This document shows positions 1-64,000 of a stretch of DNA of 64,000 nt, in pieces. Positions within the stretch are counted from its first letter, which is position 1, and the number at the start of each line of letters is the position of its first letter. The translations under genes and the position numbers were made by a program. The stretch is from Clostridia bacterium (GTDB taxonomy: Bacteria; Bacillota; Clostridia; Christensenellales; UBA1242): positions 125-64,124 of the forward strand of contig CAAGAO010000018.1 in NCBI GenBank assembly GCA_900767835.1, in the 5' to 3' direction. The notes under the pieces were generated by a model that made no database searches, was not told where the DNA came from, and saw only the letters and a program-made list of their open reading frames with translations.

Positions 1-51
1 TAAGTTTTTTGCATTAATTGTTTCGGCAATAACAATTAAATGTTTCGTGGC

Positions 52-96
52 AAAAAGTATGGCATAATACGTTTTTGGTATTGTGCCATACTTTTT
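52..96. terminator. bidirectional rho-independent terminator-like hairpin
   Basis: Stem 57-91 (GTATGGCA-t-AATAC / GTATT-g-TGCCATAC, 13 bp with two 1-nt bulges, 7-nt loop), flanked by A5 (52-56) and T5 (92-96). Confidence 0.5.
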
Positions 97-183
97 GTTC
101 TTCCTCTATTAATGTTCATTATTGTTATTTTATATTTTTTATTATATTAGTCAATAACTGTATGTCATTTTTTTGTGTAGTAG

Positions 184-295
184 GGCGAGGTGTTGCGTTG
201 CCAAGCCTTTTGGCTTGGCAAGGTTTTCTTTTTTTTCAAAAAAAAGAAAACAAAAATTTTGCCAAAGGCAAAATTTTGCAACGCCGAGCCTTTTT
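184..295. other. structured intergenic element: closing helix plus three hairpins (four-way junction), followed by T5
   Basis: Closing helix 184-196/278-290. Hairpins 198-221, 223-251 and 253-277. T-run 291-295. The closing helix is G+C-rich in AT-rich DNA. Confidence 0.5.
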
Positions 296-310
296 GAGTA
301 AGTGCTTATT

Positions 311-823
311 TTAAATTAATCTACAAACAAGGCAAGATAAAACGGAGCCAAAAATACTAGCCATAAGTCCAACAGGTATAGCATAACCTAGTTTTTTAAT
401 TGATGTTTTTGATGTATAAACGGTTGTGACATAAAAAAGTGTTTCGCTAGAACCAAGTATGCAAGATGCACACCTAGAAATATATGAGTCAACCCCATAT
501 TTTACATATATATCATTTAAAAGTGCAAAACTACCAGAACCTGTGAAAGGTCTAAGTAGAACAAGTTCACACACTTCATTTGGAATACCTAAAAAATTAA
601 AAATAGGGGATAAAATTTTTATAAGGATATCACAAAGTCCGCTTGCCCTAAAAAGAGCAACAGCGACCATAATCGTTACTATATACGGAAAGATATCAAG
701 GCAAAGTTGAAACGCGTTTTTAGAACCACTTATGAAAGTTTTATACACATTTACTTTTTTAAATAAAGCATATGTAAATAAGAAGATAATAAAAACGGGA
801 AGAATATACACACTTATTTTCAT
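311..823 (-). CDS. spmB: spore maturation protein B (nucleoside-recognition-domain membrane protein)
   Basis: 170-aa multi-pass hydrophobic ORF overlapping the upstream spmA-like ORF by 4 nt. Size, order and motifs (LLRPFTGSGSFALLNDIY, GSSETLFYV) fit SpmB as I recall it. Confidence 0.7.
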   Translation of the reverse strand: MKISVYILPVFIIFLFTYALFKKVNVYKTFISGSKNAFQLCLDIFPYIVTIMVAVALFRASGLCDILIKILSPIFNFLGIPNEVCELVLLRPFTGSGSFALLNDIYVKYGVDSYISRCASCILGSSETLFYVTTVYTSKTSIKKLGYAIPVGLMASIFGSVLSCLVCRLI

Positions 824-1389
824 TTTTTATTCTTCCTTTTAAATAGATTTATCAAAAAAACAATAGAAATAGCAAAAAGGCAAGTGAGTATACTTGAAAT
901 GATAATAGGCAAAATAATATCGCTAGAATTTTGGCTACCAGCGGACTCTCTCAGACCTATAATTGTGGTTGGCAAAAGTTGAATAGATACCGAATTTATA
1001 ACGAGTAGCATTATTGCTGAAAAACTAGCCCTAGAAGAGCCGTCATCAAGTTTTTGCATTGCTTTTATTCCGCTAGGAGTTGATGCATTGCCTAAGCCTA
1101 ATATATTTGATGCCATATTAATTGCAATATATTTGTTAGCCTCCTCATTATCAGATTTAAACAAAAATTTAATTATTGGCGATAATAATTTTTCTAATTT
1201 TTGTCCAAGTCCGCTTTTATCGACAATTTCTAAAATTCCTAACCAAACGGCATATATTCCTAAAAGATTAATACATAACTCCACAGTGTTTTTGCTAGCT
1301 GACAACATTTCTTGCAAAATTGCATTAGGGTTTTTAAACAGCAACAATACCAAACTTGGAAGTATCATACAAAACCATACCTTGCTCAT
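820..1389 (-). CDS. spmA: spore maturation protein A (nucleoside-recognition-domain membrane protein)
   Basis: 189-aa membrane ORF directly upstream of, and translationally coupled to, spmB. Motifs (VWLGILEIVDKSGL, NILGLGNASTPSGIKAM) are typical of SpmA. Confidence 0.7.
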   Translation of the reverse strand: MSKVWFCMILPSLVLLLFKNPNAILQEMLSASKNTVELCINLLGIYAVWLGILEIVDKSGLGQKLEKLLSPIIKFLFKSDNEEANKYIAINMASNILGLGNASTPSGIKAMQKLDDGSSRASFSAIMLLVINSVSIQLLPTTIIGLRESAGSQNSSDIILPIIISSILTCLFAISIVFLINLFKRKNKK

Positions 1390-1446
1390 ACTTTATATAT
1401 ATGTGAGTTGTAAATAATTAATGAACTTATCATTTAGCAAAAATGT

Positions 1447-1476
1447 TTGCAAGTTATTGTAAAGGTGTGTTAAAAT
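1447..1476 (+). promoter_or_regulatory. sigma-A-type promoter candidate for the dnaB-like/dnaI operon
   Basis: TTGCAA (1447-1452), 18-nt spacer, TGt-TAAAAT extended -10 (1468-1476). About 40 nt upstream of the 1516 start. Confidence 0.35.
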
Positions 1477-1515
1477 TTAGTTGTAAAAATATATCATACT
1501 AAAAGAAGAATAGTT

Positions 1516-2976
1516 ATGCCTTTTTGTCAATTTTCATCGGAAAGTGTTATTTCTAACACTACTAATGTGGATAATATTTTCATAAATGAATTTTTGCCTT
1601 ACGCCAATGATGCTTGCGTTAAGGTTTATTTGTATGGGCTTTATAAATGTCACACTCCAAACACATATGATAACACCTTAGACTCCTTTGCAAACATTTT
1701 AGGTATGAATACTGAAGATGTTTATTCTGCCTTTTTATATTGGCAAGACCAGGGGCTTGTGCAAGTTCTTGCAACTGAACCTTTTGAGGTCATATATAAT
1801 CCAGTTAAAAGTGCAATTTCCACTACAAAAAAGTATAACAAAGAAAAATATACCGATTTTAATATGCAACTAGAAGCTATTTTAAAGGGCAGAAACATCA
1901 CATTAAATGAGTATTATCAATATTACGAATTTATGGAAGTTTATCATATGGAACCTTCAGCACTTATTTTGATTATAGAATATTGTGTTCGTGCAAAAGG
2001 TGTAAAAATTGGATATAATTATATTTTAACCATTGCTAAAAGTTGGGCATATGACGGTTTGACATCTTTTGAAAAAGTTGACGCAAAACTACAAGAACTT
2101 GAACAAAACACTTCCGAAATTGGTGAACTTTTTGATGCTGTTGGCATTAAGAGAGTTGCAAGCCTTGACGAAAAAGAACTACTTAATAAATGGAAAAATG
2201 AATACGGATTTTCTTTTGATACAATACTTGGTGTTTGCAAACTTTATAAAAAGAAAAAGTTTAAACTTAGCAATCTTGAAAAATTAGACAATATTTTATC
2301 TAAGTACTATGAAATGAAATTGTCATCTTTAAAAGAAATTGAAAATTATGAAAGTGAAAAAGAAGGACTATATAAAATTAGTAGACAAATTTGTAAAGAT
2401 TTAGGCTTATATTATGATAATATTGAACCAGTTAGTTCCAACTATACACAAAAATGGGTACTTATGGGCTTTGGAGATGAAGTGCTTTTTGCCATTGCTA
2501 ATTATTGTTTCAAATCTTCCATTAGGAGTCTTGACGGTATGGACGCCATAATTAACAAATTTTATAAACTTGGCATTATCACCAATGATGCATTAAATCA
2601 ATATTTTGATAACATTTTAAAAACGGATAATCAAATTAAGCAAATTTTGGATAGTTTAGGTATTGTTCGTAATGTTAACAAGTTTGATAGAGATTTCTAT
2701 AAAACTTGGGTCACTGAATGGCAAATGCCAGATGAACTTATTAATTATGCCATAGAACTTTCAAAAGACAAGTTCAATCCTATGCAATATTTAAATAAAC
2801 TATTGTCGCTTTGGCATACAAATAATGTTAAAGATATTGATGATTGCAAAAAATATGTAATTGAAGAAAAGTTGCAAGTAAAACCGTCAAAACAAACACG
2901 AAATTACTCAAACCGCGATTATTCCAAAACCGACCTAAATGCACTTTTTGATAACTTGGAAGAAGTGGAATTATAA
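1516..2976 (+). CDS. DnaD-domain replication initiation/membrane attachment protein (B. subtilis DnaB-like helicase-loader partner)
   Basis: 486-aa ORF immediately upstream of a DnaI-like ATPase, as in the B. subtilis dnaB-dnaI operon. Two DnaD-like repeat regions (NEFLPYANDACVKVYLYGLY; GMDAIINKFYKLGI). Confidence 0.6.
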   Translation: MPFCQFSSESVISNTTNVDNIFINEFLPYANDACVKVYLYGLYKCHTPNTYDNTLDSFANILGMNTEDVYSAFLYWQDQGLVQVLATEPFEVIYNPVKSAISTTKKYNKEKYTDFNMQLEAILKGRNITLNEYYQYYEFMEVYHMEPSALILIIEYCVRAKGVKIGYNYILTIAKSWAYDGLTSFEKVDAKLQELEQNTSEIGELFDAVGIKRVASLDEKELLNKWKNEYGFSFDTILGVCKLYKKKKFKLSNLEKLDNILSKYYEMKLSSLKEIENYESEKEGLYKISRQICKDLGLYYDNIEPVSSNYTQKWVLMGFGDEVLFAIANYCFKSSIRSLDGMDAIINKFYKLGIITNDALNQYFDNILKTDNQIKQILDSLGIVRNVNKFDRDFYKTWVTEWQMPDELINYAIELSKDKFNPMQYLNKLLSLWHTNNVKDIDDCKKYVIEEKLQVKPSKQTRNYSNRDYSKTDLNALFDNLEEVEL

Positions 2977-2987
2977 AAGGAATAAAG

Positions 2988-3881
2988 ATGAACGATAAAA
3001 TATTAAAAAAAGCGATGGCAAGAATTGATGCAAAAAGACATTTTGCTGACGATAGAGCAAGAGAAAATCTTTTACATGCATATAAAAATCCAAAATTTAA
3101 AGAACTTTATAATAAAGAACGCGAAATGGAAATTGAGATTGCTAGAAAAGAGGCTTATGGGGAACCATATTCAACAAAAGAACTTACACTATTAAATCAA
3201 CAAATTGAATTTTGCCTAAAAGATATGGGGCTTAATGGTACTGACATTAAACCTAATTATGAGTGCAAGGAATGCTCTGATACTGGATATGTTGCAGGCG
3301 TACCTTGTGACTGTCTAAAAAAAGAAATAAATAAAGAACTTATGGCTTATAGCGGTTTTACTCATAAACTCGCGACCTTTGAAGATAGCGAAATAAATAA
3401 TCCCGCTTACGAATTAATGCAAAAATGGTGCGATGTCAAAAATGATAAAATTAATGTCTTAATTTGTGGGCATACTGGCACTGGTAAAACGTTTTTAACT
3501 GAATGTGTGGCAAGTAGGCTAATGAAAAAAAACAGATTAGTACTATTTACAACCGCATTTAATTTAAATAATGCAATGTTCAATTACCATATCAGTCTAG
3601 ATGCTAATCGAGATGAAATTATCAAACCATATATGGAAAGTGAAGTTCTAATTATAGACGATTTAGGTTCGGAACCAATAAAGAAAAATGTCACTCAAGA
3701 ATATCTGTATTTAATTGTAAACGAAAGAATGATGAATCGTTTGTCAACAATAATTACTACAAATCTTATGCCAAAGGATATTATGGAAACCTATGGAGAA
3801 AGGCTTGCATCTCGTTTGTTTAATAAAAAAACATCAATTTTGATTAACTTAGAGGGTGATGATTTAAGATTAAAAAAATAA
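2988..3881 (+). CDS. dnaI: primosomal helicase loader DnaI (IstB/DnaC-like AAA+ ATPase)
   Basis: N-terminal Cys cluster (CKECSDTGYVAGVPCDC), Walker A GHTGTGKTFL, Walker B LIIDDLG. Size of 297 aa and position after the dnaB-like gene also fit. Confidence 0.75.
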   Translation: MNDKILKKAMARIDAKRHFADDRARENLLHAYKNPKFKELYNKEREMEIEIARKEAYGEPYSTKELTLLNQQIEFCLKDMGLNGTDIKPNYECKECSDTGYVAGVPCDCLKKEINKELMAYSGFTHKLATFEDSEINNPAYELMQKWCDVKNDKINVLICGHTGTGKTFLTECVASRLMKKNRLVLFTTAFNLNNAMFNYHISLDANRDEIIKPYMESEVLIIDDLGSEPIKKNVTQEYLYLIVNERMMNRLSTIITTNLMPKDIMETYGERLASRLFNKKTSILINLEGDDLRLKK

Positions 3882-4007
3882 GATAAATATTTATAATTAT
3901 TAAGTAGCGATTTTAAGTAATTAATTAAGAATAAATTGTCCTATTAGTTTACCTTTTATTTGTCTAAATTAAAAGATTGTTATAATTATCAACACAAGGA
4001 GAAAATT

Positions 4008-4595
4008 ATGGAAGTTGAACAAAATAAACAAAAATTTTTAGAAATTGCAAAAACAAATATTAAAAGGGAGGGCATTGACCAATTACTAGATTTTTTGCAA
4101 AAAAGTGATTTTTTTGATGCTCCAGCAAGCACAAAATTTCACTTGGCAGAGGAGGGTGGTCTTTGCGAACATTCTCTAAATGTATATAATAGATATTTAA
4201 ACCTTTTAAAAAATGAATATGGCGAAAATTGGCAAGAAAAATTAAGTTTAGAAAGTGCAACAATAATTGCTCTTTTCCACGATATTTGCAAAGCCAATAC
4301 CTATAAAACCGAGTATAGAAATGTGAAAGAAGATGGTGTTTGGGTCCAAAAACCATACTATTCTGTTGCAGATTCTTTGCCATATGGTCACGGCGAAAAA
4401 TCTGTATATATTATCAATGGCTTTTTAAGGCTCACAAGAGAGGAGGCAATGGCTATAAACTGGCATATGGGTGGTTTTGATGCTAGGGTTAAAGGGGGCT
4501 TTTTCGGTCTTGAAAATGTTTATTATACATATCCAACAGCACTGTTAATATATATTGCTGATGTTGAAGCAACATATCTAGATGAACATATGTAA
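4008..4595 (+). CDS. HD-domain phosphohydrolase family protein
   Basis: HD-type motifs (HLAEEGGLCEHSLNV, LFHDICK, HGEKS). Start moved to ATG 4008, which has AGGAG 7 nt upstream. Confidence 0.6.
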   Translation: MEVEQNKQKFLEIAKTNIKREGIDQLLDFLQKSDFFDAPASTKFHLAEEGGLCEHSLNVYNRYLNLLKNEYGENWQEKLSLESATIIALFHDICKANTYKTEYRNVKEDGVWVQKPYYSVADSLPYGHGEKSVYIINGFLRLTREEAMAINWHMGGFDARVKGGFFGLENVYYTYPTALLIYIADVEATYLDEHM

Positions 4596-5102
4596 AATTG
4601 ATGAAGATTAAAAAATGATAATTGATAATTGTTGTTTAATTTAGGATAGTTGTTATGTAAAGTTTTTTATTATTAAATTATATTAATAATTTGTATAAAA
4701 ATCGAAAGTTTTTTACGCTTTTATTTTTGGGGATAAATATTTAGTATCTATCCTTTTTTATTACATAAGGTTTGATTAACAATATTTTGCAAGTTGTTTG
4801 CTATAGCGGAAAATAAATTTTTATATGTATTTATCTCGGCTATGCTTTTATTTTCAGCAATATTTATTGCAATTATTGAGGCGATTAATATTAATTTGTT
4901 TGGCGAAATATCCATAATAATATTTATGAATATTATTCAACATTAGTTAAATAATATTTTTTTAAATTATTTTTTAATATTATTATTTGTACGACAAAGA
5001 TTGTATCTACAAATTAATTTATTAGTGCAAGAAATCAAAAAAAATATAATATTTTTAAGTTGTGTTTGTCATATATTTTTTATTTCAGTCATAGTGTACA
5101 TT

Positions 5103-6593
5103 ATGAAAAGAAAAAAATTATTTTTTATATGTTGTGGCGTTGCGATTTCAATTATTGCGGGAGTTTTTGCTATATGTGCGAACCATTTATCTTTAGATGA
5201 TGACTATTGCTATTACAAACAAACTTTAGTTTTTAGTGACGAGTCTAAAACATTGGAAGGTAAAGAAACGGTAGGGTTCTATAACTATACCGACCAAATT
5301 TTAACAAAGGTATATTTGCATCTATATCCTAACGCATTTAAAGAGGGAAACAAAGCAAAAGTTGTAAGTTTGGCAAATGAGATTAAAGCATATCCAAATG
5401 GCAAAAGTTATGGAGAGATTAATATTGAAAGTGTGAATTCTGGCGAAACCTCTTTATCATATGAAATTGGTGGAGAAGATGAAAATATACTTATTATAGA
5501 TATGGGGCAAGAATTATATCCGCAAGATACTTTTGTGTTTGAAATAGGTTTTTCTACAATACTTGCAAACATTAACCATCGCTTAGGTTATGGTAATAAT
5601 ACAATAAATCTTTGCAATTATTATCCTATTTTGTGCGTGTATAACAATGGCGAGTATATGACCGATTTGTATCATTCAAATGGTGACCCTTTTTACAGCA
5701 AAATTGCAAACTATAGTGTTGAAATAACATATCCTAAAAACTACACTTTAGCAAGTTCAGGTGTGCAAACAATTAAAGATGATGGCAATTTGTCGGTCGC
5801 AAAAATCAATGCAGAAAAAGTCCGCGATTTTGCAATGGTCCTTTCTGAAAAATATACCACAATGTGCGATACTTACGGTTCGACCAAGTTATATTATTAT
5901 TACTACAATGATTCATCTCCAACCGAAACAATGCAAGTTGTTAAAAAAGTTTTAGATATGAATAAAAAATATGGCAATTACCCATATGCAACACTTTCTG
6001 TTTGTGAAGCAAATTTTGTTCATGGCGGAATGGAATATCCAAATATTGTGCTAATTAGTGATGATTTGAATGATGGTGAAACATATAAAAATGTTGTTGT
6101 TCACGAACTTTGTCATCAATGGTGGTATGGTCTGGTAGGTAATAATCAATATTTATATGGCTTTTTAGATGAGGGCTTGACCGATTTTAATACGGCATTA
6201 TTTTATGACATATATCCAGAATATAATCATTCTAGCAAGGAAATTTTTGCTAATGCAGAAAAATCATATACAAACTTTGTAAAGGTGTATAGTGATGTTG
6301 TTCCCGATTTTTCTACAAAAATGATTAGAAAACTTAATGAGTTTTCAACTGAAAGCGAATATACATATATTGCATATGTAAAGGGAATGCTTATGTTCTC
6401 TAATTTAAACGATTTACTTGGTACAAAAAAAATGACTAAATGTTTAAAATATTACTTTGAATGTAATAAATTCAAAGAGGCGACTCCACAAGATTTAGTA
6501 GACGCATTTACAAAAGCAGGTAGTAAAGATTTGGAAAGTTTTTTTGATTCTTGGTTTAATGGGAAAGTTAGTATTGTTCAAGTAAAAAATTAA
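5103..6593 (+). CDS. M1-family zinc metallopeptidase, membrane-anchored
   Basis: HELCH-X18-E zinc motif (HELCHQWWYGLVGNNQYLYGFLDEG) plus the upstream GGMEYP (GxMEN-like) motif. N-terminal signal anchor MKRKKLFFICCGVAISIIAGVF. The TTG-initiated extension from 5001 is probably not translated. Confidence 0.75.
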   Translation: MKRKKLFFICCGVAISIIAGVFAICANHLSLDDDYCYYKQTLVFSDESKTLEGKETVGFYNYTDQILTKVYLHLYPNAFKEGNKAKVVSLANEIKAYPNGKSYGEINIESVNSGETSLSYEIGGEDENILIIDMGQELYPQDTFVFEIGFSTILANINHRLGYGNNTINLCNYYPILCVYNNGEYMTDLYHSNGDPFYSKIANYSVEITYPKNYTLASSGVQTIKDDGNLSVAKINAEKVRDFAMVLSEKYTTMCDTYGSTKLYYYYYNDSSPTETMQVVKKVLDMNKKYGNYPYATLSVCEANFVHGGMEYPNIVLISDDLNDGETYKNVVVHELCHQWWYGLVGNNQYLYGFLDEGLTDFNTALFYDIYPEYNHSSKEIFANAEKSYTNFVKVYSDVVPDFSTKMIRKLNEFSTESEYTYIAYVKGMLMFSNLNDLLGTKKMTKCLKYYFECNKFKEATPQDLVDAFTKAGSKDLESFFDSWFNGKVSIVQVKN

Positions 6594-6691
6594 ATAATAG
6601 AAAATTATTTTGTCTTTAGAATATATTTAGATTTTAAATGTGTAATTCTATAAAATTTATTTATCCATTTTAAGTTAATATAATTTTAAGT

Positions 6692-6734
6692 GAAAGAATG
6701 CTTTTTGTTAATAGATATTCTTTCTCTTTTTTTT
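6692..6734 (+). terminator. rho-independent terminator after the M1 peptidase gene
   Basis: GAAAGAAT/ATTCTTTC 8-bp stem (6692-6699/6717-6724) followed by a TCT8 run. Confidence 0.5.
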
Positions 6735-6741
6735 GCTTTTG

Positions 6742-6770
6742 TTGACAATAAATTTGCGAGTTGTTAAAAT
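6742..6770 (+). promoter_or_regulatory. sigma-A-type promoter, consensus -35 and extended -10
   Basis: TTGACA (6742-6747), 17-nt spacer, TGt-TAAAAT (6762-6770). The ATG of the next ORF (6777) lies 7 nt after the -10. Confidence 0.45.
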
Positions 6771-6776
6771 AGAAGT

Positions 6777-7520
6777 ATGGAAAATAAAGATATACTTTTT
6801 GTGGTGCTACTTTATAAAAACGAGAATTTTCAAGTTAGAGCACCTTATGATTTAGAAATTTTAGGCAAAAAAATGTGGCAATGGGTTTCGATGGCGGGGG
6901 AAGGTTTTGATGTTAAGACAACACCTTGCACAAAAGATAGCGATGTTGTAAAACTTGTAAAACCATATTTAAGAGAGCAACATCAATATGTTGTTGTGCT
7001 TTATAGTGATACTCCGTTAATATCAAAAGCAAATGTGAACGAAATTTTGGATTATTTTAGATATCATAATTTAAATGTATTAAAATTAAAACGAGGATAT
7101 GTTTTTGATGCAGATTATTTAAAATCTTGCGAAGGAATTATGGCGACTGAAAACAAACTTTTTGATGGCGATGAGTTTGAACCTATTGATAGTTATGAAA
7201 AATTGTACGAAGTAACTAAAAAATTACAAAAATCAATTCTAGATTTTCACATACTTAACGGGATTCAAATTCTAGATAAAGATACAACATACATTGATGC
7301 AGATGTCGTCATAGAAAAAGGTTGTGTGATTTACCCTAATAATAATATAAAAGGCAATTCATACTTAGACGAAAATGTAGTTTTAGAACCAAACAATATT
7401 ATTAAAGATAGTATAATATCCAAAAATGTAATTGTAAGAAGTTCATATGTATCAAATAGTCGAATAAATGAAAATGTTATTGTCGGACCTTTTGAAGCGG
7501 TGATTGATAAAAATGTGTAA
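6777..7520 (+). CDS. GlmU-like protein, truncated and degenerate (nucleotidyltransferase fold plus short left-handed beta-helix)
   Basis: VVLYSDTPLIS resembles the GlmU (V)LYGDxPLI motif. The C-terminal hexapeptide-like repeats (IDADVVIEKGCVIYPNNNIKGNSYLDENVVLEPNNIIKDSIISKNVIV) and the position upstream of pth-mfd match Bacillus gcaD. It is only 247 aa and has no LAAGxGTRM-type N-terminal motif. Confidence 0.5.
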   Translation: MENKDILFVVLLYKNENFQVRAPYDLEILGKKMWQWVSMAGEGFDVKTTPCTKDSDVVKLVKPYLREQHQYVVVLYSDTPLISKANVNEILDYFRYHNLNVLKLKRGYVFDADYLKSCEGIMATENKLFDGDEFEPIDSYEKLYEVTKKLQKSILDFHILNGIQILDKDTTYIDADVVIEKGCVIYPNNNIKGNSYLDENVVLEPNNIIKDSIISKNVIVRSSYVSNSRINENVIVGPFEAVIDKNV

Positions 7521-7533
7521 AAAGAAGGTAAAT

Positions 7534-8061
7534 ATGAAATTAATTGTAGGTCTGGGCAATATTGATAGAAAATATGATAAAACATATCATAATGTTGGCT
7601 TTAGAGCCATTGACCATTTTGCCGAAATGTTAGGGGCACACTTTACCAAAACTATGTGTGATGCAGTTTTGGCTGAAAGTTATTATAATGGACAAAAATT
7701 GCTTTTAATAAAACCAACAACATATATGAATTTAAGCGGTATTGCAGTAAGAGAGTTTTGCCAAAAGTTTAAAATTGATATAAAAGATGTCTATGTCTTT
7801 GTTGATGATATTGATTTGCCTCTTGGTAAAATTCGTTACCGTGAGTCTGGTAGCGGTGGTACGCATAATGGATTAAAAAGCATAGTTAATGAAACTGGTT
7901 CTCTTGATTTTAAACGTTTTAAAATTGGCATTGGTAGAGATGAAAAGTTTGAAAATTTAGCCGATTTTGTGTTAAGCAAAATACCACAAGAAAAACTAGA
8001 AATTATTGATGGCGAAATTGATGAAGCATGTAAAATGCTAATAAAAATGCTAGATGTATAA
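7534..8061 (+). CDS. pth: peptidyl-tRNA hydrolase
   Basis: MKLIVGLGNIDRKYDKTYHNVGF, TYMNLSG and GGTHNGLKS are canonical Pth motifs. Start set at ATG 7534. Confidence 0.9.
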   Translation: MKLIVGLGNIDRKYDKTYHNVGFRAIDHFAEMLGAHFTKTMCDAVLAESYYNGQKLLLIKPTTYMNLSGIAVREFCQKFKIDIKDVYVFVDDIDLPLGKIRYRESGSGGTHNGLKSIVNETGSLDFKRFKIGIGRDEKFENLADFVLSKIPQEKLEIIDGEIDEACKMLIKMLDV

Positions 8062-8094
8062 AAACAATTAAAATGTTGTGTAAAAGGATATAGT

Positions 8095-11000
8095 TTGGAA
8101 GTTTTAGATACAATTATAAGTAAAGTAGGAATATTAAACAAAATGAGTGAGAGTGTGAAAACAAATCTCACTTTTTGTGTTAATGGTGCATTTATTGGCG
8201 AAAAAGTTTTAAGCATATATAATTTATCAAAAGAAAACAAAGTTGTTTTTGTTGCAAGTGACCAGATTGAATATTTGGAAGTAAAAGAGTCTTTGGAAAA
8301 TTTAAAAGTTGACTTTGCTTGCATATCTACAGACTTAACCCCGCCTACTTTTTCATATGTTAAAAATGAATTATGGCAAGCAGAAACAATAAGTAATCTA
8401 TATAATTTTGCATATAATTCTTGCAATATATTATTAATTAATTCACATACTTTATTATATAAATTTCATAGTAAATTAAATAAAAATAATTATTTAAAAT
8501 TAAATATTAAACAAAAAATAAATATGCAAGAAATTATTAATAATTTAATTTTAAATGGTTATAAAAAATGCCAAAAAATAGAAAAAATTGGCGATTTTAC
8601 GGTAAAAGGCGACATATTAGATGTATATTTGAATAATTATATAAGTCCAATTAGGATTGATTTTTTTGATGATGAAATTGATAATATTTATGAATATGAT
8701 TTATCAGAAATGCAAAAAACAAACACATTAAATGAACTAATTATTTTGCCAAATAAAATGTATAATTTTAATGACTACCAAAAGCAACAAATTTTAGCAA
8801 ATCTTAAAACCGCAATAGTTGGCACAAATATTAATGGAGATGCTCTTGTTAAAATTCATACTTTAATTAGTCAAATAACAAACGGAATTTTAGATGGTGT
8901 TATTGATAGCGATATAGATTTTGTTTTGCCTTTTGTAAAAGAAGAATATCATTTATATGAACTTTTGCCAGAAGCAAAATTTATTATTTCATCTCCAAAA
9001 CGAATTTATGACGACTTGCAAGATGAATACAAAAGTGTGTCCGCAAGTATTTACGATTTTGTGCAAAGCGGAGAACTTTTGTTAGAGCATCAAAACTTTT
9101 ATTTTTCAATAGAACAAGCCTTAAATTTTAAGCCAGCAATAGTTTTTTCAAATAGCACACAAAACATTTTTAGGTGTGACATAACTGATAATTTAAGAAC
9201 TATAGGTGCAAGAAATTATGTCTTTGACTATAAGTCGATGCTAAACGATTTGTTTATTTATGAAAGGTCAAACTATAAAATAATTATGTTCGCTGGCAAC
9301 AAACAGTCAAAACAAACCATAGGCGAATTTTTAACCAAATACAACATTTTCTATAGTGATGAATTAAAAAATAATAGTAAATTTCAAGTTATAATATCTG
9401 AAGAAAAATTTAACAAGTCTTGTAGTTTTTTAGATGCAGGTATAATAATTTTTGGTACTGATGACCTAATTAAAAAAACAGCAAGTCAAGTTAAAAATTT
9501 ATCGTCAAAGAACAAAAAACGAAATGCTTTTTATTTGCCAAAAGTGGGCGAATATGTTGTGCATACCACACATGGCATAGGTAAATGTGTTGCCCTAACA
9601 AAAATGAATTTAAACGGCACCGAAAAGGACTATTTTGTAATTGAATATGCTGGCGGAGATAAGTTGTATTTACCAAGCGAGCAAGCAGATTTAATATCAG
9701 CCTATATGGGTGGAGAAGCCGAGCCAAAACTACACAAAATAGGTGGCGAACAATTTGCAAAAATTAAAGAAAAAGTAAAGCAAAGTGTATCAAAACTTGC
9801 CATAGATTTGTTAGATATTTATGCAAAAAGAGAAAAGAGTAAAGGTTTTGTTTATTCTCCAGACAATTATTTATATAATGCTTTTGAAAATGCTTTTCCT
9901 TACTTGGAAACCGAAGACCAACTTTCTGCCATTGCCGATATTAAAAAGGATATGGAGAGTCCACGAATAATGGATAGATTAATTTGTGGTGATGTTGGTT
10001 ATGGTAAAACCGAAGTTGCACTCAGGGCAATATATAAGGCGGTTTTAGATGGCAAACAAGTGGCATTTCTTTGTCCTACAACTATTCTTTCAGAACAACA
10101 TTATCACACTTGCCAAGAACGTTTTAAGGACTTTATGGTAAATGTTCAAGTGCTTAATCGTTTTAAAACAAAGGCTCAGCAAGAGCAAATTTTAAAAGAT
10201 ACTATTTCGGGGAAAGTTGATGTTTTGGTAGGCACTCATAGACTATTATCAAATGATGTTGTTTTTAAAGATTTGAGTTTACTTGTTTTAGATGAAGAAC
10301 AACGTTTTGGTGTGGGCGATAAAGAAAAGATAAAAGACTTAAAAAAGAATATTGATGTTTTAACACTTTCTGCTACGCCAATTCCACGGACTTTAAATAT
10401 GGCACTAACAGGCATACGTGATATATCTATAATAGAAACTCCACCAAAAGAAAGAATAGCGGTTAAAACCTATGTTGCTGAAGAAAGCGACACTTTAATT
10501 TTAGATGCGTGCAAAAGAGAAATTGCTCGAGGTGGACAAGTACTTTATGTGTTTAATCGCGTTGAACATATATATGAGCAAGCAAAAAGATTACAAGAAT
10601 TAATGCCAAGTGCCCGCATTGGTGTTGCTCATGGACAAATGCCAGAAAAATTATTAGAAGAAACCATTTTAAACTTATACAATGGCGAGTATGACATTTT
10701 GGTTGCAACAACATTGATTGAAAGTGGTACAGATTTACCGCTTGCAAACACCTTAATTGTAATTGATGCTGATAGGTTAGGGCTTAGCGAACTATATCAA
10801 CTCCGCGGAAGAATTGGCAGAAGTAATCGCACTGCCTATGCATATTTTACTTATAACCCAAGCAAACTTTTAACTCAAGATGCATATAAGCGTCTTGATG
10901 CAATAATGGAATATACTGAACTAGGCAGTGGTTTTAAAATTGCAATGCGAGATTTAGAAATTCGAGGTGCAGGCAATATTTTAGGCAAAGAACAGCATGG

Positions 11001-11538
11001 ACATATGGAGAAAGTTGGTTATGATATGTATTGTAAACTCCTAGAAGATGCAGTTAAGGAACTAAAAGGCGAAAAAATCAAACAAATTCAACCAATTAAA
11101 ATGGATATTGCAATTTCAGCAAACTTGCCAGAAGATTATGTTAACGGGGAAGATGAAAGAATTAATTTGTATTCAAAAATTAGCACAATTTCAACCGATA
11201 AAGAGTTTGAGCAAATTGAAAACCAATTAAAAGAATCATATGGCAAGCCACCAAAAGAAGCAATAAATTTATTAAAAATAGCATATTTAAAGAATATTTG
11301 CGTAAATTTAGGTGTAAAAAGAGTTTTAATTAATGCAAATGCTTGTAAACTATATCTATATAAAATTAAAGAAATTATGCCAGAAGGTTTAGCAAAAGAA
11401 TTATCAAATCATAAAAATGGAGCACTATCTTTTGAAGATACTCCAGTTGTATCTTTTGATATGGGTATTTCCACAACAGAGCAAAAACTAGACTTTATGC
11501 TAGCCTTCTGTAAGAAGTCACAAGGTGGTAAGGTTTAA
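8095..11538 (+). CDS. mfd: transcription-repair coupling factor
   Basis: 1147 aa. RNAP-interacting region (GEYVVHTTHGIGK), helicase motif I GDVGYGKTEVA, DEEQRFG, TLSATPIPRT, QLRGRIGRS and the TRCF C-terminal domain. TTG start. Confidence 0.92.
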   Translation: MEVLDTIISKVGILNKMSESVKTNLTFCVNGAFIGEKVLSIYNLSKENKVVFVASDQIEYLEVKESLENLKVDFACISTDLTPPTFSYVKNELWQAETISNLYNFAYNSCNILLINSHTLLYKFHSKLNKNNYLKLNIKQKINMQEIINNLILNGYKKCQKIEKIGDFTVKGDILDVYLNNYISPIRIDFFDDEIDNIYEYDLSEMQKTNTLNELIILPNKMYNFNDYQKQQILANLKTAIVGTNINGDALVKIHTLISQITNGILDGVIDSDIDFVLPFVKEEYHLYELLPEAKFIISSPKRIYDDLQDEYKSVSASIYDFVQSGELLLEHQNFYFSIEQALNFKPAIVFSNSTQNIFRCDITDNLRTIGARNYVFDYKSMLNDLFIYERSNYKIIMFAGNKQSKQTIGEFLTKYNIFYSDELKNNSKFQVIISEEKFNKSCSFLDAGIIIFGTDDLIKKTASQVKNLSSKNKKRNAFYLPKVGEYVVHTTHGIGKCVALTKMNLNGTEKDYFVIEYAGGDKLYLPSEQADLISAYMGGEAEPKLHKIGGEQFAKIKEKVKQSVSKLAIDLLDIYAKREKSKGFVYSPDNYLYNAFENAFPYLETEDQLSAIADIKKDMESPRIMDRLICGDVGYGKTEVALRAIYKAVLDGKQVAFLCPTTILSEQHYHTCQERFKDFMVNVQVLNRFKTKAQQEQILKDTISGKVDVLVGTHRLLSNDVVFKDLSLLVLDEEQRFGVGDKEKIKDLKKNIDVLTLSATPIPRTLNMALTGIRDISIIETPPKERIAVKTYVAEESDTLILDACKREIARGGQVLYVFNRVEHIYEQAKRLQELMPSARIGVAHGQMPEKLLEETILNLYNGEYDILVATTLIESGTDLPLANTLIVIDADRLGLSELYQLRGRIGRSNRTAYAYFTYNPSKLLTQDAYKRLDAIMEYTELGSGFKIAMRDLEIRGAGNILGKEQHGHMEKVGYDMYCKLLEDAVKELKGEKIKQIQPIKMDIAISANLPEDYVNGEDERINLYSKISTISTDKEFEQIENQLKESYGKPPKEAINLLKIAYLKNICVNLGVKRVLINANACKLYLYKIKEIMPEGLAKELSNHKNGALSFEDTPVVSFDMGISTTEQKLDFMLAFCKKSQGGKV

Positions 11539-11573
11539 AATTAAGCACTCAATCACAATATAAATTTATAAAC

Positions 11574-11616
11574 AAAAAGCAAAATCTTTAATTTAAAACA
11601 AGATTTTGCTTTTTTG
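11574..11616 (+). terminator. rho-independent terminator after mfd
   Basis: GCAAAATCTT/AAGATTTTGC 10-bp stem (11579-11588/11600-11609) followed by T6. Confidence 0.65.
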
Positions 11617-11739
11617 CTTTACATTATTGATATTTTTGAAGTGCACAGAAGTATACAATAGATAAGTTATTGTAAAAACAACGAGATTCTGTGAAATACT
11701 ACATATTAAATCTTGTTCAAATTTACTGTTTAATTTTGT

Positions 11740-11768
11740 TTGCAATTTTGTTTTGTATATTGTATAAT
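11740..11768 (+). promoter_or_regulatory. sigma-A-type promoter candidate for the prsA-like gene
   Basis: TTGCAA (11740-11745), 17-nt spacer, TATAAT (11763-11768). Confidence 0.4.
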
Positions 11769-11868
11769 ACAAAAGTTAAAATTGTATGCTTTGGCAAAAT
11801 TTGGGCAAAAAATATATGGCACTTAAATTTTGCTTTTAAGTATTTGCTAAAAATATAGGAGTAAAAAC

Positions 11869-13593
11869 GTGAAAAATAAATTTAAAATAGTGGCTCTTTT
11901 GTTGGTCGCATGTATGGCATTTATGTTCGCTGGTTGTGATTTATTTTCTAAAAATTCGTCAGCATATTATAATCAAGTAGTTATTAGTGTTGCTTATGGT
12001 GATGGAAGTAAAATTGAAATTAATAGAAAGGACTTTTTAACTGCATATAACAATTATGGTCAAAACTTAATTTCTCAATATAATTATACAGAAGAAAAAG
12101 CAAAAAATGCAACCGTCGATGCTTTGGTTAATAGAAAAATTTTATTAAAAGAAGCAAAATCTGTTGCAAAAACTGCTGAAGGTTCATCTGTTGAACTTAC
12201 CGACTTAGATAAAAAAGATTTAAGATATCAAACCTATGAATCTTTACTTTCTAATGCAAGAGATTATAAAGATGATATTAGAAATGCATGGGGAGAAACA
12301 AAGGAAGATGAAATGAAAAAAGACACATCTTCAGATACAACAGTCTACACTCCATATGAGAAAAAAGCACGTCCAGTTTATGATAAAGAAACCAAACAAT
12401 ATAGAATTGAATTAATTAAAGATGACACAACAAAAAGACCAAGCAAAATATTCAATAGTTTAGATGAAATTTATACCGCTTTTGTAAACGAAACAAAGAA
12501 TAACAGTGAAGATAAATATGCAAGAGAAGAATATCGTAGATATGTTGCATCACTTCAAGCATCACAAAAAGTACTACAAACAAACTATACAGAAGAAGAA
12601 CTTGTTAAAAATGAAATTAAACGCATTTATGAAAATTTAGAAGATAACGAATACATTACAAAATACCAAGACTACAAGCAAGAAAATGGCGGTTATTCAA
12701 CAATTACCGTTGCACAAGTTTTAGATAAGTATAAATCTATGATAAGTGTATCTAAATTCAAATATGAAAACGATTTAGATTCATTTAATAGTGATATGTT
12801 AGAAAAACGCGAAAATGTAAACTATTTTGTAAATGATGATTATTTCTATGTTGCTCACATTTTAATTAAATTTAGTGATGAACAACAAAAGGAGTATGAT
12901 TCTCTAGAAAACTTAAGCAATAAAGGTCAAGGAGATATAATTTCTGCCGAACAATATGAAAAACAAAAAGATGCTTTATATTCAAGCATTAAAGCAAGTG
13001 TAAGAGATGCAGAAACGGGCGAAATTACCGCAACTGATACCGTCTTAGCTAAAGATGTATTAAAAGAAGTTCAAGTTGCACTATCAAATGCAACAACAAA
13101 AGAAGCAAAAGATGAAGCATTTAGAAAATTAATGTATAAGTATAATGAAGATGGCGGAATTATGAATGCAAAATATCCATATGTTATTGGAGAAAACGAT
13201 AGCAAAATGGTAGAAAATTTCACAAAAGCATCAAGAAAACTTAACGATAATGGCGAATATGGTGCAATTTCCGGTCTTGTTGAAAGCGAATATGGTTTGC
13301 ATATTGTCTACTATATGGGCAAATGTGAAAATCCATACACAATACCAGCGGACAACAAAATTGATTTAAGAGATACTTACATTAAAGATGAAGGAACAGC
13401 ACAAGAAAAACCATATAGTGATGTTTTAATGCTAGATGAATACAAACTAAACAACTTAAACAACAAGACATTATTTGATTTAATTTTTGAAAATTTATCA
13501 AATGATAACTATAGCCAATTTGAAAGTATGAACTTAAATACAATGAAAAAAACTTATCAAATAAAAGTAACAGTGGTTAAAAATTTGATTTAG
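11869..13593 (+). CDS. parvulin-type peptidyl-prolyl isomerase lipoprotein (PrsA/SurA-like)
   Basis: Signal peptide with lipobox (MAFMFAGC). PpiC-type rotamase signatures (YFYVAHILIKF, EYGLHIVYY). Position after mfd is common in Clostridia. GTG start with GGAG upstream. Confidence 0.65.
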   Translation: MKNKFKIVALLLVACMAFMFAGCDLFSKNSSAYYNQVVISVAYGDGSKIEINRKDFLTAYNNYGQNLISQYNYTEEKAKNATVDALVNRKILLKEAKSVAKTAEGSSVELTDLDKKDLRYQTYESLLSNARDYKDDIRNAWGETKEDEMKKDTSSDTTVYTPYEKKARPVYDKETKQYRIELIKDDTTKRPSKIFNSLDEIYTAFVNETKNNSEDKYAREEYRRYVASLQASQKVLQTNYTEEELVKNEIKRIYENLEDNEYITKYQDYKQENGGYSTITVAQVLDKYKSMISVSKFKYENDLDSFNSDMLEKRENVNYFVNDDYFYVAHILIKFSDEQQKEYDSLENLSNKGQGDIISAEQYEKQKDALYSSIKASVRDAETGEITATDTVLAKDVLKEVQVALSNATTKEAKDEAFRKLMYKYNEDGGIMNAKYPYVIGENDSKMVENFTKASRKLNDNGEYGAISGLVESEYGLHIVYYMGKCENPYTIPADNKIDLRDTYIKDEGTAQEKPYSDVLMLDEYKLNNLNNKTLFDLIFENLSNDNYSQFESMNLNTMKKTYQIKVTVVKNLI

Positions 13594-13643
13594 TGTTAAA
13601 TATGCATTAAAAACAAAAATTTTACAATGTTTTAATAATAAAG

Positions 13644-13684
13644 ATACTTTGCGATAAAATATTTATTGCAAAGTATTTTATTTT
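13644..13684 (+). terminator. rho-independent terminator after the prsA-like gene
   Basis: ATACTTTGC/GCAAAGTAT 9-bp stem (13644-13652/13668-13676) followed by a TTTTATTTT run. Confidence 0.5.
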
Positions 13685-13810
13685 GTGGTAATATTTAAAT
13701 TGATGGTCAAAAAAACTTTGTTGATAAATAAACTTAAAAAATATAAACAGGGTCCTATTTTAAAAGGACAGTTTTTTTCTGATCAAAATTTATTAAAAAA
13801 TCAAATTTCT

Positions 13811-15043
13811 ATGGAAGATTATGAGCAAGAAACACTTGCTGAAAATCAAGAAAAAGAACTTGAAGAAAAAATTGGAGAAGCAAATCAAGAAGTCGCAAAG
13901 CAAGGGACAAAAAAGAAAAAAATAACAAATCTGTTATTGTTTATTGCTAATATTGTCATTGTCGCAATAATTTTAATATATCAACTAACAAATTCAGAGG
14001 TAGAGTCGCTAGGTAGTATTATTGCAAGTGGTCTTTTTAGGTGGCAGTATATAATTTATATTTTACTTGCACTTGCAATGATAATGATGATTGATGCATT
14101 TAGGACATCAACTCTTTTAAAACAATCTATGGGTAAAAGGCGGTTTGCACTTTGTTATAAAATGTGTGCCCTTGGTAGATATTGGGATAACATAACCCCA
14201 TTATCTTCTGGTGGTGAGCCATTTCAAATTTATTATCTAAACAAACATAATGTTAAAGCAGGCACGTCAATTTCTGTCACTATTGGTAGATATATAATAT
14301 ACCAATTAGGTTGGCTTATTATGGGAATTTGTGCAACCATTTATGCAACTAAATTTTATGGAGAAACTAACCTAGTTTCAGTGGCTTCCTATGTCGGTTT
14401 TGGATTAAACGCGGCAATGTTGATTGGTACATGGATTTTGTCTCGTAGTAAAAAATTAGGTAAAATTCTAGTTGCAAAAACATTAAAACTTTTACAAAAA
14501 ATGCATATAGTTAAAAATTATGAAAAACAATACGATAAAGTTATGAGCACTGTTGGTGGTTTTCAAAATACAATGGCAAAATATACAAAAAATATTTTCT
14601 CGTTTATAGGTCTTGTTTTTTCACAACTTTTACAATTTGTAATACAATACTCCATTCCATACTTAGTGTTCTTATCACTTGGTGGTACTCCAGACACATC
14701 AACTTGGCTTGCAATGATATTCTTGAATGTGCTTATTGATTTGGCATCAAGTTTTATTCCTCTGCCTGGTGGGACTGGAATGAGTGAAGTATCATTTACA
14801 ATCGTGTTTGGAAGTCTATTCCCTAATGGTACTGCATTCTGGGGACTTCTAATATGGCGTTTTATGACATATTATTCTTATTTAGTACAAGGCATTGCTG
14901 TTACAATTTATGACTATGTTTGGGGTGATAGAAAGTATGAGTGGCAAAAAAAGAAATGGGAATTAGAAGCGGAAAGCAATAAATTTAAAGAAAGTCAGGT
15001 AAAAAAATATAATAAACGAACAAAAGGTAAAATTAAAATATAA
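13811..15043 (+). CDS. flippase-like / lysylphosphatidylglycerol-synthase-TM-domain (UPF0104, TIGR00374-type) membrane protein
   Basis: Multi-pass membrane protein with SGGEPFQIYYL and LPGGTGMSEVSF signatures. The ORF is open from 13685, but a terminator ends at 13684 and a second small hairpin plus T-run lies at 13752-13779, so ATG 13811 is preferred. Start is uncertain. Confidence 0.6.
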   Translation: MEDYEQETLAENQEKELEEKIGEANQEVAKQGTKKKKITNLLLFIANIVIVAIILIYQLTNSEVESLGSIIASGLFRWQYIIYILLALAMIMMIDAFRTSTLLKQSMGKRRFALCYKMCALGRYWDNITPLSSGGEPFQIYYLNKHNVKAGTSISVTIGRYIIYQLGWLIMGICATIYATKFYGETNLVSVASYVGFGLNAAMLIGTWILSRSKKLGKILVAKTLKLLQKMHIVKNYEKQYDKVMSTVGGFQNTMAKYTKNIFSFIGLVFSQLLQFVIQYSIPYLVFLSLGGTPDTSTWLAMIFLNVLIDLASSFIPLPGGTGMSEVSFTIVFGSLFPNGTAFWGLLIWRFMTYYSYLVQGIAVTIYDYVWGDRKYEWQKKKWELEAESNKFKESQVKKYNKRTKGKIKI

Positions 15044-15080
15044 ATTTTTAAATGTTTTACTTTGTTTGAATTGTTTTAAA

Positions 15081-15119
15081 TGCAATATTTTCAAAGAATT
15101 TGAGAATATTGCATTTTTT
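15081..15119 (+). terminator. rho-independent terminator
   Basis: TGCAATATTTTC/GAGAATATTGCA 12-bp stem (one GU) followed by T6 (15114-15119). Confidence 0.6.
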
Positions 15120-15270
15120 AGTGGAGTATGCGTAGATAATTTTTAAAGAAAGTCTTTAAAAATTTTAATAATATATCTTACTAAACATCAAAAAAAGAGA
15201 AAACATTTGCGAAATGTTTTTTGTTTTTAAAACAATAAATTTGGACATAATACAAATATTAGGGGATTAT

Positions 15271-15786
15271 ATGAAACATAAAAAAACTATTATAATATCA
15301 TTTTCATTTGTAATTACTGTGCTTGTAATAATTTGTGCGATAAGCATTTACTATAATTTCTGTGGTGGTTTTTATTTTAGCAGAATATCAAAATATGCTT
15401 TTATTTTAGGCGAGGACAATAAAATAGAAGTAAACAATGATGGGGCATATATAACCGCTTGTAATTTTAGTGGGACAGTGCTAACGGATAATGATATAAA
15501 GCAAGAGATATCTATTCTATCAAAGGCTTCAAAAACCTTATATTTACGAGCGAAAATTCAAGTTGTTGGTCTGAATGAAAATAATATCATGTTTGGATAT
15601 ACAAACTGGGTACAAAATGAAGATGGTTATATATATTTTAATCAACCACTTCTAGAAAATGAACAGATTGGGTTGTGTAAATATATCAGGTTAAATAAAA
15701 ATAATAAATTTGAAAGCAATTTTGACTATATTTTAGTTGTTATAGTTGAAGCTTCAATTTCTCCTTTTGAGAGTAGTAGGAGTTAA
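15271..15786 (+). CDS. hypothetical membrane-anchored protein
   Basis: ATG 15271 is preceded by AGGGGA. N-terminal TM segment (IIISFSFVITVLVIICAISIYY). I recognise no family. Confidence 0.45.
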   Translation: MKHKKTIIISFSFVITVLVIICAISIYYNFCGGFYFSRISKYAFILGEDNKIEVNNDGAYITACNFSGTVLTDNDIKQEISILSKASKTLYLRAKIQVVGLNENNIMFGYTNWVQNEDGYIYFNQPLLENEQIGLCKYIRLNKNNKFESNFDYILVVIVEASISPFESSRS

Positions 15787-16889
15787 TTTGAAAATCTTTT
15801 TGAGTCAATTACTAATTTAGGAGTAAAAAATGGCATAAGTTCTTTTCTATTCTCACTTAATGTGTTGCCATCTATGCATTTTCTATCCATAAATAAAACT
15901 TTATGATTTTTGTTAGGCAAATAGCCATAAAAATCTTTCATTCCAACACCACAAAACAACTTAAAACCAGCATTTTGTAACAACTGATGTTTTTTGCAAA
16001 TTTCTCCATTATCAAAAACTTGCCATTCTCCATAAGGATAAACATATATGTTTGTTTTACCAATTAATGACTCGACTTCATTTTGCCATTGTACTATTTC
16101 TTTTTCAAATTTATTGTCGTCTATTTTGTTCATATGGTAATGTCCATAACTATGACTTGCAAATTCCCAACCATTTTCTTTTAATTTTGATATAACTTTT
16201 TTTGCTTTTATAATTTCGTCTTTACGATTTATTGTGTTTGTGTGACTAGTTCTATATCCTAAAATTCCGTCATATCCAGTCAAATTTAGAACACCTTTTG
16301 CCCCGTCACAAGAAAAATCAGGATGAGTCAAGATAAATTTTTCTAAAATAGGGATAAACTCAATATCATATCTAATGTCATCTTTATTGTTTAGTTTAGT
16401 TAAACTTGCAATATTGTTGTTCTTGTCCAAAATTATTTTATCTACCATACCTAAGCCTATTTTTTTACTATCATAGTTTACATCATCAAAACTAAAAACC
16501 AAAGGCTTTTTCCCTTTTGGTACTTTTATTTTATTTTTAACGACATCTCCGTTTTTGTTGGTTATAAAACAAGCGGAAAGTTTAACTAAGATATAATTTC
16601 TTTTATATAACGAGAGTAATATTGCTTTAAATTCTTTTGCTGTTATGCAATCGGCAAGATAATTCTTCTTCATAGGATTATTATTTTTAAAAGCAATGCT
16701 TGGATAAGCAATTAAACAATGTGTAAATAAGTGCTTTACATCATAAGTGGAATAGTATTCATTTTGTGCAAAAACAAATGTGTTGTTAATTAAGTGATAA
16801 TTAGGAAAAAATAACGAAAAAATCAACAAAAAACATATAAAAAATATATAAATATTATAATTATTAAAAAATAAATTATTTTTCCTCAT
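15783..16889 (-). CDS. polysaccharide deacetylase (NodB-homology) family protein, membrane-anchored
   Basis: FSFDDVNYD (TFDDG-like) and HSYGHYHM (HSxxH) motifs. N-terminal TM anchor. Confidence 0.65.
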   Translation of the reverse strand: MRKNNLFFNNYNIYIFFICFLLIFSLFFPNYHLINNTFVFAQNEYYSTYDVKHLFTHCLIAYPSIAFKNNNPMKKNYLADCITAKEFKAILLSLYKRNYILVKLSACFITNKNGDVVKNKIKVPKGKKPLVFSFDDVNYDSKKIGLGMVDKIILDKNNNIASLTKLNNKDDIRYDIEFIPILEKFILTHPDFSCDGAKGVLNLTGYDGILGYRTSHTNTINRKDEIIKAKKVISKLKENGWEFASHSYGHYHMNKIDDNKFEKEIVQWQNEVESLIGKTNIYVYPYGEWQVFDNGEICKKHQLLQNAGFKLFCGVGMKDFYGYLPNKNHKVLFMDRKCIDGNTLSENRKELMPFFTPKLVIDSKRFSN

Positions 16890-17010
16890 ATTTTTATTAT
16901 GTATTTATTTGTAAAAAAAATACGACAAAATTATTAAAAAATACACAAAACTTGCTGTTTTTTCTTAAAAAAAATTTGTTAAAATTTGTTTGAAACATAA
17001 AGGAGATAAA

Positions 17011-18219
17011 ATGGTAATTGATAATTCATATTATAAAAAAATAATTTACAAAAAAAATGCTTTTGAAGATGTAAAAACCTATATAAAATTAAATTATACA
17101 AATAAGAAAATATTATTAGTGTCAACAAAAAGTGTTCCGGCTGAATATGTTACTGTGCTTTTAAATTCACTTTTTTGTGGTAGTGAAAATGTACATCATT
17201 TTGTTTCAAGACAAAATTTTTTAAAGGCAGAACTAGATTCTTTAAATGATAGATTGGTTGGTGGGAATTTTGATATTATAGTTTCATTTGGTGGAGGTAA
17301 GTGTTGTGACACGGTTAAATATTTTGCAAGTATGTTCAAACTCCCTTACATTGTTTGTCCAACAATAGCATCATCTCTTGCTTATTTTTCAAATTACTGT
17401 GTTAATCCGTATGACTCAACAAAAAGTTTTTATGCTGAATTTCCAAATAAAATTTTCATACAAGAACAAATAATCAAAGATGCAAATTGCTATTCAAATA
17501 TTGAAGGACTTTGTTTTTTAAACTCTTTGAGAGCAGTATATGTTGAAGGCATTGCAAGGGATAATGAAAAAGAAAGATATATTTTTATGGGAATTGAAAA
17601 ACTATTAAACAAACTAAGTGAAGAACAAACAAATATACTTCTTTGTAATGAAGATTCCAACCTTGTGCTTATGGACTTGTTTATTGATTTTGGTTTTTAT
17701 ATAGGACTTTTAAACAGGGAGGAGTACTACTTGTTTAACATGTACTGCGTCTATGAAAAATTAGTATCAAATGAAGGACAAAGCAAAATGAGTGGCAAAA
17801 AAATGCTTTTGTGTGGTAAGTCTTTTTTATCTACTATGAAAAATTTTATAGAACTCAACTCGGTAATGTGTATGGAAAAAAATAATTATGAAAAGATATC
17901 AAATATTATAAGAAATAATGGTTTGCATTATAAAATGCTAAAAAATAATGCTTTTTTTGTTAGTTTTAACAAAAAAACATATATAAAAAAAGAGTTTTCC
18001 TCTTACAAAGAAAATTATTACAAAATGATTTGCGAACAATTAAGAAGAATTAGTGAGTTTTCTAAAAAAGTTCGTTCGGTATATAAATATGGAATTGAAG
18101 TCCAAAGCGACATTGAAAATATATATAAAGCGTTGGCAGTTACGCCATACATTTATGATAGTGGCAATATGGTTAATATGTTTGCAAATTCAGGTCTATT
18201 AAATAGTTTTTTGGCTTAA
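17011..18219 (+). CDS. Fe-ADH/glycerol(-1-phosphate) dehydrogenase superfamily protein (AraM/GldA-like fold), possibly non-canonical
   Basis: The SFGGGKCCDTVKYFA nucleotide-binding loop matches the GGGxxxDxxK signature. Start at ATG 17011 with AGGAG upstream. I could not find the usual metal-ligand His pair. Confidence 0.4.
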   Translation: MVIDNSYYKKIIYKKNAFEDVKTYIKLNYTNKKILLVSTKSVPAEYVTVLLNSLFCGSENVHHFVSRQNFLKAELDSLNDRLVGGNFDIIVSFGGGKCCDTVKYFASMFKLPYIVCPTIASSLAYFSNYCVNPYDSTKSFYAEFPNKIFIQEQIIKDANCYSNIEGLCFLNSLRAVYVEGIARDNEKERYIFMGIEKLLNKLSEEQTNILLCNEDSNLVLMDLFIDFGFYIGLLNREEYYLFNMYCVYEKLVSNEGQSKMSGKKMLLCGKSFLSTMKNFIELNSVMCMEKNNYEKISNIIRNNGLHYKMLKNNAFFVSFNKKTYIKKEFSSYKENYYKMICEQLRRISEFSKKVRSVYKYGIEVQSDIENIYKALAVTPYIYDSGNMVNMFANSGLLNSFLA

Positions 18220-18259
18220 TTAATGATTAAAAAACAACAATCGGTCAATAATTGTAGTT

Positions 18260-18724
18260 ATGAAAAGGCTGATTGTTTTTATTTTAATTGTGTTACTATT
18301 ATGTTTTACAAATCTTTCACTAACAAAAGATTTTAATATAGATAAAATATTTCCTAATTCTATAGTCGAAATTTTTTTTGACGAAAAGTCAGATTTTAAT
18401 TTGGAGAAAACATCAAATGGTGTGGGCGAGATTGTATTTTGCGATATAAACAAATTGTCAAGCATATTAAAATTAAACCATAATATATCTGGAGTTACAT
18501 TCAGAATTAAAAACGAGAATGTTGAAAATATCTTAAAAAAAATAAATGTAAGAAATACATACAATAAAAATTTTGGTATTTATGGCTGGTCGAATGTGTT
18601 AGATAGTATGCTAAATGTTAAAACAAATAGTTTAAAACTCTTTGATTCTTATGTAAATTTTCAATGTGTGGATAATGGTGATGAAATAATTTTAGGTTGC
18701 CCGATAATTCTTGGAAGTTATTAA
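18260..18724 (+). CDS. hypothetical secreted protein
   Basis: Signal peptide MKRLIVFILIVLLLCFTNLSL. Co-directional with its neighbours. The antisense ORF 18220-18564 is rejected. Confidence 0.5.
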   Translation: MKRLIVFILIVLLLCFTNLSLTKDFNIDKIFPNSIVEIFFDEKSDFNLEKTSNGVGEIVFCDINKLSSILKLNHNISGVTFRIKNENVENILKKINVRNTYNKNFGIYGWSNVLDSMLNVKTNSLKLFDSYVNFQCVDNGDEIILGCPIILGSY

Positions 18725-18781
18725 AATATATATGTATAAAATTTATCTTCTTGTCAATAATCATTGACGGAGGTAAGAAAT

Positions 18782-19333
18782 ATGTTTAAAAGATTTATGA
18801 AAAAATATGGTTACTATATGTTGGCTTTTATCGCTATAATTGCAATAGGTTTAACCGCTGGTGCTATTAATAAAAATGATGAAGCTCCAGCAAAACCAAC
18901 AGATGCAACCAAGGTGGAAATGGTATGTCCAATGACATCTCCAGATGTGATTAAATGGTATAGTGACACAGAACTATTTTATAACACTACATTGAAGCAA
19001 TGGGAAAGTCATAAAGGCGTAGATTTAACATCAACAGCAAGTCCAGATGTATTTTCAGTACTAGATGGAACGGTTACATCTTGCACTTATTCGTATGAAG
19101 ATGGCTATCAAATCACAATATCTCATGCAGATGGACTAAGCACGACATACAGTTCACTAAAAAACATAGATGCCATTAAAAAGGGAGATAGTGTTACTCG
19201 TGGGCAAAAAATTGGCGAAGTGTCAAATTCTGCATCAAACGAAAGTTTAGACGGTAACCATTTACATTTCCAAGTTATGCTCAATGGTAAAAAAGTTGAC
19301 CCAGCAAACTATATTACTTTTGAAAATAAGTAA
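18782..19333 (+). CDS. M23/LytM-family metallopeptidase with N-terminal membrane anchor
   Basis: HKGVDL (HxxxD) and GNHLHFQV (HxH) zinc motifs. TM segment YYMLAFIAIIAIGLTAGAI. GGAGG RBS before ATG 18782. Confidence 0.75.
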   Translation: MFKRFMKKYGYYMLAFIAIIAIGLTAGAINKNDEAPAKPTDATKVEMVCPMTSPDVIKWYSDTELFYNTTLKQWESHKGVDLTSTASPDVFSVLDGTVTSCTYSYEDGYQITISHADGLSTTYSSLKNIDAIKKGDSVTRGQKIGEVSNSASNESLDGNHLHFQVMLNGKKVDPANYITFENK

Positions 19334-19476
19334 AAAATAGATAGTAAAGTTTGAGAATATGACATTTATGATAAAAAGTTGAGAGTTGTGTTGTGCAAAA
19401 AAATGTAAACCAGTTGAAAAAATGAAATAAAATAATTGTAATTTAACACAAAAAATTCAACTTTAGTCAAAATTGC

Positions 19477-19505
19477 TTTACATTAACCTTTAAAAGTGGT
19501 ATATT
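19477..19505 (+). promoter_or_regulatory. sigma-A-type promoter candidate for acpP
   Basis: TTTACA (19477-19482), 17-nt spacer, TGg-TATATT extended -10 (19497-19505). Confidence 0.4.
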
Positions 19506-19532
19506 ACTAACTATACCAATGGAGGAAAGGTT

Positions 19533-19760
19533 ATGACTATTGATAAAGTAAAAAAATTAATATCAACTCAACTTAACGTTGCTGAATCAAAAATCACAGA
19601 AGATTCTAGATTAGTAGAAGATTTAGGTGCTGATTCTTTAGACACAATTGAACTTTTAATGGCTTTTGAAGAAGAATTTGGAATTAGTATTCCAGATGAA
19701 GAAGCTATGAATATGAAAACAATTAAAGATATTGTTAATTTAATTGATTCAAAAAATTAA
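19533..19760 (+). CDS. acpP: acyl carrier protein
   Basis: 75 aa with the canonical LGADSLDTIELLMAFEEEFG phosphopantetheine-attachment motif. GGAGG RBS. Confidence 0.9.
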   Translation: MTIDKVKKLISTQLNVAESKITEDSRLVEDLGADSLDTIELLMAFEEEFGISIPDEEAMNMKTIKDIVNLIDSKN

Positions 19761-19798
19761 AATTGAATTCAAACCAAAAATATTTTGGTAAAGCATGT

Positions 19799-19838
19799 GC
19801 AGGTTTTGGAATATTCCAAAGCCTGCTTTGTTTTTTTT
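19799..19838 (+). terminator. rho-independent terminator after acpP
   Basis: GCAGGTTTTGG/CCAAAGCCTGC 11-bp stem (one GU), 6-nt loop, then TTTGT8. Confidence 0.75.
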
Positions 19839-19951
19839 GAGGAATGGTGAGTTAATCACAAGAAATTAATACTTAAAAATATAATAAAAATTATATAATA
19901 AATTAATTAAATAATCTATAATTAAATATCTTAACACCTTTAAAATAAAGG

Positions 19952-19998
19952 TTTTTTTTAATTTTTAATTATTTTTAATTAATTTTCAAAATTAAAAA
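19952..19998. other. helically phased T/A tracts (intrinsic-bend candidate) upstream of the giant gene
   Basis: T-tracts begin at 19952, 19962, 19972 and 19983 (spacing 10, 10, 11 nt), followed by A5 at 19994-19998. Confidence 0.4.
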
Positions 19999-20043
19999 CT
20001 GATTTCAACAATAAAAAAATATTGAATAATATACTCTTGTTAA

Positions 20044-20072
20044 TTGACTTTTTTTGTTTAATAATATATTAT
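20044..20072 (+). promoter_or_regulatory. sigma-A-type promoter candidate for the giant lipoprotein operon
   Basis: TTGACT (20044-20049), 17-nt spacer, TATTAT (20067-20072). The AT-rich context makes false positives likely. Confidence 0.3.
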
Positions 20073-20147
20073 AAATATATTAAAAGAGTTAATTTGTTAT
20101 TTTTGATAAATATTTTGTTTATTAATTACAAAAAATAGCAATGGGAG

Positions 20148-23100
20148 ATGTCTATGAAGCCTATGAAAAAAATTTCTATATTAATTATGTCTATTGCAAT
20201 TCTTTGTGTGGGAGTGCTATTTTCCGCTTGTACACAAAATGGAGAAGCAAGCATAACATTAAGTCAAAATAATGCCACTATATTTCTTGGAGAAACCGAA
20301 AATAATCAGGTTTCTATTTTGGCAACCTTAAAAAATGTCGATGTAAACAAATTAGATTTAGTTTACGACACTTCTTTTGTGACTATCTCTCAAGAAAAAA
20401 ATACCGATGGAACATTTACAATAACTGTAAAAAGTTTGATAGATTATGGAACCAAACCAATTGCAGTTGAGGTTAAAGCATCAAATAAAGCAAGTGCGGT
20501 TTTCTATATTGACATAGTTTTACCATTGCAAAACATAGTCGCTAAAGATAACTTGTATATTGCATATAATGGCGAAAAAACTTCATACAGTTTGATTGAT
20601 TTCATTTCTTTTGAACCAGAAGGTACTGTTCAAAAAGGCGTAGAGTTTACTGTTCAAGAAGAAAGTGAACAATATCACATAGAAAATAATAAACTTGTTG
20701 TTGAAGCAGGTGTTGATGTCGCTCAACTAAGTCAAATAAAAGTAAATGCTGTTTCAACAGTTATCTCCGAAGGTAAAGAACCAGTATCTGCTGAATTAAA
20801 CATAAAACTCTTACCAAACATAAAACTTCTTGCGGATAGCATTTCAGTGTCAGTTGATTACAATGGTGATAAACTTCCACTTCAAGATAAATCTTATGAA
20901 TTAACAATCAAAAAAGAGTTAGACGGCTACAAACTCAGCACTTTTGAAATTGAAGTGGTAATTCCTCAATCTTTAGGAATAGAAGTAGACCTAGATAGTT
21001 CAAGTTTTGGCGGACTTTCAACCAACATTCTAAATTATCTCTCATATTCAAGACGTCACACTTTAGATACAACGAACGCAAGCAATATTAAAGATGTGTA
21101 CACATTCACATTTGAGACAAAAAGTTCGCTTCAAGGCAAGGGTGACTTGCGTATGAAATATTGGTACAAAGATTACAGTAGTGACAATAATCTTTCTGCA
21201 AACTTTATTGCAAAAGTTGAAAATGAGATTGTTGAAAAATTATCATTAACTGCAATTATGCCAATTACCAGCATTGAGGTTAGAACCGATTGCGTACTCA
21301 ACACCGACACTAATATTTACACAATTTACAATAACTACAAAGGTGTTTATGGCGAAGCGTTTACACTAGTTGCTTTGCCAGAAGGAACAGGTCAAAGAAC
21401 TATTGTTTTAGAAAAAACAGAAGATAGCGAATTGCTAGTTTACAATTCAAAAGGTAACTTACTTCCTTTTATTAGATACATCTATGACGAAAATGGAACT
21501 TTGATTGAAACAAAAAATAATCAACAAGAAATAACATCTGGAGAAACAATTTATATTAAAGGTGCGAATAAGAGCACAGAATCTTTAATTTACTTTAGTT
21601 CAATATCAGATAAAGAATCAGCAACTAAAGGTACACTTTCATTCAATGTCTCAAATGGAACATCGGCTTTAGGTTTCGTTGATGATACAGAATCTACCGA
21701 ACTTAAGGAAGAGATAGTTTTAAATGCAGAAATTAATAATTCTACAGTTACATATTTATTAGCACCAAATGCAAAAGTGTCAGATTTTACAAAAGATGAA
21801 AATGTGACAATAGAACCTGTTTTGGGCAAAGATAATTACTTTAAGGTTACATTCAGTGCTTTAAAAATAGGAAAACAAACTTACACAATAAAAACAATAA
21901 ATGGTTACAAAGTTATAGCGACTTTAAATGTTATTAAACCACTTGAAAATGTAGTTTTAAAATTAAAAGATAATTCACAATATCTTGCAGGTATAGGAGA
22001 TTATGCTCAAAAAAATAGTGATAACGATTTAATCAATATCTCTGTTGAAAAAGGTTATTCAATAGCATTAGATTATGTAATAAATCAAAATGCACAAATT
22101 TCAAGCATTAAATATTCATTCTATAACCCACAAAACATAGATGTTTATGGTGACGAAATAGATAAACTTAAAGATGTTTATAATTATAATTACCCAACAC
22201 TATTTGATGAATTAAGTCTAGTTTTAAATAATCAAAACTTGATACAAAATAACATATTAACAGGTATTAATTCAGGCATAAATGTAATAAAAATTGAAAT
22301 TTATGGTCAAAAAGTATTAAATGGTCAATTAATTGATGAAATAAAAGATACAAAATTCCTATTTGTTCAAATATACAATCCAGTTAAACAAATTAACTCA
22401 ACTGCTAAAAATATTACACTAAGAACTGTAGACCAGGTTGCAAGCGAATATGAATCTTTAACAACCAAAACATTAACATTAGATGTAACATCTGAAGGTG
22501 GCGAAAAAGCAACTTACAACAAAATATTTATTGATGGTAGTGCTTATGATATTGTGCTAACAGAATCTGGTAATAGTGAGTTAGTTTGCTCAAAAATAAT
22601 CAATAAAGATGGCATTGATGCAATTGTGGTTACATACAACTTTACAACTGGTAAATTGAACATTAAAGCAAATAAGTATGTAAAATTCACTGAACAACCT
22701 CAAATTATTTTATTTGCTGGAGATTTCGTTGATTTCGAAAACGGTAGACATTTCTATACAGATTCTACCGATAGGCCTATTATTACATATATAATATCAA
22801 TCAATTTGATAGAAACAAAAGTAATTGAAGATATTAGTGTATCAAACCTAGAACTTGATACAAGCAAATCAAATAGTACAACAAAAGTATATAAGACAAT
22901 TTATATTGATACATCTAAAGCAGAGAGTATAACTTATAAACTGTTGACAGAAATCACACCTTTTGATGCTTTTGATAAGGCTTTAAAATATACTTTCATT
23001 GCAAATTCTGGAAGTACTCAAGCAATGATAGATATAGATGATAACGGGCTAATCACAATTTTAGGCGAACAAGGCGGAAGTGGCATTATAACAATTGAGC

Positions 23101-26100
23101 CAAAGAATAATAGAGAAGGAGTGGCTGTTAAAACTGTTAAAATTCCAATTGTTGTTTCAGATGGTAATTCATGGGAAACCGCTTACGAAATAACCAGCCT
23201 AGACCAAATAAAATATGCAAATAAACACTATGTTTTAACCATTCCAACCACATACACACTAACAGAAACATTGTTTGAAAGTTTAGAAGGTGGTTTTAGA
23301 GGTGGCTTGTATGGCAGACGTTTTAATGATGCTGAATCTTCAAAAGCAACAATCAAACTTCAAGGTGTTTCATTATTCAATATTTTAGCAAGCACTGCAG
23401 TTGTGGCAGATTTAGATATTTGCGGTGATGTTTCTGCAACTGAATTTAAAAATGCACAAGGGACAATTGAAAAATTTACAAGTAGGGGCTTTGTTGCAAA
23501 TGTCAATGCTGGCAAAATTGAAAATGTAAAAGTAACCTCATATTTACTAAATGGTGTATATGCTCCTAGTTTATTAACTATTAGTGCTGATGTTACTAAA
23601 GTTGGTGGTATTGCTGGTGAAAACAAAGGAATAATAGAAAACTGTACATTTGCAGGCTCAATCAATGTAAGAAATAATTCAACAATTGTAGCAAATGCAA
23701 TGGCAAATAACACAACAGGCACTTTATCAAACAATAAGGTTATTATAGCAAAATATGATAGTGCAATTGAGTCATTAAGATTGGTCAATGATGGCGAAAA
23801 TTATGTAAATGGTGTTGTAAATGGCACAAACACAACATTTGCCGATATTGATAATAATAAAGTATTTGAAGAAAACTACAAAGATTACGAATTTAATGGA
23901 AATGTTTGGATAGCAAACTACCAAGATGAAATTGGTTTAAATTTAAATCACTCATATGGCGAAGAAGATTCAGTATATGGATTAGTATTCTATTATTTAG
24001 CAAAAGATAGTACAAAACAAGACAATTTGCAATTATTAAACATAATTCCATTTACAAAGTTATTTGGATTAAAAAACACAAACATAACAACAAATAATTT
24101 AAAAGTTTTAGCATTAAATTCAGACAATACATTATGTGATTTTATAAGCATTAACTCACAAGGTATTGCATTAAATGGTGTGGGTCAATTCGTTTTAAGT
24201 GTTTCAAGCGAATATGATTACACAACAACATATAACTTAAATATCTTATCTATGTATCAAGCAACTGACTTTTCTTTAAGTAGTAATGGTGTAAAACTTA
24301 ATAAAAATAGTGGCGAACTTGAAATTATTTATGGTGAAAAATACGAAGTTGTTTCTAAGATTAATAATTTGGTAAACATAGTCAATACAAAAGGACAAAA
24401 AGAGACAATAGAACTTGTCCAAAATGATTTTGATGTATTGTTTACAATGGCTTATGAGGGGATGACTGAGGAGATTAACTCAGAAAACTATATCACAGGT
24501 ACAAAACTTGGAAGTCATACAATAAATATGACATTTGATTGGTATGATAAAACAAATATTAAAGTTAGCCTAGTTAGTGGCTCTGGTGCTCACTTTGACG
24601 CTTTATTAAACAAATTTTTTGACATAACTGATGGCGAGGTTGGAGAGTTTAATGTTAGAAGAAAAAATGGAACATCAGATATTACAACTGACATAAAGGA
24701 AGGTTCAATTGAACCAAAAGATACATTTACATTCTCAGCAACACTTACAACTGATGTGTCAACCGATTTAATAGATGAAAATACCATAGAAGTTTATACC
24801 GAAAATAATATTTCTATAACAGAGCAACAATATTTTGATATAGTTGTTGAAAAAGACACAACAAAAGATAATACATTCAAAATTCAAATAAGTGTAAATA
24901 AAGACAATATTAGAAATGCAGGATATAATTTATTAGATTTTGTTTCAAGAAAATATACAATACTCGTAAGGGCAAAAAATAGTACTGGTATTGATGAAAA
25001 AATATATAATGCCTCTCAAGAGATATATGTTACTTTGCTTCCTCAAACAATATCAAATATAAATACTGTATTATATGGTGTAACGACATCAAATACTACA
25101 GGTGTAAATGTTTCAAATAAAGAAACCCCAACATCAGTATTAATTCCTTCGGGAAGTGGTGGTTTGTTTGTTATTGATATGTTCCCATCTTATGCTAGTT
25201 ACGATTACATAGATGTTGTGGCAACATCAAATACAATCTCAAAATTATCATTTAGATTACAAGAAAGAATTGAAGATGCTGGAGAGTTGACAAATAACTA
25301 TAGAAATACAAACAATGGTTACGAACCTCTTATCGGCAAAAATGGTATTAGACTTTTAAACAACAACAGCAAAGACAATCAAAATATAGGTACATATTAT
25401 TTAAAAGTTTTTGCAAACGCTTCATTTAGTGGCGATACAATCTTTACCATAACTGTAAATGCATATTATAAAGACAATAAATTATCTGCGTCTTCAGTAT
25501 TTACTTTGTTTATGAAAATGCCAGAAGCCCCACAAATTTCATTGAATGGCGAAAGTAAAATATATACTCTTGCAGGACAAACTATTGAAAATATTGAAGT
25601 TTTAGTTTCAAGTGAACAAATAAATCCAACTGCTCAAATTGCATCTAATCTTTCTGGCGAAAGTTTAATTGATGGGAAAAGCACAAGTTTAATACATTGC
25701 AATATGCAAGAAGTTGCGACTAATAACTTGGTAGGATACAAAAAGTATTTAATAACAGTTACTTTTGATGATACTTATGCCGCTAATTTAAGTGTAAATA
25801 GTACTAAATTTAAAATAGTAGTAACTAGTATAAAAATTTCAAATGGTAGCGAAATTCCAGTAACGGCAGAAATGTATGTTTATGTTGTAGACTATAAAGC
25901 ATTAGAAAATGACATTAGAATCTTTAATGCATCTGAAGATGTATTCAAGGTTACTAGTCTAAAATACTTGGAATTAAAACTTGCAGACTTATTGCCAGAG
26001 AATGTAAATGCAACACAAGAATTTATAGATTTCTTTAATGAAAATTACTATTATTCAAATTCAAATACTGAATTTACATTTGGTAGCAACAAAATGTTGG

Positions 26101-29100
26101 TTGATGGCGAAGAGAAAGAATTATCCAAAGCACAAGTTTTAGCATCATATTTGTCTTATGTTAAAGGCAATATTAAAACTCCAGTATTAAAGATTGGTCA
26201 AAATAATGAATTTGAACTCGTTTCAACAGAATATTTATCATTTGATATTCAAGAAGGAAAATTATTAGTTAGAGGTGGTAATTATACTGGCTCAACTAGT
26301 ATGATTTTTGAAATTGAATACAAAATGCCAGATGGTAAAGTGTTCACATATGAATATAGTTTTGAAATTGTAAATAGTTTATATACAACTGAAGATTTAC
26401 CAAAAGAAATTGCGAATGTTGACACTTTCTTAAATATAGAAAATCAAGATGAGTCTTTTGATTATATTTTGACAACAGATTTATATTTATACGACTACAG
26501 CCCTATATCAAATACAAACAAAATCACTTCTTTAGACGGAAATAATCATACTATTCATATTATCAATTTTGTAGAAAGTGATAATATGTCTGACTTTGCT
26601 TTGTTTAAAACAATATCTAGTTCGACAACAATTAAAAATTTAACAGTAAATATTTATCACTTAAGACAAATTACTGTATCAAGCAAAGTTACAACCGCAA
26701 ATATAGCAGGTTTTGCAATTCAAAATGATGGTTCAATCTACAACTGCGAAGTTGTCGCTTTTGATAATGAATCGTTACCAGCAATGTCTAGCACATATGG
26801 AATCAAGGTAGATAAAGATGTAAATGCTCAAGTTGCAGGCTTTGTATTGACAAACAATGGTTCAATCACAAATAGCCGTTTTGGCGGAATAACCAAATTT
26901 GTAACAAAAGTGGTATATTCAACCAATGATGATGGAAAAGTTGTAAATAGCAAAGTAGCAGAACAAACATACTCACAAAAAATGATAACCATTCAAGCAA
27001 GCGGAACAATTTCGGGCTTTGTTGATACAAATAATGGTGTTATTGCAAGTTCATTTGTAAAAAATGTAGACATTCAAAATACATATTATAAATTAGAAAC
27101 AAAAGTTACTGCAGGTTTCGTAAATACAAACAACGGAACAATAGCAATGAGTTATGCTGAAGGTGGCTTTGAAAACAATACAGATGTTAGAGCATTAAAA
27201 GGCGGACTTGAAGGTCTTGGTATAATGACTGGTTTTATATACTTAAATGCTGGCAAAATCACCGATAGTTATAGTAATTTAAGTATAACAAATACAAAAG
27301 AACAAGTAGGCAGACTTGGTGCAGGTTTTGTCTTTGAAAATGCAGAGAGCGGTATTATTGAACGTTGTTATTCAGCATCTAAAGTTTTGAGCAATAATAT
27401 AACTCAAATGAACTTTGCGGGAATTAAAGATTTTGGCGGTTATAATAATGATGGCACAATTAAAACAAGTTATTATTATATTGAAAATTCTACAGATGAA
27501 ATATCAATAGAAAATATACTAGGTACAACAATTAATTCAATAATCAATGTTTCAGATAAAAAAGAATTCTACGGTTTTAGTTTTGTAGATGGCAACAAGG
27601 CAGGAACATGGAATATAAACGATAAGGGTAGAATTGAACTTGTTAGTGCAAACGATATTGCTCATTCAGTAAGGGCAAAAAATGAAAATACAACTGGTGC
27701 AAATACAGGAATAGAATATTACTTTACATATTGTTCTGGTTACGAACTTGGCTCAAACAATAACCCAATAATAATTCGTGACGCAAAAGAATATAATGCG
27801 GTATTCGGTAATTCTGTTTCAACCGATATTCAAGATTGTTACAATCTAAGCACTGCAAAAGTATATGGTTCATATCGTTTAGTTAACGATATTAATATGT
27901 TGGACTTGGTTCCAAAAGAAGAACAAGAGACTGAATATAAAGTAAGTCTAGTTTCTACAAAAATGACATTATCAGGGGAATATAACCATAGTTCTAATAA
28001 GGGCGGTTCAATAAATGGTAATGGCTTAACAATTACAAACTTAGCAATTTCAAACTCAAGCAGTGTAAGCAATAATTATGGTTTATTTAAATCTATAGAA
28101 AATGGCGCAAGCGTATCTAACATTAATATAGAATTAGCAAAGAGTGGTGTTTCAGCTGACCATACGGTATTCGTTGGAACAATAGCGGGCTCATTAGTTG
28201 ATTCATATGCTAACAATATATACATTAAAGGTATATCATCAACAGAGTACACAAAAATAGTTGGTGCAAATGTTACTGGTGGTGTATTTGGTAGAGTTAT
28301 TGGTGATTCTAAAGTGTCAAACTGCAAAGTGGAAAATATTTCAGTTACTTCAACATATTTTGAAAATTATGTTTTTGACTCATCAAATATTGATAAAACA
28401 AATGTATACACAAGACTTGATGAAAATAGTTATTCAACACTTTCAATAGCAGGTGGCGTGTTTGGTGTTGTAGATATGTACACAACATCTCAACAGGACA
28501 ATTCTACAGTAATCAGTGCAGTAGATAGCCAACAAGCAGGTTTATCTAATATATCTGCAACTGGCGGTATGTATATTGAAGGTATGACTGCTGGTGGTAT
28601 TGCTGGTTTTGTTGGCAACTATGTAATAGCGCGTGATTTATCATTAACAATAAATAAAGATGGTGTTAAATCTGGAATTATTGCATATAACTGTTATGCA
28701 GGCGGTATTGTAGGTTTCAATAGAGGCTATTTGTATCAAGTAAAAGCAGAATATGAACATTCTTGGCAAACAGAAATAGAAAGAAATATACAAACATACT
28801 ATCAATCAACTGATGAAGAAAGAAAAAATATTGATCGCGGTAGTTTTGATTTGTTCGAATCTGACCTATACAATCCATATTCAGTAGGTGGCTTAGTTGG
28901 TGTCCAACAATCTGGCAAAATAAGTATTGCATATTCAAAACTTAATGTAATAAACACAAAAGCAAAAATTGTAGGTGGTGTTATTGGTTATACATGTAGG
29001 GCTTTTAAACCTGACGGCACAAAGAAAGAAGATGTCGTTTCATTCACAATGCATGAAACCTATGCTACTGGTGATGTTTACACAGAGGCTAATGAAGCAA

Positions 29101-32100
29101 ATATTGGTGGTGTAATAGGTAAAAATTATGACGAAAGTATTAACCTTACAAAAGTTAATGCATTAAACTATTGGGGAATAGACTCATACAATTTATTTAA
29201 AACCAAAACAAATAATATCTCTATAAGTGCTATTGCAAATTATACTGATGCAGGAATTGAATCAGACTCTTCAACTCACGTATACTCAATATCAGGTATA
29301 AAATTCGGTAATGATGAAAAAGTTTCATTTGTGAAAAATGATAGCGGTATTGAAGTTATGTGTTCATATTATGATTATGACGGTGTCTTAAGCGATAATG
29401 GTGCACAAATAGATTTAATGTTCAGCAAAAAAGAATGGTATCTTGAAAATAACTGGACTAGAGATTTAACCGAATTGTTCCCACATATTGTTTATGTCTC
29501 TCCAAGGAATCAATACACAATAAGTTCAATAGAAGAATTCTATAAATTTACATTATATGGTAATGACCCTAATGTTACCTTTGTCGTTATTGATTATGAT
29601 AAGGCTGATCCATCTAAAGGTGATGATGATTTATTAATACCTTGTAATGATGTTCAAGTAACCTATGGCTTGCTTCGTGCAAAAATTGTTGGTGCAACCG
29701 CTAAAAATGGTTTTAGGAATTTAAATGTTCCATTGTTTAGCGAAATGAATGGCAATGAAGTTTCAACATTAAAATTCTTAAACTGCACAGCACCATTAAC
29801 ACAAAGAGCAAACAATGAACAGTTTAGTTACTTAAATTATTCAAATTGCGAATTTACTGTTAAAACCAATAAAAATATTGGTGGTATTGCACAAGAAGCA
29901 ATAAACAAATGTGAATTTTCAAATATAACATTTACAAATTGTAGTATTAATGCTGGCAATGCTATAAATGCAGGTATGCTGTTTGGTTCTCATAGTCAAA
30001 ATACAGTTAGTGATACAGCAATTAAAATTAGCAATGTTTCAATTTTAAGTGATTCTTCAAGCAAAATAATGGTGGCAGGGACAACAACCATAAGTGATTC
30101 TGCTTCAGAATATAACTATGGTATTCTATTCGGCAGAGCGGGAGATGTAAATATTGATAATATTCAGATTAATGACAAAATGAGTATTAATCTTAACTCT
30201 CCTAGAGAAGTCCAAGGTTCAACAAAAGAAGCATCAATTACTGCGAATATTGGTTTGCTTGCTGGTTCGGTTAATTATTTAGACATAAATTTACAAAATA
30301 CAACTTTAACGGCTGGCAAAACTGGTGAGTTGTCAGTTAATTGTGCAACTGGTGATACAATAAGCGAATTTGATAAAATACTATTAAATCTAAATGTTGG
30401 CGGTATTGTTGGTAAATGTACAGATACATTAATGCTTTCGGTAACAAAAACTAACGAAGGTGATGAGGCGGGAACATATGTTAATGTCTCTTATGCTCCA
30501 ACAATCAATATCAAAAACACAAAAAATGTTAATAGTCAATATGTTGGTACCGCTTGTGGTGTCGCAAATGAAATTAAGGCAAGCAAAAACGGTGTATACA
30601 TCTTCGGTAAAACTGAAGACGAAAAAGGTAAAACCGTATACAATGCACTAGAATACTCACTTGCCGAAAAAACAGGAACTTCAAATCCAGTCATAAACAA
30701 TATTGGTGGTATTGCTGGAACTGCACATTTAATATCTTCTACTGAAGATAAAGATACAATTCAAACGAACCCAGGTATTATCGCTTACTATGGTGATATG
30801 AAATCGGCAATGCCAACAAATGCAGACATTAATTACTTAAATATTGGTGGTATAGTAGGTATTTATACACCATTAATTAGTGGCTCTAATATTATTTCAA
30901 ATGTAATATTTGACGGAACAATAAGTTTTGCTGATGGATATTTTAATAATGATAATACAGAAACTATAAAGAATTTAAATGTTCGTGCAGGTGGTGTAAT
31001 AGGTTATGTTAATGGCTCTGGCACAATAATTAAAAACACTATTGCGGCTGGTGAAATTATACTAACAGATAGAATTGGAAATTCGTTAAAAATTACAAAC
31101 GGTATGAATATCTATATTGCTGGTCTTGTTGGCTTTAATAATGGTGTGACTGATTTAGGAACAAGTGCAGATAATGGTAACGAAGGTATCTCAGTTATCA
31201 CAACAATCTTCTCATTAACAGGTGCTAATGGCGTTGATTCAATAGCACATAACTCAGGAAATGGATATTTTAACTTAAATAACAAAGTTAAATATTGTTC
31301 ATCTTTAAACTTAGTTGTAAGTTCATTACAAAAAGGTGATAGTAAAGAAAATCATAATGGTTATTTAGAGGTTAATAAGCCAGATGGTGTTGAAGAATTC
31401 TTAATTAATACCGAATATGGTCAACTAAATGAAGATGGTATGACTGTTTGGAATGTTGCAAACAACACAGTTAAAGGTTCAAAATTAGACCCATACTATA
31501 TAGATGAAGAAAACGGGATACCTGAAAAAGGCGTAGGCGATACAGTTAAGAATAATGAATACTACTTTACAAAAGCAAAAAGTGGTAAAAATGGTGATAA
31601 AACTGGTGCAGATATAATAACTTATGCTAGTTCATATACAAGAAAATTATATATTGGTGTTAAAGGCAATAAAAAACTTCCAAACCAAATATCTTTAGAA
31701 AATACAATATTATTCTCACAAGGCGCATCATTATTGTCTACTATCACTCCAATAAATGAAATCGACGCAAACAGTGCTGTAACTGGGCTTGTCGTTAAAT
31801 TATATATCAATGAAAGTGAAGGCAGTGAAGCAACTAATGCAAATGATTATTTTAACTTAGCTGGTCTTGCGAATGTGAATAAAGGCATTATCTATACTTG
31901 CAGTGTTCAAGAATCTTTGACAGGTTTTAAAGAATATGACAATTCTACAAGATTCTATGGATATTTCTATAGTGAACTCGATTATGAAAAACTAAAGACT
32001 TCTCCAGCATTCACAAACCAAAAATTACCAAAAGGTATTGCTGGTTTTGTTGCAAACAACAAAGGTTACATTTTCGGCTCTAACGCAAATGTGGAGATGG

Positions 32101-35100
32101 GCACAAGAAATAACGATATTTTAACAAGTAATTTCGTTGTTGCAAATGAGGGTGTAATTTCATATTGCTATGCAACCGGTGTAAACGCAAGTAAAAAAGG
32201 TTATTTATTCATAGCAGATCCTGAAGATGTGGCTCAAAATTTAAACATTGAAAGTGCTGAAGAAGACAAAAAGGCAAGTTATGGAACTATTGAAAATAAC
32301 TGCTACACTATTGTTAAAGCAGATAATGATGATGTTAGTTCTTATGTTCCAAAAGAAGTATTTGTAGAAAGTGATGCTTCTGAGACAGTATTCTCTTCTA
32401 AAGAAAACTCTATTTCAACATTGTATAAATCTATAAATTCAGAAGATGATACAAAATCTGATTTAGAAAAGGCAGATACATTTGGATATTATGATTGTGA
32501 CCCATATTACAACTATAATTATCCAACAATATCAGGTGGTTTATTTAAAAACTTTAAATTCTTAAAACGTAGCACTATGGTTGAATACGATGGTGCCGTA
32601 TATAAAGAAAAAGTTGAAGAAATATATAACAATGAAAAGTCTTATACATATTCATTAGATGATGCTACAACAAGAACAGTATGGGGTGTAAATTACTTTA
32701 GAGTAGAATTATATTGCCAAATCCCAAATCTAACTGTTTTTAAAGATTTAAACTCATCAGATAACGGAACAAATGGTTTAACATATAAATATAGTAAGTT
32801 TGTTGTTATTGCAAATATCAATGTTGGATATAATCTCGATAAAGAGAAAGATGATTCAATAAATACGACATTAATCAATTCTTTAACCCCAAACATCAAA
32901 ACATATGATGAAAATACAGGATACAATGACAATAATATTGCGGAAGTAATAATTGATTTTCAGAATAATACTTTATTAAATTTAAAACTTGGCGTTGGCG
33001 TAAAACTTATTAAAGAAATTAAAGGCAACGACTCAAAAGTTACTATTAAAAATTTGGAATTTAATAATGTTGAACTAAATAGTTCAACTGGTTTGATTGG
33101 TTCGACTGATAAAAATACAATATTAGAAAAAATAAAATTTACAGACGACGCAACTGTTTATATAAGAATGAAAGACAATATATCTAACCTTTCAGATGAA
33201 AAAAGATATAATTATGATTACAAAGATGAAATCACAGGATACTATAGAAATGTTATAGGTGTATTAGTTGGAAGAAATGAAGGATTGATACAAAATTGTG
33301 CATTCTATTCAAAAATCACAACAGATGGACTAAGCTTAGGAAGTTATGCTTTAGGTGGTTTGGTTGGTCATAATGTCGCTAATGCAGATGGAACAGGCGT
33401 TAATAACTGTATATTCAAAGGTAATGTTTATATATCAGAAAATTTTGCAGATAGTAAATTTAAAAACAAAGATTTGCAAGTTATATTTGGTGGTTTGGTG
33501 GCAGTTAACGATGGAACCATTAACAAATCAAAATTAGAAACTTCAAGTATAAGAACGAACTATATTTTAACCCAAGGCGGAACAGTTTATAACAAGAGTG
33601 TATATGATAATGAATTGTCATACGAACAAAGAACAAACGATCCTAAAGTTTCAGACGATCCAAGTTATGTATACAATTCTCCAATTTATGTTATAAGTAG
33701 TAATAAAGCAATTGTTGGTGGTATAGCAGGTATAATGAATACTGGTGTAATATCAAATTGTTCTACATATAAAAACGATAGTGCCAATGATCTCATAATT
33801 CTTGTGGGTGATGAATATAGACAAAAAATCGCTTATGCTGGTGGCATTGTTGGCTTAATTACTACAACTGACGGAAATGTTAGGGATTGTTCAAATCGTG
33901 GTAATGTTACAGCGATGGCAACATGGCTTTTAACCGCAAATAAAGAAGATGAAGCAAACTACAAATTTGATTTGTTAAACATAGCAATTAAATCCGCAGA
34001 CAAAGTAAATGGTTATATTGATAAAGTGTTCTTTGATGATGCATGCGTTGAACCTATCACAAAACCAGATAACTCAATTCCATCTGCTACTTCATTGTAT
34101 GTTTATAGAGAAATGGTTTCTATGGCTTATGCTGGCGGTATTGCAGGCTTTGGTTTAACAAGTGCTAAATCTAACTACACAGAAGAAAATGGCAATGTTC
34201 GTTTGGCAAACTATGGAACTATTAGTGGTGGCTTTAGAGCAATAAAACCTATGGCTAAAATATACAATACTCATTTTGGCTTAGAACCTTTCAAAAAAGC
34301 CAATGCATTATTCCCTGAGTTTGCTGCTGCAACTGTTGTTGCAATGAAACTTATAAGAAATAGTTTGATCGCTATTCCAGATACTATTCCAGAATTGATA
34401 GCATTTGCAGCTAAAATGACTGGATGGCTTGTCGTAAATGGTTTTTATACTTCTGTTGTTAATTCAATTTATGAAAGTGTTTCAAATGTAGCATTAAATG
34501 TAGATGGGTTTATTGGAAGCAGTCCTAATTACTATAAAGGCTATAATTATTTAACAAATAAATATAGTACAAACATCTTTGTTAGAAGTATATTTAATGA
34601 TTCTTCAAGATGGGGTGATGAGGGTAAAAAAATATTAAATGAAAGTTTAGCAATTTATGAAAAAGATGACGGTACTATTTTAGGCTATCTAAAAGAGAAT
34701 GGGTTAGATGATATTAAGGCATTAGCTAAAGGTGAAGGTTTCCTTATTAAAACAATAAAAGCAATTATGGATTATACTCTTGCTGGTGACTTTATTTACA
34801 ATTCTAACATTTTATGGAGTGGATATCTTAATTTGTTCTTACACGATTATGTTGTAGCTACTCTTAATCCCCTTGTTATATTAGGTGCGAAGTTTACTAC
34901 GTTTATCAGAAAAATATTCCCAAATATTAAAGGGTTTGAAATTTATGAGCAAATGGTAAAAATTAAGAATATAAGTTCTAACGATCTTAAATATGTCAAT
35001 AGCGTAAATACAATAAGTGAAACAGTTACAAAGACTCCTAAAAATTCAGAACAAAGCAGAGCAGAGGCAGAATATTTTACTTATACTGCAAAACTAATTA

Positions 35101-38100
35101 GTTATTCGTATGATGGTGTATGTCCAAATTTAAATCAAACTAGCGAAAAGCTGGCTGTTTATTCTTCCGTAAAAAATTTGAATGATAAATTGCCAAGTGC
35201 TGATAATAAAGAAAAAGATATTACAACCACACTTAATACTGCAAACCCAGATAATGCTTTGATAAAATTCAAGTTTGCTGAATTAAATGCAGATGGAAAA
35301 GTTGTAAATCAAACAATAAAAGATAAGTATAATAATACCGAAGAAAAGTTTGCGATTACTAATATTGGTATTACAAATAATAACGAATTAGGGTACTGGG
35401 ATAATGATGGAAAACATAATTGGACATTAGATGATGATAATTGTTATGTCCCAGCATCTAAAGATGAATTATCAATAGATGATAAAGATTTTAAACCTGC
35501 AACTGATGATGATGGCAACGAGGTAATAAATTACACTTTAACTGAAGCAGAGGATTGGGAAAAATTAGTTCGCACAATCAATAGTAATGAAAAATATGAA
35601 AATGTTAATATTATTGTTAATTTAAGTAGTGGACAAACTGAAATCCCAGTAGGTAAAAATACTTTAGATAATTTTAGTGGTTCAATAATATTTAGATCAC
35701 CAAAATACTACTTCTCAAATATCGTCCTTGCAGACAAAGCTTCAGAAACACCAATTGAGAGTTTAGGTTTAATCAAACAAACGCAAGGCGTAACTTTAAA
35801 ATCAATAACTATTAAAGGCTCTGTAAGTTTTTCTGTATCAGATAACGCAAGTGACAATGTTACTGCTGGTATATTGATAGGCAAAGTTGTTCCAAAAGAA
35901 AACAGCAAAAAAACATTATCAGTAGTATCAACAAGCATAATTGCTAGTTCTATTACAATCACTGAAAATTCTTTATCCAAGATAAAATACTTTGGTGGTT
36001 TAATTGGTGATTTAACCTTAGGCACAAAACTTGAAAATGAAGATGAAGATGCTGAAGTTTTATATCAATCAAAAATTTCCGATGTATTCCTTGGAGATAC
36101 AAGTGCTAGTGGAAATGCATTCAATATAAACGAAACTCAAATTAGCATACGTGAAGACCAAGTTAAGTACTTTGGTGGTTTAATTGGAAAAGTTGATACA
36201 ATTGATAGTAGTAATAAGTTAGCAATCAACAAAGTAGAAACTTATGGTAGTGTTAAATTGATTTCTGAATTTAACAATGCTGGTGGTTTAATTGGAATTG
36301 TTAAAGAAAATGTCTCAGTTCAATTTGGTGTTAAATCAAAGAATGTAGATAGCGAAGACAATAATAATATTCAATTAAATATTGGTATTGCATCAAACGC
36401 GACAACAATTGTTGGTGGCTTGATAGGATATGTAGAAAATAATAGCGTTGTTGAAATCATAAAACAAGTCAACATTGGCACAAAAACGGGCATTACAATT
36501 TCAGCAGATATAACAAATGATACAAAAGAAGCTTATGCTGGTGGTTTATTTGGGGCTATGTTTGGCTATATACTTTCAGGCTACGATAAAATTACTATGG
36601 GTAACAAAATCCTTACAACTTTCAGTAGTGTTAGCTATGTATTTGCAGGCTATAATGCAATGGATCTTGAAACACTTATAAATATTCCAATAGAAAGTTA
36701 TGCTTCATTATATGCGGGAGTATCAGAAAATAGCGATTTTGTCACATCAAATAGTTTTGTTGTAAAATATATGTATAATAAGTCAAAAACATATACCAAA
36801 GCACTAACAGGGGCTACTTCTCCAAATTGGAATAGTCTAGATAAAGCTGTTTATATATCTAATACAACTATCAATTTTGAATCTGGTTTAAAGTATGATT
36901 TATATACTACTGAATATGAAAATGGTTATAATTATTTAATAACCAATGATACAACAAAAGCATATTTAGATTCGGCAACATATACTTTTACTCCAGTCAC
37001 GATAAATGATGATGGAGAAGAAGTAAAAGGTACTTCAAAAGTAGTTTCTTTAACGAACAGAACGATAATTGATTCTGAAACCAAATTAGGTTATAAACTT
37101 ACGCCTGTATATTATGAGGGCTTTGAAACATCAAATGCAAACGATGTGAATTCTCGTCATTGGTTGTTAGAAATTTCTTATATAGATAATACAACAACAT
37201 ATACTATACCAACTTCAAATGTGGATATTACATACAAATTTTTGATTAGTTTAATAGGTTCTAATGCAAGATTGGAAGATTCTGGAAGATATAACCTAAT
37301 TGTCAAACAGTTAAATCAATTTACACAAAAAGAAAAACTAATAGGTTATGTAGATATAAGCACAAAATACAATGATACAAAATTTAATAATGATCCGGGT
37401 GAAGTAAATACTTCAACAAGCATTTATTATTCATCTTATGAAGGATCTGAAGTTAACAAAACAATTTTCTCAAGAACATTTAAACTTAATGATTTAACTG
37501 ATGGAGAAAATATGTTGTATAAATTAGAAGAAATATTTAAGTATTCATTAACTAAGAGTGTTCAAAATAAAGAAAAATCCAACACTAAATCAGCTACATC
37601 ATTATTGCAGACAGCATTAACTAATACATCAATTGATTTTATTGTCAATAAAGAAGCGGATAAATATTCTTTTAAAGTTAAAGATAATTTTAAACTTGTT
37701 GTCAAATATGATAGTTCTACAACTGAGATAAACAATAAATTCTCAGAAGAAGATAAAGAAGATAACACCAAGAAAGATGATATGGAAAATGATCCTAACA
37801 AATATATGGATTCAAAAACAGAGGAATCAAAAGATTCAATAACAAAAAAATATAGTAGATATATTCTAAATATTAATGACATCTCATCTGGTGACTTGAC
37901 TTCAGACAAATTGATTAATGTGGGTAATTTTAAGAACTCATATGGCGTTTATATAAATCAAGACATAAATAATGATGCTCCTTTAAAAACTGATGAATAC
38001 TCTACACCAAGTTTATTAAATGATGAAATTTATTTAGCATATTCAAAACCTAAATATAGTTATCAAAATGATGGGGCTCAATATGATGAAATCAAAGTAT

Positions 38101-39050
38101 ATAAATATACAAATGAAGACAAAAACACATCATACTTAATAGTTTCTTGTATGCAAAAACCTGATAATGATAGTTATTCTATGTATATTAAAGAGTATGT
38201 TTATGCATTCGCTAAAGACAATTCATTAGAGTACTACGGCTATATTAGTTATAAACTAACAGGTGCTAATGGGAAATTGGTTGAGGAAATATACAAAACA
38301 TTCTATGAAGATGGCGTCCCAGCCCGTTATGGAAGTTACTTCCCTTCATTTATAGATGGTAGTGGTAATAGTTATGACAATGCTGCTTATGATTTCAATA
38401 ATAAAATTGAACAAACACCAAAAGCAGGGCAAATTATCTTCTATTGCTATACAGCACATCAAAGAGTAGACATTACATCTAATAAAAATGATATGACTTA
38501 TTCTTATAGAATAATAACTGATACAATGATGCAAAAAGTAAATATATCATCAAGTGCCACAGCAGATAATGGCGTTAATATTGTTATAGCAGACAAAGAA
38601 AAAATTAGTAGTTCTTATGGTGATACAACAACAATAAGATTCCAAGGCTCAACAGGTTTAGGTGGCTTATTAAAGGCAGAGAAAAAGGTATTAACTGATT
38701 GCACTCATGTTACAGGTACGGCTCCAGAGGATGTTAAAACTGATGATATAACTGGTACAGTTGTTGAATATTGGACATGGACTACAGCAAATAATAAAGC
38801 AGAAGTTGTTGCTTTGCATACTCAGTATCAAGAATTGCAAGAAGTTGAACAAAAAGATGAAGATGGAAACCTAATATATGATGAATATGGTAATGTAAAA
38901 ACCAAAGAAGAATATGTATTAGTTAATAAGTACTATAGCGTAATTGCAAATAGAACTTTAACGGTTTATGATTTGCCAGAAGAAATCTTCTTCTATGTTT
39001 CATCAGGAAGTTACAATATTGATAAATGTATAGCAAAAGCAATCGTATAA
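20148..39050 (+). CDS. giant surface lipoprotein (6300 aa): Ig-like repeat arrays plus at least seven GLUG-motif beta-helix-like modules
   Basis: An 18,903-nt ORF with no stop in AT-rich DNA. GGGAG RBS (starts at 20148, 20154 or 20163 are all possible). Lipoprotein signal peptide ILIMSIAILCVGVLFSAC (Cys codon 20229-20231). Many rungs of type GGIAGENKGIIENCTFAGSINV, GGLVGHNV..NNCIFKGNV and AGGIVGFNRGYLYQV. No LPXTG, SLH or HExxH motif seen. Confidence 0.85.
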   Translation: MSMKPMKKISILIMSIAILCVGVLFSACTQNGEASITLSQNNATIFLGETENNQVSILATLKNVDVNKLDLVYDTSFVTISQEKNTDGTFTITVKSLIDYGTKPIAVEVKASNKASAVFYIDIVLPLQNIVAKDNLYIAYNGEKTSYSLIDFISFEPEGTVQKGVEFTVQEESEQYHIENNKLVVEAGVDVAQLSQIKVNAVSTVISEGKEPVSAELNIKLLPNIKLLADSISVSVDYNGDKLPLQDKSYELTIKKELDGYKLSTFEIEVVIPQSLGIEVDLDSSSFGGLSTNILNYLSYSRRHTLDTTNASNIKDVYTFTFETKSSLQGKGDLRMKYWYKDYSSDNNLSANFIAKVENEIVEKLSLTAIMPITSIEVRTDCVLNTDTNIYTIYNNYKGVYGEAFTLVALPEGTGQRTIVLEKTEDSELLVYNSKGNLLPFIRYIYDENGTLIETKNNQQEITSGETIYIKGANKSTESLIYFSSISDKESATKGTLSFNVSNGTSALGFVDDTESTELKEEIVLNAEINNSTVTYLLAPNAKVSDFTKDENVTIEPVLGKDNYFKVTFSALKIGKQTYTIKTINGYKVIATLNVIKPLENVVLKLKDNSQYLAGIGDYAQKNSDNDLINISVEKGYSIALDYVINQNAQISSIKYSFYNPQNIDVYGDEIDKLKDVYNYNYPTLFDELSLVLNNQNLIQNNILTGINSGINVIKIEIYGQKVLNGQLIDEIKDTKFLFVQIYNPVKQINSTAKNITLRTVDQVASEYESLTTKTLTLDVTSEGGEKATYNKIFIDGSAYDIVLTESGNSELVCSKIINKDGIDAIVVTYNFTTGKLNIKANKYVKFTEQPQIILFAGDFVDFENGRHFYTDSTDRPIITYIISINLIETKVIEDISVSNLELDTSKSNSTTKVYKTIYIDTSKAESITYKLLTEITPFDAFDKALKYTFIANSGSTQAMIDIDDNGLITILGEQGGSGIITIEPKNNREGVAVKTVKIPIVVSDGNSWETAYEITSLDQIKYANKHYVLTIPTTYTLTETLFESLEGGFRGGLYGRRFNDAESSKATIKLQGVSLFNILASTAVVADLDICGDVSATEFKNAQGTIEKFTSRGFVANVNAGKIENVKVTSYLLNGVYAPSLLTISADVTKVGGIAGENKGIIENCTFAGSINVRNNSTIVANAMANNTTGTLSNNKVIIAKYDSAIESLRLVNDGENYVNGVVNGTNTTFADIDNNKVFEENYKDYEFNGNVWIANYQDEIGLNLNHSYGEEDSVYGLVFYYLAKDSTKQDNLQLLNIIPFTKLFGLKNTNITTNNLKVLALNSDNTLCDFISINSQGIALNGVGQFVLSVSSEYDYTTTYNLNILSMYQATDFSLSSNGVKLNKNSGELEIIYGEKYEVVSKINNLVNIVNTKGQKETIELVQNDFDVLFTMAYEGMTEEINSENYITGTKLGSHTINMTFDWYDKTNIKVSLVSGSGAHFDALLNKFFDITDGEVGEFNVRRKNGTSDITTDIKEGSIEPKDTFTFSATLTTDVSTDLIDENTIEVYTENNISITEQQYFDIVVEKDTTKDNTFKIQISVNKDNIRNAGYNLLDFVSRKYTILVRAKNSTGIDEKIYNASQEIYVTLLPQTISNINTVLYGVTTSNTTGVNVSNKETPTSVLIPSGSGGLFVIDMFPSYASYDYIDVVATSNTISKLSFRLQERIEDAGELTNNYRNTNNGYEPLIGKNGIRLLNNNSKDNQNIGTYYLKVFANASFSGDTIFTITVNAYYKDNKLSASSVFTLFMKMPEAPQISLNGESKIYTLAGQTIENIEVLVSSEQINPTAQIASNLSGESLIDGKSTSLIHCNMQEVATNNLVGYKKYLITVTFDDTYAANLSVNSTKFKIVVTSIKISNGSEIPVTAEMYVYVVDYKALENDIRIFNASEDVFKVTSLKYLELKLADLLPENVNATQEFIDFFNENYYYSNSNTEFTFGSNKMLVDGEEKELSKAQVLASYLSYVKGNIKTPVLKIGQNNEFELVSTEYLSFDIQEGKLLVRGGNYTGSTSMIFEIEYKMPDGKVFTYEYSFEIVNSLYTTEDLPKEIANVDTFLNIENQDESFDYILTTDLYLYDYSPISNTNKITSLDGNNHTIHIINFVESDNMSDFALFKTISSSTTIKNLTVNIYHLRQITVSSKVTTANIAGFAIQNDGSIYNCEVVAFDNESLPAMSSTYGIKVDKDVNAQVAGFVLTNNGSITNSRFGGITKFVTKVVYSTNDDGKVVNSKVAEQTYSQKMITIQASGTISGFVDTNNGVIASSFVKNVDIQNTYYKLETKVTAGFVNTNNGTIAMSYAEGGFENNTDVRALKGGLEGLGIMTGFIYLNAGKITDSYSNLSITNTKEQVGRLGAGFVFENAESGIIERCYSASKVLSNNITQMNFAGIKDFGGYNNDGTIKTSYYYIENSTDEISIENILGTTINSIINVSDKKEFYGFSFVDGNKAGTWNINDKGRIELVSANDIAHSVRAKNENTTGANTGIEYYFTYCSGYELGSNNNPIIIRDAKEYNAVFGNSVSTDIQDCYNLSTAKVYGSYRLVNDINMLDLVPKEEQETEYKVSLVSTKMTLSGEYNHSSNKGGSINGNGLTITNLAISNSSSVSNNYGLFKSIENGASVSNINIELAKSGVSADHTVFVGTIAGSLVDSYANNIYIKGISSTEYTKIVGANVTGGVFGRVIGDSKVSNCKVENISVTSTYFENYVFDSSNIDKTNVYTRLDENSYSTLSIAGGVFGVVDMYTTSQQDNSTVISAVDSQQAGLSNISATGGMYIEGMTAGGIAGFVGNYVIARDLSLTINKDGVKSGIIAYNCYAGGIVGFNRGYLYQVKAEYEHSWQTEIERNIQTYYQSTDEERKNIDRGSFDLFESDLYNPYSVGGLVGVQQSGKISIAYSKLNVINTKAKIVGGVIGYTCRAFKPDGTKKEDVVSFTMHETYATGDVYTEANEANIGGVIGKNYDESINLTKVNALNYWGIDSYNLFKTKTNNISISAIANYTDAGIESDSSTHVYSISGIKFGNDEKVSFVKNDSGIEVMCSYYDYDGVLSDNGAQIDLMFSKKEWYLENNWTRDLTELFPHIVYVSPRNQYTISSIEEFYKFTLYGNDPNVTFVVIDYDKADPSKGDDDLLIPCNDVQVTYGLLRAKIVGATAKNGFRNLNVPLFSEMNGNEVSTLKFLNCTAPLTQRANNEQFSYLNYSNCEFTVKTNKNIGGIAQEAINKCEFSNITFTNCSINAGNAINAGMLFGSHSQNTVSDTAIKISNVSILSDSSSKIMVAGTTTISDSASEYNYGILFGRAGDVNIDNIQINDKMSINLNSPREVQGSTKEASITANIGLLAGSVNYLDINLQNTTLTAGKTGELSVNCATGDTISEFDKILLNLNVGGIVGKCTDTLMLSVTKTNEGDEAGTYVNVSYAPTINIKNTKNVNSQYVGTACGVANEIKASKNGVYIFGKTEDEKGKTVYNALEYSLAEKTGTSNPVINNIGGIAGTAHLISSTEDKDTIQTNPGIIAYYGDMKSAMPTNADINYLNIGGIVGIYTPLISGSNIISNVIFDGTISFADGYFNNDNTETIKNLNVRAGGVIGYVNGSGTIIKNTIAAGEIILTDRIGNSLKITNGMNIYIAGLVGFNNGVTDLGTSADNGNEGISVITTIFSLTGANGVDSIAHNSGNGYFNLNNKVKYCSSLNLVVSSLQKGDSKENHNGYLEVNKPDGVEEFLINTEYGQLNEDGMTVWNVANNTVKGSKLDPYYIDEENGIPEKGVGDTVKNNEYYFTKAKSGKNGDKTGADIITYASSYTRKLYIGVKGNKKLPNQISLENTILFSQGASLLSTITPINEIDANSAVTGLVVKLYINESEGSEATNANDYFNLAGLANVNKGIIYTCSVQESLTGFKEYDNSTRFYGYFYSELDYEKLKTSPAFTNQKLPKGIAGFVANNKGYIFGSNANVEMGTRNNDILTSNFVVANEGVISYCYATGVNASKKGYLFIADPEDVAQNLNIESAEEDKKASYGTIENNCYTIVKADNDDVSSYVPKEVFVESDASETVFSSKENSISTLYKSINSEDDTKSDLEKADTFGYYDCDPYYNYNYPTISGGLFKNFKFLKRSTMVEYDGAVYKEKVEEIYNNEKSYTYSLDDATTRTVWGVNYFRVELYCQIPNLTVFKDLNSSDNGTNGLTYKYSKFVVIANINVGYNLDKEKDDSINTTLINSLTPNIKTYDENTGYNDNNIAEVIIDFQNNTLLNLKLGVGVKLIKEIKGNDSKVTIKNLEFNNVELNSSTGLIGSTDKNTILEKIKFTDDATVYIRMKDNISNLSDEKRYNYDYKDEITGYYRNVIGVLVGRNEGLIQNCAFYSKITTDGLSLGSYALGGLVGHNVANADGTGVNNCIFKGNVYISENFADSKFKNKDLQVIFGGLVAVNDGTINKSKLETSSIRTNYILTQGGTVYNKSVYDNELSYEQRTNDPKVSDDPSYVYNSPIYVISSNKAIVGGIAGIMNTGVISNCSTYKNDSANDLIILVGDEYRQKIAYAGGIVGLITTTDGNVRDCSNRGNVTAMATWLLTANKEDEANYKFDLLNIAIKSADKVNGYIDKVFFDDACVEPITKPDNSIPSATSLYVYREMVSMAYAGGIAGFGLTSAKSNYTEENGNVRLANYGTISGGFRAIKPMAKIYNTHFGLEPFKKANALFPEFAAATVVAMKLIRNSLIAIPDTIPELIAFAAKMTGWLVVNGFYTSVVNSIYESVSNVALNVDGFIGSSPNYYKGYNYLTNKYSTNIFVRSIFNDSSRWGDEGKKILNESLAIYEKDDGTILGYLKENGLDDIKALAKGEGFLIKTIKAIMDYTLAGDFIYNSNILWSGYLNLFLHDYVVATLNPLVILGAKFTTFIRKIFPNIKGFEIYEQMVKIKNISSNDLKYVNSVNTISETVTKTPKNSEQSRAEAEYFTYTAKLISYSYDGVCPNLNQTSEKLAVYSSVKNLNDKLPSADNKEKDITTTLNTANPDNALIKFKFAELNADGKVVNQTIKDKYNNTEEKFAITNIGITNNNELGYWDNDGKHNWTLDDDNCYVPASKDELSIDDKDFKPATDDDGNEVINYTLTEAEDWEKLVRTINSNEKYENVNIIVNLSSGQTEIPVGKNTLDNFSGSIIFRSPKYYFSNIVLADKASETPIESLGLIKQTQGVTLKSITIKGSVSFSVSDNASDNVTAGILIGKVVPKENSKKTLSVVSTSIIASSITITENSLSKIKYFGGLIGDLTLGTKLENEDEDAEVLYQSKISDVFLGDTSASGNAFNINETQISIREDQVKYFGGLIGKVDTIDSSNKLAINKVETYGSVKLISEFNNAGGLIGIVKENVSVQFGVKSKNVDSEDNNNIQLNIGIASNATTIVGGLIGYVENNSVVEIIKQVNIGTKTGITISADITNDTKEAYAGGLFGAMFGYILSGYDKITMGNKILTTFSSVSYVFAGYNAMDLETLINIPIESYASLYAGVSENSDFVTSNSFVVKYMYNKSKTYTKALTGATSPNWNSLDKAVYISNTTINFESGLKYDLYTTEYENGYNYLITNDTTKAYLDSATYTFTPVTINDDGEEVKGTSKVVSLTNRTIIDSETKLGYKLTPVYYEGFETSNANDVNSRHWLLEISYIDNTTTYTIPTSNVDITYKFLISLIGSNARLEDSGRYNLIVKQLNQFTQKEKLIGYVDISTKYNDTKFNNDPGEVNTSTSIYYSSYEGSEVNKTIFSRTFKLNDLTDGENMLYKLEEIFKYSLTKSVQNKEKSNTKSATSLLQTALTNTSIDFIVNKEADKYSFKVKDNFKLVVKYDSSTTEINNKFSEEDKEDNTKKDDMENDPNKYMDSKTEESKDSITKKYSRYILNINDISSGDLTSDKLINVGNFKNSYGVYINQDINNDAPLKTDEYSTPSLLNDEIYLAYSKPKYSYQNDGAQYDEIKVYKYTNEDKNTSYLIVSCMQKPDNDSYSMYIKEYVYAFAKDNSLEYYGYISYKLTGANGKLVEEIYKTFYEDGVPARYGSYFPSFIDGSGNSYDNAAYDFNNKIEQTPKAGQIIFYCYTAHQRVDITSNKNDMTYSYRIITDTMMQKVNISSSATADNGVNIVIADKEKISSSYGDTTTIRFQGSTGLGGLLKAEKKVLTDCTHVTGTAPEDVKTDDITGTVVEYWTWTTANNKAEVVALHTQYQELQEVEQKDEDGNLIYDEYGNVKTKEEYVLVNKYYSVIANRTLTVYDLPEEIFFYVSSGSYNIDKCIAKAIV

Positions 39051-39096
39051 AACAAAATAATGAAAAGAAAACTAATATTTTGAAATTAATTTTAAT

Positions 39097-39125
39097 TTGA
39101 CAAAACAAAAAGATATTTATACACT
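39097..39125 (+). promoter_or_regulatory. possible internal sigma-A-type promoter for the second giant gene
   Basis: TTGACA (39097-39102), 17-nt spacer, TACACT (39120-39125). Confidence 0.3.
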
Positions 39126-39173
39126 TTTATTTGGCAAAACAATTATTTCAAAAAAAATAATAAAGGAACAACT

Positions 39174-39215
39174 ATAGACAAAATATAAGAACAATTATTC
39201 TTGTATCTTGTCTAT
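39174..39215 (+). other. intercistronic stem-loop without a T-run (processing/stability or attenuator candidate)
   Basis: ATAGACAA/TTGTCTAT outer 8 bp plus ATATAAGAA/TTCTTGTAT inner 9 bp (one GU), 6-nt loop. Followed by GTTGAAAC, so not a canonical terminator. Confidence 0.45.
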
Positions 39216-39255
39216 GTTGAAACTTTAAAACAAAAAAGGAAAAACGGAGAGAACT

Positions 39256-42200
39256 ATGAAAAAAAGATATAGCATAGGGATATTATTATTAATATTATGT
39301 ATAGGAGCGATATTTTCGGGTTGTGGACCTGATTATAGTTCTCTTTCGCTTTCTTTAAAAGACTCCGAAAGAATCGAATTGTCTGTAACGGACGAAAAAG
39401 TCGACTACTATTTAACAATAAACAATTATTTTAAATTCAATGCAAGTTTCAGTTTTGACTTCGCAAATAGAATAGCAAAAATAGTTGGTGATGTAGAAAA
39501 TAAAGGTGATGGTGTATACAAATTCTCGATAGCACCAATAATGGCAGGCAATACAACCTTAACTATAAACTTAAAAGGTTTAAACAAACCTTTAAATGTG
39601 CCTGTTATAATAAGAAAAGATGTTGAGAGTATAAGTGCATTAACAAATGTTTTTGTTAAAAAAGGGCAAAGTTTAACATTAAATAATTCATATTTTACTT
39701 TTACTCCAGCAGATACAACCGAAAAAGGTTTAACTTATAGTTTATTAGAATCTGAAGATGTAAACTATGCAGAAAATGGAGTAACTTTCAATACCGAAAC
39801 AAATACTTTAATCGTTGCAAATGAATGTACCCTACAAACAATTACGTTGCAAGCAACTAGCACATTTGATGTGAACATTAAAACCAACATAATTATAAAA
39901 GTTGTTCAAGAAATTGATGGCGAAACATTAGATATAAAAATTGCATCACAAGATAAAAATAGTGACAATCCAAATATCTTTGGTGATTATACTGACCTAA
40001 CAATAGAGCAACAAGAGCCATATGCTTTAATTGAATTAATAAAAAGTGACGAATACAGTTATCAAAAAAAGATAAGTATTGATTATAGATGGTTTAATGC
40101 GGGCTATACCATTGAAGTAAAAGCATCAAAAATATTAACATTGGGTGGAGATAATGTTCAGACTATAACTTTGAATAGAAAATCTGATTTCATTTTATCT
40201 GCAAATGATGTAGGAAATGGTAGATTAACGATTAAAATTTATCAAACAGATTTGCCAGAAAACTATAAAGAGTACTATATTGATGTTAAAGTTACTTGCA
40301 AACCTAAAAATATAACAATTAATGGGCAACTAGATATAGGTCTACAAGAACTATACACAAATAGTAGTGAAGTAAAAGAATATAAGTTTGGAGTTTCTCC
40401 AGAAAAAGCAAACAAAGAAGACTACACATATAAAATAGGCTTTTATAAGAGTATAACAGAAAATATTTCAGGTGTGTTTGCTGATGATTTTGTTAAATTG
40501 GAATCAGCACCAAGCGAGTATATTGATGTTAAATATGGTGGTGCGGAAATTACAAGCGAGGACTTAGGTACACTTGAATCAAGTTTAACAGTCAAAGCGA
40601 TAGCATCAACTGACAACTATCAATTAGCAATTAAAATAGTGTGTTATGATAATGATGAAGCAATATGTGAACAAATAATTAGAATTAAAGTATATGTTGG
40701 AACAACTGAATTTAGAATTAAAGACATATATGAAGATGGTACAATATATATGGCTTTATCAGATGGAAAACAGATATTTTATGGAATAGAATATAGCGAA
40801 GGCTCAACACCAGGTAAATTAACCATAAATAGTACCGATATTTCAAAAAATGACATATGCGAAATAACTCAAGTAAGTACAGCAACTGCAAATTTGGAAA
40901 TTACTCCAAAAGCAACAGGAACACAAGAATTTGTTATTGTAACAGCAAATAAACTTTCAGTTGTATTAAAAGTTGTGGTGTTCCGTGAAATATTAGAAGA
41001 TGATTTCATAATGCAAATTGCTGACTCAGCAAATGACTATGTCGCATCTTTTGAACCGGAAGATACAAATTCAACTCTTAAAAAATTAACGATTAAAGGT
41101 TTAAACTCAAGCATAAAATTAACAGACAAAATCAAAAGTGAATATTCAGACTATAACAACTATTCTTATTCATATACCTTAAGTTTAAATGATAAAGGTA
41201 AAGAGTATTTTGAAATTAATAATAATTCAATTATAACTTCTTTAAAATTTACAAAAGAATTAGATGTAAATACTAATAAATATACCGAATTTAGAGTTCC
41301 ATTATCTGTAAATTTGGTAATAAATACTGTAGATAAAAGTCAAAGCGGTTACACTTTTATGCTAAAAAAAGTGGATATTTTAAAAGATTTTGAAATAAGT
41401 CTTTCTTGCGTAAACTATTATAAACAATTAACGCTTTATGCAAGTAAAGAAGTAAACGGCAATCAAAAAACCAGAATTTCTAGCATATATAACAAAGGCG
41501 ATTTGTCATATATTAATCAAAACTTGGCAAATGTATATTTGTTTATTGATTTAGTTCAAAGCGAAGTTGACCAATATTCTTTATTAAAAATCACCGATTT
41601 TGAATTTAAATCAGGTGTTGAAAAATTTAAGTTGGTTGGCGAAAATACTGTCAAAGTAGGAGATGTAGGATATTTCTATCCAAGTTCTGAAGTTGTTGAC
41701 GGGTATTTTGCCACAGGTGAAAACGGCTACATTGGTAGTTTTACATATGATTATGATAGTTTGCGTACCTTAGATAGTATCAGTATTACTTTAAAAATTG
41801 TTGACCCAAATACAAACAAAGAATTTAGTTCAGATGTGCAATTAAACATAGAGAAATATGTAGATGTTGAAAGTATTTGGCTTTCAACTCCAGATGATAC
41901 AATTTATTTAGACAATACTCAAACATATTATCAAAAAACAATCAAAATTCAAGTTGTACCAGCCAATGCAATGTGTAAAGATTTAGATGTTAAAGTTGAA
42001 ACAAATGATACAAATTGCTTAGGTGTAGATATAAAAGAAGATTCAATAACATTTACATTCCAAAGTAGTGGTAGCGGAAGAATACTAATATTCCCAATAT
42101 CAAAAATGAAAACAAATTCATATCAAGATGAATTTGGTGAGTATTATTATCATTTAACATTAGATTTCGTGTGTGCTGATGGTAGAACAGAACAAACTGC

Positions 42201-45200
42201 AAGGAAAATTTCTTCACTTAAAGATTTAAAATCAATAGAGCCAACCAAACATTACTATATAGATAGTACAATAAATTGCCAAGGGGAAGAATTAGACTTA
42301 CAATATTTAACATCAGGTTCAATTCGTGGAACTTTCTTGTATGAAACCAATGAAGATGGAACATATAACACTGATTTTGATAATGCACAACAAATTGGAA
42401 GTATTATTAATTTTAAAATAAATAATAATGGCGATAACAATTTTGGTATATTTAGAAAAATAAGTGCAGAAGCAAAAGTATATAACTTGAGTTTAAATGG
42501 CTTCTTTAATGAAAATATAGAATTAAACACTTCAGCAAACATAGGCATTCTTTGTGGAATAAATGAAGGCACTATTAAAAATGTGACAATAACCATAAGC
42601 CAAAGCAATTCAGTTACAATATCAAATGTTGGTACGGAATCAACAATTACAGTCAATTTTGGTCTAGTTGCAGGTGTTAACACAAATAAAATTATTGTTG
42701 ATAAAAATAGCAAAAACTATACATTACTTGCGAACAATACGAAAGAAAATCTGTTATCAATTAATTTTGTAAGTGAAAATGATTCACAAATCACATCATA
42801 CTTTGGAGCAATTGCTGGTAATAATAGTGGAGAAATTAAACAAGAATTGCCAGAAACATTTATTACAATAGGTTTATATGGTGTTACAACTAATGTTTAT
42901 GTAAATTCTAATGCAAACTATATTTCGGGTGCCGTTGGTTATAATACGGGCAATGTTACTGGACTTAAAATATATGGTGAAATTAAAGGCTTTATAACAA
43001 AAGATGACCAAGCAGAAAGCACATCAAAATTTGTTGCAGGTGTTATAGGTTATGCGAATGGTGGCAATGTTTCAAACAACATTTCAAGAATGTTTGTAAG
43101 AGGCAAACAAACAGTATCAGGTTTCGTTGGAGAAATTGGTAAAACAAATGTACCAACCTTTGCAAATAATAAAGTACAAGCAATAGATGATGGAACAAGA
43201 CAAGGTATTGACGCAACACTTATATTGGCATATGGAGATTCATCTAGTGATAGAGCAAAAGTGGTTGCAAGTAATATTGTTGAAACAACAATAGAAACCT
43301 ACTTTGACCGTATGTTGCCAGTAGATTTAGTTGCAAAACTTACTGGATATGATTACTCAAACGGTTTAAATATAGACCTTGCAAATAGTGGTATAACATA
43401 TCAAATAGTTGATTCTTTAAATAAAGATTACTATTATGGTGAAATGATTGTTTTGGATAAAGATAATCAATCAATAATAAAATTAGACTATAAAAAAGCG
43501 TTTACAAGAGGTGAAGAAGATAAGTTTGTAACAGATTCATTAATTACAAACTTCATACTTTCTGCGTATATGCAGGCGGAAGATGAAAATAATCAAACAT
43601 ATATTCAAAATATATTAGATACAAAATCATTATTAGGATATGCAAACATAATAACCACAGATTCAAAAATAAAAGAATTTAACATAGAGATTCTCTCACC
43701 TTTAAGTGCAAGACTTGAAAATTTTGGTAAAAATGTTGTTATATTAAATATAGGAAACTTTAGCATTGTAATCAGTAGTAGTTTGAATTATAAGAACAAA
43801 GTTAATTTAAGTATGTACATTACTAACTACTATGATGATGTAAAAATGTATTCAGACAAAGCGTTAACAAGAGAAATTACCGAAATTGAATTAATTAATA
43901 AAAAGACAACAATAGTATATTTTAGTTTGTATTCAAATATGTACAATTATAAAAATACACCAATCAAACTAAAACGAAATACTGAAGTTACTTTTGATAT
44001 AGAAGTACAAAATACAAACTTAAGTGCCGAAATACAAAACCAAACAGCATATGTTAAAACAATAGGTACAGACATTAATACGTTTACTTCAACATTAGTA
44101 GTTACTACAAAATATATTCTAGACAATAATACATATTTTAAAAATCCAGATAGATTTGTAAATTATGCAAATAATTACAAAATTTATGCATTTGTAAGTA
44201 CAAATGAGTCGTTAGACAAAAAGAGTTATAATGTAATTGCTCTAACTGGTATAGAAGATATTAAACTAAGCAAGTCAATTATTGAAGCCGAGCCAAGTGA
44301 TAGTATTGAAGTTGATGTTACATACATAACATATAACTCTCAAGATAAAATAATACCAGAACTTAGAATTTACGAAAACCAAATAAATAATAAATATAAA
44401 ATTTATACATACAACGAAGAAACAGGCTTGTTTGTAAATGAATATGATGAAATTTTATTTAAACTAACTTTAGGCGAAGTTGAAACTTTAGCAAATGGTA
44501 GATTAAGTCAAAGTTACATTTTAAAGATGCCAATAGATTCGGACTTTAATTTAGATGTTTATAATTATTTACTAAATAAAAGAATAGAGTTAATATTTAC
44601 TTCTGTAAATTCAAGCAATGAATCAGCAACTTTAATTCTTCAATACAAGGCAGAAACCATATCATCTGTATTAATTAATAATTACAGTAAAGAAAATAAT
44701 ACAGGTATGGTAGTTACTGAAAATAATGTAAGAAAAGTAATGGTTGACAAAATGTTGTACTCAGGTATGCAAACTGCAACAGGCGAAATAAATGTATTAA
44801 ATGCATACATTTACACCAAACTTAGCGAATTTGAGTATGTTGATGTTACAATGCAATTAGGAACAGAGGGTGGATATTTAGGTTATCTTGAATACTCAGA
44901 AGATGAAGAATCAATAGGAACAGTCTCAACAAAAGCGGTTTACACATCAATAACAAATGGTGCAAACATAAGAATATATAAAGAAGATATAAAGGCAGAT
45001 AAAATAAATAATTATTTAGTTCTTGGGATTATATATAGAATTCCAAAAACAGTGGCTGATGGCACAATTGTCCCAATCACATATACTTTCTACTCACAAA
45101 ACCACACTCCTTTTGTTGAATCAATCAACTTATTGGCAAAATTAGAAAATCAAGTTTCGTTTGAAATTGCAAACAAAGATGCAATTGAAGAGATTGATGA

Positions 45201-48200
45201 TACAAAAATATACAATGTTGCAAGAGGTGTGACTTATCTATTAAATCCAACTATAGTTGGTTTTACTGAAGACGAAGCAGTTTTTGAAACATCAAATGCA
45301 AATATTGCAAAAGTAACAAAAGAAAGAGGAAGTTATTATTTAACTATTTCAGATGCAAATATTAATTATGGAAATAATCAATATTATGAAATTACAATTC
45401 GTTCATATGGACAAAAGACAAATGCTGGTTCAACAATTAATTCAACAATAAAGACAACAAAACTTCACATTTATGAAGTTCTTGTAAATGAAGATGAATT
45501 GTTTGTTGATGATGGAATAGCCATAAAAATGTTAGCAACGGTTGACATAAAGAATATAATTGCAAATAAAATTCAGTATGAGTATGCAAAAATCAACTCA
45601 AAAATTTTACAAGAATTTAAACAATCATTCTTAAATAATACAAATATTTATTTCGAAGATGAAAATGGTGTAAGCCATAAGTTTGTAAGTGGTTTATTAC
45701 TAAAAACAGACGACTACATTTTGGAATGTGTCACAGAAAACAACGAATTAATATGTCATTTTAAAGCATTAAAAATGGGCGATCCTTGTGATTATAGATT
45801 TAAAGTTGAGTATATAGTAGGATATAGTAAAGGCGTTCCTCAAATAGAAAAAATAACTAATACTAGTTCAAACATTTACGAAAAATCCTTTACTGTAAGT
45901 TCATATATATCTACAACAGAAGATAAACCTGCTCCAATCTTTACATATGAAGATATGTTGGATATGAAAGATGGCGAATATTATAAACAGGTAGAAGACA
46001 TCACAATTAAAGCGAGCGAATTAAAAATGCTAACGGTTTCGCCAAAAATGTTTGATGGTAATGGACATAAAATTACAATCACATCAGGTATGGTCAATTT
46101 TGAACTAGATTCAAGTTCAGATTTTGCATTGTTTAAAACCTTAAATGAAGATTGTATAATTAAGAATATTTCATTAGAAATAACAGGTAATTTAAATTTA
46201 ACTTTAAATAACTATATTAATACTTCTGGTGCAAATATTGCATTACTAGTTGCTGAAAATAATGGTATTATAACGAACTGCTCAATAAAATCAACAAACG
46301 CAGTAGTTGTAGATATTATAGGTGTTTTGGCTATTATGGAAAAATCATACCTTGCATCAATAAGCGCTGTTAATACTGGTTATATTACAAATTGCCAAGT
46401 GGAATGTAATATGACAGCAAGTGGTGCTTCACTAGCGGGGGTTGTTGCTGATAATAGAGGCTCTATTTCAAGCACATATATTAAAAATTCAAGAATATAT
46501 AATACAACATCAATCACAAGTGATAATATTTCAACTGGTGGCTTTGTGTGTACAAACTCTGGTAAAATATTTATGTGCTATATAGAAGGTGCAACCACTA
46601 CATCAAGAATTTATTGTGATTATCCAAATGGCGATTATTCTTTAACATCTAAAATTATATACACATCAACAAAAACGGCAGGTTTCGTTTATGAAAATAC
46701 AGGTGAAATATCCGATTGTTATTCAAATATACCAATCGTTTCAACAAATGAAAGCAGTGGCTTTGTTGCAAATGCAAAAGGCGGGAAAATTGTAAGAGTA
46801 TTCTCACTAAGTAAGTTAAAACAACAAGATACATTAAACTTTGGTTTTGTTGCAAACATTGACCAAAATGAAGATGTGTTGTTTGAAGATTGTTTCTTTA
46901 TTATTCAAGAGGGTTTTATAAACTATAACACTTCAACAACAAACTATAAATATAACGAAATAAATAAAACTTATATTTCTGTTATAGATGGAATTGAACC
47001 ATTATCAATTGCAGACTTTAATATTACTATAAAAGACAAAACAACCAACAAATATGTAGTAAGCAATGAAAGATTTAAATCATTCTTGATTGATGAAACA
47101 AATGCTTTACACGGGGTATGGTTCTTTGCTTTTAACGAAGATAAAGAAGATTCATCTGCTTTTGATTTCAGTACATATAATTGTGAAGTTGACGGAATGG
47201 AAGATGCAAATGGCAATTCTATTTCGTTCACTGCAAGAAGATTACAATTAGTTGCTCCAAACTTAAAAGCTTATGCAAAAGAAGATTTTGTTTTAGCCGA
47301 AGGTGGAAGTATTAACGCGGGCGAGTATACCTATGTTCAATCAAAAGATGCAGATGTTAAAGGTAGTAAAACTAACCCATATTTAATATCTACAGCAAAA
47401 GAGTTTGAAGAATATTGTAATCAAATAAAAGGTGCTCGATATGAATATTTTAGGTTAATTTGTGATATAGATTACACAAAAGAAGATATATATGCATCAA
47501 AACTATATGATAAATCATTGGTTGGTTATTTTGATGGGAATGGTTTTAGTATTTCAAACTACTCGGTGAACTCAATTACTTCTAATTTAACCGCAGGACT
47601 ATTTGCTCAAATAGGTGCCAATGCATTGCAAATATCTTGTTTGAAAAATACTACATTTGTTCCAGCATATGTCAACCTACCAAATAGTGTTTATGTCGGT
47701 GGTGTTGCGGGTACGGTTGCAAATGCAGATGTGTACAATGTTTCAATTAATGCAAAAGATGTAATAGTTGTAGGAAGCAATATAGTTGGTGGCTTATTCG
47801 GTAGAACGGCAGGACAAACAAATCTCGCAATGATATATTCAAACATTTCAGCCAAAGCAACGGCATATAATTCAATTGCTTTAAAATCATTCACAGAAAT
47901 AGATACTTTGGTAAAAAATATAACTTTAAATGCTACTGCATCAAACAAATCAGAAGTGTCATATTCAGGTGCAATTATAGGCTATGTTGATGGCTTATCA
48001 AATATAGAACAAATTGAAATTGGCGGAAACGCAAGAGTATTAGGTATGATTTCAGGTCTTATGTTTGGTTGCATTGGTGGATTGGCAAAAGTAAGTGATT
48101 TTAATTTAGAATTAAATTCTTACAATAACCAAATTATCTCATATGCATTTGGTGGATATATTGCTGGCGAAGTTGTCGGTACTGTGTCAAACTTTAGTAT

Positions 48201-49026
48201 AAATTCAAATATAATTAACTATAATTTGTTTAGTACATATCCAATTACTCCAGTAGCAATTGGTGGTGTTGCTGGATTGGCAAACGAAGCAAAAATCAAA
48301 AATATGACATCTAATCAAGGATATGCAATAATAGGTGCAAGAATTGTTGGTGTTGACAATAGTGGATATTTAATGGTCCACAATCCTTATATTGCAAGAT
48401 ATATTGGTGGTATTGCTGGTTATGCTAAAAATATTATATTTGACACCATAAATATTGGAAACGAAGATGATACAAAAATAGGTTTAGCTTTAATGGGTGG
48501 CAACTATGTTGGTGGTGTTGCTGGTTATATTGCTGGTAGTATAAATAGCAAGACTAACAAATTACAATCAGATATCAATCATGTAAAAATAAACCTAATA
48601 GGTCAAAAAGAGTATATAAATGAAAATGAAGAAACAACAACCGACTACTTGTATCTTTCATACATAAGCAGTGCAATAGGTGAGGATATAGAAACTAAAC
48701 CAAGTATGCTACAGTACCTAGGCTTGCTATATGGTGCTACTCCAATAAGTAATAATGGATATTACAACTTAAATAAAGCAGAAGAAAATATTGTTTCAGT
48801 TGGAACAGATTTAAAATTTGTATATGCAGAATATGGTTTAGATTTATCAGAGGGAAAACGAAAAGTAACCTTGAAGAACTTAGCAAATGCCTTTAATATA
48901 TATGGGTTAAAATCAGATACTGAAAATATAACAAAGTGTAAAAATAGGACATATCTACGAGCAATTAACCTAAAAGATAATCAATCTGAAGATTTAACTT
49001 TAAGTGAAATAGAAAATTTTAAGTAG
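39256..49026 (+). CDS. giant surface lipoprotein (3256 aa): Ig-like arrays plus three GLUG-motif beta-helix-like modules
   Basis: A 9,771-nt uninterrupted ORF. GGAGAG RBS. Lipoprotein signal peptide ILLLILCIGAIFSGC (Cys codon 39322-39324). Rungs such as GGVAGTVANADVYNVSINAKDV, GGLFGRTAGQTNLAMIYSNISA and GGIAGYAKNIIFDTINIG. Confidence 0.85.
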   Translation: MKKRYSIGILLLILCIGAIFSGCGPDYSSLSLSLKDSERIELSVTDEKVDYYLTINNYFKFNASFSFDFANRIAKIVGDVENKGDGVYKFSIAPIMAGNTTLTINLKGLNKPLNVPVIIRKDVESISALTNVFVKKGQSLTLNNSYFTFTPADTTEKGLTYSLLESEDVNYAENGVTFNTETNTLIVANECTLQTITLQATSTFDVNIKTNIIIKVVQEIDGETLDIKIASQDKNSDNPNIFGDYTDLTIEQQEPYALIELIKSDEYSYQKKISIDYRWFNAGYTIEVKASKILTLGGDNVQTITLNRKSDFILSANDVGNGRLTIKIYQTDLPENYKEYYIDVKVTCKPKNITINGQLDIGLQELYTNSSEVKEYKFGVSPEKANKEDYTYKIGFYKSITENISGVFADDFVKLESAPSEYIDVKYGGAEITSEDLGTLESSLTVKAIASTDNYQLAIKIVCYDNDEAICEQIIRIKVYVGTTEFRIKDIYEDGTIYMALSDGKQIFYGIEYSEGSTPGKLTINSTDISKNDICEITQVSTATANLEITPKATGTQEFVIVTANKLSVVLKVVVFREILEDDFIMQIADSANDYVASFEPEDTNSTLKKLTIKGLNSSIKLTDKIKSEYSDYNNYSYSYTLSLNDKGKEYFEINNNSIITSLKFTKELDVNTNKYTEFRVPLSVNLVINTVDKSQSGYTFMLKKVDILKDFEISLSCVNYYKQLTLYASKEVNGNQKTRISSIYNKGDLSYINQNLANVYLFIDLVQSEVDQYSLLKITDFEFKSGVEKFKLVGENTVKVGDVGYFYPSSEVVDGYFATGENGYIGSFTYDYDSLRTLDSISITLKIVDPNTNKEFSSDVQLNIEKYVDVESIWLSTPDDTIYLDNTQTYYQKTIKIQVVPANAMCKDLDVKVETNDTNCLGVDIKEDSITFTFQSSGSGRILIFPISKMKTNSYQDEFGEYYYHLTLDFVCADGRTEQTARKISSLKDLKSIEPTKHYYIDSTINCQGEELDLQYLTSGSIRGTFLYETNEDGTYNTDFDNAQQIGSIINFKINNNGDNNFGIFRKISAEAKVYNLSLNGFFNENIELNTSANIGILCGINEGTIKNVTITISQSNSVTISNVGTESTITVNFGLVAGVNTNKIIVDKNSKNYTLLANNTKENLLSINFVSENDSQITSYFGAIAGNNSGEIKQELPETFITIGLYGVTTNVYVNSNANYISGAVGYNTGNVTGLKIYGEIKGFITKDDQAESTSKFVAGVIGYANGGNVSNNISRMFVRGKQTVSGFVGEIGKTNVPTFANNKVQAIDDGTRQGIDATLILAYGDSSSDRAKVVASNIVETTIETYFDRMLPVDLVAKLTGYDYSNGLNIDLANSGITYQIVDSLNKDYYYGEMIVLDKDNQSIIKLDYKKAFTRGEEDKFVTDSLITNFILSAYMQAEDENNQTYIQNILDTKSLLGYANIITTDSKIKEFNIEILSPLSARLENFGKNVVILNIGNFSIVISSSLNYKNKVNLSMYITNYYDDVKMYSDKALTREITEIELINKKTTIVYFSLYSNMYNYKNTPIKLKRNTEVTFDIEVQNTNLSAEIQNQTAYVKTIGTDINTFTSTLVVTTKYILDNNTYFKNPDRFVNYANNYKIYAFVSTNESLDKKSYNVIALTGIEDIKLSKSIIEAEPSDSIEVDVTYITYNSQDKIIPELRIYENQINNKYKIYTYNEETGLFVNEYDEILFKLTLGEVETLANGRLSQSYILKMPIDSDFNLDVYNYLLNKRIELIFTSVNSSNESATLILQYKAETISSVLINNYSKENNTGMVVTENNVRKVMVDKMLYSGMQTATGEINVLNAYIYTKLSEFEYVDVTMQLGTEGGYLGYLEYSEDEESIGTVSTKAVYTSITNGANIRIYKEDIKADKINNYLVLGIIYRIPKTVADGTIVPITYTFYSQNHTPFVESINLLAKLENQVSFEIANKDAIEEIDDTKIYNVARGVTYLLNPTIVGFTEDEAVFETSNANIAKVTKERGSYYLTISDANINYGNNQYYEITIRSYGQKTNAGSTINSTIKTTKLHIYEVLVNEDELFVDDGIAIKMLATVDIKNIIANKIQYEYAKINSKILQEFKQSFLNNTNIYFEDENGVSHKFVSGLLLKTDDYILECVTENNELICHFKALKMGDPCDYRFKVEYIVGYSKGVPQIEKITNTSSNIYEKSFTVSSYISTTEDKPAPIFTYEDMLDMKDGEYYKQVEDITIKASELKMLTVSPKMFDGNGHKITITSGMVNFELDSSSDFALFKTLNEDCIIKNISLEITGNLNLTLNNYINTSGANIALLVAENNGIITNCSIKSTNAVVVDIIGVLAIMEKSYLASISAVNTGYITNCQVECNMTASGASLAGVVADNRGSISSTYIKNSRIYNTTSITSDNISTGGFVCTNSGKIFMCYIEGATTTSRIYCDYPNGDYSLTSKIIYTSTKTAGFVYENTGEISDCYSNIPIVSTNESSGFVANAKGGKIVRVFSLSKLKQQDTLNFGFVANIDQNEDVLFEDCFFIIQEGFINYNTSTTNYKYNEINKTYISVIDGIEPLSIADFNITIKDKTTNKYVVSNERFKSFLIDETNALHGVWFFAFNEDKEDSSAFDFSTYNCEVDGMEDANGNSISFTARRLQLVAPNLKAYAKEDFVLAEGGSINAGEYTYVQSKDADVKGSKTNPYLISTAKEFEEYCNQIKGARYEYFRLICDIDYTKEDIYASKLYDKSLVGYFDGNGFSISNYSVNSITSNLTAGLFAQIGANALQISCLKNTTFVPAYVNLPNSVYVGGVAGTVANADVYNVSINAKDVIVVGSNIVGGLFGRTAGQTNLAMIYSNISAKATAYNSIALKSFTEIDTLVKNITLNATASNKSEVSYSGAIIGYVDGLSNIEQIEIGGNARVLGMISGLMFGCIGGLAKVSDFNLELNSYNNQIISYAFGGYIAGEVVGTVSNFSINSNIINYNLFSTYPITPVAIGGVAGLANEAKIKNMTSNQGYAIIGARIVGVDNSGYLMVHNPYIARYIGGIAGYAKNIIFDTINIGNEDDTKIGLALMGGNYVGGVAGYIAGSINSKTNKLQSDINHVKINLIGQKEYINENEETTTDYLYLSYISSAIGEDIETKPSMLQYLGLLYGATPISNNGYYNLNKAEENIVSVGTDLKFVYAEYGLDLSEGKRKVTLKNLANAFNIYGLKSDTENITKCKNRTYLRAINLKDNQSEDLTLSEIENFK

Positions 49027-49143
49027 TCTTCTTGAGACTTTAAAATGGTAATTGTATAGGCAAGATGCAATATATACGCTATATAACATTATTAGCATTT
49101 TCTTAAGACTTTAAATATTGTGGCTTGTTTAGTTTATGTTTCT

Positions 49144-49190
49144 AAAAAGCGAGGAGAATTTGTGTGTGGGCACAAATTCTCCTCGCTTTT
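49144..49190 (+). terminator. strong rho-independent terminator closing the giant-gene operon
   Basis: Perfect 16-bp stem GCGAGGAGAATTTGTG/CACAAATTCTCCTCGC (49149-49164/49171-49186), 6-nt loop, T4. An A5 run on the 5' side allows bidirectional function. Confidence 0.8.
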
Positions 49191-49354
49191 GTATGTTTTT
49201 ATGCAAAAAGAAGATAATAGAAACATTAAATATTATTATTCATATTTATAAATGAGTTATTGATAATATAAGTTTACAACTATGTTTAGTACGATAAAAT
49301 AAAGTAACTTAAAAGGAAAAAACAACATTTAAAATTGTGTTATTCATATGGCAT

Positions 49355-49409
49355 AAAAAAGAGCAAAAAACAAATAGCAATATGCAAATTGCTTAGTTTT
49401 TTGCTCTTT
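49355..49409 (-). terminator. rho-independent terminator after spoVG (minus strand)
   Basis: AGAGCAAAAAAC/GTTTTTTGCTCT outer stem with an inner AGCAA/TTGCT helix. On the minus strand it is followed by T6 (complement of 49355-49360). Confidence 0.65.
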
Positions 49410-49433
49410 ATATTAAAAATCAATATTTAATAA

Positions 49434-49697
49434 TTACTCTCTTGGAGTTGCTTTATATGCTTCAATAACTTGAGCGGAAATAGCTTCACGAGTTTCAGTG
49501 TTGATTGGGTGAACTATATCTTTAAATTCTCCGTCTGGAGTTTTTTTAGATGGCATAGAAATAAAGTAGCCTTCTTTTCCTTCAATAACTTTAATGTCGT
49601 GTACTACGAAGCAATCATCAATAGTAATAGATGCAACTGCTTTAAGTTTGCTGTCCTCTTTGTCAACAAGTCTAATTCTAATGTCAGAAATTTTCAA
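49434..49697 (-). CDS. spoVG: septation/sporulation regulator SpoVG
   Basis: 87 aa. MKISDIRIRLVDKEDSKLKAVASITIDDCFVVHDIKVIEGKEGYFISMPSKKTPDGEFKDIVHPIN is a near-textbook SpoVG sequence. Confidence 0.92.
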   Translation of the reverse strand: MKISDIRIRLVDKEDSKLKAVASITIDDCFVVHDIKVIEGKEGYFISMPSKKTPDGEFKDIVHPINTETREAISAQVIEAYKATPRE

Positions 49698-49806
49698 GTT
49701 TGTATACCTTCCTTTTTAATTATTGCTATATTTTCAAGCAATGTTATTTTAGCATATATGAAAAAAATTTCAAAACAATTTACAAAATTTTTTCATATAT
49801 ATTGAT

Positions 49807-51261
49807 GTGAAAACCATAAAAAATAATAATATATGTTCAAATTCAATCAAAAATTCCTTTAAAAATAAATATATTAATAAAAATTTGCACTTTGTTGGTA
49901 TAGGTGGGGTTAGTGTAAGTTCGCTTGCAATTTATGCATTTACTGTTGGGTGTAAGGTCACTGGCACAGACTCAAATAAAACCGATTTAACAAAATATAT
50001 AGAGAGTTTTGGCATTAAAATATTTTATATGCATAATGAAAATAATGTTAAAAATGCCGATTACGTTATCTATTCCAACGCGTGCGAAAATAGTGTTGAA
50101 GTGACTTATGCTAAAAATAACAACATTCCAACACTAACCAGAGCCGAGTTCTTGGCGGAAATATTAAAGGACTATACCACTACAATATGTGTTGCAGGTG
50201 CTCATGGCAAAACCACAACAACGGCACTCACTTTTGAAATTTTTAAAATAGCCAATTTAAAACCAAGTTTGCATTTAGGTGGGAACTTGGTAGAAACGAG
50301 GAAAAGTTTTGATTATTCTCAAAAAGATATAATTGTGTGCGAAGCGTGTGAATATAAGGATAGTTTTTTAAATTTTAATCCAAAAATTGGTGTAATATTA
50401 AACCTTGCGCCAGAGCATTTAGACTATTTTAAAACATTTAATAATGTAAAAATGTCTTTTACGCAGTTTGCCAGACAATCACAAATATTGATTACAAATA
50501 ATAGTGTAGACATAAATCATAAAAACAAACTTACTTTTGGACTAAACAACGCAAATTTTACAGCACAAAATATTAAAATGCTAAAAGATGGCAAGTATTC
50601 TTTTGATTGCAATTTTAACGGAACAAAACTGGTACATATAAAATTAAATTTAATAGGTAAGCATAATATTTTAAACGCCTTAACCGCAATTACAATTTTT
50701 TATGCTTTTAAGTATTTTTTACCTAATATTAACAATAATTTACAAAATGAAAACATTTGGGAAAATGTACATATGAAAATATTACAAGATGATACGGCAA
50801 AAAAACAAATTCAAAAGGCATTAAAGAATTTTAAAGGTATAGAACGCCGGTATGAGTATATGCACAAATCAAAATTTATTGTACATGATTACGCACATCA
50901 CCCCGATGAAATTGCAACAACAATTAACGAAACATTAAAGTTTTATAAAAACAAACTATTGGTGGTTTTTCAACCGCATACATATTCGCGTACACGCACT
51001 CTTATGCCAGATTTTATAAATGTGTTTAAAATTGTGAAAGAAGTATTAATTTTGCCGACCTATTCCGCGAGGGAAAAATATGACTACAAAGGCTCAGCCT
51101 TGCTCCTTGCAAAAAACATAGGCAATAATGCCATATATATAAAGAATAACAAAGAACAAGAAGAATATATATTGAACAAAATAAACAAAGGCTATGGCAT
51201 ATTGTTGTTAGGAGCCGGAGATATATATAACCTTGCTAAAAATATTGCCAAAAAATGTTGA
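49807..51261 (+). CDS. murC: UDP-N-acetylmuramate--L-alanine ligase
   Basis: HFVGIGGVSVSSLA N-terminal motif, P-loop GAHGKTTTT, DYAHHPDEI. GTG start; the exact start is uncertain. Confidence 0.85.
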   Translation: MKTIKNNNICSNSIKNSFKNKYINKNLHFVGIGGVSVSSLAIYAFTVGCKVTGTDSNKTDLTKYIESFGIKIFYMHNENNVKNADYVIYSNACENSVEVTYAKNNNIPTLTRAEFLAEILKDYTTTICVAGAHGKTTTTALTFEIFKIANLKPSLHLGGNLVETRKSFDYSQKDIIVCEACEYKDSFLNFNPKIGVILNLAPEHLDYFKTFNNVKMSFTQFARQSQILITNNSVDINHKNKLTFGLNNANFTAQNIKMLKDGKYSFDCNFNGTKLVHIKLNLIGKHNILNALTAITIFYAFKYFLPNINNNLQNENIWENVHMKILQDDTAKKQIQKALKNFKGIERRYEYMHKSKFIVHDYAHHPDEIATTINETLKFYKNKLLVVFQPHTYSRTRTLMPDFINVFKIVKEVLILPTYSAREKYDYKGSALLLAKNIGNNAIYIKNNKEQEEYILNKINKGYGILLLGAGDIYNLAKNIAKKC

Positions 51262-51286
51262 CAACATATTTTGTATGTGTTAAACT
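51258..51286 (+). promoter_or_regulatory. sigma-A-type promoter candidate for rpmE, overlapping the murC stop
   Basis: TTGACA (51258-51263), 17-nt spacer, TGt-TAAACT (51278-51286). Confidence 0.4.
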
Positions 51287-51322
51287 CTATTCGTTAAATT
51301 AAGTTAAAAAGGGTGAACGAAT

Positions 51323-51526
51323 ATGAAAACAGAAATACAACCAAATTATCACGAAGTAACAGTTGTTTGCGCTTGTGGAAATACATTTAAAACCGGTTCT
51401 TGTGTAAACGGAGATACTATTAAAGTTGACATTTGCAATAAATGCCATCCATTTTTCACAGGTAAACAAAAAGTTGTCGATGCAAGTGGTAGATTAGAAA
51501 AATTCAAAGCAAAACACAATATGTAA
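51323..51526 (+). CDS. rpmE: 50S ribosomal protein L31 (zinc-binding type A)
   Basis: 67 aa. [30 protein letters not shown] is the canonical L31 sequence with its CxxC pair. Confidence 0.92.
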
Positions 51527-51540
51527 TTTTTTTACAAATC

Positions 51541-51579
51541 AAAAAAGATGTTGTTTTTAATTAAGCAACATCTTTTTTT
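51541..51579 (+). terminator. rho-independent terminator after rpmE
   Basis: AGATGTTG/CAACATCT stem (51546-51553/51566-51573), flanked by A6 and T7. Confidence 0.7.
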
Positions 51580-51614
51580 AAGTATACAAGAATAACACAA
51601 ATAAAGATTAATAA

Positions 51615-51712
51615 TTAGCACTATAAAGTAATAACCAATAACTGAAAAATGAAGAACTAATGTCAAATAATAAAATAGTTTGAGTTAGTGCTAAACTATG
51701 CTTCAGCACTAA
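51615..51712 (+). other. three copies of a near-palindromic 8-10-mer able to form mutually exclusive helices
   Basis: TTAGCACTA (51615-51623) pairs with TAGTGCTAA (51686-51694). TTAGTGCT (51685-51692) pairs with AGCACTAA (51705-51712). The two helices share the middle segment. Confidence 0.35.
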
Positions 51713-51761
51713 TATTTGAGTTGTACTCTAATATTCGCACTAGACGTGTTCGCTCTTTTTG

Positions 51762-51895
51762 TTCGTTCGCAGTGCGAACTCTCTTGCGAAGCGTGGCGTT
51801 GGAGAAATAGGTTTATTATATAATTTCATTCGTTCGTGGTCGGTACTCTCTCGCGAAGAAATGCTTTGAAGAATAATAAGTATATATTTATAATA
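51762..51895 (+). repeat. diverged tandem duplication (2 x 67 nt), relatively G+C-rich, non-coding
   Basis: Both units start with TTCGTTCG (51762; 51829), have GCGAAG at offset 24 (51786; 51853) and end in TATAAT-like sequence. A 6-bp helix is kept in both: TTCGCA/TGCGAA in unit 1, TTCGTG/CGCGAA in unit 2. Confidence 0.45.
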
Positions 51896-51931
51896 GCGGT
51901 CAAATTTTGTACAAATTTGACCGCTATTTTT
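51893..51931 (+). terminator. strong hairpin plus T5 with no upstream ORF (orphan terminator-like element)
   Basis: ATAGCGGTCAAATTT/AAATTTGACCGCTAT, about 14-bp stem (51894-51907/51913-51926), 5-nt loop, then TTTTT (51927-51931). Confidence 0.55.
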
Positions 51932-51981
51932 GTACAAAATTGCCATTTCAAAAATTTTTTTTAAAAATTTGTAAAAATCGT

Positions 51982-52009
51982 TTGACAACGCGGGGGGGGG
52001 ATATATAAT
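51982..52009 (+). promoter_or_regulatory. consensus sigma-A promoter with a G9 tract in its spacer
   Basis: TTGACA (51982-51987), 16-nt spacer ACGC-G9-ATA, TATAAT (52004-52009). The next plus-strand gene starts at 52279. Confidence 0.5.
51992..52000. repeat. homopolymeric G9 tract
   Basis: Read directly: cggggggggg at 51991-52000. It is the only long G/C homopolymer I noticed in this AT-rich window. Confidence 0.95.
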
Positions 52010-52278
52010 TGTCTTAAAGAGTAAAAATATATATTTTTATGCCTTTTGCTAGTATTGTTTTTAAAGTTAATTAATGCAGTTTGTTATTTTCAATAAACAA
52101 GAAAATGCGTTATTAAACACATTGCACATTATCGTTAAAAACTAAATATCTTTGGAATTAACAAAATAATACATTTTAAAAAATACAACAAAATTTTGTT
52201 AATTACAAAAAATATGCAAATACTAAAATCAAAAGCATAAAACCAATTTTTACTTGAAAATAAAAAAAAGGAGAAAAT

Positions 52279-53805
52279 ATGAAAAAAAGAAAATTTAACA
52301 TTTTGCTAAATATTGCAGTGCTATGTATGTGTGTTTGCGCAATTGCCATAGGTGTATATTCAGCAAAAACCGCTAGCCTTAATGTAAGTGGTACAATCGG
52401 CTTTACTGCAAATAATTGTGAAATTGCAATAAAAGGCGAAATGAATGCCTATGAAAAATTGGCAGATGGCACAAATCAAGCGGTAACAAAGTACTTTAAT
52501 AGTACCAATGCAGAAGGTGGAGAAGCCAAAACAATCACAGGTTCTTCAAACCCTTGGAATATAGGCAATGTATGTTTTGATGATTTAAACACCGATAAAT
52601 ATCATCAAATAAATGATATAAGTTTTACATTTGAAGTTACAAATATGTCCGCATACTATGTAGATGTAACAGTAGACCAAAATTGTATAGGGAGCGATAG
52701 AATTTTTATCTATGCACCAAACAATGGAGAAACTCTTGCTCCAAAAGGACAAGACGGGGCATCCGTTACTCTAATAGTTAAATTTCAATTGCAAAAAGTA
52801 AACGGAGAGTATTCAAGTATAACTGATGTACCTTTATCAAACATATCGCTTTTAAATTTCACAAAATCTCAAGCCCCAGCATATCTTGCAACCGACTGGA
52901 AAAGTAAAATAACTGACATTTTTTCAGCAAAATCAATAAGTTTTGTAAATGTGATAGATGAATCTATCAAAACCAATACTAACTATACACAAACATCAGT
53001 TGGTGCAGTGAATGAAACAAGCAACCAAAGTGATTTAACTGGTAATAATGATGTAACAGATATTGTTGCTTATTACAATTCCGCTAGTAAAGAAGTTATA
53101 ATATATTCGCCAGCAAGAATTTATGCCCCACAAAATTGTAGAGAAATGTTCGCTGGTTTCTCAGTGTCTAGCCTAGATATAAGCAATTTTGACACAAGTA
53201 AAGTAACAAATATGGGTAGTATGTTCTCTACTTTCTATGCAACCAGCCTAGATGTAAGCAATTTTGACACAAGTAAAGTAACAAATATGAATAGTATGTT
53301 CTTTAATTGCTATGGACCAACCAGCCCAGACGTAAGCAATTTTGACACAAGTAAAGTAACAAATATGGGTAGTATGTTCTCTTCTTGCAAAGCAACCAGC
53401 CTAGATGTAAGCAATTTTAATACAAGCAATGTGACAGACATGAGTAGTATGTTCGTTTCTTGCGATGCAACCAGCCTAGATGTAAGCAATTTTAATACAA
53501 GCAGTGTAACAAATATGAACCAGATGTTCCAAGCTTGCACTAAACTTACCAGACTAGATGTAAGCAATTTCGATACAAGTAAAGTAAAAGATATGAGTTT
53601 TATGTTCTCTCATTGCGGTAAATTCACCAACCTAGATTTAAGCAGTTTTGACACAAGCAATGTAACAAATATGAGTAATATGTTCATGTCTTGCAGTGAA
53701 CTTAAAGCCATTTATGTTAATTCAAGTAAATGGGTTATAAGTCCAGGTTGTGATACAGATAGAATGTTTGATAGTTGTGGTTGTTCTACAGTTACTCCGA
53801 TATAA
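52279..53805 (+). CDS. DUF285/BspA-type surface protein with 26-residue leucine-rich-like repeats
   Basis: GGAG RBS. N-terminal signal anchor (FNILLNIAVLCMCVCAIAIGVY). Seven C-terminal repeats of the form LDVSNFDTSKVTNMxSMFxxCxxLT, the bacterial surface protein 26-residue repeat. Confidence 0.8.
   Translation: MKKRKFNILLNIAVLCMCVCAIAIGVYSAKTASLNVSGTIGFTANNCEIAIKGEMNAYEKLADGTNQAVTKYFNSTNAEGGEAKTITGSSNPWNIGNVCFDDLNTDKYHQINDISFTFEVTNMSAYYVDVTVDQNCIGSDRIFIYAPNNGETLAPKGQDGASVTLIVKFQLQKVNGEYSSITDVPLSNISLLNFTKSQAPAYLATDWKSKITDIFSAKSISFVNVIDESIKTNTNYTQTSVGAVNETSNQSDLTGNNDVTDIVAYYNSASKEVIIYSPARIYAPQNCREMFAGFSVSSLDISNFDTSKVTNMGSMFSTFYATSLDVSNFDTSKVTNMNSMFFNCYGPTSPDVSNFDTSKVTNMGSMFSSCKATSLDVSNFNTSNVTDMSSMFVSCDATSLDVSNFNTSSVTNMNQMFQACTKLTRLDVSNFDTSKVKDMSFMFSHCGKFTNLDLSSFDTSNVTNMSNMFMSCSELKAIYVNSSKWVISPGCDTDRMFDSCGCSTVTPI
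53170..53706 (+). repeat. intragenic tandem repeats, 75-78-nt period, seven units
   Basis: Units share long identical runs, e.g. GTAAGCAATTTTGACACAAGTAAAGTAACAAATATG occurs in units starting near 53245 and 53320, and the first unit differs by one base. Confidence 0.85.
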
Positions 53806-53900
53806 CATTTTTCAAAACAAATATATTTACAAATATATTTAAAAAAAATAATTTTAAGATTAACAATGTAATTAAATATTTAACTTTAAATAATCTAATT

Positions 53901-53939
53901 AAAAAATAGTTTTGGCTTATTTCCCCAAAACTATTTTTT
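53901..53939. terminator. bidirectional rho-independent terminator between the convergent repeat-protein and DUF1540 genes
   Basis: AATAGTTTTGG/CCAAAACTATT 11-bp stem, 9-nt loop, flanked by A5 on the left and T7 on the right. Confidence 0.7.
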
Positions 53940-53978
53940 TGTCTTTTTAATTGCAATGTGGCAATAGATTTTTTTTGT

Positions 53979-54296
53979 TTACGGCTTTAAAAATGTCATA
54001 CATTTGGGGTATTCGGCTATGGAGTTTATGGTCAGTCCGTTGGCTATGCATGTGCCTTGTTCGTTGAAAATACATTTGGCGGCACAGGTTACTCGCATAT
54101 GTTTTTTTGCTCTGTGTGGAGCATATTTTGGTGCTTCATCAAACATACAACAAGATGTGTCTCGAACACTTTTATTTGGGTCATTTTCAAAAGTGTTGCA
54201 ATCTAGTGTGTTTTCAATAGAAATATTTCTTGCTCGGCAAGAAAAATAGTTATTATATTTACAGGTTGTTTTTCTACATTTTAAATCCATATTCAT
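53979..54296 (-). CDS. DUF1540 domain-containing cysteine-rich protein (two copies of the domain)
   Basis: LKCRKTTCKYNNYFSCRARNISIE and VTCAAKCIFNEQGTCIANGLTIN match the four-Cys DUF1540 pattern found in Firmicutes. Confidence 0.6.
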   Translation of the reverse strand: MNMDLKCRKTTCKYNNYFSCRARNISIENTLDCNTFENDPNKSVRDTSCCMFDEAPKYAPHRAKKHMRVTCAAKCIFNEQGTCIANGLTINSIAEYPKCMTFLKP

Positions 54297-54447
54297 TTCC
54301 TTTTAATTTTAAAAAATATAGTCACAAATTTTGAATTTGTTTAAATTTTTCTTTAGGTGTTATAGTAACAACAAAAACAAAGTGATGTATTATCTTTATG
54401 GCTATAGGTACAACACATTGAAGCAAGGTGTTATTCATACAATATTC

Positions 54448-54477
54448 TTGACAAAAATATTAAATTTAAACTAAAAT
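54448..54477 (+). promoter_or_regulatory. sigma-A-type promoter candidate for rplI
   Basis: TTGACA (54448-54453), 18-nt spacer, TAAAAT (54472-54477). Confidence 0.4.
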
Positions 54478-54497
54478 AATAACAAAAGGAGTGAAAA

Positions 54498-54941
54498 ATG
54501 AAAGTTATTTTGCAAAAAGATGTAAAAGGCTCTGGCAAAAAGGGCGATATTGTAAACGTGGCAGATGGCTATGGTACATATTTATTAAAAAACAATTTAG
54601 CAAAAAAAGCGGATAGTGTTGGTTGTCAAATTAATGCGAGTCAAAAAGAGGCAGATGCTTATCATAAAGAACAAGAACGCCTAAGAGCCGTAGAACTTGG
54701 TAAACAAATTGAAAACAAAACCATTGTAGTAAAAGTAAAATGTGGTGAAAATGGTAAATTGTTTGGAGCAATTACAGCAAAAGAAATCGCTGATGCTTTT
54801 AAAACAAATATGAATATAGATATGGATAAAAGAAAAATTGTTATGGACGGTGCAATTAAAACTGTTGGCGAACAAACACTAACTGTTAAACTTCATCCAA
54901 CCGTTGCTGTAAAATTTAATGTAAGGGTAGAAGTTGAATAA
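54498..54941 (+). CDS. rplI: 50S ribosomal protein L9
   Basis: [35 protein letters not shown] is a canonical L9 N-terminus. 147 aa. GGAG RBS. Confidence 0.92.
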
Positions 54942-54943
54942 TT

Positions 54944-55732
54944 GTGCGAGTTTGTAATTTAAGTTCTGGCAGTGACGGAAACTTAACATACATAGAAACC
55001 TTAAACGCAAAAATTCTTTTAGATGCTGGCTTATCTGCCAGCGAAATTACCAAGAGATTAGCACTTTTAAGAGTTACACCAGAAGAAATTGATGCAATTT
55101 TAATAACACACGAACACTGTGACCATATTAAAGGCCTAGATGTTTTTGCAAGCAAGTATCATACGAAAGTATATGTTCACAACAAGGGGCTTTGGGCTTT
55201 AAAGTCAAAACTTAAAAAGTGTGACCAAATTCAGTTTATGCCTTTTGATGATATGGACTTTTATATTAAAGACCTTTTAATTTCAAATTTCCCACTATCG
55301 CACGACTCAGAATATTGTAGCGGATATAGTTTTAAAGAAAAAACAAAAAAGGTAAGCATTTTAACAGACCTTGGGTATACAACTAGCGACATTTTATCAA
55401 AAATTTCTGGTAGTGTACTTGTTTATATCGAAGCAAATCATGATATTGATATGCTAAAAAACAATCCTAGTTATCCACTTGTGTTAAAACAAAGAATACT
55501 GGGTAAACGCGGACATTTATCAAATGTTGCTTGTGCCGAAGCGGTTGAGTATTTAGCAAGAACTGGCACAAAGCAGGTTATGCTTTCTCATCTTTCAAGA
55601 GATAACAACACTCCTGAACTTGCATATGGCACAGTTTGTGCATACCTAAAAGAACATGGAATAGAAGAAGGTAAAAATATAAAAATTGCAACTGCTAGCA
55701 TTTATCCAAGTTATGTTTTTAACATTAATTAA
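54944..55732 (+). CDS. MBL-fold metallo-hydrolase (YycJ/WalJ-like)
   Basis: LITHEHCDHIKGL (HxHxDH) motif and N-terminal SSGSDGN. Followed by an HtrA-like protease, as with yycJ-yyxA in B. subtilis. GTG start. Confidence 0.75.
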   Translation: MRVCNLSSGSDGNLTYIETLNAKILLDAGLSASEITKRLALLRVTPEEIDAILITHEHCDHIKGLDVFASKYHTKVYVHNKGLWALKSKLKKCDQIQFMPFDDMDFYIKDLLISNFPLSHDSEYCSGYSFKEKTKKVSILTDLGYTTSDILSKISGSVLVYIEANHDIDMLKNNPSYPLVLKQRILGKRGHLSNVACAEAVEYLARTGTKQVMLSHLSRDNNTPELAYGTVCAYLKEHGIEEGKNIKIATASIYPSYVFNIN

Positions 55733-55744
55733 TTTATGTTTAAT

Positions 55745-55777
55745 AAATCTCATAATCATATGATTGTGAGATTTTTT
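55745..55777 (+). terminator. rho-independent terminator after the MBL hydrolase gene
   Basis: AAATCTCATAATC/GATTGTGAGATTT 13-bp stem (one GU), 4-nt loop, T6 (55772-55777). Confidence 0.65.
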
Positions 55778-55898
55778 AAAAGTGCAAGAACACACAACCA
55801 AAGAATAATTTTTTTTGTATTGCAAACAATAATTTTAACTAAAAATAATTGTACATATGCGTACATTAACAAAAACACAATTATTAAAAGGAATAATT

Positions 55899-56951
55899 AT
55901 GATAAATTCAGGAAATAGAAACAAAATTATATTAATAATATTTTTGGTGAGTTTTGTCACTTTGGTAAGCGGTTGTGGGTTAAATATAACTCCAAATGTA
56001 GGCGGTTATGGTTATGCAGATATGTCTCCAAGGTTAATAACTCTTTTGGGTGAGCAATCAACAAGCGAAGTTGTAAAAAGTGTAAAATCGGCAATAGTAG
56101 GCATAAAAAGTAGTTTAGGGACAGAGTATGCCGTTGGCAGTGGTGTAGCAATCAAAGAAGGCGGGTATATTTTAACCAATCAACACGTAATTGCCAACAC
56201 AAAAGGAATAACAATATATTTTGCGGATAAAACATCGGCACAAGCCACATTAATTTGGCAAGATAGTTCAATAGACTTAGCCGTAATAAAATCTCAAAGA
56301 GATATGCCATATTTAGAGTGTGAAACAAATGAACTAGAAGTCGGTCAAGATGTCATAGCTATAGGAACGCCACTTTCACTTGCTTTTGGACATTCAGTTA
56401 CAAAAGGTATTGTTTCGGCACTTGATAGGACTCTTGAAGTACAAAATAAAGATGGAACAATTAGTTATATGCAAAATCTAATACAGCACGATGCCAGCAT
56501 TAATCCGGGCAATAGTGGTGGACCATTAATAAATGCTAGAGGTAAGGTTATAGGAATAAATACCTTAAAGGCTACCGATGCGGAAGGTATAGGCTTTGCT
56601 ATTCCAATAATATCTGGACAAAAAATTGTAAGTAGGCTAAGTGTAAATGCAGGCTATACAGCACCTTATATGGGCATAATAGGTGTATCATCAGACTATG
56701 CAAAAAACACCAAAAACTATTCGGTATCAAATGATGGTCTATATATTTTAGATGTAGATAAAAACAGTGTGGCAGGCATTTTAGGACTAACTCGCGGTGA
56801 TATTTTATATCAAATAGACGACACTCCAATTTTTACATTTTTAGACTTACGCAATGTTTTATACTCTCATTCAATAGGCGACAAAATAATGGTACACATT
56901 TTTAGAGATAACAAACAAATGGAATTTTCTATGACCTTAGGTGAAAGGTAA
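55899..56951 (+). CDS. S1C (HtrA/DegP-like) serine protease with C-terminal PDZ domain, lipoprotein-type signal
   Basis: Catalytic triad contexts LTNQHVI, DLAVIK and GNSGGPLIN. PDZ-like C-terminus (GDILYQIDDTPI). Signal peptide ending LVSGC. The ORF is open from 55857, but ATG 55899 is preferred. Confidence 0.8.
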   Translation: MINSGNRNKIILIIFLVSFVTLVSGCGLNITPNVGGYGYADMSPRLITLLGEQSTSEVVKSVKSAIVGIKSSLGTEYAVGSGVAIKEGGYILTNQHVIANTKGITIYFADKTSAQATLIWQDSSIDLAVIKSQRDMPYLECETNELEVGQDVIAIGTPLSLAFGHSVTKGIVSALDRTLEVQNKDGTISYMQNLIQHDASINPGNSGGPLINARGKVIGINTLKATDAEGIGFAIPIISGQKIVSRLSVNAGYTAPYMGIIGVSSDYAKNTKNYSVSNDGLYILDVDKNSVAGILGLTRGDILYQIDDTPIFTFLDLRNVLYSHSIGDKIMVHIFRDNKQMEFSMTLGER

Positions 56952-57101
56952 ATTAGAATTTGCTCTAATTTTAATACTAACAAAAATAACTGACATTTAA
57001 ACGCGTGACAGATTGGTTTCCCAAATGTTAATAAAATTTTATAATGATTATAACTATGCTTAATAATTTATCAATTTTAGCACACTTGACAATATCCACT
57101 A

Positions 57102-57130
57102 TTGACAAGAGTAGATTAGTGTTGTAAAAT
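57102..57130 (+). promoter_or_regulatory. sigma-A-type promoter candidate
   Basis: TTGACA (57102-57107), 17-nt spacer, TAAAAT (57125-57130). Confidence 0.4.
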
Positions 57131-57152
57131 TAAAACATAAATTGGGGGAGTT

Positions 57153-57554
57153 ATGAATCACAACGATGAAGCAAAAAAAATATTATTTAACAACGATAAT
57201 TTTATTTATAGTATAAAATTATGTCATAAAGTTTTCGGTGCATATTATTACGAAATTAAATACAAGGATAGAGCAGATTTTCCTAAAAAAATTTCTTTTA
57301 AAAGTGAATATAATAATAAGAGTAAATGTTTAGAAGTTTTAGATCGTTTTTGTTCTTTATATAAAGAACATATGTTTTTGAGAATAGATAACACAATTGT
57401 AAATTTGAACAATATTCACGATATTAGATATGATAATGTTGTATCCACAATTATATATACCGATGGCAAAGAAATATTGCTAAGAACAACAAATAAACAA
57501 TTTGTCCATTTGTATGTACAAGCAATGAACAATGTTAAAGCATATGATAAATAG
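57153..57554 (+). CDS. hypothetical protein (133 aa)
   Basis: Strong GGGGGAG RBS, its own promoter candidate and its own terminator. I recognise no family. Confidence 0.5.
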   Translation: MNHNDEAKKILFNNDNFIYSIKLCHKVFGAYYYEIKYKDRADFPKKISFKSEYNNKSKCLEVLDRFCSLYKEHMFLRIDNTIVNLNNIHDIRYDNVVSTIIYTDGKEILLRTTNKQFVHLYVQAMNNVKAYDK

Positions 57555-57590
57555 TTTGTTTTATGACAAAATAAGATAATATATACAATA

Positions 57591-57621
57591 AAAAGCATTG
57601 CAAAATAGCAGTGCTTTTTTT
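57591..57621 (+). terminator. rho-independent terminator
   Basis: AGCATTGC/GCAGTGCT stem (one GU), 6-nt loop, T7 (57615-57621). Confidence 0.55.
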
Positions 57622-57677
57622 AAACTCTAAATTAGGATAAACGAGTGGCAAGAATAAAAGTCTAAAAGGTTTAAAAT

Positions 57678-58499
57678 GTGATAGTTTATATTGAAGATTG
57701 TTTAATAGAGAACTTTTTTGTTACTTTTTTGGTTTTAAAATGTATTATTGCGTGTTTTAAAATTAGAACAAGCAATATAAGAATTATTTTTGCAAGTATT
57801 TTTGGTGCAATTATTGCTTTAATTTATCCAATATTGCATATTAATAATTATTTATTAATTATTATGAAATTATTTGTTGCATATTTAATAATTAATATTG
57901 CATTTAATTATAAAAATATTTTTGCAAAATATGTTGCTTTTATTTTTTTTACCGCACTTTTTGCTGGGTTAAATATCCTATTTTATTATTTAATTTATGG
58001 CTCGCTAAATGTTACAGATAATTTCCCTACATATGTTTTATTATTTTTGATTTTTTTAATTTATTATATGGTAATTGCAGTAGTAAAATTTGCTTCGCAA
58101 AAACTTGCGATTGCTAATTTTGTATATAAAGTAAAAATATGTGAAAGAGGGAAAGAAATTACTATAAATGCTTTTTTAGATAGCGGAAACTCCTTGCAAG
58201 ATGATGACCTTTCTCCAATTTTAATCATAAATCAAAAAGTTTTTAATAAATTGTATAAGGACATATCTTTTAGTGATTTACTTGTTAAAAACTTTAAACA
58301 TTTAAAACAACCACATTATGTTAAATCTTGTTTTGCTAGTGGAAGTGCAAAAATCTTGGTTTTTTGTGTGGATATGGTTTTAATTGCGACAAATGATAAA
58401 CAAATAGAAATTAGAAATGCAAAACTAGGAGTGTCATATGCCAAATTTTCAAAGGAGACAGATTGTGATATGCTTTTAAATATTTGCGTGTTTAGTTAG
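57678..58499 (+). CDS. spoIIGA: sigma-E processing peptidase SpoIIGA
   Basis: 273-aa protein with five N-terminal TM segments and the C-terminal aspartic-protease motif AFLDSGNSL. Immediately upstream of sigE. GTG start. Confidence 0.85.
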   Translation: MIVYIEDCLIENFFVTFLVLKCIIACFKIRTSNIRIIFASIFGAIIALIYPILHINNYLLIIMKLFVAYLIINIAFNYKNIFAKYVAFIFFTALFAGLNILFYYLIYGSLNVTDNFPTYVLLFLIFLIYYMVIAVVKFASQKLAIANFVYKVKICERGKEITINAFLDSGNSLQDDDLSPILIINQKVFNKLYKDISFSDLLVKNFKHLKQPHYVKSCFASGSAKILVFCVDMVLIATNDKQIEIRNAKLGVSYAKFSKETDCDMLLNICVFS

Positions 58500-58502
58500 G
58501 AT

Positions 58503-58628
58503 AGTGCGGAGAACCTAGCACTCCGCCCGCCTTGAAAATTTAAATAAGTTTAAATTTTTGCAAGTTTTTTTAAAAAAAACTTGCGGTTTGCATAAAGGCA
58601 AACCAAGGCGGGCGGGTGCTTGCTCCCC
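58503..58628 (+). other. G+C-rich structured element (extended closing helix plus three hairpins) between spoIIGA and sigE
   Basis: Perfect 12-bp helix CCGCCCGCCTTG/CAAGGCGGGCGG (58523-58534/58604-58615), extendable by AGCAC/GTGCT and GGAG/CTCC. It encloses hairpins 58535-58558, 58560-58584 and 58586-58603. No T-run follows. Confidence 0.55.
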
Positions 58629-58739
58629 AGCCAAACTACACAAGCCAAACAATGTATAGTCAAAAACATATTAACAAATCAAAAATAAAACAACAGAATT
58701 TACCAAAATTTATATTCTTTTTAGTAAAAGGAGCAATTT

Positions 58740-59462
58740 ATGAAATTTATAAACAGATTAAAAAACTTACTTAAAAAAGTATTTACAAAAGATATATTAA
58801 ATAGCACGCAAAATCTTTTGTTATACATTTGTGGCAACGAGGCATTGCCACTTCCACTAGAACCTGAAGAAGAACTTGCCCTTTTAGATGAAGTTGCAAA
58901 TAATAATGAATCGGCAAAACAAAAATTAATTGAGCACAATTTAAGACTTGTTGTATATATTGCCAAAAAGTTTGATAGTTGCGGAATTGAACTTGAAGAC
59001 CTAATTTCTATAGGTGCAATAGGTTTAATTAAAGCAGTGCAAACATACAAATATGACAAAAAAATAAAACTGGCAACCTATGCTTCCCGTTGTATAGAAA
59101 ATGAAATATTGATGCAACTAAGGAAAATGAATAAAATAAAAGCGGAAGTTAGTTTAGACGAACCGTTAAATAGTGATGGTGATGGCAATGAACTTTTACT
59201 AGAAGATGTTTTGTATGATGAAAAACAAATTTTAGGTAAAGACATGGAACGCTCGTCCGAACAGCAAATTTTGTGGGAGATTATAAACAAACTTGGCTCG
59301 CGAGAAAAGGAAATAATGATAATGCGTTTTGGACTTTTAGGCGGGGAAGAAAAGACACAAAAAGAAGTGGCGGACGAACTCGGTATTTCTCAAAGTTACA
59401 TTTCGCGTATAGAAAAGAAGATTTTAGGGAAAATGAAAAAAGATTTAAGAAAGGTTATTTGA
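58740..59462 (+). CDS. sigE: RNA polymerase sporulation sigma factor E (pro-sigma-E)
   Basis: [19 protein letters not shown] pro-sequence junction, then [29 protein letters not shown] and [16 protein letters not shown], close to B. subtilis SigE. AGGAG RBS. Confidence 0.92.
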
Positions 59463-59589
59463 TTAAGTATCTTACTCAATTATAGTTGCTTGAATTTTGT
59501 AAGTATTATTTTATAATTTTATAAACAAAAAAATAAAAAAATGAATAAAAAAATTTTACTTGTAAAACATATACTTCAAAGGGGAATTT

Positions 59590-60360
59590 ATGGCAGGAAA
59601 AGTTGTTGTATGTGGTGTTGATACAAGTAAGTTACCAAAATTAAAGCAAGAAGAAATGGAAATTTTAATGAAAAGAGTAAAAAACGGAGACGCACTTGCA
59701 AGAGATGAATTCGTTGTCGCAAACTTGCGTCTTGTTTTAAGTGTTGTGCAACGCTTTTATGGTAAAAGAGATAAATCTGATGATATGTTTCAGGTCGGTT
59801 GCGTAGGACTTATGAAAGCAATAGATAATTTCGATACTAATTTAAATGTAAAGTTTTCTACCTATGCAGTGCCAATGATAATCGGCGAAATTAAAAGATA
59901 TTTGAGAGATAATAATGCGATAAGAGTATCAAGAAGTTTAAGAGATATAGCATATAAGGCACTTCAAACGCGAGATAAATATATTAAGCAATATAGCAAA
60001 GAACCAAGCGTGGAAGAGATAGCAAAAATAATTGAACTCCCTAGCAAAGAAGTGGCATTTGCTTTAGATGCTATATGTGATACCGTAAGCCTTAATGAAG
60101 CAGTGTATGAAGATGGTGATGCGGTTAGGATAATGGACCAAATAGCGGACACAAAACATGATGACGATAGTTTAAATGAAATATTATCTTTAAAAAGTGC
60201 CCTTACGAAACTAGACAAACGCGAACGGGAAATATTATTATTGCGTTATTTTATTGGTAAAACACAAATTGAAGTTTCTGACGCTATTGGAATTTCACAA
60301 GCACAGGTATCAAGGTTAGAAAAAAATGCTATAGATTTAATAAGGGAAAATATAAGATAG
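59590..60360 (+). CDS. sigG: RNA polymerase sporulation sigma factor G
   Basis: VCGVDTSKLPKLKQEEM, NLRLVLSVVQRF, FQVGCVGLMKAIDNFD, KFSTYAVPMIIGEIKRYLRDNNAIRVSRSLRDIAYKAL: close to B. subtilis SigG. Confidence 0.92.
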   Translation: MAGKVVVCGVDTSKLPKLKQEEMEILMKRVKNGDALARDEFVVANLRLVLSVVQRFYGKRDKSDDMFQVGCVGLMKAIDNFDTNLNVKFSTYAVPMIIGEIKRYLRDNNAIRVSRSLRDIAYKALQTRDKYIKQYSKEPSVEEIAKIIELPSKEVAFALDAICDTVSLNEAVYEDGDAVRIMDQIADTKHDDDSLNEILSLKSALTKLDKREREILLLRYFIGKTQIEVSDAIGISQAQVSRLEKNAIDLIRENIR

Positions 60361-60388
60361 GACCAAAACTTAGTACAAAAATCAAACT

Positions 60389-60482
60389 ATAGGAAGTAAA
60401 ATTTTGTTATAAAAACAAAATTTTTAAAATTGTGCAAGCACAATTTAGTTTGCAAGTGCAAACACTTCCTATGGTTTTTTTT
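60389..60482 (+). terminator. complex terminator-like element after sigG: closing helix plus three hairpins, then T8
   Basis: Closing helix ATAGGAAGT/ACTTCCTAT (60389-60397/60464-60472). Hairpins 60398-60424, 60427-60446 and 60448-60463 (GTTTGC aagt GCAAAC). T8 at 60475-60482. Confidence 0.55.
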
Positions 60483-60631
60483 GCTCTGCGAGGAAGTTAA
60501 AGTTTTAAATAAAAACAATATATGTATAAGAATGATAAGAACAATCAAAATCTCTATAAAATATATTTTCCCAAACTATTGAATTTTAACAAAAAATGTG
60601 GTTTAATATATCTGTAGTTTAGGAGTAAAAT

Positions 60632-62308
60632 GTGCAAATAAGTAAAGAATTTCAAGACAGAGTAGAAAAAGAGTTTCTCCTTATAGATATTGAAAAGAGA
60701 GAATTTTTTGTTGACCATATTAAAAAAAGTCCAGATGTATATAATCCGCAATACGATTTTGATAATGATGCAATTTTAGAGTTGTTAAAAGGCGATAAAG
60801 ATAAACTAATAAAATTGTTTAATGATAGATATGACCGCATAAAGGTTGGATATATTTATAAGAACGATATGGTTATGGTTGGATCAATAGATAAAGCAAA
60901 ACTTGCAACTAAAATAAACGAATTATATAATGCAGGTGAACTTGAAAATATTTCAGGTGTGGACAATTTAAATAAAATATTAATAGATTTATCAAACCCA
61001 AATAATGCCAATTTTGGCGAAGAATACACAGTTGCTATTGATGATAAAAAATTAACTTTAAAAACTAAAGATATTTTATATTTTTTAACAAATGACCACA
61101 AAAATTACTGCTTTAGAGAAATAACAGAAATAAATGGTATAAATAAAGATGAGTATATTTATTGTTTAAAACAATTTATCATTCATTCACAACTATTAAC
61201 TCGTTATAGATTTTCTAAAGAAAGTTATGAGTTTATGCATAATATTATAGATGAAAAAATAGCAAACACAATACAGTTTAATACTTATAAAAAAATAATT
61301 GATGCTAATCTTTATAGAACAAATATTAATACTGAGTTGGTAGATTACATAAATAAAGATATGCCACAAAACTATACACTTTTGCAAAAGTCAATTTATA
61401 CATATATTAAACTTTGCAAAGTGCTAACATATGACCCGGAATTTTATGCAAATAATCAAAGCGGTATGATTGCAAGAAAGCATAGAGATATAGAGCGCCT
61501 AGAAACTATAACTCCACAATATTCGCAAATAGTTTGCTACGAGTTTACACAAATTTTTGCTAAATTTTTATACGAACTTGGTATTAATTATATCGTTGAT
61601 GGTGGTATGGATTATGGAGATGGGCACGCAAATCTCTCATATAGGGCGGGAGATTATGTGGTTGAGGCAGATTCAGTTACAAGTATTTTAGGTGGAGACC
61701 TTTTCAATGCAAAAGTCAATAATGCATTAATTGGTTTAAAATGCAAAAACAAAAACAAACAATCAATCAATATTTTTAACAATATATGTCAACAAGTATA
61801 TGATGACATTATTGAAAAAGAGGACGTCCAAAATTATGATGAGGTGCTTTTTGACGAATTTTTGGATATGCTAGATGACCTGTGTGAGAAAGAAAAAGTC
61901 AATTTGGAAGATAAAGTAAGAATATTCAAAAAACAAATCAAAGATATAAACTTGCCAGATATTGAAAAATTAACATATATGCTTCGCTTGTCAAAAGCAA
62001 TCTTTGCCGAAGAGATTGATGCAAAACAATTCGAAGCGGTCGTTTTAAGTAAAAAATCAATAGATGATGGCTATAATATAAAAAGTATGCCAACAGTTAT
62101 CTTCTCTTTTAATAAAGAGTCATTTAAAACAGTTCCAAATGAAACCAAATATAAAACATTAGACGAAAATGGTCAATTAATAGATATATCTAAAGAAGCA
62201 ATATTAAAAGGCTTTAATTATGGCTTTTTAAAAAATATAACCAACGGAAGAAGTGATGTATATACTATTCCAGGTATAACAGATGAGGAGATTGCAAATG
62301 TTAAATAA
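60632..62308 (+). CDS. hypothetical cytoplasmic protein with a transglutaminase-like (papain-fold) core
   Basis: GTG start with AGGAG 6 nt upstream. The segment IVCYEFTQIFAKFLYELGINYIVDGG..GHANLSY..YVVEADS shows Cys/His/Asp order and spacing typical of transglutaminase-core domains. No signal peptide. Confidence 0.4.
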   Translation: MQISKEFQDRVEKEFLLIDIEKREFFVDHIKKSPDVYNPQYDFDNDAILELLKGDKDKLIKLFNDRYDRIKVGYIYKNDMVMVGSIDKAKLATKINELYNAGELENISGVDNLNKILIDLSNPNNANFGEEYTVAIDDKKLTLKTKDILYFLTNDHKNYCFREITEINGINKDEYIYCLKQFIIHSQLLTRYRFSKESYEFMHNIIDEKIANTIQFNTYKKIIDANLYRTNINTELVDYINKDMPQNYTLLQKSIYTYIKLCKVLTYDPEFYANNQSGMIARKHRDIERLETITPQYSQIVCYEFTQIFAKFLYELGINYIVDGGMDYGDGHANLSYRAGDYVVEADSVTSILGGDLFNAKVNNALIGLKCKNKNKQSINIFNNICQQVYDDIIEKEDVQNYDEVLFDEFLDMLDDLCEKEKVNLEDKVRIFKKQIKDINLPDIEKLTYMLRLSKAIFAEEIDAKQFEAVVLSKKSIDDGYNIKSMPTVIFSFNKESFKTVPNETKYKTLDENGQLIDISKEAILKGFNYGFLKNITNGRSDVYTIPGITDEEIANVK

Positions 62309-62522
62309 ATTAAGAGAGTTAAATGAAAAACAACTAAAAAAATATGAAAAAGAAGGCGATTTTAAAAATATCACCGCTCAAAAAGTAATTCAACAACTTT
62401 TAAAACCAGATGATTGCTTTTTTAAAATGACCATTGAACAAGCTTACACCATTTTGCGTGAACTAGGTTTTGATAAAAAAGACTACGAAAAAATCTATCT
62501 TGAATTAACTAAACATAATTAA
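62298..62522 (+). CDS. hypothetical small protein (74 aa), translationally coupled
   Basis: ATG 62298 lies 7 nt after GAGGAG and overlaps the upstream stop (62306-62308) by 11 nt. Confidence 0.45.
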   Translation: MLNKLRELNEKQLKKYEKEGDFKNITAQKVIQQLLKPDDCFFKMTIEQAYTILRELGFDKKDYEKIYLELTKHN

Positions 62523-62530
62523 TTTGATAA

Positions 62531-62573
62531 AAATAGCAATTCTTATTAAAAACAAATAGGGTTGCTATTTTTT
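62531..62573 (+). terminator. weak rho-independent terminator candidate
   Basis: AAATAGCAA/TTGCTATTT 9-bp stem with a large 22-nt loop, followed by T6. Confidence 0.35.
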
Positions 62574-62662
62574 CTTGTAGGCGATAAAAATAACTTTGTG
62601 CATATAATAAAATCGCAAATAAAAAATTGACAAATTGTCTTTATAGCATTAAACTATTTAGT

Positions 62663-63103
62663 ATGAAAAATTATGATTTAAGTCAGTATGTTTTAAGGGC
62701 TGGCAATGCTATGATTTTTCCATTAACGCAAGAAGAAGTTGGTATTTTGTGTGGCGGGGAAGATGCATTTTCTAAATATATAAGAATGCCATATTTTGCA
62801 AAGAGTCAAAAGGTGGAAGATTTGCAAAAGTTGGCAAGTGATATAGATATGGAAAACGAGTTTTGGTTTTTAAATACTCTTTGGGTAAGTGTGGATATTA
62901 AAGCAAGGGCAATTATAGGTTATTTAAGGCTAGAGAAGGTTGACCAGTTCAATAAAATAATATTTCAAGTAACTGATGATAAATGCGAGAGCATAACGCG
63001 AGAAGATGTTTTTGAATTATTTTATAAATTTTTAATTGCAAATAATTATTATAATATTGTATATGAAGATATAGATAAAAAGGTGGTGGCAAATGAAGGT
63101 TAG
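62663..63103 (+). CDS. hypothetical protein (146 aa from ATG 62663)
   Basis: ORF open from TTG 62627; ATG 62663 preferred. Its end overlaps the next gene's start (63093) by 11 nt. No confident family assignment. Confidence 0.45.
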   Translation: MKNYDLSQYVLRAGNAMIFPLTQEEVGILCGGEDAFSKYIRMPYFAKSQKVEDLQKLASDIDMENEFWFLNTLWVSVDIKARAIIGYLRLEKVDQFNKIIFQVTDDKCESITREDVFELFYKFLIANNYYNIVYEDIDKKVVANEG

Positions 63104-63953
63104 TTATGATTGGAAAGATTATGTTGTGCTTGCCACTGGTGACGGCGAAAAGTTGGAGTCTTGGGGGAATGTGAAACTTTTGCGCCCAGACCCACAAGTA
63201 ATTTGGCACGCAAAAAGAAATTTAAGCAAAGAGCCAAATTTGAATGCACATTACATTCGTGAAAGCACAGGTGGCGGACATTGGGACACTTTAAAAGCAA
63301 TGCCACAAGAGTGGAAAATATCATATAACAATTTAACCTTTTTAATTAAACCAATGGGTTTTAAGCACACAGGGCTTTTCCCAGAACAAGCGGTTAATTG
63401 GGATTATATGATAGATTTAATCAAAAGAGCAAATCGTCCAATAAAAGTGCTTAATCTTTTTGGATATACTGGCGGGGCAACCGTAGCTTGCACCTATGCA
63501 GGGGCTGAAGTGACTCACGTTGATGCATCAAAAGGTATGGTTGATAGATGCAAGCAAAACATAAAGTTGTCTAAGTTGGAAGATAAACCTATTAGATATA
63601 TTGTAGATGATTGTGCAAAGTTTGTTGAGCGTGAAATCCGCAGGGGCAAAACCTATGATGCAATCATAATGGACCCACCAAGTTACGGTAGAGGTCCTAG
63701 CGGGGAAATGTGGAAAATAGAAAATAATCTATATGATTTTGTAAGTTTGTGTAAAAAAGTGCTATCAAACAAACCTTTGTTTGTACTTATAAATTCATAT
63801 ACCACAGGTTTGCAACCTATGGTGCTTGCAAACATATTAAACGATATTTTTGATGGCGGAAAAACAGATGCCTACGAAATAGGAATTGCAACGCAAGAAA
63901 AAAATATAATACTTCCTTGCGGTGCAAGTGGAATAAAAGTTTGGGAGGAGTAA
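63093..63953 (+). CDS. class I SAM-dependent methyltransferase (RlmI/YwbD-like catalytic domain)
   Basis: LNLFGYTGGATVACTYAGA (SAM-binding motif I), THVDASK and IIMDPPSYGRG (DPPxF/Y motif IV). Confidence 0.7.
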   Translation: MKVSYDWKDYVVLATGDGEKLESWGNVKLLRPDPQVIWHAKRNLSKEPNLNAHYIRESTGGGHWDTLKAMPQEWKISYNNLTFLIKPMGFKHTGLFPEQAVNWDYMIDLIKRANRPIKVLNLFGYTGGATVACTYAGAEVTHVDASKGMVDRCKQNIKLSKLEDKPIRYIVDDCAKFVEREIRRGKTYDAIIMDPPSYGRGPSGEMWKIENNLYDFVSLCKKVLSNKPLFVLINSYTTGLQPMVLANILNDIFDGGKTDAYEIGIATQEKNIILPCGASGIKVWEE

Positions 63954-64000
63954 ATGGAAAACTTAAACATTTTATATGAAGATAACCATATTATTGTTGT
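63954..64000 (+). CDS. RluA-family pseudouridine synthase, 5' fragment truncated by the window end
   Basis: MENLNILYEDNHIIVV matches the ILYEDxxhhVVxKP N-terminus of RluD/RluA-type enzymes. GGAGG RBS. Only 15 codons are visible. Confidence 0.4.
   Translation, partial: MENLNILYEDNHIIV

Follow-up and report, generated by a model that had tools for sequence, protein, structure and literature searches.

The beta-helix in the N-terminal domain of the M26 IgA1 proteases carries the Pfam GLUG motif (PF07581). This same beta-helix binds the Fab of IgA1 (PMC7695701). The beta-solenoid of SRRP, an adhesin of gut Bacillota, binds glycoproteins and polysaccharides (summarized in PMC12863079), and an SRRP-like beta-solenoid is also present in Giant1-5 of Apilactobacillus kunkeei, tandem extracellular proteins of 3,000-8,000 aa which have been read as adhesins (PMC12863079). 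Among the type V adhesins, beta-helical passengers include FHA/TpsA, Fap2 and the chlamydial Pmps with their GGA[ILV]/FxxN rungs (PMC11166332, PMC12397386).

Christensenellales-type bacteria are widespread, mostly uncultured gut residents whose interactions with host, food and other microbes are largely unexplored. Here we analyse a 64-kb window (the whole stretch of DNA that was studied) containing a very long gene, giant 1 (g1), for which an earlier note had proposed a lipoprotein of Ig-like arrays and GLUG-type beta-helix modules. In the literature on GLUG giant proteins and on Christensenellales surface proteins we found no description of this giant family.

Results

The g1 reading frame

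The uninterrupted reading frame of the earlier note was confirmed at exactly the coordinates given there (Table 1); its translation comprises 6,300 open codons in 18.9 kb. The local base composition (A.39, T.31, G.17, C.13) predicts one stop per 11.4 codons, and the probability that 6,300 codons would remain open by chance is ~1e-250. The five other frames contain between 283 and 852 stops across g1 and stay open for 146 codons at most, in agreement with the earlier statement that antisense ORFs are shorter than 145 aa. The GC content of g1 by codon position (.385/.341/.182) is similar to that of the adjacent genes. Collapsed repeats and frameshifts had been named as grounds for doubting the frame; a search of 19-50 kb for long direct, tandem or DGR-like DNA repeats found none, BLASTP of g1 against itself detected no internal repeats, and a 6,305-aa protein 99% identical to g1, recorded from 6 other contigs, differs from it by substitutions and in-frame indels only. 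We concluded from these results that g1 is a real, intact gene.

Table 1. Features of the g1-g2 locus (positions within the window; aa numbering of g1 as translated)
Feature	Position	Strand	Remarks
Intrinsic terminator	19799..19826	+	12-bp stem, 6 GC pairs, T-run; 0.0 expected in shuffles
Promoter-like TTGACT-17-TATTAT	20044..20072	+	Upstream of g1; consensus match only
Shine-Dalgarno GGGAG	20143..20147	+	Spacing favours ATG 20154 (Met3) as g1 start
Giant 1 (g1)	20148..39050	+	6300-aa ORF, stop codon included, single terminal stop
g1 signal peptide and lipobox (..VLFSA-C)	20148..20231	+	K-rich n-region; Cys is predicted lipid-attachment site
g1 N-terminal region (aa 29-1000)	20232..23147	+	No internal repeats found; suspected Ig-like fold
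Block B1 (aa 1001-1260)	23148..23927	+	Preceded by cap-like GNSWETAYEITSLDQIKY; GLUG 17 bits, sub-threshold
g1 middle region M (aa 1261-2084)	23928..26399	+	Without family matches; weak profile links to few relatives
Blocks B2 (aa 2085-2530) and B3 (aa 2531-3110), family-wide core	26400..29477	+	
Blocks B4 (aa 3111-3760), B5 (aa 3761-4110) and B6 (aa 4111-4700)	29478..34247	+	hhalign network
H region (aa 4701-5125)	34248..35522	+	Helix-rich, moderately hydrophobic insert; least conserved part
Block B7 (aa 5126-5500)	35523..36647	+	hhalign B4-B7 87%; GLUG 13-14 bits, sub-threshold
C region (aa 5501-5865)	36648..37742	+	No Pfam match; only in closest relatives
Acidic linker EEDKEDNTKKDDMENDPNKYMDSKTEESKD (aa 5866-5898)	37743..37841	+	From translation
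C-terminal domain (aa 5899-6300)	37842..39047	+	Presumed distal tip; orphan; no Pfam match
Giant 2 (g2)	39256..49026	+	Paralog of g1, 3256 aa; predicted lipoprotein (lipobox IFSG-C); corresponds to g1 aa 1-3100
Strong intrinsic terminator	49145..49190	+	20-bp stem and T-run; end of g1-g2 unit

Giant 2 and the gene neighbourhood

A second giant ORF, g2, absent from the earlier note, lies directly downstream of g1 behind the ribosome-binding site GGAGAG, and BLASTP aligned residues 1053-3096 of g1 with residues 1206-3253 of g2 (21.7%, E 1e-56). The giant is followed by a second lipoprotein ORF in every relative with visible downstream DNA. No terminator comparable to the one beyond g2 was found between g1 and g2; the 5' boundary of the giant-gene unit is given by the terminator that sits after the upstream acyl-carrier-protein-like gene (19533-19760). 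Promoter-like sites are no commoner in the region than in shuffles, and the one upstream of g1 is thus weak evidence. The closest relatives share upstream genes with the g1 locus, and wall-related genes in its neighbourhood encode a polysaccharide deacetylase, a Mur ligase and, upstream, an M23 peptidase that also occurs in relatives L015 and L018. We read the locus at best as a unit of two genes, g1 and a paralog of half its size, g2, that would encode very long proteins of the cell surface.

Signal peptide and membrane segments

The N-terminus of g1 as translated reads MSMKPMKKISILIMSIAILCVGVLFSAC. As criterion for a lipoprotein we used a positively charged n-region, a hydrophobic h-region and a lipobox [LVI..][ASTVI..][GAS]C within approximately the first 35 residues, and by this sequence criterion both g1 (MKPMKK, ISILIMSIAILCVGV, LFSA-C) and g2 are predicted substrates of signal peptidase II. 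The lipobox was matched by regular expression in 31 of 34 N-termini of homologous giants, the remaining ones being legible by eye, and in all of the ORFs downstream of homologous giants (8/8). The lipoprotein pattern described in the earlier note is therefore present and conserved in the family; the Cys, numbered 28 there, is probably residue 26 of the precursor, because the ribosome-binding-site spacing and the start of an independent database copy (P0011) both point to Met3.

The signal peptide (KD 2.65) is the sole TM-like segment of g1. Candidate TM helices in the middle of the protein were rejected: their KD is at most 1.63, and a hydrophobic stretch at aa 4902-4920 carries D and R in a sister strain. 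An LPXTG-like motif was sought near the C-terminus (..NIDKCIAKAIV) and not found; there were no serine-rich repeats (Ser is 8.8% of g1, with no repeat tracts) and no accessory Sec genes (SecA2/SecY2) within the 64-kb window. Judged by its signal elements, g1 is probably a lipid-anchored surface protein.

The predicted beta-helix blocks and the B2-B3 core

Rungs of the GG[ILV][AV]G type cluster close to the block positions listed in the earlier note, and the motifs, cap-like segments and acidic linker quoted there were all found in the translation. B2 and B3 each open with a cap (..SLDGNNHTI.. / GSNNNPIIIRDAKEYNAVFG ..INGNGLTI..). In profile comparisons with hhalign the blocks match one another only, with probabilities of 95% for B2-B5, 91% for B1-B6, 87% for B4-B7 and 76% for B1-B2, and on this profile similarity we regard the seven as homologous modules. 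When a 700-aa piece (aa 4355-5054) was scanned, PF07581 matched in 3 stretches at 29.1 bits (E 1.1e-6; gathering cut-off 20.5 bits), and a relative, P0004, has a precomputed PF07581 match. By hhalign the seven GLUG-type blocks hold together; GLUG exceeds the threshold in one of them and stays below it in four further pieces of g1 (17, 13.6, 13.1 and 9.5 bits).

A plain hmmscan had been expected to return GLUG and Ig-like/Big domains; this did not occur, as Pfam, NCBIfam and PDB-sequence scans of full-length g1, or of pieces of 3,200-3,300 aa, gave no match. In a test with local profiles the default HMMER filters lost 28 of 32 true matches, all of which were restored by --max. The full-length Pfam blank is probably due in part to the speed and bias filters of HMMER, an effect demonstrated with local profiles and not with Pfam; because these filters drop true matches, the empty full-length scans were not taken as evidence of absence.

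AlphaFold, which the earlier note had suggested for windows of 500-800 aa, gave beta-helical cores for aa 2041-3120: the AlphaFold2 model has a mean pLDDT of 63.9, with cores at 70-93 and repeated short-strand triplets. All of its top Foldseek matches were beta-helix proteins, including SRRP and pectate-lyase-fold proteins. The best PDB matches were the IgA1 proteases of S. pneumoniae and G. haemolysans (probability 0.99-1.0, best E 1.2e-2), no PDB match reached E ≤1e-3, and viral beta-helix proteins matched down to E 4e-11. As modelled, B2-B3 matches a right-handed beta-helix fold; B2 and B3 are the blocks in the model, the other five being tied in by profile similarity only.

B2-B3 was also the sole part of g1 detected by profile search in all ~30 giants (E 1e-10 to 1e-76). 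Of the 1026 columns in its alignment, 110 reach 90% conservation or more, with G, N, I or F in most of them. Family-wide invariant positions in the core are taken by G, N, I, F and S; His is absent, and charged residues amount to just 3 D, 3 R, 1 K and 1 E. From this composition we read the invariants as structural (Gly/Asn) and not catalytic.

The N-terminal, H and C-terminal regions

The Ig-like (Big_2-like) arrays proposed for the N-terminal region fared less well. No Pfam scan gave a match of g1 to Big_2 (PF02368) or any other Ig/Big family, tiled hhalign found no internal repeats above 30% probability in aa 1-2100, and the arrays are therefore unproven; in two relatives, L006 and L008, the first domain, which is homologous, scored just below the Big_2 cut-off (20.6 and 22.5 bits vs 22.8). 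Profiles of the N-terminal region link it to relatives at E 1e-5 to 1e-9.

The H region has two hydrophobic helices at about aa 4722-4790, which contain K, R and E and lie below the TM threshold. Its identity to L002 is 23-37%, and in the ortholog L005 it holds TM-grade segments (KD 1.95 and 1.87). At least 12 relatives have a hydrophobic helical hairpin deep in the protein, TM-grade and with K/R-rich loops, and Pfam gave no match for these hairpin modules. Homology of the H region to the hairpin module of distant relatives was considered and rejected (hhalign probability 0.2%), and the resemblance is one of analogy. A search with aa 4690-5889 returned no homologous proteins, and single-sequence AlphaFold of this stretch predicted helices at an unreliable pLDDT of 30.8.

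The earlier note had stated that the C-terminal ~780 aa match nothing known, and the last 800 aa (C region and C-terminal domain) indeed found 3 relatives among 1.84 billion protein representatives and no Pfam match. The C-terminal domain is 32% identical to a fragment, P0012, up to the very end; a metagenome scan with this domain gave zero loci. HExxH is absent throughout g1 and g2, and there was no M26 Pfam match. Motif and Pfam searches agreed with the earlier report of no LPXTG, HExxH or other catalytic motif; they showed no peptidase, sortase or toxin motif in g1 and no toxin family in aa 4690-6300.

The giant family

In a survey of related genomes, as proposed in the earlier note, the orthologs were likewise giant: homologous frames are open over ~5,900-6,570 aa in at least 40 species-level MAG loci of gut Clostridia/Christensenellales, the hosts being human, rabbit, sheep and chicken. 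Compared with its closest ortholog, g1 is ~72% identical in the proximal half and 35-60% from about aa 3300 on; this proximal-to-distal divergence is gradual, without a sharp cassette boundary. A strain-variable patch lies at aa 3149-3173, and a second hot spot at aa 4909-4921. Protein searches with shorter g1 queries returned 5 + 5 fragments only. The giant family has no database name and no Pfam or NCBIfam family model, every match being called 'hypothetical protein'. The description of g1 as among the largest bacterial proteins was overstated; more than 41,000 catalogued proteins, mostly eukaryotic, exceed 5,000 aa (PMC11573180), and predicted bacterial proteins reach 85,804 aa (bioRxiv 10.1101/2023.11.21.568195).

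Discussion

We propose, at a probability slightly above one half (roughly 0.55), that g1 and g2 are membrane-anchored adhesive surface fibres of an uncultured Christensenellales-type gut Clostridia bacterium that is walled and low in GC; a long adhesive surface fibre is the most likely function of g1. The protein would be exported by Sec and processed by Lgt and signal peptidase II at the lipobox Cys, its N-terminus remaining lipid-anchored in the cytoplasmic membrane and the rest reaching outward, through and past the wall, as a mostly non-repetitive chain. From the membrane outward this chain would consist of a possibly Ig-like proximal region, seven diverged right-handed GLUG-type beta-helices and a lineage-specific tip, and fully extended it would measure ~100-200 nm, assuming 0.48 nm per ~24-aa rung and ~4 nm per ~95-aa sandwich domain. 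With their flat faces the beta-helices, and B2-B3 in particular, may act as glycan- or protein-binding platforms, much as the beta-helix of the IgA1 proteases binds Fab and SRRP solenoids bind glycoproteins and polysaccharides. The fast-evolving distal half and tip might then provide strain- or species-specific specificity, or antigenic variation.

The conservation of B2-B3 over human, chicken, sheep and rabbit hosts speaks against a ligand specific to one host, and a structural or self-directed role would explain it just as well. One alternative is an envelope scaffold or surface coat, in which the giants would be an S-layer substitute, a wall-spanning tether or a spacer and not adhesins, and B2-B3 would bind a partner protein or wall polymers of the cell itself. 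In favour of it, 40 species from very different hosts have kept both the giant size and the central core, the genes stand in a core chromosomal neighbourhood with wall-related genes, and the deep TM-grade hairpins of some relatives could be a second membrane attachment. However, Pfam and NCBIfam scans found no SLH, CWB2, LysM, SH3b or other wall-binding module, none of the self-assembly domains of known S-layers was seen, and a distal half that evolves fast and varies between strains is more typical of exposed interaction surfaces; we consider the scaffold unlikely.

The beta-helix fold is shared with enzymes, and the giants might be cell-tethered arrays of tailspike-like, pectate-lyase-fold lyases or hydrolases that degrade the glycans of mucin, dietary fibre or the capsules of other bacteria. 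Fucoidan lyase, GH55, pectate lyases, alginate epimerase, capsule depolymerases and tailspikes are all listed by Foldseek, and giant proteins elsewhere have been tied to carbohydrate degradation (bioRxiv 10.1101/2023.11.21.568195). These enzyme matches are weak (E 0.02-3, probability ≤0.44), reflecting the common fold, no CAZy-type Pfam family matched any part, and the core invariants, without His and with few D, R, K or E, form no obvious conserved acid/base cluster, all of which makes an enzyme array improbable.

About equally improbable, in our estimate, is a doubly tethered giant envelope machine of the gut Christensenellales-type clade that would form an undescribed surface organelle with the obligatory second giant lipoprotein. 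Here the N-terminal lipid and the deep hydrophobic hairpin would pin a 4,700-6,400-aa loop to the membrane, with the B2-B3 double beta-helix in mid-loop, and past the second anchor would come a variable head formed by the C-terminus; in g1 the hairpin would be degenerate. If true, this organelle would be either a scaffold that spans the wall or a device that works by contact.

The giants could also resemble polymorphic toxins and large clostridial toxins and be devices for contact-dependent delivery or antagonism, in which a proximal stalk carries a variable distal cargo and a hairpin of the H region enters the target membrane. The proximal-conserved, distal-variable gradient, the lineage-specific C-termini and the pairs of hydrophobic helices found far inside many members of the family are compatible with such a device, but the features of polymorphic toxins are lacking in g1: there is no known toxin domain or pre-toxin motif, divergence is gradual and not at a sharp boundary, and the 3256-aa paralog and then a terminator follow where a small immunity-like gene might be sought. 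Moreover, the g1 helices, with their K, R and E, are below the TM threshold, one hydrophobic stretch has acquired D and R in the sister strain, and by the positive-inside rule the K/R-rich inter-helix loops of relatives suit the producer's own membrane. We rate delivery as a more doubtful prospect still. Finally, that g1 is an artefact, mis-assembled or non-coding and open by chance or via collapsed repeats, draws on the metagenome-type source assembly and on interrupted relatives (three separate ORFs in L001, one in-frame stop in L010) and is effectively refuted by the ~1e-250 chance of the open frame, the lack of long direct or tandem DNA repeats to collapse, the independent assembly of the same protein in 6 contigs, and 30-75% protein-level conservation over 40 species with the frame still open.

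As a pair of ~29 kb kept intact in dozens of species, the giant genes are an apparently costly hallmark of their lineage. B2-B3 offers a defined conserved core that can be expressed for ligand tests, and the variable distal half could serve as a strain marker. Default HMMER and word-based pre-filters silently lose domains and homologs in very long, biased proteins, and proteins of the g1 kind are therefore systematically under-annotated.

Our preferred reading, the adhesive surface fibre, can be set beside four described systems. The best PDB fold matches were the M26 IgA1 metalloproteases (S. pneumoniae ZmpA/IgA1P and G. haemolysans; PDB 6xjb, 7uvl, 7uvk), large Gram-positive surface proteins, as g1 is predicted to be, with a GLUG motif as in g1 and a right-handed beta-helix of the kind predicted for it, the helix being a ligand platform in IgA1P. 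The similarity is distant (identity 11-14%, E ~1e-2), and g1 differs in having no HExxH, M26 catalytic domain, G5 or LPXTG, and in having seven putative beta-helix modules, where IgA1P has one beta-helix, and a predicted lipobox anchor. The binding region of Limosilactobacillus reuteri SRRP (PDB 5nxk, 5ny0) was a fold match of rank 5-10 (probability 0.6-0.85); unlike SRRP, g1 is without serine-rich repeats, a nearby SecA2/SecY2 locus and LPXTG. With the A. kunkeei Giants, g1 and g2 share consecutive giant surface-protein genes that take up a noticeable part of a small Bacillota genome, the lack of a dedicated secretion system next to them, strain diversification, and adhesion as the inferred function. 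Compared by description, the A. kunkeei proteins have one N-terminal solenoid and a C-terminal SH3b-like wall anchor and are otherwise mainly rods of alpha-helical repeats in Giant1-3, arrays of beta-sheets in Giant4 and one long helix in Giant5, whereas g1 has an N-terminal lipobox, a non-repetitive chain and seven putative beta-helices. The Gram-negative type V passengers are, as proposed for g1, long beta-helix fibres, and their rungs carry Gly-rich/Asn motifs (compare GG[ILV][AV]G..N.G.I in g1). Envelope and secretion route differ: g1 has neither a beta-barrel translocator nor a TPS domain, and an N-terminal lipid would hold it in place of a C-terminal barrel. By analogy g1 most plausibly works like these beta-helical adhesin passengers.

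RESULTS

The coordinates that the earlier note had assigned to a giant reading frame, g1, were exact, giving 6,300 codons. With one stop expected per 11.4 codons from local base composition, the chance probability of such a run is ~1e-250. The remaining five frames over g1 contained 283–852 stops each and no stop-free run longer than 146 codons, in keeping with the short antisense ORFs described earlier. GC content by codon position was similar to that of adjacent housekeeping genes, and every string previously quoted was found in the translation. The Shine-Dalgarno sequence GGGAG has the right spacing for the ATG at 20154 (Met3) and the wrong spacing for 20148, and an independent database copy, P0011, begins at Met3.

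Positions of features in the window
Feature	Position	Strand	Remark
M23 peptidase gene	18764–19333	+	N-terminal membrane segment; upstream of g1
Strong terminator	19799–19826	+	after ACP gene, upstream of g1
Shine-Dalgarno GGGAG	20143–20147		
g1	20148–39050	+	6,300 aa
g1/P0011 difference cluster	29592–29666		aa 3149–3173
g1/P0011 difference cluster	34872–34910		aa 4909–4921
6-aa insertion, g1 vs P0011	~37557		g1 aa 5804
g2	39256–49026	+	3,256 aa
Terminator, 20-bp stem	49145–49190	+	after g2
508-aa protein	52279–53805	+	~3 kb downstream of g2
spoIIGA-like peptidase U4 gene, then two sigma-70-family genes	57678–60360	+	classic spoIIGA-sigE-sigG order
558-aa ORF	60632–62308	+	no Pfam match at E <= 1e-3

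Long DNA repeats, whether direct, inverted or tandem, are missing from the g1 region; a ~30-nt GGTGGTATTGCTGGT-type motif alone recurs there (67–78% identity), so collapsed repeats are no concern. When the last 801 aa were searched exhaustively against 1.84 billion representative proteins, P0011 emerged, a 6,305-aa protein 99% identical to g1 that is recorded on 6 contigs from two sources, the longest of 121 kb. In the alignment of the two, 75 positions differ, each by a substitution or by an indel that keeps the frame; the two patches and the insertion where differences concentrate resemble sites of recombination or hypervariability within otherwise near-identical sequence. The lack of long repeats, the independent copy and the frame kept open in relatives' loci together establish g1 as an intact gene.

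The survey of related genomes suggested by the earlier note used the best-conserved part of g1 as query against GTDB, each species being represented by a single genome, and gave 40 loci, all in gut MAGs of uncultured Clostridia, Christensenella or 'Ca. Onthoplasma'; the hosts were human, rabbit, sheep and chicken. The matching frame was open for 5,900–6,570 aa in nearly all of them; seven giants were complete (5,897–6,475 aa), and most other frames ran past the end of the fetched DNA. On two further contigs giants terminate ~740–925 aa beyond a late module (see below), implying total lengths of about 6,700–7,000 aa for such proteins. All database relatives are annotated 'hypothetical protein'. 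The giant is interrupted in a few relatives (L001, L010, L025). A single in-frame stop in L010 (10673–10675) separates two same-frame open stretches, one of at least 3,557 aa and the other of 2,708 aa; the L001 giant consists of three ORFs (67–6834, 6858–11027, 10886–18460), although in its near-identical relative L006 a single frame of 6,111 aa is intact. These interruptions may reflect sequencing error, pseudogenisation or natural truncation.

The lipoprotein signal recognized earlier was borne out: g1 has a K-rich n-region, a hydrophobic h-region and the lipobox LFSA-C, and this signal is its only TM-grade segment. A motif search likewise found no LPXTG-like C-terminal signal and no HExxH in g1, as had been reported. 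A second giant ORF, g2, which the first reading missed, starts 205 bp downstream of g1 with its own RBS, K-rich n-region, hydrophobic h-region and lipobox (IFSG-C). A regular expression detected the signal and lipobox pattern in 31 of 34 homologous giants, the other three being legible by eye, and the lipobox pattern was present in 8 of 8 visible downstream ORFs. By what is established for signal peptidase II substrates, both g1 and g2 are predicted to be lipidated. Residues 1053–3096 of g1 aligned with 1206–3253 of g2 (21.7% identity, E 1e-56), and the N-termini were alignable too; judged by these alignments, g2 is a paralog matching the proximal half of g1 (first 3,100 aa). In every relative with visible downstream DNA, a second lipobox ORF follows within a few dozen bases of the first giant. 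Because terminators flank the pair and no convincing one was found in the gap, g1 and g2 look, in consensus scans, like one transcription unit.

The neighbours (DnaD/DnaI-like, M1 peptidase, Mfd, PrsA/SurA-like, LPG-synthase-like, ACP, Mur ligase, HtrA and spoIIGA-sigE-sigG) are chromosomal housekeeping genes such as a walled, sporulation-competent Bacillota has; the spoIIGA-sigE-sigG arrangement suggests that sporulation genes are retained in this uncultured lineage. No accessory secretion, sortase or glycosylation genes lie near g1–g2. Upstream, the window and L002 (the closest ortholog), L003 and L005 share a minus-strand deacetylase, an Fe-ADH-like gene, a 154-aa ORF and the M23 peptidase. 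The last of these is the most persistent neighbour among close and more distant relatives, lying upstream of the giant also in L002, L003, L005, L015 and L018 (50–79% identity), and a functional tie of peptidase and giant to the cell wall is possible. The 508-aa protein, with two strong matches to DUF285 (PF03382, 'Mycoplasma protein of unknown function'; E 7.5e-48), is a putative further surface-repeat protein.

The earlier note had expected Pfam to return both GLUG and Ig-like domains. Searches of Pfam, NCBIfam and PDB sequences with 2,300–4,900-aa pieces of g1 gave zero matches, those of Pfam with 3,200-aa pieces included. In a local test, hmmsearch recovered 4 of 32 true family members with default filters and 32 of 32 with --max, the default speed and bias filters having lost 28 true hits in 6,000-aa N/S/T/I-rich proteins; the empty scans are probably at least partly a method artefact, and giant proteins of such composition are probably under-annotated in general. 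With 700-aa pieces, GLUG (PF07581) passed in one (aa 4355–5054; three stretches, 29.1 bits against a gathering score of 20.5) and was sub-threshold in four others, but no Ig or Big match appeared.

When g1 was split into 13 regions and profiles built from g1 and three orthologs were compared all against all by hhalign, only the seven blocks listed earlier (B1–B7) matched each other (B2–B5 95%, B1–B6 91%, B4–B7 87%, B3–B4 76%, B1–B2 76% probability); the N-terminal, middle, H and C regions gave no matches. An AlphaFold2 model of aa 2041–3120 from a 12-sequence alignment had a mean pLDDT of 63.9, with cores at 70–93 built of repeated short-strand triplets, ahead of which lay small strand-and-helix caps. 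Its best PDB fold matches were the IgA1 proteases of S. pneumoniae and G. haemolysans (probability 0.99–1.0, E ~1e-2), followed by the L. reuteri SRRP beta-solenoid and then many pectate-lyase-fold enzymes and tailspikes; no PDB match reached E <= 1e-3. Predicted viral structures gave five matches at E <= 1e-3 (best 4e-11), including a phage 'putative immunoglobulin A1 protease', and weaker ones just past that cut-off included 'right handed beta helix' proteins. Because of the GLUG, hhalign and model results, we retain the seven-module beta-helix reading, B2, B3 and B6 being well supported and B1, B4, B5 and B7 following by homology.

The Ig-like arrays proved the weaker claim, as no scan gave an Ig-family match in g1, and no internal repeats were detectable in aa 1–2100. 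The first domain of two relatives, which is profile-homologous to the g1 N-terminus, scored close to Big_2 (20.6 and 22.5 bits against 22.8) and likewise came near Big_1, Big_3_5 and Invasin_D3.

With filters off, only B2+B3 (aa 2085–3110) was detected in all ~30 giants (E 1e-10 to 1e-76); N1, N2, B1, M1 and M2, in the N-terminal and middle parts, had weak links to few relatives, and H, B7 and C were detected solely in the closest ones. Across 30 species, 110 of the 1,026 core columns were at least 90% conserved, including 37 G, 19 N, 10 I, 8 F and 7 S; few were charged (3 D, 3 R, 1 K, 1 E) and none was His. The conserved residues recur in GF[VA]..N.G.I and GG..G rungs and in caps (LDGNN; G...NP..I....E), a pattern of structural signatures rather than of a catalytic constellation. 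Identity of g1 to L002 was ~72% over aa 1–3300, near that of flanking genes (56–79%), and 35–60% distal to it, with a minimum of 23–37% in aa 4700–5000. The statement that the last ~780 aa match nothing held for Pfam, which was empty over aa 4690–6300, but not entirely otherwise: the last 801 aa have three relatives among the 1.84 billion representatives, namely the conspecific copy, a 385-aa fragment (32% identity, alignment reaching the g1 C-terminus) and a 115-aa fragment. Complete giants of other lineages have C-termini that bear no relation to one another.

Region H (aa 4701–5125), after B6, is a helix-rich, moderately hydrophobic insert, whose two hydrophobic helices (aa ~4722–4790), a degenerate pair, contain K, R and E and fall below the TM threshold; at the equivalent place L005 has two TM-grade segments (aa 4794–4850; KD 1.95 and 1.87). 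Independently of this, giants of a distant clade share, at aa ~5,750–6,570, a module that is well conserved: a ..SGS[ILM]FEVNG.. motif precedes two TM-grade hydrophobic helices, the first with KD up to 2.55 and the pair often separated by a K/R-rich loop, and the motifs G[YF]L..SY.R and YSS.RP.DYY come after them (L011, L013, L019–L021, L026, L028–L030, L032, L033, L042 at 4865–5923 and L043 at 3699–4268). It matched no Pfam family, and homology to H was not detectable. This hairpin may anchor the protein to the membrane a second time, serve as a target-membrane element or consist of helices buried in the core, and is the feature likeliest to conceal something new.

DISCUSSION

The best-supported reading, to which we give a probability of about 0.55, is that g1 is a lipid-anchored, Sec-exported long adhesive fibre with ligand-binding beta-helices. 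Produced along with its shorter paralog g2, g1 would be exported by Sec, be lipid-anchored at its N-terminus and reach out from the membrane as a long fibre with little repetition. Nearest the membrane would lie a part that may be Ig-like, then the seven diverged modules of beta-helix type, and at the far end a tip specific to the lineage. Ligand binding by the faces of the beta-helices is proposed by analogy: in the IgA1 protease the beta-helix binds the Fab of IgA1 (PMC7695701), and the beta-solenoids of SRRP and A. kunkeei Giant proteins are regarded as binding both glycoproteins and polysaccharides (PMC12863079). The conserved B2–B3 pair might recognise a target shared by all hosts or by the bacteria themselves, and the distal half, which evolves fast, might give strain-specific specificity or antigenic variation.

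An envelope scaffold or surface coat made of g1 and g2 is the foremost alternative, though an improbable one. Tethered glycan-degrading enzymes, set beside both the pectate-lyase-fold matches and the structural character of the conserved residues, are less probable still, and a contact-dependent delivery device, for which the late hairpin and the sub-threshold helices of g1 are to be considered together, slightly less so again. An artefact is hardly credible. What probability remains goes to functions outside these readings.

As to its place among known proteins, the adhesive fibre would join the giant surface proteins, the main class of bacterial proteins >5,000 aa after NRPS/PKS (PMC11573180). 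To place it among the largest bacterial proteins, as the earlier note did, overstates the case; since far larger bacterial proteins, of up to 85,804 aa, are known (bioRxiv 10.1101/2023.11.21.568195), its size alone is unremarkable. Giant bacterial surface proteins and GLUG-type beta-helices are already known, and literature searches found no description of the g1 family. The novelty lies in the family itself: a 6,000–7,000-aa protein anchored by a lipobox at its N-terminus, coding DNA that is not repetitive, several diverged modules of beta-helix type surrounding a conserved core of two such helices, and a downstream paralog in every relative with visible DNA, in at least 40 gut species.
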